Shown here piece after piece: positions 1-64,000 of a stretch of DNA of 64,000 nt. The translations under genes and the position numbers were made by a program. The notes below the pieces were generated by a model. That model ran no database searches, had not been told where the DNA came from, and saw only the letters and a list, made by a program, of their open reading frames with translations. This DNA is from Mobula hypostoma (taxonomy: Eukaryota), in assembly GCF_963921235.1 (NCBI RefSeq), contig NC_086097.1:43030001-43094000 (forward strand). The letters run 5' to 3'. Position 1 is the first letter of the stretch, and each line of letters opens with the position of its first letter.

Positions 1-1230
1 GGTGGTGACACAGTCATGGGTATACAGAGAGTAAAGGAAGGGGCTTAGGACACAGCCCTGAGGGCACCTGTGTTGAGGGTCAGAGGGGTAGAGGTGAGGG
101 AGCGCACTCTCACCGCCTGCTGGCAATCTGACAGGAAGTCTAGGATCCCGCTACACAAGGCAGGATGAAGGCCGAGGTCTTGTCAAGCCTGGAGGGAATT
201 ATAGTGTTGAATGCTGAAATGTAGTCCAAGAACAGCATTCTTACTTAAGCATCCCTCTTCTCCAGGTGTGTAAGGATGGTGTGTAGAGCTGTGGCTATTG
301 CGTTATCTGTCGATCCGTTGTGTCAGTAGGTGAATTGTAGGGGGTCCAGAGTGGGTCTGTATGCTGCAGATGTAGTCCTTGACCAGCCTCTCAAAGCATT
401 TGCTTGTTATTGAGGTGAGTGCAACAGGACGCCAATCGTTCCTTTGCTGTCTACAAGAAGGATCAGAGCCGTCTTTATTTCCTGAGGAGACTGAGGTCCT
501 TTAACGTATGCCGGACGACGCTGAGGATGTTCTACGAGTCTGTGGTGGCAGGTGCTATCATGTTTGCTGTTGTGTGCTGGGGCAGCAGGCTGAGGGTAGC
601 AGACACCAACAGAATCAACAAACTTATTCGTAAGGCCAGTGATGTTGTGGGGATGGAACTGGACTCTCTCACGGCGGTGTCTGAAAAGAGGATGCTGTCC
701 AAGTTGCATGCCATCTTGGACAATGTCTCCCATTCCCTACATAATGGACTGGTTGGGCACAGGAGTACATTCAGCCAGAGACTCATTCCACCGAGATGTA
801 ACACAGAGCGTCATAGGAAGTCATTCCTGCCTGTATCTATCAAACTTTACAACTCCTCCCTTGGAAGGTCAGACACCCTGAGCCAATAGGCTGGTCCTGG
901 ACTTATTTCCTGGCATAATTTACATATTACTATTTACCCATTTATGGTTTTATTACTATTTAATTATTTATGATGCAACTGTAACAAAAACCAATTTTCC
1001 CCGGGATCAATAAAGTATGACTATGACTATGACTATGATTATGACTATGTTACCTTGGTCTTTTTAGGTACAGGAACAATGGTGGATGATTTGAAGCAGG
1101 AGGGATGTTTTGTAGTACACTGGGTGAGGGAGAGATTAAAAATCTGTAAACACACCTGCCAGTTGTGCCACACACACTCTGAGTACCCGACCTGGGATGC
1201 CGTCTGGTCCCGCAGCCTTACAACTGTCCG
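1..1230 (-). mobile_element. Rex1/Babar-type LINE RT fragment, interrupted by a + strand Rex1 3' end
   Basis: Minus strand reads PSCFKSSTIVPVPKKTKV...WRPVALT...ILDFLSD...TGAPQGCVLSPFLYSLYTHDC. Confidence 0.85.
446..1049 (+). mobile_element. 5'-truncated Rex1-type LINE with (TATGAC)n tail
   Basis: Near-identical to the 3' ends of 51076-54144 and 56564-58780; AATAAA followed by TATGAC repeats. Confidence 0.9.
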
Positions 1231-1362
1231 CTTGTTGGAAACTATACTGCATTGAAGTTTGTGAAAATCCTACCCACTCATGAAAGCTGCCAATGAGCAA
1301 TTAGCATGTTGCCAAATTGGTTTAACATCTATTCAGAAAAAACTGAATATATAACTGAATTA

Positions 1363-2648
1363 ATAATGGTTGCTTAACAATTTTTTTGGTTTTGAGAAAA
1401 CAGATTTTGTTCATGTGTTAGATACTTGTAGATATCATTATTGGATCCTACATATATTTTTGATAAATCTTGCTTAGTAATTTCAGCTTCATTCAAACCT
1501 CAGATCCATTCTAATCCATTCTAATGGATTCTAAAGGAGGCAGGAGGAGAAGATGGCGGCGCAACGCAGCGCACGCAGCTCTCCGGTGAAATGATATTGT
1601 ATTTGTAAGTAGGACGCTGCGCACAATTCTGATTTGATGGAGACAGACGTGAGAAGCAGAGGAACATCCGGAGAAATTTCTGAAATGCCTGGTTCGCTGC
1701 TGCTGCTACTGTGCAATCGAGAATCTCCGGAGGGAAGGCCCCAAAATCCCCGGCTTTGCCTGCTGCTGGCGGCCGAGGCTGAGGTCGAAGCATTCGGCAG
1801 AGATGGTGCTTGGTACTTGATGTCGGAGGGCTGATCGGAGCTCGAAGTTTTCAGACAACTCAGAGTCGGACTGTGGACGGGCATGGCAGGGAGAGTTTTC
1901 TTCCTTCTCCCGTCTGCATGAGATGTGGGACTTTCAAAAGACTTTGAACTTTTTTACTGTGCCATGGCCTGTTCTTCATCAAGTTATGGTATTGTTGCAC
2001 TGTTATAACTACATGTTATAATTATGTGGTTTTTGTTAGTTTTTCAGTCTTGGTCTGTCCTGTGTTTCTGTGATGTCACACCGGAGGAATACTGTATCGT
2101 TTCTTAATGCATGCATTACTAAATGACAATAAAAGAGGACTGTGTGTCCTCATAATCTAATCTAATCTAATCTAATATATTGAAAATATGAAATACAAGT
2201 AGAAAATGCTGGAAGCATGTAACAGGTCAGGTAACATGTGGAAAGACATAAATTTTACCTTGCAGGTTGATGAAGGAACTGAGAAAGTTCTGATGAAGAG
2301 CCTTTGGCTTGACAAGTGAAGGCTGTTTCTCTTTGTGTTGATTGTGCTTAACGTGCTGGCTGTTTCAGCATTTTCTGGTTTTGCCTCGAGCTACCAGCCA
2401 AATTGAAGAATTCTGAGAATGCAGGTCAAAATAAAAGACATTGCTTTTTATAATCATTTTGAAGATTTTACAGAATATGAAATAAAGATTCGAATGGACC
2501 TGAGGTTTGAATGAAGCTGAAATTACTAAGCAAGATTTATCAAAAATATATGTAGCAATTTAGGATCGAATAATGATATCTACAAGTATCTAACACATGT
2601 ACAAAATCTGTTTTCTTGGAACCAGAAAAATTGTTAAGCAACCATTAT
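1363..2648. repeat. About 155-bp inverted repeat arms (1363-1516 and 2488-2648)
   Basis: ATAATGGTTGCTTAACAA...CAAACCTCAGATCCATTC is the near-exact reverse complement of GAATGGACCTGAGGTTTG...TTGTTAAGCAACCATTAT. Confidence 0.9.
1543..2175 (+). mobile_element. Non-coding retroposon with AAGATGGCGG head and (TCTAA)n tail, copy 1
   Basis: Colinear homolog at 18582-19217 with the same 5' start and tail. Confidence 0.8.
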
Positions 2649-5600
2649 AAATGAGCTTTCCTTTAATATTTGCTAATACTTATGTACTATTGTTAAAATG
2701 AACATCTTTGTTAATACTTGAGGCCTGTATTCTGGTTTTACTACACCAATACGTAATCCCTACTAGCTGTTGGTTTTGTAGTTTACTTATTGATGGCAAA
2801 CGGTAATGGTACCGGGCAATTAGAATTGCTATTATAGGATATCACCAATATATCCTTAACCATTTATAATCTATATAAATGACTTGGGTGAAGGCACTGA
2901 GTGTAGTAGTGTTTACTAATTTGCTGATTCAAAGTACATTTATTATTAAAGTATGCATGCAGTACACTACAGTATACAACCTTGAGATTTGTCTTCCCAC
3001 AGACAGTTACGAAACAAAGAAAACCATGGACCCTGTTCAAAGAAAAATATTAAACCCCTCCCCCCCACGCACAAAAAATGAACAAATCACGCAAATGGCA
3101 AAAAAGAGCAAAATGCAGAATACAAAACACCAAATTACAACGTCATCAAACCAATCCGGGTATATTCAGTTCAGTTCAATCCAGCACCATGACATTTGCT
3201 ATCAGCAGACCATGGAACCAGTACGCCCCAAACAAATTAACAGAAACAGCGATTTATTTAAAAAAAAGGGAGAAACCAGAAACGCATTATAACGTAAACC
3301 ATAGAGTCCAATCCACAAACTTGGTTGATGAAACTTTGCCCAAGTCCCATGGCTCCCTCACCATCATCCAGCGGGGGAGGATGAGGGGGAGAGACTTTTC
3401 ACCTTCTGAGGCAAAGATTGATGGATTATGAGGAAAAACCACAGGGTTTAGATCATTAATAGGTTAATAGATGGAATATAACGTGCATTAATGAGATGAT
3501 CCACTTTTGAATGAAGAGTAAGAACACAAATATTATATTAATGGCATTATATTTTTTTAAAAATCACAACAAAAAGGGATCTGAGGTTCTTGTACTTGAC
3601 ACATAAGGAAAAAACAGCGACTAATTAGAAAGGCCTCTGGAATACTGGCCTCTATTGCAAGACTGTGAAACATAAAAAGCGGGAAGTTTTGATGCAACTT
3701 TGCGAAGTGTTGACGAGACTGCATTTGTAGTGGTCTGTAATTAAGGAAGGATGTTTTTGTATTGGGGACAGTAATTAGATTGATTCCTGGGGTAAAACGG
3801 TTAATGCATGAAGATTGATTAGGAAAGTCGGACCTACGGTACATGCCTTGGAAGCACAAGATAATAGCTACATAGTTTTATGTTAACTAGTCAGCCATTT
3901 AACATGGAAGTGAGGAAGCATTCCTTCTATCTAAAGGATAAAAATCTCATGAATTCTCAGCACCTAAGTGCTGTGGAATCATTGAATATATTCAAGGTAA
4001 AGACTGACAAAATGAGGGGTGTAAAAACAGGTGTGGCTCTCTTGGTAAAGAATGGCATCAAATCAGTAGAAAGATGTGACATAGGATCAGAAGATGTTGA
4101 ATCCTTGTGGGTTGAGTTAAGAAACTGCAAGGGTAAGAGGATTGATGGCAGTTATATACAGGCCTCCCAACAGAGGCAGGGAGGTGGACTACAGATTACA
4201 ACAGGAAATAGAAAAGGCAAGTCAAAAGGGCAATGTTATGGTAGTCATGGGAGATTTTAACATGCAGGTCGATTAGGAAAATCAAGTTGGTAATGATCTC
4301 AAGAGAGTGAATTTGTTGATAGCTTTTTAGAGCAATTTGTTGTTGAGCCTATTAGGGAATCAGCTATACTGGATTGGGTGTTATGTAATGAACCGGAGGC
4401 GATTAGCAAGCTTAAGGTAAAAGAAGCCACAATATAATTATGTTCAACTTGATATTTGATAGGGAGAAAGTGAAGTCTGATGTAGCAGTATTTCAGTGGT
4501 GTAAGGGAAATTACAGTGGTACAAGAGAGGAGTTGGCCAAAGTAAATTGGAAGGAACTGCTGGCAGGAATGTCAACAGAGCAGCAACGGTGCGCATTTCT
4601 GGGGAAGGTGCAGGACACATGTATTCCAAAAATGAAGAAATACTCAAATGGTAAAATAATACAACCATGGCTGATAAGGGAAGTTAAAGCTATTGTAAAA
4701 GCAAAAGAAAGGGCATACAACAAAGCAAAACTTAGTGGGAAGTCAGAGGATTGGGAAGTTTATAAAAACCTACAGAGAGCAACTTTAAAAAATCATTAGG
4801 GAAAAGATGTAATATGAAAGCAAGCTAGCAAATAATACCAAAGTGGATAGTAAAAGCTTTTTCAAGTATGTAAAAAATAAAAGAGAATTGAAAGTTGATA
4901 TAGGAGCGCTAGAAAATGAGGCAGGAGAAATAATAACAGGGGACAAGGAGATGGCTGATGAACTAAATGAGTATTTTGCTTAAGTCTTCACTGTGGAAGA
5001 CACCAGCAGTATGCCTGATGTTGTAATGTGTGAAGGAAGAGACATGGGTGCAATTACTATTACAAGAGAGAAGGTGTGCAAAAAGCTGAAAGAGTTAAAG
5101 ATACATAAAACACCTGGACCAGAGGAACTGCACCCTAGGGTTCTGAAAGAGGTAGCGTTAGAGATTGTGATGGCATTAGAAATGATCTTACAAAAAAAAT
5201 CACTGGACTCTGGCATGGTGCCAGAGGACTGGAAAATTGCAAATGTTACTCCACTCTTTAAGAAAGGAGGAAGGCAGCAGAAATGAAATTATAGACCAGT
5301 TAGCCTGACCTCAGTGGTTGAGAAGATGTTAGAGTCAATTGTTTTGGATGAGGTGATGGAGCATTTGGCGACACAGGACAAGATAGCACAAAGTCAGCAT
5401 GGTTTCCTTCAGGGAAAATCTTGCCTGATGAACCTGTTCGAATTCTTTGAGGAGATTACAAGTAGTTTAGATAAAGGGGATACGATGGATGTTGTATATT
5501 TGGACTTACACAAGGCCTTTGACATGGTGCCACACATGAGGCTGCTTACCAAGTTAAGAATCCATGGGATTACAGGACAGTTACTAACAAGGTTAAAGCA

Positions 5601-6244
5601 TTGGCTGATTGGTAGGAGGCAGCAAGTGGGAATAAAAGGATCCTTTTCTGGCTGGCTGCCAGTGACTGGCAGTGTTCTGCAGGGATTGGTGTTGGGACCA
5701 CTTCTTTTTATGATCAAAGTAAATGATTTAGATGATGGAATAAATGGATTTATTGGCAAGTTTACAGATGATATGAAGATCGGTGGATGGGCAGGTAGTG
5801 TTGAGGAAACAGGTAGGATGCAGAAGAACTGAGACAGATTAGGAGAATGGGCAAGAAAGTGGCAAATGAAATACGATGTTGGAAAATGCATGGTCATGCA
5901 CTTTGGTAGTAGAAATAAAAGTGCGGACTATTTTCTAAATGGGGAGAAAATCCAGAAATCTAAGATGCAGAGGGACTTGGGAGTCCTTGTGCAGAACACC
6001 CTGAAGGTTAACTTGCAGGTGAGTCATTGGTGAGGAAGTCAATTGCCATTTTAGCATTCATTTCAAGAGGTCTAGAATACAAGAGCAAGGATGTGATGCT
6101 GAGGCTTTATAAGGCATTGGTGAGGCCTCACCTTGAGTATTGTGTACAGTTTTAGACTCCTCATCTTAGAAGAGATGTGCTGGCACTGGAGAGGGTCCAG
6201 AGGAGGTTCACAAGGATGATTCCAGGAATGAAAGGGTTATCATA

Positions 6245-6383
6245 GTCATAGTCATAGTCATACTTTACTGATCCCGAGGGAAATTGGTTTTCATTACAGT
6301 TGCACCATAAATAAATAGTAATAAAACCATAAATAATTAAATAGTAATATGTAAATTATGCCAGGAAATGTCCAGGACCAGCC
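6245..6383 (-). mobile_element. Short Rex1 3'-UTR insertion with TATGAC tail
   Basis: Reverse complement of the 3' end of the 446-1049 family; flanked by TATCATA direct repeats (6238-6244, 6384-6390). Confidence 0.85.
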
Positions 6384-6394
6384 TATCATATGAG

Positions 6395-7496
6395 TAATCA
6401 AGGGGATATTGCTTTGTGGATCCAGAACTGGCTTGCCCACAGAAAGCAAGGAGTGGTTGTAGATGGGTCATATTCTGCATGGAGGCCGGTCACCAGTGGT
6501 GTGCCTCAGGGATCTGTTCTGGGACCCTGACTCTTTATGATTTTTATAAATGACCTGGATGAGGAAGTGGAGGGATGGGTTAGTAAATTTGCTGTTGACA
6601 CAAAGGTTGATGGTGTTGTGGATAGTGTGGAGGGTTGTCAGAGGTTACAGCAGGACATAGATAGGATGCAAAACTGGACTGAGAAGTGGCAGATGGAGTT
6701 CAACCCAGATAAGTTTGAGGTGGTTCATTTTGGTAGGTCAGATATGATGGCAGAATATAGTATTAATGGTAAGATGCTTGGCAGTATGGAGGATCAGAGG
6801 GATCTTGGGGTCCCTGTCCATAGGACACTCAAAGCTGCTACGCAGGTTGACTCTGTGGTTAGGAAGGCATACGGTGCATTGGCCTTCATCAATCATGGGA
6901 TTGAGTTTAAGAGCCAAAAGGTAATGTTGCAGCTATATAGGACCCTAGTCAGACCCCACTTGGAGTACTGTGCTCAACTCTGGTCGCCTCACTATAGAAA
7001 GGACGTGGAAACCATAAAAAGGGTGCAGAGGAGATTTACAAGGATGTTGCCTGGATTGGGGAGCATGCTTTATGAGAATAGGTTGAGTGAACTCGGCCTT
7101 TTCTCCTTGGAGCAATGCAGGATGAGAGGTGACCTGATAGAGGTGTACAAGATAATGAGAGGCATTGATCGGGTGGATAGTCAGAGGCTTTTCCCCAGGG
7201 CTGAAATGGCCAGCATGAGAGGGCATAGTTTTAAGGTGCTTGGAAGTAGGTACAGAGGAGATGTCAGGGGTAAGTATATTCATGCAGAATGGTGAGTGCG
7301 TGGAATGAGCTGCTGGTGGCAGTGGTGGAGGCGGAAACGATAGGGTCTTTTAAGAGACTCCTGGATGGCTACATGGAGCTTAGAAAAATAAAGGGTTATG
7401 GGTAAAGCCTAGATAGTTCTAAGGCAGGGACTTGTTTGGCACAGCTTTGTGAGCCGAAGGGCCTGTATTGTGCTGTATCTTTTCTATGTTTCTATG
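6395..7496 (+). mobile_element. 5'-truncated CR1 (second subfamily) with (TTTCTATG) tail
   Basis: ORF 6537-7295 is an RT C-terminus; same subfamily at 37765-38452 and 60915-61429. Confidence 0.9.
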
Positions 7497-8129
7497 AATG
7501 TTTGATGGCTCTGTGTCTGTACTCACTGGAAGTCAGAAGGATGAGGGGGATCTCACTGAAACCTTTCGAATGTTAAAAGGCCTAGACAGAGTAGATGTGG
7601 ACAGGATGTTTCCCATGGTGGGAGAGTCTAGGACAAGAGGACATAGCCTCAGGATAGAGGGGAGCCCTTTCAAAACAGAGATGCAGAGAAATTTCTTTAG
7701 CCAAAGTGTGAGGGAATTTGCGGAATTTGTTGCCACATGCAGCTGTGGAGGCCAGGTCATTGGGTGTATCGAAGGCAGAGGTTGATAGGTTCTTGATTGG
7801 GCATGGCATCAAAGGTTACGGGGAGAAGGCCGGGATCTGGGATTGAGAAGAACAAAAAAGGATCAGCAATGATTAAATGGCAGAGCAGACTCAATGGGCC
7901 AGATGGCCTAATTCTGCTCCTACGTCTTATGGCCTGATGGTAAAACGTGGTGTGTGGGTCTTCATGCTCCTGTACCTCCTCCCTGATTATAGTAATGAGA
8001 GGAGGTCGTGTCCCGGATGGTGAATGTTCTTAATGATAGTGCCACCTTCTTAAGGCACTGGCGTTTTGGAGATGTCCCCAATGGTGGGGAGGCTTGTGCC
8101 TGTGATAAAGCTGAATTCACAATTAAAAG

Positions 8130-9140
8130 TCAAAGACCTTTCATCAGAACTGGGAAAGTGAGAAAGTGGCTTTTTAAAAGTTGCAAACATGACTGGGAAG
8201 GGATGCATGAGACGAAAGGAAAACCACTGGGATGAGGCCAGAGTTGTCCAGGCAATTCAAATAGAAAGAAAAGAGAATCTGGCACAGTTTGTGGAGACAG
8301 AAAAACAGAGTTAACTTTATCAGTGGACAACCTTACAGCAGAACTGACTGTTGTCAAACAAATAGAGAAAACGAATTGCCCAAAATTATGGAATTTGATA
8401 TCAAGTCTCATTGTAAGATGAGACCCTGTTCCTTAAGATCAATGAAGGAGGCCACGGATAATTAGGACAGAGTGGGATAGGGAATTGAAGTGGCAGGTAT
8501 TTGAAAGCCCAGGGTTGCCCCTATGGACTGAATATAGATATACCACACTGCAGTCATCAAATCTGCATTTCCTTTCTCCACATTGTGAGGACCAAGCAAC
8601 ACACATCAAAGTTGCTGGTGAATGCAGCAGGCCAGGCAGCATCTCTAGGAAGAGGTACAGTCGATGTTTCAGGCTGAGCCCCTTAGTCAGGACTGGTCAG
8701 GAAACGTCGACTGTACCTCTTCCTAGAGATGCTGCCTGGCCTGCTGCGTTCACCAGCAACTTTGATGTGTGTTGCTTGAATTTCCAGCATCTGCAGAATT
8801 TCTCGTGTTTGTGAGGACCAAGCATAGTTCAGTTGTTTGAGAGAAATGCATGGGAGTAACTCTCGACTGGAAGGAGTATTTAGGTTCATGGACGGTGGGG
8901 AGAGGAAGAAATCAAATAACGGGTCTTGCATCTCCTGTCAAAGCAGGAAAGACGGTGAGTGGTTGCTGGTGATGGAAGAACAGACCAGGGAGTTGAGAAA
9001 GGAATGGTCCATTCAGAAGACTGAATGGGAGAGGCGGGAAAGGTGAACCATGTGTTGGAATCTCGTTGAAGATGTAGGAAGTTAGGAAGGATGGTCTGCT
9101 GGAATGTAGGGGTTGGTAGGATTGGCAATGAAACATAGGT
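8130..9140 (-). mobile_element. Degenerate Penelope-like element (linker and GIY-YIG endonuclease remnant)
   Basis: Minus-strand frames give ILPNFLHLQRDSNT..FPASP, RRCKT, CGERKCRFDD and CHFNSLSHS..IRGLL, decayed versions of Penelope-type motifs. Hammerhead-like CTGATGAAAGG remnant at the 3' end (about 8135-8150). Confidence 0.7.
8599..8808 (+). mobile_element. Palindromic Penelope-derived short insert
   Basis: About 80-bp inverted arms; TSD TTGTGAGGACCAAGCA (8583-8598, 8809-8824); homologous to 11042-11259. Confidence 0.8.
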
Positions 9141-9229
9141 GCAGGCTTGCAAGCCGATTGGCGGGATTTTGGGGAGATATTGTTATGGGGTAGATTATTG
9201 ACAAGTGCATTACTGAGGCCGTGGTCCTG

Positions 9230-9617
9230 AGCACAAACACGTAGTCTCTCTGTCGTTAAATAATTTACAGATCAAGGAAAGGTATAACCAAACAGAAGGC
9301 GAAACGGGACTAAAGGACGAAGAGGTAGTTTCTATTTACCGATGGACTTGTGTTGCTAAAAAGAACATTGCGAACTACGTAACTAAGAATAATACGACGA
9401 AGTTGTAACTAGAGAAAAGCGGTAAGTCTGCTGGTTCGTTTACTCATTAATCGGCACTGCGCACAAGGACGCCACCGACGTGAAGTCGAGCCCGAACCCG
9501 TCAGCCGCTGCCGCTGTGCTTGGAGTCTTTCGCTCTCCGTAGCGGCTCTTCCGGCTGTCGTCGCGTATTGTTCGCATCGGGAAGGTGAGGTGAATTTCTG
9601 GGAGTCGCCGAGCGGGA
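9230..9617 (+). promoter_or_regulatory. CpG-rich promoter/5' UTR of exon 1a
   Basis: Local CpG enrichment (about 9450-9730) in a CpG-poor background, non-repetitive, immediately 5' of the ATG. Confidence 0.65.
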
Positions 9618-9713
9618 ATGGCAGAGGCCAACATGAACTGGGTGGCGGAGGAGAGGAGCGGCCACTGTGCTGTTTTGGACGGATGCTACCTGTATGTTTG
9701 GGGTGGCTATGTG
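9618..9713 (+). CDS. KLHDC1: KLHDC1 first coding exon, upstream copy (exon 1a): MAEANMNWVAEERSGHCAVLDGCYLYVWGGYV
   Basis: ATG at 9618 (GGAATGG), 32 codons, then GTG|gtaagt phase-0 donor. Closely matches the vertebrate KLHDC1 N-terminus as I recall it (MADSQLFCVAEERSGHCAVVDGNFLYVWGGYV). Lies in a CpG-rich island. Confidence 0.93.
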
Positions 9714-11041
9714 GTAAGTTGTCCGCTGTGGCCTCCCACTCCCTATCCGGGAATGTAAACATAGCCTGGTTCTGACATTACAGTACAGTATTGTAATGTC
9801 ACATAGTGTGCACCTGTCCTCAGCGCCAGCGACTTCTGGGCAACTTGCTGAATACTTAGCTACTTTAACTGAGAACTGAGGGAAGCAGACGGTTTCATGT
9901 CGTTAGTAATATTGACAGGCAAACTAATGATATGCAGAACAGAAGAAAAGAAGTGACATTTAGAAATAAGGAGTCTTGAAGTTAAGATGTAAGGCACCTA
10001 AAGAATGGGAAAATTAGTCAGGAATCCAAGAGTAAGAAAGTCATATTTAAAATGTTTATTTTTCAGTGAGAGTCTTCTGATAGCTTTTGCATAATGGAGC
10101 ATCCGTTGGAATCTGTATTTGAAGAAATTAGGAGGAAACAACTAAGAGTTGTCTGAAACGATTAAACCAGGGGTCCTCAACCTTTTTTGCACTGCGGACC
10201 GGCCGACCGGGGGGTGGGGTTGTCAACGGACAAGAGTAGCAGTCAAATGCGTTTCCCCAAAAAGACTACAATGACCATGAAGCCTTGCGCGTGTACCAGT
10301 GCGCATGCGCATCGTGACCTGCCGATTCCTCCCACCAGCCAATCCTTTTTGGCGATTCTGTTCGGGGGGTGGGTGTTGATCACTACTGGAATATAGGCGA
10401 TAATGGGTAATACACTCAATTTTGTTTCTAAACGAATTTAATATTAAACACACAGCGCATATTTTCCTCGCATGAATATAGTGATAAGTCAATTATCAGG
10501 GGAGCTTGAAGTAAGTGTTGAACAAACTTCCAGTAGAAATGGTAAAGGCAGGTTCGAAATTATCATTTAAAGAAAAATTGGATAGGTATATGGACAGGAA
10601 AGGAATGGAGGGTTATGGGCTGAGTGCAGGTCGGTGGGACTAGGTGAGAATAGCGTTCGGAACGGACTAGAAGGGCCGAGATCGCCTGTTTCCGTGCTGT
10701 AATTGTTATACGGTGACTTATAAGTCAATAGCATCATAACATTTTTAGTAACATTTGGATATTAAACACACAGCACATATTTTCCCCGTATAGATATATA
10801 AAATCATTGCAACACACCAATATCGCTGAATCAGTGGGAACCCTGGGCTTGTTTTCCTGCATCAACGCGGTCCTATTGAGGGGTGGTGGGAGACAGCGAT
10901 ACTCGAATGGGTTCCTTATGTCCAGTCTATTCCGCAGTTTAGTTTTCGTTGCATTCATTGCAGAAAATTCCGCTTCGCAGAAAAATGTTGGAAATGAAAG
11001 CAACGTTTTCAGTGCTTTCGTGGCTATCTCAGGATATTTAG

Positions 11042-11259
11042 AAACACACATCAAAGTTGCTGGTGAACGCAGCAGGCCAGGCAGCATCTCTAGGAAGAGC
11101 TACAGTCGACGTTTCAGGCCGAGACTAGTCCTGACGAAGGGTCTCGGCCTGAAACGTCGACTGTACCTGTTCCTAGAGATGCTGCCTGGCCTGCTGCGTT
11201 CACCAGCAACTTTGATGTGTGTTGCTTGAATTTCCAGCATCTGCAGAATTCCTGCTGTT
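11042..11259 (+). mobile_element. Palindromic Penelope-derived insert containing a hammerhead motif, nested in the hAT element
   Basis: Inverted arms; TSD TC(A/G)GGATATTTAG (11029-11041, 11260-11272). Confidence 0.85.
11127..11164 (+). ncRNA. Minimal type I hammerhead ribozyme motif (Penelope-type)
   Basis: AGUC-CUGACGA-AGG(GUCUCGG)CCU-GAAA-CG-UC^GACU: stem I AGUC/GACU, intact CUGANGA and GAAA cores, stem II AGG/CCU, palindromic ACGU in place of stem III, GUC cleavage triplet. Confidence 0.7.
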
Positions 11260-11992
11260 TCGGGATATTTAGCCTTGACTTTGATCCAAAATGCTGACAG
11301 AGATGTTATGTCAAATAGTAATTCAGCCCGTCGTCATTTGCAAGCTCGAGGAGTTGATCTCCTTCCCACCCTGACACGGATGACGCGCGGGTCATCATCT
11401 CGCATGCGTAATGGCTGATCAGTGGCCGTGACAGGGAATGAGGAAAGGTGCAGCCGACTCTTATCGCCAAATCATATCGTTTCCTCTGTGGCCCGGTGGT
11501 TGGGGACCGCTGGATTAAACAACATATTTTAAAATGTGAAACAAGAACTCTGACCTTGCTCTTACCTAACACATTACATTTAATCTAACACATTCACTTA
11601 TTTTAACTTATTTATCCTTTCTTTTTAAATCTTATTTATCCTGAAGCCTTTTCATATCCTTCTTCCTGTTTTGTATAACGGGGAAAATAAAAGTCATCAA
11701 AGATTGTGAATAACTTATCTATAACCCTCAATGCTCCCAGCCAACCAACTTAAGTAAAGACACGATTTTTACTCAAATTCCATGTGCTCTGCTATATTTG
11801 ATAATGGCTCCTGTGTCAGCCATTAACCAATCTAAGCACATCAACATCCATTTGTTCCCTTATTTGCTCTACTAGGCGTAGCTTTAAAGAGTGGATTAGT
11901 AAAATTTATTTTCTTCATGTAAATGCGTGCTGGCTGCTTAATTTTTTTTTATCTCTGGGCATTTTGTTATTATGACCTTCATAATAGATTCT

Positions 11993-13386
11993 CAGACATC
12001 CCACCTCTCCTGGGAGTTCCGGGAGTCTCCCGCATATCGATAGCGGCTCCCTGATGCCCACAAATTATATACAATATCCTGGAAATCGATTATTTAGAGA
12101 GGGAGAGGGGAAACAAAGAAAGAAAATGAATGAATCCTGCTTGATCTCTCTTTCTGCTAAGTAGACCTATCAGTTTTCTCTGTGGGCGGGCTTTACAGTC
12201 AACCTCTCTCTCTCTTCCATATTCCATCAGTTCAGTTACTGTCATCTGTAATGACGCTGAAATCATCCGGACAACTGTTGGTGATGAAGTACAAAAGCCT
12301 GGCGAAGAAATTCCCAAGGCTGATGGTGACAACCTGACTATGCGAGGCTGTCCTATACGGGCGGGGCGCGTCGGCGTCTTAAAGGGGATTAGAGCGGGGT
12401 TTAAATTGGAACGAAATTCCAAAATTGTCCGCTAAGACATCTTTAAAAACGCGCTCGCAGCAAGCAAGTTCTTCAGGGTTTTTTTCCTGAAACACTTCCA
12501 CTTACAGGTACATCGAAGCCCGCAATGGGCTGGGTTTAAGCGAAGCCGTTTTCAGAAGAAAAACCGATTTTAATAAATACCCAGCCCACACCGAGGTCTC
12601 GTCATTAGGACAGCGAACTGTTTACCAGTGCTGCGCACTTTATATGCAATTTGAATTACACTTTATTAAATAATATGGTAATATATTGTTTTATGTGGTG
12701 TGCATGATATATGTATTGTGGCTACACCGTGGTCCGGACAGAGGTTGTTTCGTTTGTGGACAATCAGCCAGATGACAATAAACTTGAACTTGAAGATACA
12801 GAACTTCTAAATCACTCATTTAAAATCCCCCATTTCGATGTAAAAAAGTAAGTTCTGATCCCGACTATTGCAGGCAATGTGTGTGTGTGACTACGGACGT
12901 ATATGCGATCGAACATTGTCTAAATGGACGTAAAGCGACGCACACCTGTAATAAGGATACACCTTATGCTTTTATTTCTTTTAGGGACCACAACATATTA
13001 GGGAGGCTAAGCACAGGGAAGGCTGCTCAAGTATTTCACAGTTCTTTTCAGCAGAAAACCGAAGTCTGACAGAGAAGGTCACTAGAGCTGAGGTGTACTT
13101 TACATCTTTCATCGTTGAGCATAACCTGCCATTCCAGGTGTGTAAGCACAGAGGCAAGCTATTCAGGAAAATGTTTCCTGATTCAGAAATAGCAAACAAC
13201 TATGCCTGCTCATCAACCAAAACAGCAGCTATTGTGAACATGGCACATTAAGACAGAATTCAGAAGTCAGCTATCTCACAAAACACTTGTGAATCTGATG
13301 TCTTGCAAAATTAACAGATTCATTGACACAGACTGCTATGAGGTTGAGATCTCCCTGAAATGAGTTTTTGCAGGGTGGGATGTCTG
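11993..13386 (+). mobile_element. Internally deleted hAT-like DNA transposon with 13-bp TIR and 6-bp TSD
   Basis: TIR CAGACATCCCACC / GGTGGGATGTCTG; TSD GATTCT; remnant KVTRAEVYFTSFIVEHNLPF...KLFRKMFPDSEIANNYACSSTKTAAIV at about 13075-13240. Confidence 0.82.
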
Positions 13387-16300
13387 GATTCTGCCATTTT
13401 CTCAGGACTGGTAGCTAGGTTGGTGGTTTACTGTCATTCCTTTCTTCATCTCCCCACCCTATTTCTTTAATAGGGTTATATTTTCCCTCTTTTAATCTGC
13501 AGGAACCATCTGAGAATATATGGGAATTATAAAATTTTGAAAGATGATAATCATTGCATCCACTATTGATATAGCTTGAGATATATGAACTTTTAGTACA
13601 GTGTAACCAATGTATAACCAAGTTTCCTTCATTTCTGGTTCTTTCTCATTCTTTCTTGGTATTTCTGGTAGTTTTTTCTTTTTCTCAAAGGTAAACAAAG
13701 TATTTATTTAATTTCTTTGCTGTTTCATTACAACCCTTTACATTTTCTTGCCTCTATCACAGCCATGCATTTGGCATTACTGGTCTTTTGTTTTATGCAT
13801 TACAGAAGTTCTTGCAGTCACCTTTCCCCCTTTTTTCATGTGTCTTGCCAGTTTATTCTCTTTTTCTAATTTTCCTTTAGTAATTTCTTGGCCCTACTTT
13901 GCTGAGTTCAAAAACAGCCCCATTCCTCAGGCCTACTGCTACTTTCAGCAATTTTATAAGCCATGTATTTCCTTGGGAACAAATATTGCTAAATTTAACT
14001 TATTTTTAACTTGACAAGAATTAACCATTGTGTTACATCTATTGTTTTATCTGCGAGTCACTAAGTTTTCCCTATTTAGAAAAATAACATGGCATTCTTA
14101 GCGCTCATAAATGGCAAGCCCAGTACTTAATGTCCATGATTAATCATCCTTGAAGATGATTGTCATTGGTGTGTTGAACCAATGCAATTCTGAGGACAAA
14201 GGTATTATGGACATTGCCTTGAAAAAGTATTCAGCCCCTGCAACAATTTTCACATTTTACTGTCTCATTTTCTAAATTTAAAATATATTGAAATAATATT
14301 TTTGAGCGAATATACAAAAGATTGTGCATCATGTCAAATCAAAAGAAAAATTCCAAAACCTGACAACAATTTACTAAAAATTAAAAACCAAAGTGGTGAG
14401 ACTGGAAAAAGTATTCATCCCCTTTGTAATTACTGTACTAACTTTTCTCAGGTGCAATATGCTGGACAGTATTACCTTACAAAATCACCCAATTTGTTGG
14501 TGTAGAAAATTGGAGGCTTGTCTATTTTCAATGAATTCATAAGAATAAATGTCCTATCTCTCTGTAAAGTCCAACAATATGGTAGATTTTTGACAGGCCA
14601 AACCAAAATGAAGACAAAAGAGCATTAAAGACTATTTAGGGAAATGATAATAGAGAAGCACAAATCTGGGGAAGGGTACAGGATCATCTCAAAGGCACTG
14701 AACATACCCCGGAGCTCAGTGCAGTCCGTCATGAAAAAGTGGAAAAAATATGAAGCTACAGTCACACTGCCTAGGCCAGGCCACCCCTCAAAACTTAGTC
14801 AATGGAGAAGAATGACACTTGAAAGAGAGGCTACGATGTCACCAACAGTCACTCTGAGTGAGCTGCGGATGTCAGTGGCTGCAACTGGAGATGAAGTTCA
14901 TGACTCCACAATCTCTGTAAGACCTTGCACAGAAAGAGCACTTATGGAAGAGAGGTAAGGAAGTAACTCCCTGGTTTAAAGAAAAGCATACCCTTACCCA
15001 TGAAGTCATAGGACCTGCTGTAAAGAAGTGGTGAGACTAAAGTGGAACTTTTTGGCCTCAATGCTAAGCAGTACGTGTGACATAAATCTAATACTGCACA
15101 TCAGGTAACACCACCCCTACTGTAAAATGTGGTGGAGTAGCATATTGCTATGGGGATGCTTGTCAGCAGCAGGGACTAGAAATCTGGTCGGGGTTGATGG
15201 GAAGATGAATGCTGCTAAATACAGGGAGATGCTGGATATAAACCTGCTGGCCTCTGCCAGAAAGCTTTAACTGGGGAGGAAGAACAAACCAAAGCACACT
15301 GTCAGCAACCACAGAGTAGCTTCAAATGAAGAAAGATGATGTCCTTGAGTGGCCCAGTCAGAGTCCTGATCTGAACCCAATTGAACATCTCTGGCAAGAT
15401 TTCAAGATTGCTGTCCACCATCACTCCCCAACTAATCTGGCACAGCTCCAGCAATTTTGCAAAGAAGGAATGGGCAATCCTGCTCCATCATGTTGTCCAG
15501 AACTTATAAAGACTTATCCAAAAAGACTACTTCTGTAATAGCTGCAGGAGGTAGTTCAAGCTGAGCAGAGGAGGATGAATACCTTTGAACTGCTGACATT
15601 TCAGTTTTTGAATTTCTAGTTTTTCAATTTTCCCTGGTTTTTTTGGGCTGTACTCTGGGTGGTGGGGGGAGGGGGTGTGGAAGGAGAATGTGATTCACAA
15701 ATAAAAATTCTCAGTTAAATTGATCAAAATCCCTGGTTTAATACCCATTTATGTGAACAAAGGGTTGTGGGGCTGAATACTTTTTTGAAGTACATTTATG
15801 TCACCGTATACCATCCTGAGGTTCATTTTCTTGCAGCATACTCAGTAAATCCATAATCATCACAATCAATGAAAGACTACAGCAACTAGAGTATTCAACC
15901 AGTGTGCAGAAGACAACAAACTGTACACATACAAAAAGAAAGAAATAATAAATAAATAAGCAATACATATCAAAAACATAAGATGAAGAGTCATTGAAAG
16001 TCAGTCCATATATTTGTGGGAATATTTCAATGATAAGGCAAGTGAAGTTGAGTGGTTATCCCTTTGGTTCAAGATCCTGATGGTTGAGGGGCGGTAACTG
16101 TTACCGAATCTGGTGGTGCGAGTCCTGAGGCTCCTGTACCACCTTCCTGATGATGATAGCGTGAAGAGAGCATGTCCTGGGTGGTGGTGGGGAGGGGGGG
16201 AAGATAAAAGATGCTGCGTTCCTGTGACAGCATATCATGTAGATATGCTCAATGGTGGGGAGGGCTTTACCTGTGATGGGCTGGGCCATATCCACTACTC

Positions 16301-17788
16301 TTATCAGATTTTCTGTTCAAGGGCATTGGTGTTTCCATGCCAGGCTATGATGCAGCCAATCAGTATACTCTCCTCTACACATCTACAGAAGCTTGTCAAA
16401 GTTTTGGTTGTCATGCTGAATCTGTGCTCACTTCTAAGGAAGTAGAGGCACTGCTGTGATTTCTTCATAACTGCACATGTGTTGGGCCAGGAGAGGTCCT
16501 CCAAAATGTTAACATCGAGGAATTTAATGTTGCTGACCCTCTCCAACTTTGACCTTCTGAGGACTAGCTCATGGACCTCTGGTTTCCTTCTCCTTGGTCT
16601 TGCAACATTGAGAAAGGGGTTGTTGTTATGGCACCACTTAGCCAGATTTTCAATCTCCATCGTGTGTGCTGATTCATCACCACCTTTGGGGTTTCAGCCT
16701 ACAACAGTACATATTCAAGTTACCGTCTTTGATTCGGCCGACTAGTGGTGTCGTCAGCATACTTGAATGTGTCATTGGAGCTGTGCTTAGCCACACAGTC
16801 ATACGTGTACAACAGGGGCTAAGCACACAGCCTTGCAGTGCACCTGTGCTGATAGAGATTGTAGAGAAAATGCTATTGCCAATCTGAACTGACTAGTGTC
16901 TGCAAGTGAGGAAATCGAGGATCCAATTGCACAAGGAAGTGACGAGGTCAAGGTCTTGGAGTTGTGGTCAATAAGGAACATCCTTATGTTTGTATCTTTG
17001 TTGATCAGATGTTCTAGGGTTGAGTGAAGAGCCAACAAGATGGCATCTGCTATGGACCTGTTGCTCCAGTTTTCAAATTGGAGCAGATCCAAACTGCTTC
17101 TCAGGCGGCAGATGATATGTTTCATCTCCAACCGCTCAAAACACTTCATCACTGTGGGTGTAAGTGCTACTGGACGATAGTCACAGAGGCAGGTTACCAA
17201 GTTTTTCTCAGGCACTGATATAATTGAAGCCTGCTAGAAGCAGGTGGGTACCTCAGACTGCCAAAGTGAGAGGTTAAAGATCTCAGTGAACACTCTTGCC
17301 AGTTGATCAGCACAGGATTTTAGTACTTGGCCAGGTACTCCATCTGGGCTGGATGCTTTTTGTGGTTTCACCCTCCTGAAGGCTGCTCACACATCAGCCT
17401 CAGAGACTGAAATCACAGGATCATCAGGGGCTTTGGGAGTATGTGATGGTTCCTGCATGTTTTGACAGTCAAAGTGAGCACAGATGGCATTGAGCTCATT
17501 AGAAATCAAAGTCCTGTTGTCACCAGTGTTGCTTGATTTAACTTTTTACGCAGCACAATCCACAGACTCAGAGCAATCCTGTATCTCCTCCTCTGCTCCC
17601 ACAGCACCTTTTTGTTGTCCTAATCTCCGGAGTGTTGTTCTTTAGCCTCTGCCTGTATCCAGGTAGGAGAAGGGCTGCCAAGTGATCCAATTTACTGAAA
17701 TGTGGCCTGGACATGGAACAGTAGGTACTCCTTATCTTAGCATAACAATGGTCTAGAGTGTGGGGGCCTTTGGTGCTACAGGTTATAT

Positions 17789-18040
17789 AGGGAAGGTACG
17801 TCGCATTTCTCCGGTTAGCGGACGATTTCCCACCACGCCTCTCTGACGTAGTGGGGAACCGCATACGAGGCAAGTTACAGCAGTGGTTTGCCATTACCTT
17901 CTGTTGGGTGAGTTTCCAAAGAGATCACCAGCATGTGACCCAGCACGGATGGAAAGCGTGCAGGGGAGCTGGCCGGATTTGAACTCAGGACCTTTTGCCC
18001 TGAAGTCTGGCACTGTTGCCATTACGCCACCAGCCAGGTC
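17789..18040 (-). mobile_element. tRNA-derived SINE with RTE-like body
   Basis: Minus strand: A box TGGCGTAATGG, B box GAGTTCAAATCC, RTE-like AGAAGGTAATGGCAAACCACTG; flanked by imperfect ACAGGTT(T)ATA repeats. Confidence 0.7.
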
Positions 18041-18360
18041 ATCACAGGTTTATACTGATGATAATTAGGCAGGGTTTTCTTCAAGTCTAGTTGAAGTCCC
18101 TGACTATAACTTGAAATGCATTAGGATGGATTGTATCTTGTTTGGCAATGGCATCGTGCAATATCTTAAGCATTTGATTATAGTCAGCCACTGGTGGTAT
18201 GTTACCTGTGGTCAGGATTATGGGGAGAGCTCTCTAGATAAGCAGAATGGACTGCATTTGATCATTAGGTGTTCAAGGTCGGGGCAACATGAGTTTATCA
18301 AAACTGCCACATTGGAGCACCACCGAGAGTCTTATCGTGAAACACACACCTCTTCCTTGA

Positions 18361-18516
18361 CATAGACATAGACATAGAAAATAGGTGCAGGAGTAGGCCA
18401 TTCGGCCCTTCGAGCCTGCACTGCCATTCAGTACGATCATGGCTGATCATCCAACTCAGAACCCTGTACCAGCCTTCCCCCCATACCCCCTGATCCCTTT
18501 AGCCACAAGGGCCATA
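18361..18516 (-). mobile_element. CR1 3' end with (CTATGT)n tail
   Basis: CATAGA repeats followed by the reverse complement of a CR1 3' UTR. Confidence 0.75.
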
Positions 18517-18581
18517 TTACCTTTTCTTAATCAGTAGTTTGGCTCATTCGGTAAGTCAAGAAGCCTTCTGGTTTGATCGCT

Positions 18582-19217
18582 GGGGGAGGAGAAGATGGCG
18601 GCGCGGCCACTCTTAAATGATATCGTATTTGTTAAATAGGGGCCGTGCACAATCCTGATTTGATGGAGACAGACGTGAGAAGCACAGAGGAACATCTGGA
18701 GAAACTTCTGAAATGCCCGCTTTGCTGCTGCTGCTACTGTGCGATCGAGAATTTCCAGAGGGGAAGGCCCCAAATCCTCGGCTTTGCCTATTGCCTGTTG
18801 CTGGGGCCGGGGTCGAAGCACTTGGCAAGGATGGTGTTCGGTGTCGGAAGGCTGGTTGGAGGCTCGAAGTTTTCGGACGGACTTAGTGGTCGGGTGTTTC
18901 CAGCGTGCTGCATTGGCAAGTTTGCGGTGCTGGAGGTTCATGGCAGGGAGAGTTTTTCTTCCTTCTACCATCTGTGTGAGATGATTGGACTTTCGAGAGA
19001 CTTTGAGACTTTTATTTTACCGCGCCCATGGTCTGTTCTTATCAAATTACGGTATTGCTTTGCACTGTTGTAACTATATGTGGTCTTTGTCAGCTTTTCA
19101 GTCTTGTTTGTCTTGTGTTTCTGTAATATCATTCTAGAGGAACATTGTATAATTTCTTAATGCATGCATTACTAAATGACAATAAAAGAGGACTGCATGT
19201 CCTCATAATCTAATCTA
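18582..19217 (+). mobile_element. Non-coding retroposon with AAGATGGCGG head and (TCTAA)n tail, copy 2
   Basis: Homologous to 1543-2175. Confidence 0.8.
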
Positions 19218-20539
19218 TCTGGTGTGCTGGAAGAAAGCCACATCTCACACATAGAACACACCAATATCTCATTTCTCTCCGATACAGCAGTCTTTCCCTC
19301 AATTCCTGAATTTTGTTCTCCAATGACTTTACATTTGCTAACAAGATGCTGGGTAGAGGGGGCCTCATCTCTCTGTGTTTCAGCCTGGTTTGGAGTCACC
19401 AGCCCTCCTGCCTCACTTCCAGTCATGGCAATGGCAATGTAAGGCACTGTAATAAGATAGTCTTGGAATTTGATTCTGCAGTTAAGTGAAGGTGGTTTGT
19501 AGCTTTAAGTGGAATTTGCAGTGTTGATTTTCTCTGTGCCCTCTATCCTTACAGATGGTATAGTTTGTGGACTAAGAAGAGATTATTGAAGAAACCTTGC
19601 CAGATTGATGCAGTGCATTTTTTTTCAGATAGTATTGCAGCCATAGGGTGGAGGTTGTAAATTTTCAGGGTTCAGAATAGGATCTCTTTGGTTGGGCTTT
19701 TTCTGAATGATATTTTTGTTTGGGGGGAAAATAATTTTTTTATCATCCCATGGCAGTTACTTTGAGACTGGATGCATGGCGTTGAAGTTCTACTTGTCCA
19801 TGAAGAAACCAACAAGGACAGCCTGCTTTTCAATCAGCCCAAGGTCTTTGTGCTTCTTTGAAAGTTCTCATAATGAGTCATTCTGTCAAATAGCTTTGAT
19901 AGTCTACTTGGGAACCATCTATCAGGATCCACTCTTGCCCAAAGGTCCTTCAGAGGTATTCTGTAAAGACTATTGTTTGACTGGTCAAAGTGTTTTCCTG
20001 TGCAGTTTTCTACAGTGGACAAGTCACTGTCCAACTGAATGGAACATCGCATGGCAATATGGTCCCATCCATCTGTTGTGGACTTGGAAAATCACTTGCC
20101 CAACTTCGTTGTCAACACAAACTAAAACTTAAGTCTCCTAATTCACAGAAGGAGAGGGAGGCCTATTCAGCTTACTAATATACCGTACCTGCTTCTTGCT
20201 TGTTTGAACAAAATACTTTATACATATTTAGAGATAAGCTGCAGCATCTTCACCAATGCACTGGCATTTAATTATTAATTCTTGACCAATCTAAGACAAG
20301 ACAGTGCATGATTAATGGCTGCTTCTTCCCTACACAATTTCATGTGCCTTACAGAACTGTGCCTCTGGTTGGAGCCTGGTGCAGTCACAATGACAGTATG
20401 CCTTTGTTGAGATAAGGCCTTTGATGTATGAGGCTCATTATATTCAATTATCACATTCCTTGAGGGGCCTTCTTATCTGCTCAAACCAGGTCTGACTGAC
20501 TTAGTGGAGTAAAAGAACACTTTTCATCTTGCTCATAAG

Positions 20540-20670
20540 AGATTCTGCAGATTCCAGAAATCTTGAACAACACATAAAATGCTGCAGGAAGTTGACATGT
20601 CAAGCAGCATCTATGGAAGGAAATAAACCATTGATGTTTATTCCCCTTCATAAATGCTGCTTGCAACTTT
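20540..20670. repeat. Older palindromic Penelope-derived fragment
   Basis: TCTGCAGATTCCAGAAATC...AAATGCTGCAGGAAG..CAGCATCTATGG resembles the reverse arm of the 8599/11042 family. Confidence 0.5.
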
Positions 20671-20774
20671 GTGTTTCTTTGTCTTGCACTGTATTTTATA
20701 GCATGGTATACAAAATATTCTTTACACTATTTTTCCTGGGTTCATGGTTGTATTGCCTCATGTACTTTGCAACA

Positions 20775-22000
20775 CAGTGGTCCCCAACCACCAGGCCACG
20801 GACCGGTATCGGGCCACAAAGCATGCGCTACCGGGCTGCGAGGAAACTATATGATTTGGCAATAGGAATCAGCTGCACCTTTCCTCATTCCCTGTCATGG
20901 CCACTGTTGAGCCATTACGCATGTGGGGTCATTACCCACGCGTCATCCATGTCAGCGCGGGAAGAAGATCAACTCGAGCTTGCAATGACGGCGGGCTGAA
21001 AAGTATGTTTAACATAACATCTCTGCCGGCATTCTGGATCAAAGTCAAGGCTAAATATCCTGAGATAGCCACGAAAGCACTGAAAACGTTGCTTCCATTG
21101 CCAACATATCTCTGCAATGAATGCAACAAAAAACTAAATTGCAGAATAGACTGGACATACGGAACCCTCTTCGAGTATCGCTGTCTCCCATCATCCCTCG
21201 ATAGGACCGTGTTGTTGCAGGGAAACAAGCCCAGGGCTCCCACTAATTCAGCGATATTGGTGTGTTGAAATGATTTTATATGTTCATACAGGGAAAATAT
21301 GTGCTGTGTGTTTAATATCCAAACGATACTTAAAATGTTATGATGCTACTGACTTATAAGTGACTTATATAACCATATAGCAATTACAGCACGGAAACAG
21401 GCCATCTCTGCCTTTCTAGTCCGTGCCGAACACTTACTCTCACCTAGTCCCACCAGCCTGCACTCAGCCCATGACCCTCCATTCCTTTCCTGTCTATTTA
21501 CCTATCCAATTTTTCTTTAAATGATAATATTGAACCTGCTTCTGCCACTTCTACTGGAAGTTCATTCAACACTTACTTCAAGCTCCCCTGTCCTCCCCTG
21601 CTAATTGACTTATCACTGTATTCATGCAAGGAAAATATGCGCTGTGTGTTTAATATTAAATTCGTTAGATAAACCCTTTTAGAAACGAAATTGAGTGTAT
21701 TAGCCACTTATCACCTATATTCCGGTTGTGATTAACACCCCCCCCCGAACAGAATCACCAAAAACGATTTGCAGAAAAAAAATCGGCAGGTACACGCATG
21801 CGCAGGTCACACATGTGCACTGGTGCCCGCAGAAGACTTCATGGTCATTGTAGTCTTTTCTGGGTAAACACAACATATTTGACTGTTACTCTTGTCCGTT
21901 GGCAATCCAACACCCCCCCCCCCACCCCGGGTCGGCCGGTCTGCAAGAATATTGTCAATATTAAACCAGTCCACAGTGCAAAAAAGGTTGGAGACCCCTG
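20775..22000 (+). mobile_element. Second copy of the Charlie/Buster-type hAT element, opposite orientation
   Basis: Ends CAGTGGTCCCCAACC / GGTTGGAGACCCCTG; SLPAFWIKVKAKYPEIATKALKTLLP; no matching TSD visible. Confidence 0.88.
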
Positions 22001-22825
22001 ACCTGGGATAAATAGAACTTGTCACTCTGCTGTGTAGTGATAGTATATCCTTGGTGACACAAAGAACTTGATGCAGCTGCACACATTGGAATCAAGGTCA
22101 CTTTGTGTATATTGTTTTCCTTCCCTTTTGTCTGGAGACTTGAACATTGCCACTATGACCTATTTTGGTCCACTGGATGAAATGGGCTATGGCTCAGGTG
22201 ATTGCTGCAAGCCAGCAGCAAAGTACAAGGCCACACCTACACCACAGAATGGGATGAAAGCCTTGCACCTATTAACCAGGTTATTTTCCACAGATGAGGT
22301 GCAGTGCTGCTTCCACATTTCCAATATCTGTTTCACCTTGGCAATGAGTTCCTGCTGCATTCAATAGCTCTTCTGAACTTCGTATTTATCTTTCACAGCG
22401 GTATACCAGTGTCCGACCTGGTTCTGTCATTGAAGAAATAGTGTACATAGTCCAGTTAAGAATCTGATCAGTGATATCCTCAGTGTGATGATGGTGGAGA
22501 AATAAATACAAGACTATTCTCTTGTTTGACAATGAGCATCACTTTGTATTTTTGTTGACTTATAACATCAACGATGCTAAAGCATGAATGCTTATCAGGA
22601 ACAAAATGTACTTTTATCTGAAGGGCTGTGACCAGAAATTCAGTTTTGCCAGTATTCCTATTTATTACTTCAGGAAAGAGGTATGGGAATTTATGAAACA
22701 AACTAAGATGATCAGGTTTGCAATACTGTCATGAGGATCTCCATGAGCAAGTTGCTGAAATGTGACTAACCTCTAATCCTCTTTGTGCTAATTATGACTC
22801 CAGTTGAATTTTCTGCTCACCCAGA

Positions 22826-24745
22826 TTGGGCACAAGTCTTCCCACCATCGAGGACATTTTCCAGAGGCAGGACATTAAGAAGGCAGCATCCATCATTAAG
22901 GACCCTCACCATCCAGGACATGCTTTCTCACAATTACTGCCATTAGGGTGCAGGTATAGGAGCCTGAAGACCCACATATATCTTAGGAACAGCTTCTTCC
23001 CCCCTGCCATCAGATTTCTAAATGGCCCATGATCAACTGGCTGGAGTGTTCACTGAGATCTTTAACCTCTTGCTTCGGCAGTCTGAGGTATCCGCCTGCT
23101 TCAAACAGGCTTCAGTTATACCGGTGCCTGAGAAGTACGTGGTGACCTGCTTCAATGACTATCATCCAGAGGCACTTACATCCACAGTGATGAAGTGTTT
23201 TGAAAGGTTGTTAATGAAATATATTAACCCCTCACTGAGAAGCAATTTGGATCTGCTCCAATTTGCCTACAGGCACAACAGATTCCCATCAGGTGCCATT
23301 TCATTGACTTTTCACTCAACTATGAAACATTTGGACGGCAAAGATGCATGCACCAGGAAACTCTTTATCGACTACAGTTTGGCATTCACTACCATCATCG
23401 CCTCAAAACTAATCAATGAGCTTCAAACCCTCAGTCTCAATACTCCTTTGTACAATTGGATCCTTGATTTCCTCACTTGCAGACCCCAGTCAGTTTGGAT
23501 TAGCAACAATATCTCCTCCACAATCAGCCATCAGCACAGGTGTACCACAATGCTGTGTACTTAGCCCCCTTACACATATGTCTGTGTGGTTAAGCACAGT
23601 TTCAATGCCATAATTAAGTTTGATGACACCACTGTTGTAGGCCAAACCAAAAGTAGTGATGGATCATTGTATAGGAGGGAGATTGAAAATCTGGCTGAGT
23701 GGTACCAAAACAAAGGTTCTTGTAAATCAACAACCCTTTACTCAATGTCCGCAAGACCAAGGAGCTGATTAGTGACTTCAGAGGTAGGAAACCAGAGGTC
23801 CATGATCTAGTCCTCATCGTGGTGGAGAGGGTCAGCAACTTTATATTCCTTGGTGTTATAATTTCAGAGGCCTTGTCCTAGACCCAGCATGTAAGTGCAA
23901 TTATGAAGAAAGCACAGCAGTACCTCTGCTTCTTTAGAAGTTTGCAGAGATTTGGCGTGGCATCTAAAACTTTGACAAACTTCTATGGCTATGTGAAGGA
24001 GAGTATACTTACGAGCTGCATCAGCCTAGTATGGAAACACTAATGCCCTTGAATAGAAAATCCTACAAAAAGTAGTGAATAAGGTCCAGTCCATCAGGGG
24101 TAAAGCCCTCTCCACCATTGATCACATCTACACAGAGTGTCGTCACAGGAATGCAGTGTCCATCATCAGGGACCCCCATCACCCAGTCATGCTTTCTTCT
24201 TGCTGCTGCCATCAGGAAGAAGGTACAGGATCCTCAGGACTTACAGCAGCAGATTCAGGAGCAGTCATTACCCCTCAATCATCAGACTCTTAAATCCAAA
24301 GGGAATAGCTTCACGTGCCCCATCACTAAACTGTTCCCACAACCTATGGACTCACTTCCAAGGGCTCTTCATCTCGTTCTCGATACTTCTTGCTTATTCA
24401 TTCATTATTATTATTAATCTTTTTCTTCTGTTTTTGCACAGTTTGTTGTCCTTCGCACACAGGTTGGCCGCGCCGTAAGGTGCAGTCTGTCATTGATTCT
24501 ATTATGGTTATTGCATTTGTTTACTATACTTGCAGAAAACGAATCTTGGTTGTATATGGTGACATATATGTACTTTGATAATAAATTTACTTTGAACTTT
24601 GAATTCCTGAACACTACCTTGCTATTCCTTCTTGACCTGTTTATTTATTTTTATTTCAACTTGTAGAAATTTGTTATGTCTGCTTTGTACTGCTGCCTCA
24701 AAACAATTTAGTGTTAGTGACAATAAACTGGATACTGACTGCTGT
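22826..24745 (+). mobile_element. Rex1/Babar 3' fragment containing a nested Rex/Babar RT fragment (about 23030-24603, (TTTGAAC) tail)
   Basis: ORFs 22826-23032 and 23022-23564; the outer element's 3' UTR resumes after 24603. Confidence 0.8.
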
Positions 24746-27607
24746 TGATTTGAATATTGTTAAATCTCACTAATACCACATGGTCAAAATCTGCCTTGAT
24801 GTTGAATCCAGTCACCCTCACTTTATGAAGCAGTGCTGAGTGGTCTAGGCAAAAACTAAACTGGGCAAGTGCCACTTTTTAGCACTGTTGACGACATCTA
24901 TTGCTTTGTCAATGAGTAAGGGCACTGCTCAGAGAAAAATTAGCTGGATTGGATGAATTCTGCTTTTTGTAAGATATACACTGTATACATTTTCCAATCA
25001 TTAGGTTATGTTGTCAGGACCTATTGTTGCATCTAATACGTTCAGATAATGTTGATACATGAAATGAATCAAATTAGCTGAAGAGGCCAAGATGGATCAA
25101 CCACTGGAACCAAAACCCCAGGTGTTTCCAAAGACTTCGGTCTTTTGTTTGTGCCAATATGTTGGGCTCCTCCATAAATGAAAATTAAGCTGGTCATGTT
25201 GGTTGGTTGATCTATTGTCCATCACAGTTTATAAATGGATGTAGTAGGGATGTTTGCTATTTGATCCATAGTTGTGAGATTGCAGTAGCTCTGTGACTGT
25301 CTTTTGTGATTTGCTGTTTATGGTCTTTATAAACAGAATGCAAAAGAAGCTTTTCATAGTACCTTGGTACATGTGACAATAAACCAAAAATAGCGACAAT
25401 AATAGTTTAGGTAGTCCCACGTTGCTAACGTGTTTATCTGGTTTTCACTTCTGTTTTGCACTTCAGTTGTTTTGATCTGGGATTAGTGGCTGAGGTACAA
25501 TCTGTAACAATGAGGTTACAGATTGTATTGGAATACTCTTCCAGCTCGTTTGGCCCGACTGCTAGATGTCTAGAGTTTCCAGATGATCTGTTCTCAGTCT
25601 ATCCAAATTTGCATACTTGTACTCTTACTTTCTTGTGTAGGATTGTCAGTGTGAAGATTGCATTCTGACAATACTGTCATGGGTGTTCACTTCCAGATGA
25701 AATTCAATCAGGCAGTTGTGTCTTCATTTTTTGGTCAGTTTGATCACTTGTGTTACATGTAATGAAGGACACTGATACTCCCTTTGTTTCTAAAATGTTT
25801 TTATTCAAAAGGAGTTTGTTAGGTGAGCAACTTGAGAAATATATTGCTTGTATTTATTTAATCAATACTGTTTTGCTTAAGGATTCCATGTGTACACTGA
25901 AGGGCCAGTTTCTACTTTGCTATCTATCGATTGTTACTTTTTCCAAATTACTACATCGTTTACCTGATGATCAGTCCTGCAGGAGTAGAAGTCTCCAGCA
26001 TTTTCATATCACAAAGATTGAAGCCATTATCTTTGCTTTCCACCATAAGCTGCAACTCCTAGCAAATAGAGTTTGAACTGTGGCCAATCAGTGAGAGAGT
26101 GTGAGAAGAAGAGGAGACTTCACTGAGGTCCACGATTGAAAATTAAAAAGGCAGCGCTTCACTGCAGTTTTTGGAGTTTGAACTGTGGCTAATCAGTGAA
26201 CGGGATTCATTAATAAGGGCGAATAAAAATAAGGCAGGATCGAGTGGAGTGGCCATTGTTGCAGTGGGCCAGTGTTAGAGAGGGGAGGCTTTGGCTCATC
26301 CGGCTTAGGTGAGGTAAGTATCTGGTAAGTTTCTTCTTTTTTCTTCATTCCTCATCTGTTAGGGCATAGTTAGAGCAATGAGAATGACTCCAGGGGAAGT
26401 GTTATGTTCTTTGTACAAGATTTATAGCCTTCCAGATAACCATATCTTCACCAGGTGCACTGAGCTGCAGCTCCTCAGAGAACATATGGGAGACTGAAGA
26501 AGTGATCGGAGCTATAGGGAAGTAGTCACCCCTAGGTTGCAGGAGGCAGGTAACTGGATGACTATCAAGTGAAGAAGGGAATGGACAGCCAATACAGAGT
26601 ACTCCTGTTGCTGTACCACCTCACAAATAAGTGTACCATTTTGGATACTGTTGAAGGGGATTAACTACCGGGGGGGGGGGCGGACTGCAGCAAACGGGTC
26701 TCTGGTGGTGAGTCTGGGGTCGTGGCTCAGAAGAGAAGAGAGGTGAAGAGGACTGCAATAGTGATAGGAGATTCACTATTAGAGGAATATAAATATGATT
26801 CTGTGGGTGCAATAGAGACATCCGGGTGGTAAGTTGCCTCTGGGGGCCAGGGTCAGGGATATCTCAGATCGGTTCCATGCCATTCTAAAGGGGAAAAGTG
26901 AGCAGCCAGAAGTCTTGATACATATTGGCACCAATGGCATAGGTGAATGGAAAATCAGGTTGGTACTGGACCCCAAGAAAGGGAGTTTGTGGGGTGCCTC
27001 CAAGATAGATTCTTAGAGCAGCTTGTACTGGAGCCTACCAGGGAGAAGGCAATTCTGGATTTAGTGTTGTGTAATGAGCCAGATTTGATAAGGGAACTCG
27101 AGGTAAAGAAGCCATTAGGCGGTAGTGACCATAATATGATAAATTTTAATCTACAATTTGAGAGGGAGAAGGGAAAATCGGAAGTGTCAGTATTACAGTT
27201 GAACAGAGGGGACTATGGAGCCATGAGGGAGGAGCTGGCCAAAGTCGACTGGAAAGATACCCTAGCAGGGATGACAGCGGAACAACAATGGCAGGTATTT
27301 CTGGGAATAATACGGAAGGTGCAGGATCAGTTCATTCCAAAGAGGAAGAAAGATTCTAAGGGGAGTAAGGGGCGACCGTGGCTAACAAGGGAAGTCAAGG
27401 ACAGTATAAAAATAAAAGAGAAGAAGTATAACATAGCAAAGATGAGCGGGAAGTCAGAGGATTGGGAAACTTTTAAAGAGCAACAGAAGATAACTAAAAA
27501 GGCAATATGGGGAAAGAAGATGAGATATGAAGGTAAGCTTACTAAGAATATAAAGGAGGATAGTAAAAGCTTCTGTAGGTATGTGCAGTGGAAAAAATTA
27601 GTTAAGA

Positions 27608-30600
27608 ATGGATAGGTGGGGAGCCCAGTAATACATTTTAACATTTGGTAGGGCAAAACCACCTGCTTCCTTGGGCTTTGACAAGTGTTTTTTAGTAATT
27701 ATAATAGCTTTATAATTCCAAATGAAGGGTATAATAATTGAATCCAATTGCTTAAAATATGACAGAGGAATAAAACATGGAATTGACTGGAAAAGATGAA
27801 GAAATCGTGGCAGTACAATCATCTTGATTGTGTTTACCCTCCCCACCAATAAAATTGGAAGGGTTTTCCAAAAGTCAATATTGTGTTTAACCTGCTCAGC
27901 GTTGTTTCGCCAATTCACTTGCAAAACGTTGTCTGGGTTTTTTTGTAATGGTCACGCCAAGATAGGAAAAATTATCATAAGTGATTTTATAACTTGATTT
28001 TAACTGACATGTGGCTGTTGTGTTTTACTATTTATTGTTATCTTTATTATTTAGTGTTGCGTTTGTTATGTTATGATTGCACTGCTCCTGAGAAACGCTG
28101 TCTCATTCTGCCCTGCAGAGCTGATGTACGGTTAGAATGACAATAAAGTTTTTTGAATTTTGAATCTTGAATTTTTAAAGGGAATGGACTGTAAATATGC
28201 TGTATTAACCAGTGCAGTGACTGGCATTAGTTCACTCTTATCCCAATTAATAGAGAACCCTGAGAAACTACCAAAATTATCAATTAGAGTCAGAAGGGCA
28301 GGTATTGATGTTTGTGGGCTGGAGATATATAAAAGGACATCGTCAGCGTATAACAAAAGGTGATGTTTATGCCCATGCATATCAATGGGAGATATCAAAG
28401 GGTCCTGTCTGATGCTAACAGCCAGTGGCTCAATGATAATTGCAAACAAAAACGGAGGAGGGGGCAGCCTTGACGAGTCCCACGATGAATTGCAAAAGGG
28501 GAGGAAATATTCTGATTAGTGATAATCGAAGCAGATGGGTATGAATAAATTATCTCAATCCATTTAATGAAAGATGGTCCAAATCCAAATTTCTTAAGTG
28601 CAAACATCATATATGGCCATTCCACTTGGTCAAACGCACATTGCACATCTAATGAAATGACTACAGCCTCTTCTGCATGTTTTGTATATAAAATATTGAA
28701 AAGACGATGCAAATTGAAATACATATGTCCACCTGGCATAAAGCCAGTTTGATCTGGATGAATAAAAGAACAAATGCATTCTTTTAACCTATTGGCCAGG
28801 ACTTTCCCAAGCATTTTAGTTTCAATGGGCCCCAGCAAAATGGGGCGATATGATGAAACCACCTCAGGATCATGACCTGGTTTTGGAATCAGAGAAATAT
28901 TAGCTTTACATGAAGTGAGTGGCAATCTGGAAGCTATCCCAGAGTGATTCAAGATTCGTAAGAGCAGAGGTGACAATTTTGGACCAAATACTTCGAAGAA
29001 TTCCATGCTAAAACCATCTGGACCCACTGCCTTATTATTAGGGAGGGAGGAGATGACCTTCTTGATCTCATCTAGGCTTATATCAGCATCAAGTGTATTT
29101 ACTGAATCTGTTGACAGCATGGGCAGATTCAGATTATCAAAAAATGCTTCCATAGCTTCAATGTCCGGACCGCCTTGTGATTGGTAAACATTAGCATAGA
29201 ACTCTGCAAAACACTTATTAATTTTTTCTGGGTCCTTCAATAAAAAGCCATCTTTCGCCTTTATACGATGTATGGCCCTGGAGGCCTACATCTTTTTCAA
29301 CTGACGGGCTAATAACTTATGGGGCTTTTCACCAAGCTCAAAATACCTCTGTCTGACTTGTGTCAGTAGTTTTGAAACACTCTTGGACATTATAGAATTA
29401 TACTCATACCGTAAGGCAGTAATCTTATTAAGTAATTCTGCTTCCTGGTTTATTTTGTAAGAAGCTTCCAGATTTACCAGCTGATCATCTATTTCCGTTA
29501 ACCTTCTCTTGAATCTTCTTTTTTCCACTGTCTCATATGCTATTATGCAACCTCTAATAACCGCCTTCATGGCCTCCCAAAGAGTGGAATCATCAACACC
29601 GCCCACATCATTGGTGCTTAAGTATAGATCTATCTTATCTGAAAGATAAGAGCAAAAATCCTTATCCTTTAGCAAAGCATTATTTAAATGCCAACTATAT
29701 TCACCTCTTTTGTGGTTCAATTGGAGTATAAGGGAGACAGGAGTATGATCCGATATAAGTATATTATGGTAAGTGCAACCAGCTACTGATAAGACCAATT
29801 AGAATTTATGTACTGCAGAGAAATATGAAAAATCCTTCTTCGTGGGATTAAGAAGCCTCCAAATATCCACTATGTTATATGATTGCATGAGTTTATTAAA
29901 TGTTACACTAAGTGAACAAACTTGGGGACGTTGTCTATCTAGGAGGGAGTTCAAGATGCAGTTAAAGTCTCCACCTACAATTATGTTAGAGTCAGACAGA
30001 TTAGGCATGGCCTTAAAGAGGTTCTGAAAAAAAATTGGATCATCAAAGTTGGGCCTGTACACATTCACTAGTGTCAATGGTATAGAATTTAATATTCCAC
30101 TTACTATTACATATCTGCCCCTCAGGTCAGCGATAGTTTGTGTGTGAATAAATGCTATGGGTTTTTTTTTTATTAGGATTGCAACATCTCTAGTTTTAGT
30201 ACTAAAATTCGACTGGTAGACCTGAAATGCCCAGGAGGTACAAAGCACTTTTGCTGCTGTTTTCTTAATGTGCGTTTCTTGGGGAAAACAAATATCAGCT
30301 TTGAGTGTTCGAAGATGTGCATACACCTTCCCTCTCTTCAGTGGACTATTCATCCCCCGTACATTCCAGCTGACAAGTTTATTCTCACCAATGCTGTGCA
30401 TATGTGACTTAGATGTCATATCTGCTGCTTAACAAAAAAAAAATGCTGTATGGTCGTGGCATAACACAAACTGTAACTCGAACAAATAGATGTGCTGTAA
30501 CAACCCCTTGAGAAACACAAAAAACCCTCCCAAAAATAAAAACACACCAGGAGTAGTACTTCCGTACCTTTAACCTAGAGTCAAAGCTATATCCAAGAGC

Positions 30601-33146
30601 CAACACATGGCCCGGAATAGCGAGTTAACTACCCATTACTCACTAAACACAGGAGAAACACCTCTTCACAAATCCACTATGAAATATAAAAATAAACAAT
30701 AACAATCAGTCCTCGCCCACATCTTAGTGTGAGCTTATTTTTCAGTTCCTCATGCGCTGAACATAACAAACAGTCTCCAGATGAAGCCACTATCGACCAA
30801 CGACGAATCCAGTAACCCAGCGTTAATCCGCTTTTAGGTTGATACAGTGTCCGAATGCCAACCTTTAACTTCTCGGCTCAGGAACTCCTCCACTACGGCT
30901 GCAGTGCTGAATGTACTGGTGGTATTGTTAACTGTAACCACAAACCTCACCGGATACCAGAATCCACACCTAATTTTCCTGGCTTTGCATTTCTCCTTAA
31001 TGTGCTGAAAATCCTGCCGTTTCCTCATGGTAGCCGAGGTTAAGTCCGGGTAAATGAACACTGGATGCCTGTCATATAGCGGTGGAGCTCTCTCCCTGGA
31101 CACCCGTAGCACCAGCTCTTTAACCTGGTAGTGGTGTAGCCTTGCAATAATAGCTCTTGGTCTACTATTTTTAGCAGGTGCTAGGCTCCGGTGGGCATGG
31201 TCCACTTCAATCGGCTGGTGGAAATGTTCTTCCCCCAGCAACTTCGGAAGCAACGTGGCTACAAATTCCATCGGCTTATTGTTTCGGCTTTCTCCTGAAC
31301 CCCAATACTGTAATGCGAATTTTTTGACGGCAAGACCGAGCTTCAAGGTCATCCACTTTAGCCTGTAGCTGTGTGTTTTGGGATATTAGGCCATCAAGCC
31401 ACCTCTCCAACTCTTCGATTCGCCTCTCATACGATTCTGCGGCATCCTCCATTAAAGAAACACGCTTACTGACTTCGGTTAGAGCCACTGTTAGGTTCAT
31501 GATTGACTTATTATGCTCTGCATGTCTCCCGTTTACCAAACTGTACAGTTTGTTTACCACCACAAAGACTTCTTCAATGGTAGTTGGGCCCAGGGCGCTA
31601 GCAGCATTAGCTTTAGCTTCTCCTGAGCCCGCTAGCTTCGCGGAACCCTCACCAGAATCTTCTTTTCCTGTGCCCTTTTCTTGTTTCTTCCCTGTACCTG
31701 GCTTTGTCATTTCATTCAGCCCGTTACAGCTCACTTAAGTCACTTAAAAAATAAGAATTAACTGCTATTTGAGTGAGGCAAAAGGTGAAGGTAGGTGCAG
31801 CTCCTGAGACACACGTCTACTCCATACCAAGACCCCACGTGACCGCCCCCCCCACAATCCATTCTTGCATGGTGGAAAAAAGGCCCACCCTCTACCTCAG
31901 ACTCGTGTCCAGCATGGTTACTCATAGAGCAAATGCTTTGTAAGAAGACTTCCTTACCAGGTCTCCTTAATAGCCCCACTGCAGTTAATAAGTCACATTT
32001 TAGTAACAGCTTTGTGGTTAATAAGAATTTGGAAGCAGATTCAACTACACATTAAGGCCCCAAACACTTATATTGACACTCCGATTTGTGACAATCATTC
32101 CTTTTTGCCTGACCAGATTGATACTGTTTTTTCTATCTGGAAACAGAGAGGCATCTGTAGTGTAGGTGACCTATATATTAATGGAAACTTTGCCTCACTT
32201 GCGCAGTTACAAGCAGTTTACAGTACCCCTCCATCTGTTTTTTTTTAGATATTTAAAAATTTGAAATTATGTTAGGAAATATATACCTAACTTCAAAGTT
32301 TTAGACAAACATGAGTCCTTGGAGGCAATAAATAAATCTGATCCTGTTACTCGTAGTGCGGTATCCTATTTTTATCAGATCCTACGTAATGGAGCTCTGG
32401 TGAACACTGCAGGTTTTAAACAGGCATGGGTGGATGAATTAGGTATAGAACTGATAGAGGAGGTCTGGGATGAGTGTTTAAAGAGTATACATGATTGTTC
32501 GGTCAATGTCAGACACAGACTTATGCAGTTTAAAACAATACATAGACATAAATATTCCAAAGGAAAGTTGCCCTGATATTTCACTAGTTTGTAATAGATG
32601 TAAATCTGTGAACAGTAACTTGTCACATTCATTCCAGTCATGTTGTAAGCTTTATGCATACTGGAAAAGTATTTTTCACTGTTTCTGAGGCTTTTGGGAA
32701 GCGGTGGGAACCAGACCCGCTCATAGCCATCCCTGGAGAAACAAGCTCCCTATCTTCAGCCAATAAGTATGAAAAAATGGCTGTATTGTTTGGAACGGTG
32801 ATTGCTAAGAAGTTAATCCTGCAAATGTGGAAAATGGACTCTGTGCCTACATACGATCTGTGGCTGAGAAAACTGGCAAATACTTTAAATTTGGAGAGAC
32901 TGAGACTATATAATGAGGACAGAGGAGACATCTTTGAAAGGATATGGGGCCCTGTATTGGACTTTCTCACGGGGTGAGGACTGAGGTTTTTTGGTAAGAT
33001 GCACCTCTGCTGTGTATGTTTACTTTTGCCTTTATATTTTTCTCCCTTTTGCTGCTCAATATTTAATTAGATTTTGTTATGGTTGTGGTTTTTGTGAATG
33101 TATTGTATTTTTTGTGTTTTTTTTGCTTGTTTGTAATAAATTTAAA
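27608..33146. mobile_element. Full-length L1-clade LINE with 5' inversion (5' 4.2 kb on -, 3' 1.3 kb on +)
   Basis: Minus strand: ORF1 (31734-30834), endonuclease SWNVRG/PQETH/GGDFN, RT YADD. Plus strand from 31857: C-terminal region and AATAAA with A tail. TSD AAAAAATTAGTTAAGA (27592-27607, 33147-33162). Confidence 0.92.
27991..28171 (+). mobile_element. Short LINE 3'-end insertion with (TTTGAA)-like tail inside the L1 RT region
   Basis: AATAAA followed by TTTTGAA/TCTTGAA repeats; interrupts the minus-strand L1 frame. Confidence 0.6.
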
Positions 33147-35716
33147 AAAAAATTAGTTAAGACCAAAGTTTGGGCCCTTGAGGACAGAAATGGGTGAATT
33201 TATTATGGGGAACAAGGAAATGGCAGACGAGTTGAACGGGTACTTTGGATCTGTCTTCACTAGGGAAGACACAAACAATCTTCCAGATGTAATAGTGGCC
33301 AGAGGACCTAGGGTAACGGAGGAACTGAAGGAAATTCACATTAGGCAGAAAATGGTGTTGATGGGATCTGAGGCTGATAAATCCCCAGCGCCTGATAGTC
33401 TGCACCCCAGGGTACTTAAGGAGGTGGCTCTAGAAATTGTGGACACATTGGTAATCATTTTCCAATGTTCTGTAGATTCAGGATCACTTCCTGAGGATCG
33501 GAGGGTAGCTAATGTTATCCCACTTTTTAAGAAAGGAGGGAGAGAGAAAACAGGGAATTATAGACCAGTTAACCTGACATCAGTGCTGGGGAAGATGCTG
33601 GAATCAATTATAAAAGATGAAATAGCGGCACATTTGGATAGCAGTAACAGGATCGGTCTGAGTCAGCATGGATTTACGAAGGGGAAATCATGTTTGACTA
33701 ATCATCTGGAATTTTTTGAGGATGTAACTATGCAAATGGACAAGGGAGAGCCAGTGGGTGTAGTGTACCTGGACTTTCAGAAAACCTTTGATAAGGTCCC
33801 ACAAAGGAGATTAGTTGGCAAAATTAGAGCACATGGTATTGGGGGTAGGGTACTGACATGGATAGAAAATTGGTTGGCAGACAGGAAACAGAGAGTAGGG
33901 ATTAACGGGTCCCTTTCAGAATGGCAGGTAGTGGGGTACCGCAAGGGTCGGTGCTGGGACTGCAGCTATTTACAATATACATTAATGATTTAGATAAAGG
34001 GATTAAAAGTAACATTAGCAAATTTGCAGATGACACAAAGCTGGGTGACAGTGTGAAATGTGAGGAGGATGTTATGAGAATGCAGGGTGACTTGGACAGG
34101 TTGGGTGAGTGGGCAGATGCATGGCAAATGCAGTTTAATGTGGATAAATATGAGGTTATCCACTTTGGTGGCAAGAACAGGAAGGAAGATTACTATTTGA
34201 ATGGTGTTAAGTTAGGAAAAGGGTAAGTACAATGAGATCTAGGTGCCCTTGTTCATCAGTCACTGAAAGTAAGCATGCAGGTACAGCAGGCAGTGAAGAA
34301 AGCTAATGGCATTTTGGCCTTCATAACAAGGAGAGTTGAGTATAGGAGCAAAGAGGTCTTTCTGCAGTTGTACAGGGCCTGGTGAGACCACACCTGGAGT
34401 ATTGTGTGCAGTTTTGGTCTCCAAATTTGAGGAAGGATATTCTTGCTATTGAGGGAGTGCAGCGTATATTCACAAGGTTAATTCCCGGGATGGCGGGACT
34501 GTCATATGTTGAAAGATTGGAGCGACTGGGCTTGTATACACTGGAATTTAGAAGGATGAGAGGGGATCTGATTGAAACATAAAAGATTATTAAGGGATTG
34601 GACACGCAAGAGGCAGGAAACATGTTCCCAATGTTGGGGGAGTCCAGAACCAGAGGCCACAGTTTAAGAATAAGGGGTGGGCCATTTAGAACGGAGTTGA
34701 GGAAAAATTTTTTCACGCAGAGAGTTGTGAATCTGTGGAATGCTCCGCCTCAGAAGGCAGTGGAGGCCAATTCTCTTGATGCTTTCAAGAACGAGTTAGA
34801 TAGAGCTCTTAAAGATAGTGGAGTCAAGGGATATGGGGAGAAGGCAGGAACGGGGTGCTGATTGTGGATGATCAGCCATGATCATAGTGAATGGCAGTGC
34901 TGGCTCGAAGGGCTGAATGGACCTCCTGCACCTATTGTCTATTGTAGGAAAGGTGAGGAGGTCCTGGAGAGAGATTTTAAGCAGCTAGGAAGAAAGCTGG
35001 AAACCAGGACCACCAGGGCAGTAATCTCTGGATTGCTGCCACATGTCATGAGAGTAAGAATAGGAACATCTGGCAGATAAACATGTGGCTGAAGAACTTA
35101 TGCAGGGGACAGGGGTTCAGATTTCTGGATCACTGGGATCTCTTCTGGGGAAGGTACAACCTGTATATATTTTTTAAAAAAGGGATGGGTTACATCCCTG
35201 GACCAATATCCTTGTGGACAGGTTTGGTCGAGCTGTTCAGGAAGGTTTAAACTTATTTGTCAGGGGCATGGAAATCGGAGGGATAGGGCTGAGGATGAGG
35301 CAATATTGTAGTCAGCGGGATGAGTTGCAATGAAAAAGGGGGTCAAAATCAAAAAGGATTGTGCTGATTTTACCTTAACTCCTGAATAAGCCATTATCTA
35401 TATCTTTCACTGTCGACTTCACCGCTCAACTGTTCGCTTAGCTCCAAAGATTCAGTTCTTTATATGGTAAATTATAATATCATTATTCAGGGAGTAACTG
35501 TTGTTGGCTACTCCCAATATGGGCATGCTTTCATTTAAAGTGATGCCTTCTGGGGCAGTTGTAGCACAGCATTGGGATCCTGACATAAAGTCACCTTTTT
35601 AATTATTTTGAAATATTTCCCAGCTCTGCTCATTCCTGATCATTCTCCCTCTAATATCACTCTATCACTCTTCCTCTAATCCCCATCCTCTTGTCATCAG
35701 GAAAAATAACAGTATA

Positions 35717-37326
35717 CAATGCATTTAAAAAGTATTCACACCACTCCACACCTGGAGGTTTTCATGTTTTATCGTTTTACAACATTGAATCACAGTGGAT
35801 TTAATTTGACTTTTTTTGACACTGATCAACAGAAAAAAGACTCTTGTGTCAAAGGGAAAAACAAATCTCTACAAAGTGATCTAAATTTTTTTACAAGTAT
35901 AAAACAGAAAATAATTGATTACATAAGTATTCACTCCTTTAATATGACACACCAAATCATCACTGGTGCAGCCAATTAGTTTCAGAAGTCACATAATTAG
36001 TTAAATGGAGATCACCTGTGTAGAGTCAGGGTAATTCCAATAGATTGTAGTAAAAATACACCTGTGGTGGGAGGGTCCAACTGCTGCTAAGTCAGTATCC
36101 TGGCAGAAACTACACCACAAAGACAAAAGAACACTCCAAGCAACTCTACAAAAAAGGTTATTGAAAAGCACAAGTCAGGAGATGGATACAAGAAAATTTG
36201 CAAGTCACTAAATATCCCTTGGGCTACAGTTAAGTAAATCATCAAGACATGGAAAGAATATGGCACCTAGAGCAGGCCATCCTTGAAAATTGAGTCACTG
36301 TGTAAGAAGGAGACGAGTGAGGGAGGCCACCAAGAGACCTATGTCAACTCCGGAGGAGTTACAAGCTTCAGTGGCTGAGATGGGAGAGACTGCACATACA
36401 ACAACTGTTGCCCAGGTGCTTCACCAGTCGCAGCTTTATGGGAGAGTGGCAAAGAGAAAGCTACTGTTGGGAGAAAAAAAACTCATGAAATCTTGGCTAG
36501 AGTTTGCCAGAAGGCATCTGGGAGACTCTGAAGTCAGCTGGAAGAAGATTCTATGGTCTGCCGAAACCAGAATTGAGCTTTCTGCCCAACAGTCTAAATG
36601 CTATGTTTGGCGTAAGCCGAACATTGCATATGATCAAAAAAACATAATCTGTACTGTGAAGCACAGTGGTGGCTGCATCATGCTGTAGTGGTGCTTCACT
36701 GCAGCAGGCCCTGGAAGGCTTGTGAAGGTAGAAGGTAAAATGAATGCAGTAAAATACAAGGAAATCATGAAGGAAAATCTGTTGCAGTCTGCAAGTGAAC
36801 TGCGATTTGGGAGAAGGTTTGTTTTCCTGCAAGACAGTGACCCCAAGCATAAAGCCAATGCTACACAGCACCAAGCACAAAGCTTAAGAACAACAAAGTT
36901 AATGTCCTGGAGTGGCCAAGTGGCTGGACTTCAAGAGGACTGTTCACTCATGATGCACATGCAATCTGATTGAGTTTGAGCATTTTTGTAAAGAAGAATG
37001 GGGAGAAATTGCAGTGTCCAGCTGTGCAAAACTGATGGGGACCTGCCCACACAGACTCGGGGCTGTGTAATTGCTGCCAAAGGTGTGTCTACTAGATACT
37101 AACTTGATGTGGGTGAGTAATTAGGCAATGAATTATTTTGTGTTTAATAGTTGTAATAGGTTTAGACTAATATGTAGAAATTTATTTTCACTTTGACACA
37201 GAAGTCTTTTCTGTTGATCAGTGTCAAAAAAAGCCAAATTAAATCCACGGTGATTCAATGCTGCAGAACAATAAAACACGATAACTTCCAAAGGTGGGGG
37301 GGAATGAATACTTTTTATAGACACTA
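35717..37326 (+). mobile_element. Tc1-like transposon with about 200-bp TIRs and degenerate transposase
   Basis: Inverted ends AAAAAGTATTCAC / GAATACTTTTT with a TA left flank; WKKILWSAETRIEL, TVKHSGG and FLQDSDPKH motifs. Confidence 0.9.
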
Positions 37327-37764
37327 TGCTTCACACATAATGGATTCATTGCCTAATAGATTTAAAGGGCTCAGTTACATCCACTTGATGTGCCAGCTAA
37401 AGAGTGTTCATCTCAGACAAAATTTCTCAGAAAAAAAAATATTTTATGCAACAGAGTTGGTGTATAACTAGCAGCAATTTTTCATTTGTAAAATTGCTGT
37501 GATAGTAGCATAATGTGTTTGCATTGAACATTACAATGCAGTACAGGGCCTTCTGCCACAAAGCCATGTTGATTTCTTTTTAACCTACTCGCTTCTACAT
37601 AACCCTCCATTTTTTCTATTACCTGTGTGCCTATCCTCCCTGTACTTTCCTCCATTCACCTTAAAATTATACCCCTCTTTTTAGCCACTTCCACCGCGAG
37701 AAGATTGTTTGGCTATACACCCTGTCTTCCCTCTTATCATCCTGTAATAACTATTGGGTTATTT

Positions 37765-38452
37765 GGGGTCCGAGTCCATAGGACACTCAAAGCTGCTGCG
37801 CAGGTTGACTCTGTGGTTAAGAAGGCATACGGTGAATTGGCCTTCATCAATCATGGAGTTGAGTTTAAGAGCCGAGAGGTAATGTTGCAGCTATATAGGA
37901 CCCTGGTCAGACCGCACTTATAGAGTACTGTGCTCAGCTCTGGTCGCCTCACTACAAAAAGGACAGGGAAACCATAGAAAGGGTGCAGAGGAGATTTACA
38001 AGGATGTTGCCTGGATTGGGGCGCATGCCTTATGAGAACAGATTGAGTGAACTCGGCCTTTTCTCCTTGGAGCGACGCATGATGAGAGGTGACCTGATAG
38101 AGGTGTTCAGGATAATGAGAGGCATTGATCATGTGGATAGTCAGAGGTTTTTCCCCAGGGTTGAAATGGCTAGCATGAGAGGGCATAGTTTTAAGGTGCT
38201 TGGAAGTAGGTACAGAGAAGATGTTGGGTAAGTTTTTTTTATGCAGAGCGTGGTGAGTGCATGGAATGGGCTGCCGGCGGCAGTGGTGGCAGAAAAGATA
38301 AGGTCTTTTAAGAGACTTCTGGATGGGTACATGGAGCTTAGAAAAATAGAGGGCTATAGGTAAAGCCTAGGTAGTTTCAAGGTAGGGACATGTTTGGCCC
38401 AGCTTTGTGGGCCGAGAGGCCTGTATTGTGCTGTGGGTTTTCTATGTTTCTA
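37765..38452 (+). mobile_element. CR1 3' fragment (same subfamily as 6395-7496)
   Basis: Near-identical sequence and TTTCTATG tail. Confidence 0.88.
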
Positions 38453-38454
38453 CT

Positions 38455-40840
38455 TCCCATCCTCCTTTGCTCCAAAGAGAAAAGCCCTCGTTTGCTAAAT
38501 CTATCCCCTCTAGTCTAGACAGCATCCTGGTAAATCTCCTCTGCACCCTCTCTAAAACTTCTACATCCTTCTTAGAATGAAGCAGCCTGAACTGAACACA
38601 ATACTCCAAGTGTGGTCTAAACAGGGTTTTAAGGAGCTGCAATATTACCTCATGGCTCTTGAACTCAGTCACCTGACTAATGAAGTCCAAATTATCATAT
38701 GCCTTCTTAACAACCCTATCAGCTTGCATGGGTGCTTTGAGGGGTCTATGGACGTGGACCTCAAGATTCCGCTGTTCCTCCACACTGCCAAGAACCCTGC
38801 CATTGACCCTGTATTCTCCCTTCAAATTTGACCAACCAAAATGAATCATTTCACACTTTTTGGGTTGAATTCCTTCGGCTACTTCCCAACCCAGCTCTAC
38901 ATCCAGTCAATGTCCTGTTGCAACCTTTAACAACCCACCACACTACAAAACTCTATCAACCTTCAAGTCATTTGCAAACTTACTAACCTACTCTTCCAGT
39001 TCCTCATTCAAGTCATTGATTAAAGATAACAAAGAGTAGGGGTCCAAGAACAGATCCATTCAGAACACCACAGGTCGCCGATCTCAAGGCAGAATACTCT
39101 ACATCATCTACTACACTCTGCTTTATACAGACCATCTAATTCTGTATCCACAGAGCCAGGTTTTCCTGCATTCCATGCCATCTTTCTTTTTGAATGAGGC
39201 TACCATGGGAACCTTATCAAATATCTTACTAAAATCCATATATACCGCATCTACTCCTCTGCCTTCATTAATGTGCTTTGTTGCACTCAGGAAGAATTAA
39301 ATCAGGCTTGTGAGGCATGACCTGCCACTCACAAAGCTATGCTGACTATCCCTAATCAGACTGCTTTTCTAAATACTTGTAAATCCTGTCTCTAGGAACA
39401 CTCTCCAATAATTTGTCCACCACTGAATTAAGACTCACGGCTTTATAATTCCCAGGGTTATCCCTTCTTCCTTGAACAAAGGAAATAACATTTACCACCC
39501 TAAAATCATCTGGTATTACTCCTTGTGTCACCTTGTGATGGCACAAAGATCATCGTCAGAGGTGCAGCGATCTCTTCCTTTGCTTCCTATAATAAGCTGG
39601 AGTACACAGTAATACACAAAATGCTGGAGAAACTCAGCAGGCCAGGCAGCATCTAGTAAAATAGTATAGTCGACATTTCGGGCCGAAACCCTTCCCAGTC
39701 CCGTCAAAGGGTTTCGGCCCGAAACATCAACTGTACTTTTTTCACAGATGCTACCTGGCCTGCTGAGTGCCTCCAGTATTTTGTGTATGCGTTGCTTGAA
39801 TTTCCAGCATCTGCAGATTTTCTTTTGTTTGCGATTGGAGTATACAACATCTTGTTTGGCCCTGGGGACTTATCTAGCTTAATGTTTTAGCTCATCCTCT
39901 TTCTTAATGTCAGCACGTTCAAGCATATCGGCCTGTTTTATGCTGTCCTCACAAATGTCATGGTCTCTCTTTGGTGAATACTGAAGCAAAGTATTCCTTA
40001 AGGACCTCTCCTACTTCCTCCAACTCCAGGCACATGTTTCCCACACTATCCCTGATCGGTCCTACCCTCATTCTGTTCTTCATATATGTGTAGGTTTTCC
40101 TTAATCCTGCTCACCGAGGCCTTCTCATTGTACTTCCTAGCTCTCCTAAGTCCACTATTCGGCTCCTTTCTGCTACCTTGTAACACTCTAGAGCCCTGTC
40201 TGATCCTTGCTTCCTAAATCTGAAGTATGCTTCTTTCTTCCTCTTTACTAGATGTTTCACATTTCTTGTCAACCTTGGTTCCTTCACCCTCGTATCCTTT
40301 CCCTACCTAAATGGGACAAACCTATCCAGAACCCCTAGCAAATGCTTACTGAATAGCCTCTACATTTCTGTTGTGTCTTGCCCTGAGTGTCCCGATGAAA
40401 TGCTTTCCCATACCATCTGCCCCAATTCTTCTTCAAGGCTATATTGTAGCTCACTGTCTTCAAAATGCTCTTCCATTAAGGGATTGGACACCTGACCTGC
40501 TTCATTGCTTAGCATGTATCCAATATGGCCTCTCCTAGTGTCAGCTCAACTACATATTGTATCAGGAATACTTCCTGAACATGCCTAACAAATTCTGCCT
40601 CATCTAAACCTTTTGCATTAAGGAGGTCCAATCAAAATTAGGGAAGTTAAAATCCCTCGTGACAACAAACCTGTTATTTTTGCATCTTTCCAAAATCTGC
40701 CTCACTGTCTGTTCCTCGGTGTCTATTGCTATTGGGATTTTATAGAATATTCCCAATAGACTGATTGTTCCCTTCTTGTTTCTAACTTCCACCCACACTG
40801 ACTCAGTGCAGAATCTCTCCATGATGTCCTCCCTTTCTGC
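38455..40840 (-). mobile_element. Degenerate CR1 ORF2
   Basis: ORFs 38442-38849, 39352-39546 and 40604-40909 (ESVWVEVRNKKG, DFNFPNFDW). Confidence 0.85.
39609..39835 (+). mobile_element. Palindromic Penelope-derived insert with decayed hammerhead core
   Basis: Inverted arms, GGGTTTCGGCCCGAAAC, TSD TGGAGTA(C/T)ACA. Confidence 0.75.
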
Positions 40841-40844
40841 AGTT

Positions 40845-41080
40845 GAATGCCTTTGAATTGTGGTGAATCTGGAATTCATTGTCACGGATGGTTGTGGAGG
40901 CCAATTCATTTGGTATATTTTATATTTAAAGCAGAGGTTGATTGGTTCTTGATTAATACGAGCATCAGAGGTTATGGGGAGAAGTCAGGGGAATGGGTTT
41001 CAGAGGGATAATAAATCAGCCTTAATAGAATGGCAGAGCAAACTCTGGCCTAATTCTGCTCCTATGTCTAATGGTCTTAA
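40845..41080 (+). mobile_element. CR1 3' end
   Basis: Homologous to 7700-7935. Confidence 0.7.
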
Positions 41081-41185
41081 AAGGTAACACTTTAACAATC
41101 ATATTTGTCAGGAATTGTTATTTGGCAGTGTATATTTTTAAGTAGCACAAAACCTCCAAAAATAAACTGCCAATGGGACATTGAC

Positions 41186-41312
41186 TGGAGAAGGGTCTCG
41201 GCTTGAAACGTCGACTGCACCTCTTCCTAGAGATGCTGCCTGGCCTGCTGCGTTCACCAGCAACTTTTATGTGTGTTGCCTGAATTTCCAGCATCTGCAG
41301 AATTCCTGTTGT
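41186..41312 (+). mobile_element. Single arm of the Penelope-derived repeat
   Basis: GAAGGGTCTCGGCTTGAAACGTCGACTG...CCAGCATCTGCAGAATT, as in 11135-11255. Confidence 0.8.
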
Positions 41313-41404
41313 TTAAGTTTTAAGATCAATATATTTTCTTTCTTGATTTTTATTTGTATTGCCGTTTTGAGCAATAAATAACAAATCAATCGGGTCTAAG
41401 CAAA

Positions 41405-41800
41405 TTATAAGACATAGGAGCAGAATTAGGCTATTCAATCCATTGACCCTGCTTTGCCATTCCATCATGGCTGATTTATTATCCCTCTCAAACCCATTCT
41501 CCTGCCTTGTCCCCTTAACTTTTGATGCCCTCCTTGATTAACCAAGAACCTATTAACCTCCACTTTAAATATACTGAATGACTTGGCCTCCACAGCAATG
41601 ATTTACAGAATTAGCACCATCTTGCTAAAGAAATTGCTTCTCATCTCCTTTCTAAATGGATGTCCCTCTATTCTGAGGCTATGCCCTCTTATCCTAGTCA
41701 CCCACTATTGGAAACATCCTCTCCACATCCACTCCTATCTAGGCCTTTCAATGAGATCCCTCCTCATTCTTCTAAACTCCAGTGAGTACAGGCCTAGAGT
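41405..41800 (-). mobile_element. CR1 3' end
   Basis: Reverse complement of a CR1 3' UTR and ORF end. Confidence 0.7.
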
Positions 41801-42199
41801 ATATTTATCATGATGGAAATTCCTACTTGAGTAGATTTGCTAATATTAGCATGGCAAATGTAATGTAAAGAGTCAAGACTGGACCAGTGAATACTTAATG
41901 GTATTAAGTTTATTTAAAGAAATAGAAATTTCCTTCCATTAGTTTTTTTTTAAGTCCCCTCGCTACCAATAGTTCTTTTGCACCTCTACAAACTTGCATT
42001 TCAAATTCCCATATGAGAAGCAGGGAATGCGCATTGTTTAGGAACCCCATTCTATTTCTTCCCAAAATCAAATCCAAATGTGTTATTGGCCTGCCTCCCC
42101 CTTTCTAGAAACATCAGGATCATTGTCCCCTATTTGCCCCAGTGGAGGAGAAGGCTTGTGGCTTTTGTCTGAGGAAAATAATGAACGAACGAGAAAGAA

Positions 42200-42507
42200 G
42201 ATGCACGCGCAGCAAGCAGCAGTTCAACCGCACCACATTACCCGCCCCCGCCCCCGGGCGACCCGGGCCGGCACGGGCCGGCGAGTCGACTCGCGCGCCG
42301 GTTTTCCCTCTGCGATGCTGGCTCATGCTGCTCCACATTGTCGACGTCTGATTGGCCAAGACTCTCAAAGGCCGTCCTTGATTGGCTGCGTGGAGCATTG
42401 AGCGCGGGCTGAGGGAAATGCGGCTGCGATGGGTGTGATTGGGCGGTGGGGGGTCCGTCGACAATTGGGCAAGTGCGGTGGTGAAGAAACATCTGGCCTA
42501 GCTTAAA
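42200..42507 (+). promoter_or_regulatory. CpG-island promoter of exon 1b with four inverted CCAAT boxes and GC boxes
   Basis: ATTGG at 42351, 42381, 42438 and 42464; CCCGCCCCCGCCCC at 42241; GGGCGG at 42441; high CpG density. Confidence 0.75.
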
Positions 42508-42603
42508 ATGGCTGGATCCCAGTATTGGTCTCGGAGAATACAGGAAAATCATCACCACGCGGTATTTAGTAACGGATTCCTTTACGTATGGGGAGGTTAT
42601 GTG
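42508..42603 (+). CDS. KLHDC1: KLHDC1 alternative duplicated first coding exon (exon 1b): MAGSQYWSRRIQENHHHAVFSNGFLYVWGGYV
   Basis: ATG in strong context (AAAATGG), exactly 96 nt like exon 1a, ends LYVWGGYV|gtaagt (phase 0), no stops, directly downstream of a CCAAT/GC-box CpG island. Confidence 0.82.
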
Positions 42604-44019
42604 GTAAGTATTACTCATTTCGTCCAGTTAAAACTGTACCGGTGTCTTCTTGTGGGTCTGTTCATTTTTTAAAAATGTAACCTACTTTTCAATTGTGCCG
42701 TTTATATGTGTGCACCAGTATTGGAGAAGAGCACGTAAAGAATTGCAGGTCGCCGCCTTGTGAAACTTTACATTCGGGAATGGTTTACGGTGTTGCTCAT
42801 GAAGTCCTCCAGGTCTGCATCCACATCGTTTCTTTGTGGCGTCGATTTGTCTCAGAAAATTAAACCGTTTGATTTACGATGTTGCTTGAAAATGAGAGAT
42901 CAATTCGACTTGTATAGTTTGAACCGTGTGGTGTCAAAGTTCCATTGCAAAATGTCTTGAAGCAAGTTCATCTGTTGAGTTTGAAGTAAAAGAAAATCAC
43001 TTACGCGACGTTAAGTAATTGTATAGCGAGGAATCATAAATTTAGTCAAGGTTCTATAACTTGGGTCAGTACTAAATCATGAAAGAGCGCATTTTATTTC
43101 TTGCCAGACATAGAATTGGGTAATAAATTTGTCTATTTAAAGATGTTACTGTATTCATGTGTTAATGTAATTAAAACAGTTGAATCTGTTTGTGATGTCA
43201 TGAAAGGGAGCTTGTTATAGCAAACTGGTTAATATAAATATGAAAACTTTTTTTTCATACAAATATAGCAGTTCCTATATTGTAAAGTAATAATAAAAGA
43301 ATTGACTTTCACGTCTTCAGCCCTAAGTTTCAGAACGGCCTCCGATGAGAGCAAACAGATTATAAAATTTATACTTGTTTAATTTGAGTTAATATTGGTT
43401 TAACCATGTTGTAGAGAATCAATAAATGGTTTTTACCCATCAATTTGAGTGCTTATCCTTGTTGATAATGTTTTATATGTGAATAAAAGACCGAAATGTT
43501 GACATGCTTGTTACCTACCTTGTGGATTATTTTGCTTTTCCGTTCATGTCAGCATAGGTTTGCCCGCCCTTCAGGATTTTCCTTTAGATCTAGAAGTTAA
43601 TAATCTGGGCATTACTACAAGCAACTTTAAGCAATATTCTGAAAGCTGAAACGAAAGTGGGAAAGTGGTTATTTGGATTAGGCCGTTCTGGGAATTAACA
43701 GTATAAGAACATAAATAATAGCCACTTTAAATTATTTGACCCAAGCGATCATGTTTCATCTTTCCTTAGTTTGATCCCCGTGCATGCAGATTTTTTAAAA
43801 AAACTTGAGCCTCAAATTTTGAGACTGTGACCCTTGCATCTATTCCATCAAGCCCCTTAGGAATTTTGTCCGTTTTAATACAATCACTTCTGTCCTTCTA
43901 AGTTCAACCATGGGCCCAGTTCACTTAATTTCTATGGGGCAAGCCTCTCCAGAAATCAGTCTTCACTAAGTGAACCTTTACTGCATTCTATTTCATTATT
44001 TGGGGAATTGCATTCCAAA

Positions 44020-44480
44020 ACTGCAAGGTAATGTTGCAGCTGTATAAAACCACACTTATAATATTGTGTTCACTTCTGGTTGCCTCATTATAAGAAGGTT
44101 ATGGAAGCTTGGAGAAGCTGCAGAGGAGACTTACCAGGATGCTGTCTAGACGAGAGGGTATATTTTATGACGATAGGTTGAGTGAGTTAGGACTTTTCTC
44201 TTTGGAGCAAAGGAGGATGAAAGATGACCTGATAGTGATATACAAGATGAGAAGAGGCATAGATGGAGCGATAGGCCAGAGATTTATTTTACGGGGGGGG
44301 GGGGGGTGATGGTAAAGGCAGATACATTTAGGGACATTTAAGAAACTCTTAGATAGCTCATTTTTTCTATCATCCATGGGCCTATGTAGGAGGGAAGGAT
44401 TACATTGATCTTAGAGTAGGTTAAAAGGTCAGCACAACATTGTGATACAAGTGGCCTGTAGTGTGCTGTGATGCTCTATG
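44020..44480 (+). mobile_element. Old CR1 3' fragment
   Basis: EKLQRRLTRML...LGLFSLEQRRMKDDL. Confidence 0.75.
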
Positions 44481-44549
44481 AATAGAGATCAGTCATTTCA
44501 GTGTTCTCAACAGGGCCCTGTATAATTACACCAAGTCTGTGGGTGACAG

Positions 44550-44860
44550 CAGGGCAGCATAGTCATGCAGCTAGTAGTCATTTTCTCACAGTGCCAGTGA
44601 CCTGAGTTTATTCCTGACCTCCAGTTCAGTATATGTGGATTTTGCAAGTTCTTCCTGTGATTGTGTGGGTTTTCTCCTACATTTCAAAGGTGTGTAGGTT
44701 AGATTAATTGGTGACTATAAATCGCCTCTAGTGTATAGGAATGGGAGCATCAGGAAGGAATATGTAGGAAGAACAAAATCTGGGGAATAAATGTATGGTA
44801 ATGTAAATAGCATGGACAAGGTGGGTCAAAGGTCCCGTTCCCATTGTTGTATCTATGACT
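44550..44860 (+). mobile_element. V-SINE/HE1-like tRNA-derived SINE
   Basis: Decayed tRNA head, GTGTGGGTTTTCTCC...AGGTTAGATTAATTGG core and CR1-like tail. Confidence 0.55.
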
Positions 44861-45810
44861 CTTAAGTTCTTGCATTGAAGTCTAATGTACCACTTGCTAT
44901 TGTGTACAACCCGTATTGTAATGCTGCCTGGTACCAACAAGAAATATGAGTACATTATACTATACTTGGTCCCTTCATCCCAATCATTGATAAAGCCCGT
45001 TGAATAGCTGGAGCACAGACATTAATCAATGTGGCACCTGTTGGTTACAACCTTTCAACCTAAAGTTATTCTTACTCTGCAACATCAAATAATTATTCCA
45101 AGTAGAATTAAATTAAAACCTTTAAGAATAAAATGGCTGACTTGGAGAGAACGTTAATTTTAAGTTGAGAGTATTCAATAGTTGCCAAAATAAAAATAAT
45201 TTTCTATCTGCAGCTCTACTTGTACAATATTTAATCTAGCCTAAGGACAGAAGATCTTGCATTTGCATTATTTTTAGGATTTCAGGATTTCCAAAAATTC
45301 TTTACAGGCAATGAAGTACTTTTGAATGCCTTAATAAATGATCTAAATGTGGTATAAAAATTCACAGAGCACAGACTCACAAAGAGTTTTCCTTCCAGTT
45401 AATTAGAAATTATAGTGTATGACCATCTTGTTTAGCCAAGGAAAATGCTATTGTAACTTAAATCACAATATTGTAAAATGTACTTCAGATTTGAAAGATT
45501 TACATCCTGAAGAAAGTTGATGTGGAAAATAATGATATATAGGTATAATTTATGCTAGTAGAAAACTACATAGGCAATCAGCTAAACGTGTGGAATTTTA
45601 CAATATGGAAGTTTTAATTATGATCAAGTGTGTATTAATTATCCTTAATAGAATGTTTCAGAAAATCTGATAAGTACCTGTTTATTTTGCATCTTTGCCC
45701 ATCTATCTAAACCAATAGCAATTCTTGAAAAGGATCATCTTGAATATTATACTCTGAAATTTTCATTCCCGTATTTTGTGTAGTACAAAATCAGCAATTA
45801 AAATTGAATA

Positions 45811-45920
45811 CAGGTTGAGTACTCCTTATCCAAAATGCTCAGGGACTGAAGTGTTTCGGATTTTGGACTCTGCTGTATAATGAGATAGCTTGGGATTGCC
45901 ATCATTTTTGACTCTGAATT
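45811..45920 (+). mobile_element. Tigger/pogo-type terminal fragment
   Basis: TA-CAGGTTGAGTACTCCTTATCCAAAATGCTCAGGGACTGAAGTGTTTCGGATTT resembles recalled Tigger4/Zombi-type termini; other end not found. Confidence 0.5.
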
Positions 45921-46258
45921 TATGAATTTACTTGTATTAAGTTTTTAATAAATTTTGAAGAACCACGCTTCACTCTAGTGTCTAGTAGATTAGAACATGA
46001 TTAACCATTTTGGAGTGAAGAACTGGGTTTAGCAAAGTTACATCAGACCCAACAACGAGCTGATTATCTTTCTGTTTTACTATTTTCACAGTATGCTTTA
46101 ATGGAAATTTTTAATGTTGCGAGTACATTTTTTGTTTCTCCTTCCCAAATTATTCTTTTGCTTTTTAAAAAAACATTGTTTTTGTTCAATACCAATTTAA
46201 TAATGAAAGATATAAGTTATCACAGTGATTATAGGAAGGTGTAACTTTTTTATTGCAG

Positions 46259-46329
46259 ACATATGAAAATAATGAAGTTTATTTACCCAATGATGAAATC
46301 TGGGTTTATGAAATTGAAAGTGGTGTGTG
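46259..46329 (+). CDS. KLHDC1: KLHDC1 exon 2: TYENNEVYLPNDEIWVYEIESGV(W)
   Basis: Acceptor ttttttattgcag, 71 nt, donor TG|gtaagc. Matches recalled KLHDC1 SIEDNEVYLPNDEIWTYDIDSGLW. In frame with either first exon. Confidence 0.95.
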
Positions 46330-49300
46330 GTAAGCAACTTCCTCTTACAAACTTTTTTGTATTGCATTGCTTTGAGTGTTTCCCGTAATAGCAGTTAGTC
46401 CATTGTTTAATGCAGCAAGTGAATTGTATTAATGTTTCTCATGACTGAAGTAAAGTTGTTTCCTGTCGATAATAACAAACAATGCAAGTATCATGAGCAA
46501 GAATTTGTTGCAGAAGCAACAGGATGAATTGTATTTACCGTTATTAATGCATATATTAGAACATCACTGCACACTTCAACATATCCAGAAGTTGTCATCC
46601 ATTTGTAAATTGTGCGGCTATGTTATTTACACAGAGCAGTGAATGCATGGAACACACTGCCAGGGTGGTTGGTAGAGGCAATTACATTAGGGGTATTTAA
46701 GAAACTCCTAGGCACATAATGTTAGAAAAATGGAGGTCTCTGTAGGAAAGAAGGTTTAGATTGATTGTAAAGTCAGCTAAAAGGTCGGCACAATATTGTG
46801 GGCTGAAGGCCCTGTGCCTTGCTGTAGTGTTTTATGTTAGATATCTGAAATAAAATCATTTTACATAAATCTTAAATAAAAATAAGGAAATTTTGGCCTT
46901 TTCAGATTTCTTGTAAATAAAATGTACAAAATCCTAAGTAGTTGACTGGGTTGACACATCTTTTTTTGCAAAAATGTGAAACTAGCAGTCACTTTCACCA
47001 GATTTAGGCCTGTTTTTAGATAGATAAGACTTTTATTTGAGTGTTGTTGAGTCTTTGGAATTCTTTGTTAAAAGCTAGTGAAGTCAAAATATTTTTTGAA
47101 GGAAATCCTTGCTAAACATAGAGGTAAAAGGAGTAAGAAAGAGGGAATATGTCAGAATTAGATCAGTCATTTTCTTATTGACAATAACAGCAGACATAAG
47201 GGAGTGAATGGTAAGCGATTTGTTTTATCATGTCAAGATGGTGATGGTAATGAACATCATTTGATGTTTAAATGATGATGGATGGCGTTTACTATATTAA
47301 AGACAAATAATCTTACCATTCCTGCTACAGATGAATGGGCCTTGTGAACTAGTTAACTGGACATCCAATGGAATTGTTGCTGATGAGCAGATCTATGTTC
47401 TGTTTACTCTTTGCACAATATTGTTTGATGACGGGGGGGGAAAAGTGGAAGAAATAATCTTGGATGAGTAGTGCAGCCATTCAGGCTTTTTAAGTTGTCA
47501 CAATTGTAAGATTGGCCATAGGAAATCTGAGGGTTCTAAAAAGTATTCAGATAGGTAAGATCAAAAGCAATATAAGATTACATTTATCTTCAGCATTACT
47601 TCCAAGGATAACAATAATGAGACTTTTGGCTACTCTAAAGCTTGGAGAAGTTTTCTTATCCCTCAGCATGAACTTGCATAAAGGTATCTTTGATGCTAAA
47701 CACTTGCTTCAGTGTCCGCCTTCCTTGATAATTCACTTAAGCTCTACTTTGGAAAGGTTTCATTCTCATGTAGTCTGTACTGCAGTGATACTAATATATG
47801 CATGTTTGCTCACTTCTTTGAAGCATTCAGATCAGTCATGCTGCCCTTGAAGATTTCAGAACCTTTAAAAAAACAATAAAAATATATTTTTTGATAAAGA
47901 GAGCATAGAATAAAGGAGGTTTGTGCTGTTCATAACAAATGTATCAAATGTACAATTCACATCTATAAAAGAGATGCACCCATTGTACAGTCATGTTTTA
48001 GTTGCCTCCCTGCCCCGACCCACTCCTCCCAATCTCCATCTCCAAGCCATCATTGCATTAGCAAAAAGGGTTAAACAGAACCTTTGTCCCCACAGAGCTG
48101 CACTGGTATAGAGAAGGTGTATTTTCCTAACACATAGACTGTTGTATGTTTACAAGTCTGGGTCCGTAGAATTTTACCGGGAAATGCTGGAGGTCAGGGA
48201 TTTACGTGCGGAGGAAAGGAAGAAAGGATGGACCTTTAGTTTGGCTGGGAATTCTGAAAATATTCAAGAAAGGGTCCCCACACCTTTTGGAACTTTATGT
48301 CCGAGTTGAGAATTGAATAATGAATCTTCTCTGGGTATAGACCGGACATGATGTCCCTGAACCACTGTGGGTGGGTGGGGCAGCATCCCTCCACCTGAGC
48401 AAGACTGCGCACCTGGCCAAAAGAGAGGCAAAAGACAGCGTGCTACGTTTGGTGGGACTTAGGTGCGTGTCCCCCTCTCCGGAGGTGCCAAAAAGAGCAA
48501 TCAAAGGGTTAGGTTCCAAATTATAATAGAGTTTGGAAAACATCATTCCAGTAGTTTTCCAAGCTAGGGCTTGTCCAGTGCATGTGAATAAGGGAAGCCT
48601 TGCCCCTTTTGCATTTGTCGCAGCAGGGATTAACATCTGGGTAAATGTGAGATAATTTAGTTTTAGACGTATGGGTCTTGTGTACAACCTTGAACTGTAA
48701 CAAGCAGTGGCAGGCACATAAAGAGGTTGAGTTAACTAACTTGAGAACTGAATCCCAAACATTGCCTGACAGTGAGAAATTTGAATCTTGCTCCCAGGCA
48801 GTTTTAATTTTGTCAAGGGGGGGGCTCATCTCAGGACAGCTAACTTGTCGCAAATGGTAGATATTAGACCTTTGCGCAATGGATTCATGCAGAGAAACAT
48901 ATTAAAGACATTTATGTCAGGTGCCTCAGGGAAGTTTGATATCAAAGGGCTGAGAAAACATCTGATTTGCAGATATCTGAAGAAATGAGTGTTGAGTAGG
49001 TTAAACTTTGCAGACAGTTGTTCAAATGATACAAAGCAGTTGTCTATAAAAAGATCTTTAAAGCGCCTGATGCCCTTTCTGTACCAGTCTTGAAATGTTG
49101 GATCATGTATAGAAGGCTGGAAGAGATGACTATATAGAATAGGACTTGAAAGAGAGAAGCCATGGAGACCACTATGCTTCCTGAACTGCGCCCATACTCT
49201 CAGGGTGTGCCTGATAACAGGATTAACAATTGGTTTAGGCATAATAAAAGGGATTGCAGATCCAAGAAGTGCAGAGATGGAGAAATTCATAATGGAGTTC

Positions 49301-50772
49301 AGCTCCTTTGCCACCCATATTGGGCAGTCAGATTGGTTGTAAAAATGAGACCAAAAGATGAGACAGCGTACGTTAGCTGCCCAGTAATATAACCGGAGAT
49401 TGGGCAAAGCCGTGCCCCCAACACTTTTAGATTTTTGAAGATGGACTTTATTCAGTCGGGGACGCTTGCCTGTCCATAAGTAGAATGATATGACTGAGTC
49501 AAAGAAGGCTTTAGGAATAAAAGTTGGTATGGATTGAAAAAGGTACAGGAATTTAGGAAGGATGTTCATTTTGACAACATTAATTCGGCCCATCAGGGAC
49601 ATGGACAGAGGTGACCACTGTGCAAGGCTCTGTTTTGTATGATTTAACAGATTAATGAAATTTTCTCCAAAGAGACGCCTATGTTTCCTTGTTACTGTGA
49701 TGCCAAGGTAAGTAAATTGGTTATTCACTACCTTAAAGGGAGGTTATGGAACTCTGACGCTTGTGCTTCTCCATTTATAGGAAAAAGTTCACTCTTGTGT
49801 AAATTAAGTTTGTATCCTGAAAATTGGCTAAATTTGTTCAGGAGTGAGAACATGGGGGGTAAAGAGGTTGATCGGGTTTGATATAAAAAGCAAAAGATCG
49901 TCAGCATAAAGGGAGACTTCGTGCTCAACTCCCTCCCTCCAAATCCCCATCGGATACGCACAACTGCGGAACACAATCGCCAGTGGCTCTGGCCAGATCG
50001 AAAAGTAAAGAGCTTAAAAGGGTACTCTTGGCGGGTTCCATGTTTGAGGTTGAAAGGTTGGGATTGCTGAGAGTTGATCAAAACAGAGGCGGTGGGATGC
50101 GAATATAACAAATGATAAAACTTGGTCCAAAATCAAATTTTTCTAAAACAGCAAAGAGGTAATTCCATTCCACGTGGTCGAATACTTTCTCTGCGTCTAA
50201 GGCGATGACACATTCAGAGATCCCAGCTGAAGGTGAATATAAAATACTTAATAGACAGTGTATGTTTAAAAAAAAAAGGAGAGGCGGTTTTTGACAAAAC
50301 CAGTTTGGTCTTTGAAATAATTCAGGGCAGGATGTTCTCCAGTCTACGGGCCAAAACTTTAGCTAAGGATTTGACATCGACATTTAACAGAGAGATTGGC
50401 CTGTATGAGGAGCACTCTGTTGGATCTTTGCCTCTCTTCACTAAAAGAATGATGCATGCCTCATTAAATGATGCTGGCAGTTTACCTTGTTTAAACGAAT
50501 CAGATAGAACCAAGGTTAGTTGAGGTAAGAGCAGTGACGAAAATGATTTAAAGAATTCTACAGGGAACCCGTTGGGTCCTGGAGATTTACCAGTCTGCTG
50601 TAACGAAATGGCTGAGGATATTTCCTCTAATGATATTGGCTCATTCAGTCTCATTTTGAGATCAGGAGAAAGTGTGGGGATATTTAAGCTGTTTAAAAAA
50701 TTCTCGACTGAAATGTTGTCATTTGCGGATTCAGAAGTGTAAAGTCAGGAGTAAAATTCCTGAATGTAACTT

Positions 50773-50851
50773 TGGCGAGAGCAGGAGTTCGGCACGAACT
50801 AGAACGGCCGAGATGGCCTGTTTCCGTGCTGTAATTGTTATATGGTTATAT
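50773..50851 (+). mobile_element. Very short CR1-type 3' tail inserted in the L1
   Basis: GGCCGAGATGGCCTGTTTCCGTGCTGTAATTGTTATATGGTTATAT, same family as the piece inside the hAT copies. Confidence 0.65.
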
Positions 50852-51075
50852 AATGTGTCATTGATTTCAGAATGATTTGAGGTGATGCTTCCATTTTCCA
50901 TTCAAATTTTTGTGATGTGTTGTTTGGCTTTGAGGCCTCTTAATTGGTTGGCTAAAAATTTACCAGATTTGTCACCATGGATATAGAACTGGCTGTTGCT
51001 CGGCGTTCAATTGGGTGAGTGGAAATAAGAACAAATGTAGTTAGGAGTTCCACTCGTTTTTTTGTACAGCTCCGG

Positions 51076-54000
51076 AGTGTGCACGTGTGCCAGTTGTGCA
51101 TGCAGCCGGTTACACTTGCTCAAGCGATCAATGCCCACTGGTTTATTGAACAGAGCAGCGGACATCCCTGCTGAAATCTGGAGGAAAACACACAGAGGAT
51201 GCAGAGGGGGATCAAAAAGGCGAGGGAAGAGGACCGGGTCGAGACAACAGAGGCTTATGGAGAAGAGAAGTTATAAGCCGTGTCTCCCCTCTCTCATCAT
51301 GGGAAATGTGAGATCGCTAGGGAATAAAATGGACGAACTGACTGCGCTTGTCAGGAGTCAGAGAACATTTCGGGAGAGCAGTGTCATGTGCTTCACTGAG
51401 ATGTGGCTGCACGAAGGCATACTCGATCAAAGCGTTTCCATAGAGGGCTTCCAGACCGTTTGAGCTGACCGGAATTGCACTGAGAGCGGTAAGCGCAAAG
51501 GAGGGGTGCTGGCGGTTCTGGTAAATAACAGATGGTACAATCCTGGGCATATTACGATCAAGGAACGTGTCTGTAGCCCGGATATTGAACTTTTTGCTGT
51601 TGGACTCCGGCCATATTATTTGCCAAGGGAAATCTCGCGTGCAATTGTGGTTGTTGTGTACATCCCTCCCTCTGCCAACCCGACGTCGGCGTGTAACATC
51701 ATTTACACCGTCATAGCCAGATTACAAACCCAGCACCTGAGTGCCCTCATTACCATCTTGGGTGACTTCAACCAGGTTACCATGGCTAGAACACTGCCCA
51801 ACTTCTCGCAGTATGTGAGCTGTACAACCAGAGGGGAGAGGACTCTGGATTTGATGTACGCTGACGTTAAGGATGCATACAGCTCTTCTCTCCTCCCCCC
51901 ACTGGGAAGGTCAGATCACAACCTGGTGCATCTAAAACCCTGCTATGTGCCTCTGGTGAAGAGTAAACCTGCAACCTCGAGGACAGTGAGGAAATGGTCA
52001 GAGGAGGCTTATGGGACGCTCCAGGGTTGTCTTGAGGTGACAGACTGGCAAGCACTCTGTGAGCCACATGGAGAGGATATTGATGGGCTCACAGAATGCA
52101 TCACTGATTACATTAACTTCAGTGTGGACTGCAATGTTCTGACAAGAACTGTCCTTTGTTATTCAAGTAACAAGCCATGGGTGACAAAGGACATTAAGGA
52201 CATCCTGAACGCTAAAAAGAGGGCATTTAGAGATGGAAATAGGGAGGAGCTGAGGGCAATACAGAGGGACCTGAAAGCCAGGATCAGGGAGGCTAAAGAC
52301 AGGTACAGGAGGAAGCTTGAGTGGAAACTCCAGCAGAACAGCATGAGAGAAGTCTGGAGGGTGATGAGGACTTTCACTGGGTTTCAGCAAACTAGCAACA
52401 GAGGAGCTGAAGGCAGTGTGGACAGGGCCAACGAACTTAACCTGTTCTTTAACAGATTTGACATTGGGACCCCTGCCTATCCCCACATGAGCCATCTGTT
52501 GTCGGCCCCCAACCAACACATATTCCACTCTCCCCTCCTACCCCTCCTCACAGTCCCCCACCCTGCTCTCATGACTATACCCCTTTCCCACACAAAACCA
52601 CCATGGTGGGCTTCACGGCTGAACAGGTGAGAAGACAGCTGAAACGTCTCAACTCAGGCAAGGCTGCAGGACCGGATGGTGTCAGTACCAGGGTGCTCAA
52701 AGCCTGTGCTCCTCAGCTATGTGGAGTACTTCGCCATGTACTCAACCTGAGCCTGAGGCTCCAGAGGGTTCCTGTACTGTGGAAGACGTCCTGCCTCGTT
52801 CCTGTGCTGAAGACGCCACGCCCCAGCGGCCTCAATAACTACAGACCGGTGGCATTGACCTCCCACATCATGAAGACTCTGGAGAGACTTGTTCTGGAGC
52901 TTCTTCGGCCTATGGTCAGGCCACACTTAGATCCCCTCCAGTTCGCCTACCAGCCCCGACTAGGAGTTGAGGATGCCATCGTCTACCTGGACAAGCCAGT
53001 GAGTACTGTGAGGGTCATGTTTTTTTGACTTCTCCAGTGCGTTCAACCCCATCCACCCTGCTCTGCTGGGGGAGAAGCTGACAGCGATGCAGGTGGATGC
53101 TTCCCTGGTATCATGGATTCTTGATTACCTGACTGGCAGACTACAGTACGTGTGCTTGCAACACTGGGTGTCCGACAGAGTGATCAGCAGCATTGGGGCT
53201 CCGCAGGGGACTGTCTTGTCTCCCTTTCTCTTCACCATTTACACCTCGGACTTCAACTACTGCACAGAGTCTTGTCATCTTCAGAAGTTTTCTGATGACT
53301 CTGCCATAGTTGGATGCATCAGCAAGGGAGATGAGGCTGAGTACAGGGCTACAGTAGGAAACTTTGTCACATGGTGTGAGCAGAATTATCTGCAGCTTAA
53401 TGTGAAAAAGACTGAGGAGCTGGTGGTAGACCTGAGGAGAGCTAAGGCACCGGTGACCCCTGTTTCCATCCAGGGGGTCAGTGTGGACATGGTGGAGGAT
53501 TGCAAATACCTGGGGATAGGAATTGACAATAAACTGGACTGGTCAAAGAACACTGAGGCTGTCTATAAGAAGGGTCAGAGCCGTCTCTATTTCCTGAGGA
53601 GACTGAGGTCCTTTAACATCTGTCGGATGATGCTGAGGATGTTCTACAAGTCTGTGGTGGTCAGTGCTATCATGTTTGCTGTTGTGTGCTGGGGCAGCAG
53701 GCTGAGGGTAGCAGACACCAACAGAATCAACAAACTCATTCGTAAGGCCAGTGATGTTGTAGGGATGGAACTGGACTCTCTCACGGTGGTGTCTGAAAAG
53801 AGGATGCTGTCTAAGTTGCATGCCATCTTGGTCAATGTCTCCCATCCACTCCATAATGTACTGGGTGGGCACAGGATTACATTGAGCCAGAGACTCATTC
53901 CACTGAGATGCAGCACAGAGCATCATAGGAAGATATTCCTGCCTGTGGCCATCAAACTTTACAACTCCTCCCTTAGAGGGTCAGACACCCTCAGCCGATA

Positions 54001-54144
54001 GGCTGGTCCTGGACTTATTTCATAATTTACTGGCATAATTTACATATTACTATTTAACTATTTATGGTTCTATTACTATTTATTACTTGTGGTGCAACTG
54101 TAACGAAAACCAATTTTCCCCGGGATCAATAAAGTATGACTATG
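51076..54144 (+). mobile_element. Near full-length Rex1-type LINE (APE endonuclease and RT), few disablements
   Basis: [43 protein letters not shown] and KFSDD motifs; TATGAC tail. Confidence 0.93.
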
Positions 54145-56563
54145 TTTTAATTTGAGCATATTGTTGGTCTATTTCTTTAATTTGGTTGGGCAGATCTAGT
54201 CGTTCTTTATGGGTCTTTCTTTTCATATTCGCAGTGTAGGAAATTATTTGACCCCTGAGGTATGCTTTCAAAGCGTCCCAAACAACCAGGCTTGAGGTTT
54301 CAGGTGACGTATTGGTATTAAGGAAAAAGGTTATCTGGTCCTCCATAAATTTTACAAAATCATTATCTGATAGTAAGTTTGAATTAATGTCAATGCTTAT
54401 TTATTTGAGGAAGGGCTGGAAGAATTATAGATAGGATAACCGGAGTGTGTTCTGATATCAATATACTCTGATAAGCACAGGAACAGACTGATAGAATCAG
54501 ATGGTTATCAATTAAAATGTAGTCAATTCTAGAAAAGGTGTGATGGATATGTGAGAAGAAAGAATATTCTCTCTTATTTGGGTGGAGAAAGTGTCATACG
54601 TCAGAGATGCCACAGTTGAAGAGAAAGGACTAAATTAATGAGGCAGATTTGCTGAGTACTCTGGGAATAGGAGACGATTGATCCAGCACTGGATCTAACC
54701 AGCAGTTGAAGTCTCTACCTAGTATGAGAGAGTAGGAACTCAGATCAGGCAGCTCAGAAAAAGAAGTTCAAAGAAGTCCACATCATCCAAGTTAGAAGCA
54801 TATATGTTAGCCAACACTGCCAATGTATTATATAATTTCCCTGAGACAATGACAAAATGGCTGTTTGTATCTGATATTGTATTGAGGAGCTCAAAGGGAA
54901 CGTTTTGATTTATGAGAATTGAGATTTCCCTGGCTTTAGCCTGAAAAGTAGAGTGGAAGTACTATCCCACCCATCATGACATAAGACGGGAATTTTCAGA
55001 ACTGCGAATGTGTGTTTATTATAGAAATGTAATTGCTGTATTAAACTGTTTGAGATGTGAGAACACCTTCCTTCTTTTAACAGGGTGATTCAGCCCCTTG
55101 ACATTCCAGCTCACAAAATTCAACGGACTGACCATTCTCCTTTAAAAGGGATACAGGTTGATAGGCATAAGCAGTGTCAAGATTTCTAGTATCAGCTCTG
55201 AGGCAAAAATGTAAAACAAAAGAGAAACAGGGCATAAATAAATCCTGTATAACAAGAACTTCTAAGGGTTCTTAAAACAGGACCGGCATTGGAGTACCCT
55301 CCCCCCATCCCCCCAACCCACAACAAGACAGCTGCCAGAGAGCATAGCAGCAAGCTCTTAAGACCAATAATCATCCAACAGTACAACTTCCTGTCACTCG
55401 TAGCGTCATCTTCAACTCCATTATTGATATTTAGAAGAAACAGTAAGCATTCAACACTCCTAAATTGACATTGTGCTTACTGAGAGACAAAACAATTCTT
55501 CCAAAGTTTATTAAACATGGCTCTGAAAAATGAACCATAAAGCAGTAATATAAACTTATATTTGAAAAAAAAAGTAAATAAACAGACTTTACCCAGTGCT
55601 GTTCCCACAAAAGGTTGTAGAGTTCACTGAATTGGAGGTATTAGGAAATACACTCTCGAGAGAGAACAGTCTGAGTGAATATTGTTCCACCTATTGTGGT
55701 AGTCAATACCTAACGCGGCCAAGTCAGACCAGACCTTGCTATCCAAGCACTGCTAACATTACCTGGCCGAGGGTATGGGAGAAAAATATTTTATGAAGAA
55801 TTCGATGTAGTGGGGAGGCTGTCAATGCTTCGTCTACCGAGCGTAGCGACTTCTTGTCACCGCTGGGAAGTGTGATACGGAACCATGCAGGATATAGTAG
55901 GGAAGACCTAAGTCCTCGATTGTATAGCTCCATCATTACTTCACTGTACTCGACTCGCAGGCTCAAAACTTCGGGAGAGTAGTCCTCCACAACCCGAATC
56001 TGCTGGCAGCGGTATCCTAGCTTCCCTCTCCACCGGGCCTCTCTCACCAGGAGATCTTTAATCTGATAGTGGTGCAGGCAAAGAAAGACCGGGCGTGGTC
56101 TCTGTCCTGGGGCTGGTTTAGCTGCTAGTGAACAGTAAGCTCTATCAATCTCCGGCAGGGATGGGAGTGTGTCCTTCCCAAAGATCTCACAAAGTAGACT
56201 GGAAAAAAATTCAGTAGGACACCCACCTTCAATAGATTCCGGCAGGTCCAGGATGCATGAATTCTGCTGTCTGCTCTGGCCCTCCCGGTCCGTAACTTTA
56301 GCTATTAGCTTGATATTGTTTTCACGTAAGCTGGAGCAGATGTTTTCCAGCTCACTGACGCGCTGGCTCAGGTCGTCCGTAGCGAGCTTGTGAGAGGGTA
56401 GGCGTTGGCCGTGGTCCTCCACGTTACATTGGATTTGGTTGTGTTTCATTTCCAACAGGCTAAAAGAAGATTTAAATTGGGCCACCAATGCCTCACTGTT
56501 GGTCTAGTAGTGTGGAGATAGCCTCTACTGTCAAGCCAGCTGCCGAATCATCTTTTTTCCCGG

Positions 56564-58780
56564 ATGAAGAGTAAACCTGCAACCTCGAGGACAGTGGGGA
56601 AATGGTCGGAGGAGGCTTATGAGGCGCTCCAGGGTTGTTTTGAGGTGACAGACTGGCAGACACTCTGTGAGCCACATGGAGAGGATATTGATGGGCTCAC
56701 AGAGTGCATCACTGGTTACATCAGCTTCTGTGTGGACTGCAATGTTCCGGCAAGAACTGCCCTTTGTTATTCAAATAACAAGCCATGGGTAACAAAGGAC
56801 ATTAAGGACATCCTGAACGCTAAAAAGAGGGCATTTAGAGATGGAAGTAGAGAGGAGCTGAGGGCAATACAGAGGGACCTGAAAGCCAGGATCAGGGAGG
56901 CTAAAGACAGGTATAGGAGGAAGCTTGAGTGGAAACTCCAGCAGAACAACATGAGAGAGGTCTGGAGTGGGATGAGGAGCATCACTGGGTTCTGGCAAAC
57001 TTGCAACAGAGGAGCGGAAGGCAGTGTGGACAGGGCCAACGAACTTAACCTGTTCTTTAACAGATTTGACATTGTGACCCCTGCCCATCCCCCACATGAG
57101 TCATCTGTTGTTGGTCCTCAACCAACACATATTCCGCTCTCCCCTCCTATCCCTCCTCACAGTCCCCCACCCTGCTCTCATGACTATACCCCTTCCCCAC
57201 ACGAAACCACCGCGATGGGCTTCACAGCTGAACAGATGAGAAGACAGCTGAAACGTCTCAACCCAAGCAAGGCTGCAGGGCTGGATGGTATCAGTACCAG
57301 CGTGCTCAAAGCCTGTGCCCCTCAGCTATGTGGACTACTTTGCCATGTCTTCAACCTGAGCCTGAGTCTCCGGAGGGTTCCTGTGCTGTGGAAGACGTCC
57401 TGCCTCGTCCCTGTGCGGAATACGCCGCGCCCCAGCGGCCTCAATGACTACAGACTAGTGGCATTGACCTCCCACATCATGAAGACCCTGGAGAGACTTG
57501 TTCTGGAGCTGCTCCGGCCTATGGTCAGGCCACACTTAGATCCCCTTCAGTTCGCCTACCAGCCCCGACTAGGAGTTGAGGATGCCATCGTCTACCTGCT
57601 GAACCATGTCTACGCCCACCTGGACAAGCCAGTGAGCACTGTGAGGGTCATGTTTTTTGACTTCTCCAGTGTGTTCAACACCATCCACCCTGCTCTGCTG
57701 GGGGAGAAGCTGACAGCGATGCAGGTGGATGCTTCCCTGGTGTTATGGATTCTTGATTACCTGACTGGCAGACTACAGTACGTGTGCTTGCAACACTGTG
57801 TGTCCGACAGAGTGAGCAGCAGCACTGGGGCTCCACAGGGGACTGTCTTGTCTCCCTTTCTCTTCACCATTTACACCTCAGACTTCAACTACTGCACAGA
57901 GTCTTGTCATCTTCAGAAGTTTTCTGATGACTCTGCCATAGTTGGATGCATCAGCAAGGGAGATGAGGTTGAGTACAGGGCTACGGTAGGAAACTTTGTC
58001 ACATGGTGTGAGCAGAATTATCTGCAGCTTTATGTGAAAAAGACTAAGGAGCTGGTGGTAGACCTGAGGAGAGCTAAGGCACCGGTGACCCCTGTTTCCA
58101 TCCAGGGGGTCAGTGTGGACATGGTGGAGGATTACAAATACCTGGGGATAGGAATTGACAATAAACTGGACTGGTCAAAGAACACTGAGGCTGTCTACAA
58201 GAAGGGTCAGAGCTGTCTCTATTTCCTGAGGAGACTGAGGTCCTTTAACATCTGTCGGACGATGCTGAGGATGTTCTATGAGTCTGTGGTGGCCAGTGCG
58301 ATAATGTTTGCTGTTGTGTGCTGGGGCAGCAGGCTGAGGGTAGCAGACACCAACAGAATCAACAAACTCATTCGTAAGGCCAGTGATGTTGTGGGGATAG
58401 AACTGGACTCTCTCACGGTGGTGTCGGAAAAGAGGATGCTGTCCAAGTTGCATGCCATCTTGGACAATGTCTCCCATCCACTACATAATGTACTGGTTGG
58501 GCACAGGAGTACATTCAGCCAGAGACTCATTCCACCAAGATGCAACACTGAGCGTCATAGGAAGTCATACCTGCCTGTGGCCATCAAACTTTACAACTCC
58601 TCCCTTGGAGGGTCAGACACCCTGAGCCAATCGGCTGGTCCTGGACATTTCATAATTTACTGGCATAATTTACATATTACTTATTTAATTATTTATGGTT
58701 TTATTACTATTTAATTATTTATGGTGCAATTGTAATGAAAACCAATTTCCCCCAGGATCAATAAAGTATGACTATGACTA
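56564..58780 (+). mobile_element. 5'-truncated young Rex1-type LINE with uninterrupted RT ORF
   Basis: 716-codon ORF (the family stop TAG is TCG here, so it runs into the UTR); TATGAC tail; inserted in L1 ORF1. Confidence 0.95.
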
Positions 58781-59554
58781 TTTAGTACTCTTTGAGGTCA
58801 TTATGAAGCGAGCATAGTTGCAGGCAGGGGGAAGAGTAAAAAGTCCAACAGTTTGGTATGAGAAAAGGGGGAAGAAGGAGTGTAGAAATAAAAAGTAGGA
58901 TGGAGCGCCCGTTCTCTGCGACTACTCCATGTGGCTGCCAACCGGAAGTCCAGATTTCAGAACTTTAACAAAATTTGTTGCCTCCACCATGTTCTTCAAA
59001 GTGCATAACAATTTTACTTTTTCTGATTCATTCACAAGCTTTTGTGGCACGGAACAATCTGCTTAACAAAAGAGGTTAAACAGATACTGTAATAGTTTTG
59101 AACCACCTGCTTAACCCTTATGTTCAGTTTTTCCCAATATACTGTCCCCATCCCTGACCTTCTTTTACATGTCCAGAGGTACCATTCTATTACAATTAAC
59201 TGGGGTCTTTTAATGATCAGTTGTGTCAATGGGTAATTTATGCCAGTAGGCAGTAGTTTGATTCAGTAGTTAGCAGCAGTCCCTTTTCAGTTCAATTGTC
59301 AATCTTTTGTTGGTTAATAGTCTCAGATGTCACAGCTCCACCTTGGATTTCCATTGTAGTTTGTTCCTAATATGGGTATAATCTGTATTTCCACCCTGTA
59401 ATATTTATCTATTGTTTGAATTTGTGAAAATACCTTGTTAAACTGAGAACACAGAGTTGATATTCTTTATCTTTTAAGCTGTCAGGAAGTTTAGTTGCAT
59501 TTTAAATTCCACATGAAAAGTTGTGGAAATTGCACGAGAACAAAACAAATTCAT

Positions 59555-60560
59555 GACGGTCGTGGCAGGTGTGGTGTTTATGAATTTTAGGAAGGCATTT
59601 GATAAGGTTCCCCTTAGTAGGCTCATTCAGAAAGTTGTGAAGCGTGGGATCCATGAAAACTTGGCTGTATGGATTTGGAATTGGCTTGCCCACATAAGGC
59701 AGATAGTGGCAGTAAATAGTGTATCCTGCGCCTGGAGGTCAATGACTAGTGGTGTCTGCAGAGATCTGGTTTGGGACCCCTTCTCTTTTTTTTTGAATAT
59801 ATAAATGACTTGGAGGCAGAAGTGGAGGGATGAAATAGAATTTGCAGATGACATGAAGGTTGGAGTTGTTGTGGATAGTGTAAAAGGTTGCCATAGATTG
59901 AAGTACAACCTTAATGGCAGGATTCTTAAGTGTTGAGGAACAGAGGGATCTTGAGTCTTAAGTTCACAGATCCCTCAAAGTTGATAGACTGGTTAAGAAG
60001 GTGTATGTTGTGTTGGCCTTCATTAGTCGAGGGATGAGTTCAAACGCCATGAGTTGATGTTGTAGGTCTATAAGACTGGCTGGACCTCATTTGGAGTACT
60101 GTGTTCAGTTCTGGTTGCTTCATTATAAGAAGGATATGGAAGCTTCAGAGAGATAAAGTGGGGATTAGAGAAATTTCTTACAAGGGAAGGTTGAGTGAGC
60201 TAGGGCTTTTCTCTTTGGAGCAACAAAGGATGAGAGACTATTTGATAGGAGTATGAGTGGCATAGATAGTGGACAGCCAGCACCTCTTCCCCCAGATTAA
60301 ATGGCCACTGCCAGAGAATATCCTTTCAGTTGATTGGCAGGAAGTGTAGGGGAGGTGCCAGAAGTAGTTGTTTTATATACAAAGTCGTGGGTGCCTGGAA
60401 CTCACTTCTGGGGTGGAGGTAGAGACTGATACAAAAAGGACATTTAAAAGACTCTTAGATTGTTCACGGATGTAAGAAAAATGGTACATTATGAGCTGTG
60501 TAAGAGGGAAGCATTAAACTAATCAAGGAGTAGATTTATATTGGTCGGCCGAATGGCTTT
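59555..60560 (+). mobile_element. Old CR1 RT/3' fragment
   Basis: MNFRKAFDKVP..RL, WIWNWL and FADDMKVG motifs. Confidence 0.8.
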
Positions 60561-60873
60561 TGTATGTCCTATGACAAGTCCATCACTTGTTTTGTAAACA
60601 CTTCTAAAACTGACTCTGAGATGGGTTGTATTTTGCAGTTAATAGTTAATCATCGCTGATGTATGAAGAAAAATTAACACTTCTAATCTTCAATTTCTGT
60701 TTGACTACAAACAGCAAAGAGTCGTTATGCAGTAGCCTTCTGGGTGAAAGTCCATTATTGTGGGGAGCGGTCAGTATAATAATCTCCACCTGTGATAAAA
60801 AAAACATTGCAGTTGGAATAGGAGTGGGTTATATGACCCTTCAAATCTATTCTGCCATTCTGTAAGATAACTG

Positions 60874-61690
60874 GGCACCACAGTAGAAAGCGGTTAGCAC
60901 AATGCTATTATATTTTCTGGTCGCCTCACTACAGGAAGGGCGTGGAAACCATAAAAAGGGTGCAGAGGAGATTTACAAGGATGTTGCCTGGATTGGGGAG
61001 CATGCCTTATGAGAGTAGGTTGAGTGAACTCGGCCCTTTCTCCTTGGAGCGATGCAGGATGAGAGGTGACCTGATAGAGGTGTACAAGATAATGAGAGGC
61101 ATTAATCATGTGGATAGTCAGAGGCTTTTCCCCAGGGCTGAAAGGGCTAGCCCGAGAGTGCATAGTTTTAAGGTGCTTAGAAGTAGGTATGGGGGAGATG
61201 TCAGGGGTAAGTTTTTTACGCAGAGTGGTGAGTGCTTGGAATAGGCTGCCAGCGGTGGAAGTGGAGGCGGAAATGATAGGGTCTTTTAAGAGACTCCTGG
61301 ATGGCTGTATGGAGCTTAGAAAATAGAGGGCTATGGGTAAAGCCTAGGTAGTTCTAAGGTAGGGACATGTTTGGCACAGCTTTGTGGGCCGAAGGGCCTG
61401 TATTGTGCTGTATGTTTTCTATGTTTCTATATCCTGGGGTGGTGGTGTATGGAGTTCAATTCCTGCGTCCTCTGTAAGCAAGTTTGTATGTTTCCTCCTG
61501 TATGTATGCCGGCTTCCACGAGGTGCTCTGATTTTCTCCCATAGTCCAAAGAAGTACCAGTTAGTAGGTTAATTGGTCATTGTAAATTGTCCTATGGTTA
61601 ATTTAACTAAGGTTAAATTGGTAGGTTGATGGTTGTGCAGCTCGAAGGGCCAAAAGGCATATTCCATGCTGCATCTCTAAATTTAAAAAA
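60874..61690 (+). mobile_element. V-SINE/HE1-like SINE interrupted by a CR1 3' fragment (60915-61429)
   Basis: tRNA-like head, then CR1 insert with TTTCTATG tail, then GGAGTTCAATTCC B box and CTCCCATAGTCCAAAG...GGTTAATTGGTCATTGTAAATTG core. Confidence 0.7.
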
Positions 61691-62339
61691 ATAAACTCAT
61701 TTGTTATTGAACTCCAGCACTTTTTGCTTGATTCCAGTGAGCTTTTTTTTCTGTAGTACAACACAAATAATTCTTAGTCTTGAATGTAAATCTCTGGGGA
61801 ACAGTTCCAAAGATTTGCAATCTTCAGAAGAAATTCCTTCTTGCATTTGAATTAAATAGGTAACCTATTACTCTGCCATTGTGCCCCCTAATTCTAGAAA
61901 AACTTGAAGGTATATCCTCATGGCATTAACCCTGTTTAGCATCTTCTTTTAACTTATTTTACTAAACTCCAGAGAGATTAGGAGCCTAATCAATCAATGT
62001 TCGTAAGATCATTTTCATCCTTGGAATCAACCTAGGTATCTTCTCCAAAATAACTAATGCAACTCCATCCTTTCTTAAATTAGACCAAAACTGCGTGCAG
62101 AGCCATATATTATCTCAGTAAAATTCTGCACAGTTTTGACAAGGCTCCTTTACATTTTCACTTCTATCTCTCATAATCAAGACAACATTCCATTTGTTTT
62201 TTTTATACTTGCTGTATTTCATTGCCAGTTTTGAATTTAAAGAAAGAAGACATCAAAATCTTTTGAACAGCAGCATTCTTTTGTCCATCTTCACTTAAAC
62301 AGTGGCTAGCCTCTGATTTCCTCACGCTACACTTAGAGC

Positions 62340-62710
62340 CACACAGTTAGTGGGGCCTGTGCAGCATTAAAGACCCTCAATTGGGTTCAATCCTGACCTT
62401 GGATGCCATCTGTATGCACTTTGCATATTTTCTATAATCACATGCTACAAGCTCCCTCCAGGTTTGGTTTCCTCCCACATCACAAAAGCATGCAGGTTAG
62501 ATGGTTAATTTGTCATTGAACAATATCTGAGTGTGTAAGATAATTGGCAAGATCTCGGCGGGATGGGGAGGGGGAAATGGTGGCATTGATAATACAGGGA
62601 GAATAATTTAAAAAGGGGTGATTAATGTATATTTACTGTAACTGGGTGGTTGATAATCCGTATTGAGTTGGTAGACTAAAGGACCTGTTCTCTGCTGTAT
62701 TTCTGACATC
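62340..62710 (+). mobile_element. V-SINE/HE1-like SINE
   Basis: GGGTTCAATCCTG B box, GGTTTCCTCCCACATCACAAAAGCATGCAGGTTAG core, CR1-like tail. Confidence 0.65.
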
Positions 62711-63255
62711 ATACTACGTTTTACAAATTTCTGAGCCCTCACTTAATATAGCTCTTTCTCTTAACATCCTTAATGACAGTCTCAGATTTGCTTTGCCAAC
62801 TATTATTGCAAAGTTAGCTATACTACATGTGATTCCTTCATCTAGTTGCAATCTGGCAATGTAAAAATTACCTGTTTATCCTGACTCTTTCTTGGCTCTG
62901 TGAGCCTCCAGAGGTCAACGTGCAATTGGAAAACCTCTAACCATTTGGTAAGCTTGGGACTTCCGTGTTCACATATGCATCTGCAGAAATCCTGAAATTG
63001 TTGGCACTTGGCCTGGGAACTGCTAGTAGTTTCCTAAAGCCTAAGCTCAGTTGTCTTTTCAGAGACTTGTTAATGCAAGTATTACCATTAAGCCAAACCA
63101 TGACATTAGAAAGTGGAATGTAGCAATCCATCTATTCAGATGTAATACAAGGAAACTTGGAAAAATGTGGAGGCTATCACGATGAAAGTAATTGTTGCCA
63201 AAATTCTTGGAATGTTATTTTGCTATGTCATCTTTTATTGCATTCTTCAATACAG

Positions 63256-63373
63256 GCAGAGGCAACCAATGAAGGGAGACCTTCCTCGTCCAATGTCAGG
63301 AAGCTGTGCAGCTTGTCTAAATGGGATCATGTACATTTTTGGAGGATACGATGATCTTGGATATAGTAATGAA
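63256..63373 (+). CDS. KLHDC1: KLHDC1 exon 3: (W)QRQPMKGDLPRPMSGSCAACLNGIMYIFGGYDDLGYSNE
   Basis: Acceptor ttcttcaatacag, 118 nt, donor GAA|gtacgt. Completes the split Trp codon of exon 2. Kelch YIFGGY motif; matches recalled KLHDC1 MEGELPASMSGSCGACINGKLYIFGGYDDKGYSN. Confidence 0.95.
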
Positions 63374-64000
63374 GTACGTCTTGTCTAATGCTTTTTCCTT
63401 CTTTGTTGTGTCATCTGCTGTATTTAAGCTTTCAAGCTAGAGAACACTTTTTCAAAATGCTTCATCTCGTCTTCAATAAACACTGTTTAATGCAATATTG
63501 TTCAAAATTCATAGGCTCAATAGGAATGCTAAGTGGATAAGCAGTAAGTGCGTTATACTCCATCTACATTAGTACCAATTTTAAATTTATTTTTTATTTC
63601 ATGTTGCAGTGCTAACCTCTTATAATTTATTTTAATTTCCTCCTGTTATTTTCCTTTTTGCTGCTTCCCACTAGACCTTTCTTTTCCTGAAAATGCTGGT
63701 CTATTTTTCAGAGCTTTATTGGTGCTGGTCCTGAATGACTGTAGATAAATTGCAAAATCAAAATTCTTTCAAGCGCAGATATTCCCCAGGAAAACTGATT
63801 CACCTGTGGCTGATCAGAGAAATTAAAGTTGTGTTAATTCCAAGAAAATAGCTTCTAAATTTGGAGTAATAACAGTAGGGGCAAACCGTTCCACAACATT
63901 TCAAGCAGGCATAAAATTTGGGGACATTTTAGAACTTGACAAAGGAGGATCAAGAATTTGTTAAAGGAAGTTGAGATGGAATATGAGAGTCAGCTGGAAA

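What the first reader, a model, noticed from the sequence alone, without database searches (positions are those of the whole stretch)
9618..46329. KLHDC1 has two paralogous first coding exons, each with its own promoter, feeding one shared exon 2
Seen in sequence: exon 1a (9618-9713) and exon 1b (42508-42603) are both exactly 96 nt, run from ATG to a phase-0 GTG|GTAAGT donor, sit in separate CpG islands about 33 kb apart, and join exon 2 (46259) in frame. They share 13 of 32 residues (M1, A2, H16, A18, V19, LYVWGGYV). Eight of the 11 degenerate codons for those residues differ synonymously (e.g. CTG TAT GTT TGG GGT GGC vs CTT TAC GTA TGG GGA GGT). This is the pattern expected of an old duplication kept by purifying selection, not of a decaying copy. 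I found no exon 2 copy between them. Established: I know vertebrate KLHDC1 as having a single such exon, and it is reported to be a cullin-RING ligase receptor for C-terminal degrons. Inference: a variable-first-exon/constant-body arrangement in which promoter choice swaps the first kelch blade of an E3 substrate receptor.
Basis: partly seen in the sequence, partly recalled or inferred. Interest (0 to 1): 0.88.

Follow-up and report, generated by a model that had tools for sequence, protein, structure and literature searches.

The report
KLHDC1 has two alternative first exons
In this ray genome the ubiquitin-ligase receptor gene KLHDC1 has two related first coding exons that both join the same second exon, a pairing that gene annotations show is shared with sharks and a chimaera.

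Summary
Exon 1a (9618-9713) and exon 1b (42508-42603) are both 96 nt. Each runs from ATG to GTG|GTAAGT, lies in one of the window's two strongest CpG islands, and is in frame with exon 2 (46259-46329). They share 13 of 32 residues, and 8 of 11 degenerate codons differ.

No other KLHDC1 exon lies between them. The 33-kb interval holds only transposon debris, and the genome has one KLHDC1 gene body.

The decisive evidence comes from relatives. Proteins with a 1b-type head joined to the same exon 2 are on record for Rhincodon, Narcine, Pristiophorus and Callorhinchus, and for an unnamed 1746-nt contig. Narcine, Pristiophorus and Callorhinchus also have 1a-type isoforms with identical bodies. Exon 1b matches other elasmobranchs at 26-30 of 32 residues. 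The pair therefore predates the shark/ray-chimaera split, and both exons are under purifying selection.

- Cartilaginous-fish annotation already carries both isoforms.
- The exon encodes a disordered tail plus two inner strands of blade 1, not a whole blade.
- No RNA evidence was obtained for this species.

This is a new member of a known kind: alternative first exons born by exon duplication. Any functional difference between the isoforms is inferred, not shown.

The parts
9301..9850 (+). CpG island around exon 1a, the putative distal promoter
   Evidence: GC 0.53, CpG observed/expected 1.02, 38 CpG, against a window mean of 0.36. Promoter function is inferred; there are no transcription-start data.
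9618..9713 (+). Exon 1a, the canonical first coding exon (32 codons, phase 0 donor GTG|GTAAGT)
   Evidence: Sequence. It matches 25-30 of 32 residues in 10 elasmobranch KLHDC1 heads and 22 of 32 in Callorhinchus. It carries the motif VAEERSGHCAV..LYVWGGYV shared with bony vertebrates. It aligns to KLHDC2 residues 30-50.
42001..42650 (+). CpG island around exon 1b, the putative proximal promoter, with three GATTGG (inverted CCAAT) at 42350, 42380 and 42437
   Evidence: GC 0.53, CpG observed/expected 0.88, 40 CpG. Three of the window's 42 GATTGG sites fall within 93 bp. Promoter function is inferred.
42508..42603 (+). Exon 1b, the divergent paralogous first coding exon (32 codons, phase 0 donor GTG|GTAAGT)
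   Evidence: Sequence. The in-frame TAG at 42499-42501 directly precedes LK-M. It occurs once in the genome. It matches 26-30 of 32 residues in the 1b heads of Rhincodon, Narcine, Pristiophorus and a Logan contig protein. It forms a clade with Callorhinchus 1b at 100/100 support.
46259..46329 (+). Shared exon 2 (71 nt; acceptor ttattgcag|ACA; ends TG|gtaagc)
   Evidence: It is 100% identical over 24 residues to Hypanus KLHDC1. It follows both head types in relatives.
63257..63376 (+). Shared exon 3, the last KLHDC1 exon inside the window
   Evidence: tblastn at 92-95% identity to residues 57-96 of ray and shark KLHDC1. The remaining exons lie downstream at G000:C1:43097048-43149492.
9714..42507 (.). 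Intron between exons 1a and 1b, with no KLHDC1 exon
   Evidence: No tblastn match with E below 0.1. Of the 43 ORFs in or next to the interval (most of those of 110 aa or more; several were left out) scanned against Pfam, 7 matched a family: RVT_1 (4), Exo_endo_phos, a Tc3 transposase HTH and ALKBH8_N. None matched Kelch. The window has no N.

Best explanation
KLHDC1 of this ray has two mutually alternative first coding exons that arose by duplication of exon 1 before sharks/rays and chimaeras split. Each has its own ATG and sits in its own CpG island, which I take to be its promoter. Each ends in the same phase-0 GTG|GTAAGT donor and is spliced to the single exon 2.

Transcription from the distal start gives the canonical protein with head 1a. 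Transcription from the proximal start, 3.7 kb upstream of exon 2, gives a protein with head 1b.

The two proteins share everything from residue 33 on. That includes the Arg-Ser-Arg residues that anchor a substrate's C-terminus and the C-terminal helices. They differ in the disordered N-terminal tail and in the first two beta-strands of kelch blade 1. The most divergent stretch is ERSGHC (1a) against QENHHH (1b) at residues 12-17. This is the repeat position that supplies the anchoring Ser in a later blade.

Shown: the exons, their paralogy, the single gene body, conservation of both heads, and annotated isoforms of both kinds in relatives. Inferred: separate promoters, expression in this species, and any difference in substrate choice.
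For: - Anatomy and codon pattern.
- One gene body.
- No DNA similarity between the two exon regions beyond 31 nt at the exon end and donor, which fits an old event.
- 1b-type heads joined to the same exon 2 occur in 9 proteins: Callorhinchus P0062, P0139, P0141, P0143 and P0144; Rhincodon P0150; Narcine P0158; Pristiophorus P0162; and Logan contig protein P0163.
- 1a-type isoforms of Narcine, Pristiophorus and Callorhinchus have bodies identical over 355, 266 and 364 residues.
- P0163 is 354 aa on a 1746-nt contig, whereas the gene here spans about 110 kb. That contig must be intron-free, hence RNA-like (inference).
- Conservation: 24 of 32 positions are invariant among five elasmobranch 1b heads. 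The 1b clade has 100/100 support.
- Fold: AlphaFold models of a 1b isoform (P0150, pLDDT 81.7) and a 1a isoform (P0018, 83.9) have the same strands at 17-21, 24-28 and 31-34. The best structural match of the 1b model, the only one searched, is KLHDC2, with TM-score 0.83.
- R214, R219 and S248, aligned to the KLHDC2 anchor residues, lie in the shared body.
Against: - There is no RNA evidence for this species. The run search listed no holder on record as RNA, and read laying could not be done.
- The isoforms in relatives are mostly automatic gene models. I could not see their transcript support.
- In the largest elasmobranch cluster only 15 of 63 members were listed, and none of the 15 had a 1b head. 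Hypanus, the closest named relative by exon 1a, has a single annotated protein with head 1a.
- The AlphaFold alignments contained 3 rows with a 1b head among 32, so the 1b head is modelled with lower confidence (pLDDT 55 against 69 for residues 11-20).
- The timing relative to bony vertebrates is unresolved. The tree rests on only 24 columns.
Confidence: 0.88

Rival explanations
1. These are two tandem KLHDC1-like genes. Exon 1a would belong to an upstream copy whose other exons lie between 9714 and 42507, and exon 1b would start a second gene.
For: KLHDC1 and KLHDC2 are tandem paralogues, and KLHDC2-like exons follow KLHDC1 on the same strand here.
Against: tblastn with four full-length proteins finds no exon in the interval. 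Pfam finds no Kelch domain in the 43 ORFs in or next to the interval that were scanned. The genome shows one set of exons. In relatives the 1a and 1b isoforms have identical bodies.
Confidence: 0.01
2. Exon 1b is a conserved relic or a noncoding first exon in this species. The ATG and frame survive, but it is no longer used to make protein here, and only exon 1a gives KLHDC1.
For: There is no RNA evidence for this species. The nearest named relative, Hypanus, has only a 1a-type protein among the members listed.
Against: The frame, the ATG with A at -3 and G at +4, and the consensus donor are all intact. It matches the whale-shark 1b head at 30 of 32 residues, which neutral decay would not leave. 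It keeps its CpG island.
Confidence: 0.08
3. The pairing is an assembly artefact: a misjoin or a collapsed or duplicated haplotype placing a second copy of exon 1 inside the first intron.
For: None found.
Against: The window has no N. The two exons are only 45 of 96 nt identical, and their flanks are unrelated.
Confidence: 0.01

Closest known systems
KLHDC1 of bony vertebrates, the CRL5 substrate receptor for Gly-Gly C-degrons (PMC7090344 seen in search listing and abstract only; PMC11568203 passages read)
   Same: It is the same gene. Exon 1a carries the near-invariant VAEERSGHCAV..LYVWGGYV head. The six-blade kelch fold matches KLHDC2 with TM-score 0.83. The Arg/Arg/Ser anchor positions are conserved. 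A KLHDC2-like gene lies downstream.
   Different: Among the best 120 of 635 hits listed, plus the cluster members read, no bony vertebrate shows a 1b-type head. Cartilaginous fishes carry a second, divergent first exon. Latimeria has a different second head that does not group with 1b.
Automatic isoform models of KLHDC1 in cartilaginous fishes (Callorhinchus X1/X2, Rhincodon X2, Narcine X3, Pristiophorus X4)
   Same: They have the same two head types joined to the same exon 2. The window's exon 1b matches the elasmobranch heads at 26-30 of 32 residues.
   Different: Those are unannotated-in-prose isoform records. My searches found no paper on KLHDC1 first exons or alternative promoters that describes the pair (titles and abstracts only). 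The Callorhinchus 1b head is 28 residues, not 32.
Variable first exon with constant body loci such as UGT1A and clustered protocadherins; alternative exons born by tandem exon duplication (recalled, no call)
   Same: Paralogous first exons, each presumed to have its own promoter, are spliced to shared downstream exons. They have the same length, phase and donor, as expected of exon duplication.
   Different: There are only two variable exons, and each encodes 32 residues that are part of one domain rather than a whole domain. The copies are 33 kb apart and unrelated outside 31 nt.

Membership tests
KLHDC1 orthologue (KLHDCX C-degron receptor) | Best similarity to KLHDC1 across the coding exons | tested here: met
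   Exons 1a, 2 and 3 are 91-100% identical to ray KLHDC1. Thirteen exon matches cover residues 1-387 of P0018 in G000.
KLHDC1 orthologue (KLHDCX C-degron receptor) | Six-blade kelch beta-propeller | tested here: met
   Tested on relatives' full-length proteins, not on a joined product of this genome. AlphaFold pTM is 0.83-0.85. Foldseek finds KLHDC2 at E 4.8e-39 and TM-score 0.83.
KLHDC1 orthologue (KLHDCX C-degron receptor) | Arg-Ser-Arg carboxylate anchor (PMC11568203, passages) | tested here: met
   R214 and R219 are invariant and S248 nearly invariant in 32 sequences. They align to KLHDC2 FGGRYRDAR and GRSWH. They lie in the shared body, outside the window.
KLHDC1 orthologue (KLHDCX C-degron receptor) | BC box and cullin-5 binding; ubiquitylation of Gly-Gly-ended substrates | not testable with these tools
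   Only C-terminal helices 342-352 and 366-386 are predicted. There is no binding test.
Alternative first exons on a constant body | Both exons are spliced to the same downstream exon | tested here: inconclusive
   Met in relatives: identical bodies in Narcine, Callorhinchus and Pristiophorus. Not tested by RNA in this species. Frames and splice signals fit.
Alternative first exons on a constant body | Each exon has its own promoter and transcription start | tested here: inconclusive
   Two CpG islands and a GATTGG cluster before exon 1b. The 19 bases upstream of exon 1b's ATG are not pyrimidine-rich (by eye). There are no CAGE or 5' end data.
Alternative first exons on a constant body | Mutually exclusive use | not tested
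   No protein seen carries both heads among the 188 proteins read, but no transcripts of this species were examined.
Exon pair born by duplication | Paralogy: same length, phase and donor, with significant residue similarity | tested here: met
   Both are 96 nt with phase 0 and GTG|GTAAGT. They share 13 of 32 residues. tblastn of the ORF holding exon 1b (42502-42669) against the first 42.4 kb hits exon 1a at E 3.5e-5. Synonymous-only change in the last 8 codons has P about 1.7e-4.

The most novel reading that the evidence does not exclude
Promoter choice gives cartilaginous fishes a second KLHDC1 receptor with a different degron-binding funnel. Residues 12-17 (QENHHH in place of the near-invariant ERSGHC) sit at the start of the innermost strand of blade 1. 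In KLHDC2 blade 5 this repeat position carries the anchoring Ser269, and the paper names low-numbered KLHDC3 residues (16, 32, 34) as contacts with the degron; that these lie in blade 1 is my inference. The 1b isoform would then accept or reject different residues upstream of the C-terminal Gly-Gly. It would have been kept for that reason since before sharks/rays and chimaeras split (some 400 million years by recalled dating), while bony vertebrates lack it or lost it.
Probability: 0.25. Interest if true: 0.65.

Novelty: new member of a known kind. Interest (0 to 1): 0.4.

Why it matters
KLHDC1 belongs to a small family of cullin-RING receptors that read protein C-termini. These receptors are being developed for targeted protein degradation. 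Here a conserved isoform pair changes only the first inner strands of the propeller, and it has been kept across sharks, rays and a chimaera. It is therefore a natural experiment on how blade 1 shapes substrate choice, stability or regulation. It also shows that the single-head picture taken from mammals does not hold for all jawed vertebrates. Beyond that, it is an ordinary example of exon duplication feeding alternative first exons, and public isoform models already contain it.

Tried and rejected
- RNA evidence. The look-up of sequencing runs on 42440-42640 listed no RNA holder. Run X1 held 0.86 of 22 sampled words, and X2 and X3, from another organism, held 0.23. No junction could be examined.
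- Searching with the exon 1b ORF among longer proteins found nothing at E <= 0.01 from 6 candidates. The search sees only 90% cluster representatives. The 1b isoforms were hidden inside clusters and surfaced through.
- Dating the duplication relative to bony vertebrates failed. The 24-column tree leaves the canonical heads unresolved (16 of 29 inner branches open).
- Latimeria's second head as an orthologue of 1b is rejected for now. It does not group with 1b and is 50% identical at best to canonical heads.
- I looked for an upstream gene sharing the exon 1a island. ORFs in 1-9600 look like retrotransposon remains (RVT_1). No neighbour was identified.
- The search of earlier findings by sequence and by place gave nothing.
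- Paper PMC10080726 is not held. Supplementary Fig. 9a of PMC11568203 (a KLHDC1 model) was not seen.
Full report
**What is in the sequence**

Exon 1a runs from the ATG at 9618 to 9713 and reads MAEANMNWVAEERSGHCAVLDGCYLYVWGGYV. Exon 1b runs from the ATG at 42508 to 42603 and reads MAGSQYWSRRIQENHHHAVFSNGFLYVWGGYV. Both are 96 nt and both end in GTG|GTAAGT. Exon 2 begins at 46259 behind a pyrimidine tract and CAG. It reads TYENNEVYLPNDEIWVYEIESGVW and ends at 46329 with a Trp codon split TG|G.

Eight of the 11 degenerate codons for these residues differ. At the DNA level 45 of 96 bases agree, and third positions agree at 9 of 32, which is saturation. The proportion of synonymous differences is 0.91 and of non-synonymous differences 0.44. 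In the last eight codons (LYVWGGYV) there are five differences, all silent. Random substitution gives that result in about 1.7 of 10,000 trials. So the protein sequence of this stretch has been held while silent sites turned over.

DNA similarity between the two regions is confined to 31 nt at the exon end and donor.

The two exons sit in the stretches 9301-9850 (CpG observed/expected 1.02) and 42001-42650 (0.88). The window mean is 0.36. These two are the strongest, by both CpG observed/expected ratio and CpG count, of the ten stretches that passed my thresholds. Three GATTGG sites lie within 93 bp, 66-158 bp before the 1b ATG; the window has 42 such sites in 64 kb. That GATTGG is an inverted CCAAT box is recalled, not tested.

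**One gene, not two**

tblastn with full-length KLHDC1 proteins of rays and sharks finds only four exons in the window: 1a, 1b, 2 and 3 (63257-63376). No other match anywhere in the window reaches E below 0.1.

I scanned 52 long ORFs against Pfam. Of the 43 in or next to the interval (most of those of 110 aa or more; several were left out), seven matched a family: reverse transcriptase (four), an endonuclease/exonuclease/phosphatase domain, a Tc3-type transposase domain and ALKBH8_N. None matched Kelch.

The window is G000:C1:43030001-43094000. A six-frame search of the whole 3.48-Gb assembly finds one set of KLHDC1 exons from 43039618 to 43149492. More distant matches (37-59% identity) follow at 43178070-43191100 on the same strand, and I read these as KLHDC2. 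Exon 1b occurs once in the genome. The window has no N.

**Evidence from relatives**

A search with the ORF holding exon 1a returned KLHDC1 isoforms of Pristiophorus, Rhinoraja, Narcine and Chiloscyllium. In these the 1a-type head is joined directly to TYENNEVY.

A search with the 1b ORF found nothing. That tool sees only one representative per 90% cluster. A search with full-length Hypanus KLHDC1 gave 635 hits at E <= 1e-40, of which the best 120 were listed. Among them Callorhinchus milii isoform X1 (P0062) begins MAETSIIQENQHYAVFDAGFLYVWGGYV, a 1b-type head.

Listing cluster members then gave 1b-type heads in several more records:
- Rhincodon typus X2 (P0150)
- Narcine bancroftii X3 (P0158)
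- Pristiophorus japonicus X4 (P0162)
- an unnamed Logan contig protein (P0163)
- four more Callorhinchus records, including P0144, which a source names V9KXP0

That is nine proteins from four named species and one unnamed source.

The same species carry 1a-type isoforms, and the bodies after the first exon are identical: 355 of 355 residues in Narcine, 364 of 364 in Callorhinchus (P0144 against P0024), and the first 266 in Pristiophorus.

P0163 has 354 residues on a 1746-nt contig, whereas the gene spans about 110 kb here. That contig must lack introns, so I infer it is RNA-derived.

Against this, in the largest elasmobranch cluster only 15 of 63 members were listed, and none of the 15 had a 1b head. 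Most of these records are automatic gene models whose transcript support I could not see.

**Conservation and age**

The window's exon 1b matches the four other elasmobranch 1b heads at 26-30 of 32 residues. Among the five, 24 of 32 positions are invariant. Exon 1a matches ten elasmobranch 1a heads at 25-30 of 32 and the Callorhinchus head at 22.

In a tree of the last 24 residues of 35 heads, the six 1b sequences form one clade with 100/100 support, chimaera included. The canonical heads of cartilaginous and bony vertebrates are unresolved, with 16 of 29 inner branches open.

The duplication therefore predates the split of sharks and rays from chimaeras. That this split is some 400 million years old is recalled knowledge. 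Whether the duplication predates the split from bony vertebrates cannot be told. No 1b-type head was seen among the bony-vertebrate proteins read, but that survey covers annotated proteins only.

Latimeria has a second kelch-like head of its own (MEEKKGKPPGSPIPEHRESHFTVADGGCLYLWGGFR) joined to the same exon 2 as its canonical head. It does not group with 1b.

**What the exon encodes**

I made two AlphaFold models from 32-sequence alignments: a 1b isoform (P0150, mean pLDDT 81.7) and a 1a isoform (P0018, 83.9). They have the same strands at 17-21, 24-28 and 31-34, and a low-confidence tail at 1-15 and 1-11 respectively. Confidence for residues 11-20 is 55 against 69. The alignments held 3 rows with a 1b head among 32, which may explain the difference. 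The 1b model matches KLHDC2 structures best (E 4.8e-39, TM-score 0.83). No solved chain in the search bore the name KLHDC1.

The first exon therefore gives a tail plus the two inner strands and the Gly-Gly doublet of blade 1, not a whole blade.

Exon 1a aligns to KLHDC2 residues 30-50 and, more weakly, to the later repeats. From the alignment, by my own residue count, R13-S14-G15-H16 is the repeat equivalent of KLHDC2 R268-S269-W270-H271.

Passages of PMC11568203 say several relevant things:
- CRL5-KLHDC1 takes Gly-Gly-ended degrons.
- An Arg-Ser-Arg trio anchors the C-terminal carboxylate.
- A model of KLHDC1 keeps that motif.
- In KLHDC3, residues numbered 16, 32 and 34 touch the degron. From the low numbers I take these to lie in blade 1; the paper does not say so.

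In the proteins here the anchor positions (R214, R219, S248) lie in the shared body.

The stretch that differs most between heads, ERSGHC against QENHHH, replaces residues that are 90% or more conserved across the alignment (R13, S14, G15). The replacing residues are themselves invariant in five elasmobranchs. That pattern suggests a shifted function at the mouth of the binding funnel rather than loose constraint. This is inference; nothing here measures binding.

**How it most likely works**

Two transcription starts, one per CpG island, give two mRNAs that differ only in the first coding exon. Each first exon is spliced to exon 2 through an identical donor. The upstream side of exon 1b has an in-frame TAG at 42499-42501 and no pyrimidine tract (by eye). 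It is therefore unlikely to be used as an internal exon after 1a.

I put the probability that both exons are real, used and kept by selection at 0.88. I put the probability that the isoforms differ in degron choice at about 0.25.

**Known or new**

The arrangement is present in public isoform records of at least four other cartilaginous fishes. Two full-text searches, KLHDC1 with 'first exon' (5 papers) and with 'alternative promoter' (3 papers), gave no title or abstract on this subject (I did not open those papers). A review of the KLHDC subfamily mentions isoforms only in passing (passages).

As a kind, paralogous alternative first exons on a constant body are familiar. I file it as a new member of a known kind, of moderate interest.

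Noticed in passing
window 9694-9714 (+): The heads MFGVAMW (Mobula birostris X2) and MFGVVMW (Pristis pectinata X3) are exon 1a read in another frame from an internal ATG and joined to exon 3. These are exon-2-skipping models. Exon 2 is 71 nt, so skipping it shifts the frame. Protopterus X2 (MTTLCTFGAVMW) looks alike.
   Followed up: partly
proteins P0027/P0148 against P0146/P0147/P0149 (Latimeria chalumnae): The coelacanth also has two kelch-like first heads on one body, with the first 241 residues after the head identical. Its second head does not group with the cartilaginous-fish 1b and may be an independent duplication of the same exon.
   Followed up: partly
proteins P0024/P0145 (Callorhinchus milii 1a head): The chimaera's canonical head has changes at otherwise near-invariant positions (H16 to R; V27 to D, giving LYDWGGYI) and matches the window at only 22 of 32. 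Its 1b head keeps the strand residues. The canonical head may be the relaxed one in that lineage.
   Followed up: no
G000:C1:43178070-43191100 (+), about 84-97 kb beyond the window's end: Exon matches at 37-59% identity to KLHDC1 follow the last KLHDC1 exon by about 28 kb on the same strand. This is most likely the tandem paralogue KLHDC2.
   Followed up: no
window 56522-58711 (+) and 51464-53998 (+): Intron 2 holds a 730-aa open frame with reverse transcriptase and ALKBH8_N-like domains, and a second, broken copy of the same element upstream. Similar debris fills 1-9600 and the 1a-1b intron.
   Followed up: partly
proteins P0020, P0025, P0155, P0159 (Narcine bancroftii); P0023; P0156 (Heterodontus francisci): Further annotated first exons without kelch similarity are joined to exon 2: a 42-residue head MRQPSTRW... 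in Narcine, and the short heads MGTNFL and MLSSR. The 42-residue Narcine head (the only one searched) has no match in this window. The locus seems to collect minor transcription starts in gene models.
   Followed up: partly
window 42350-42442 (+): Three GATTGG sites lie within 93 bp just upstream of exon 1b, out of 42 in the whole window. A fourth ATTGG lies at about 42465.
   Followed up: partly
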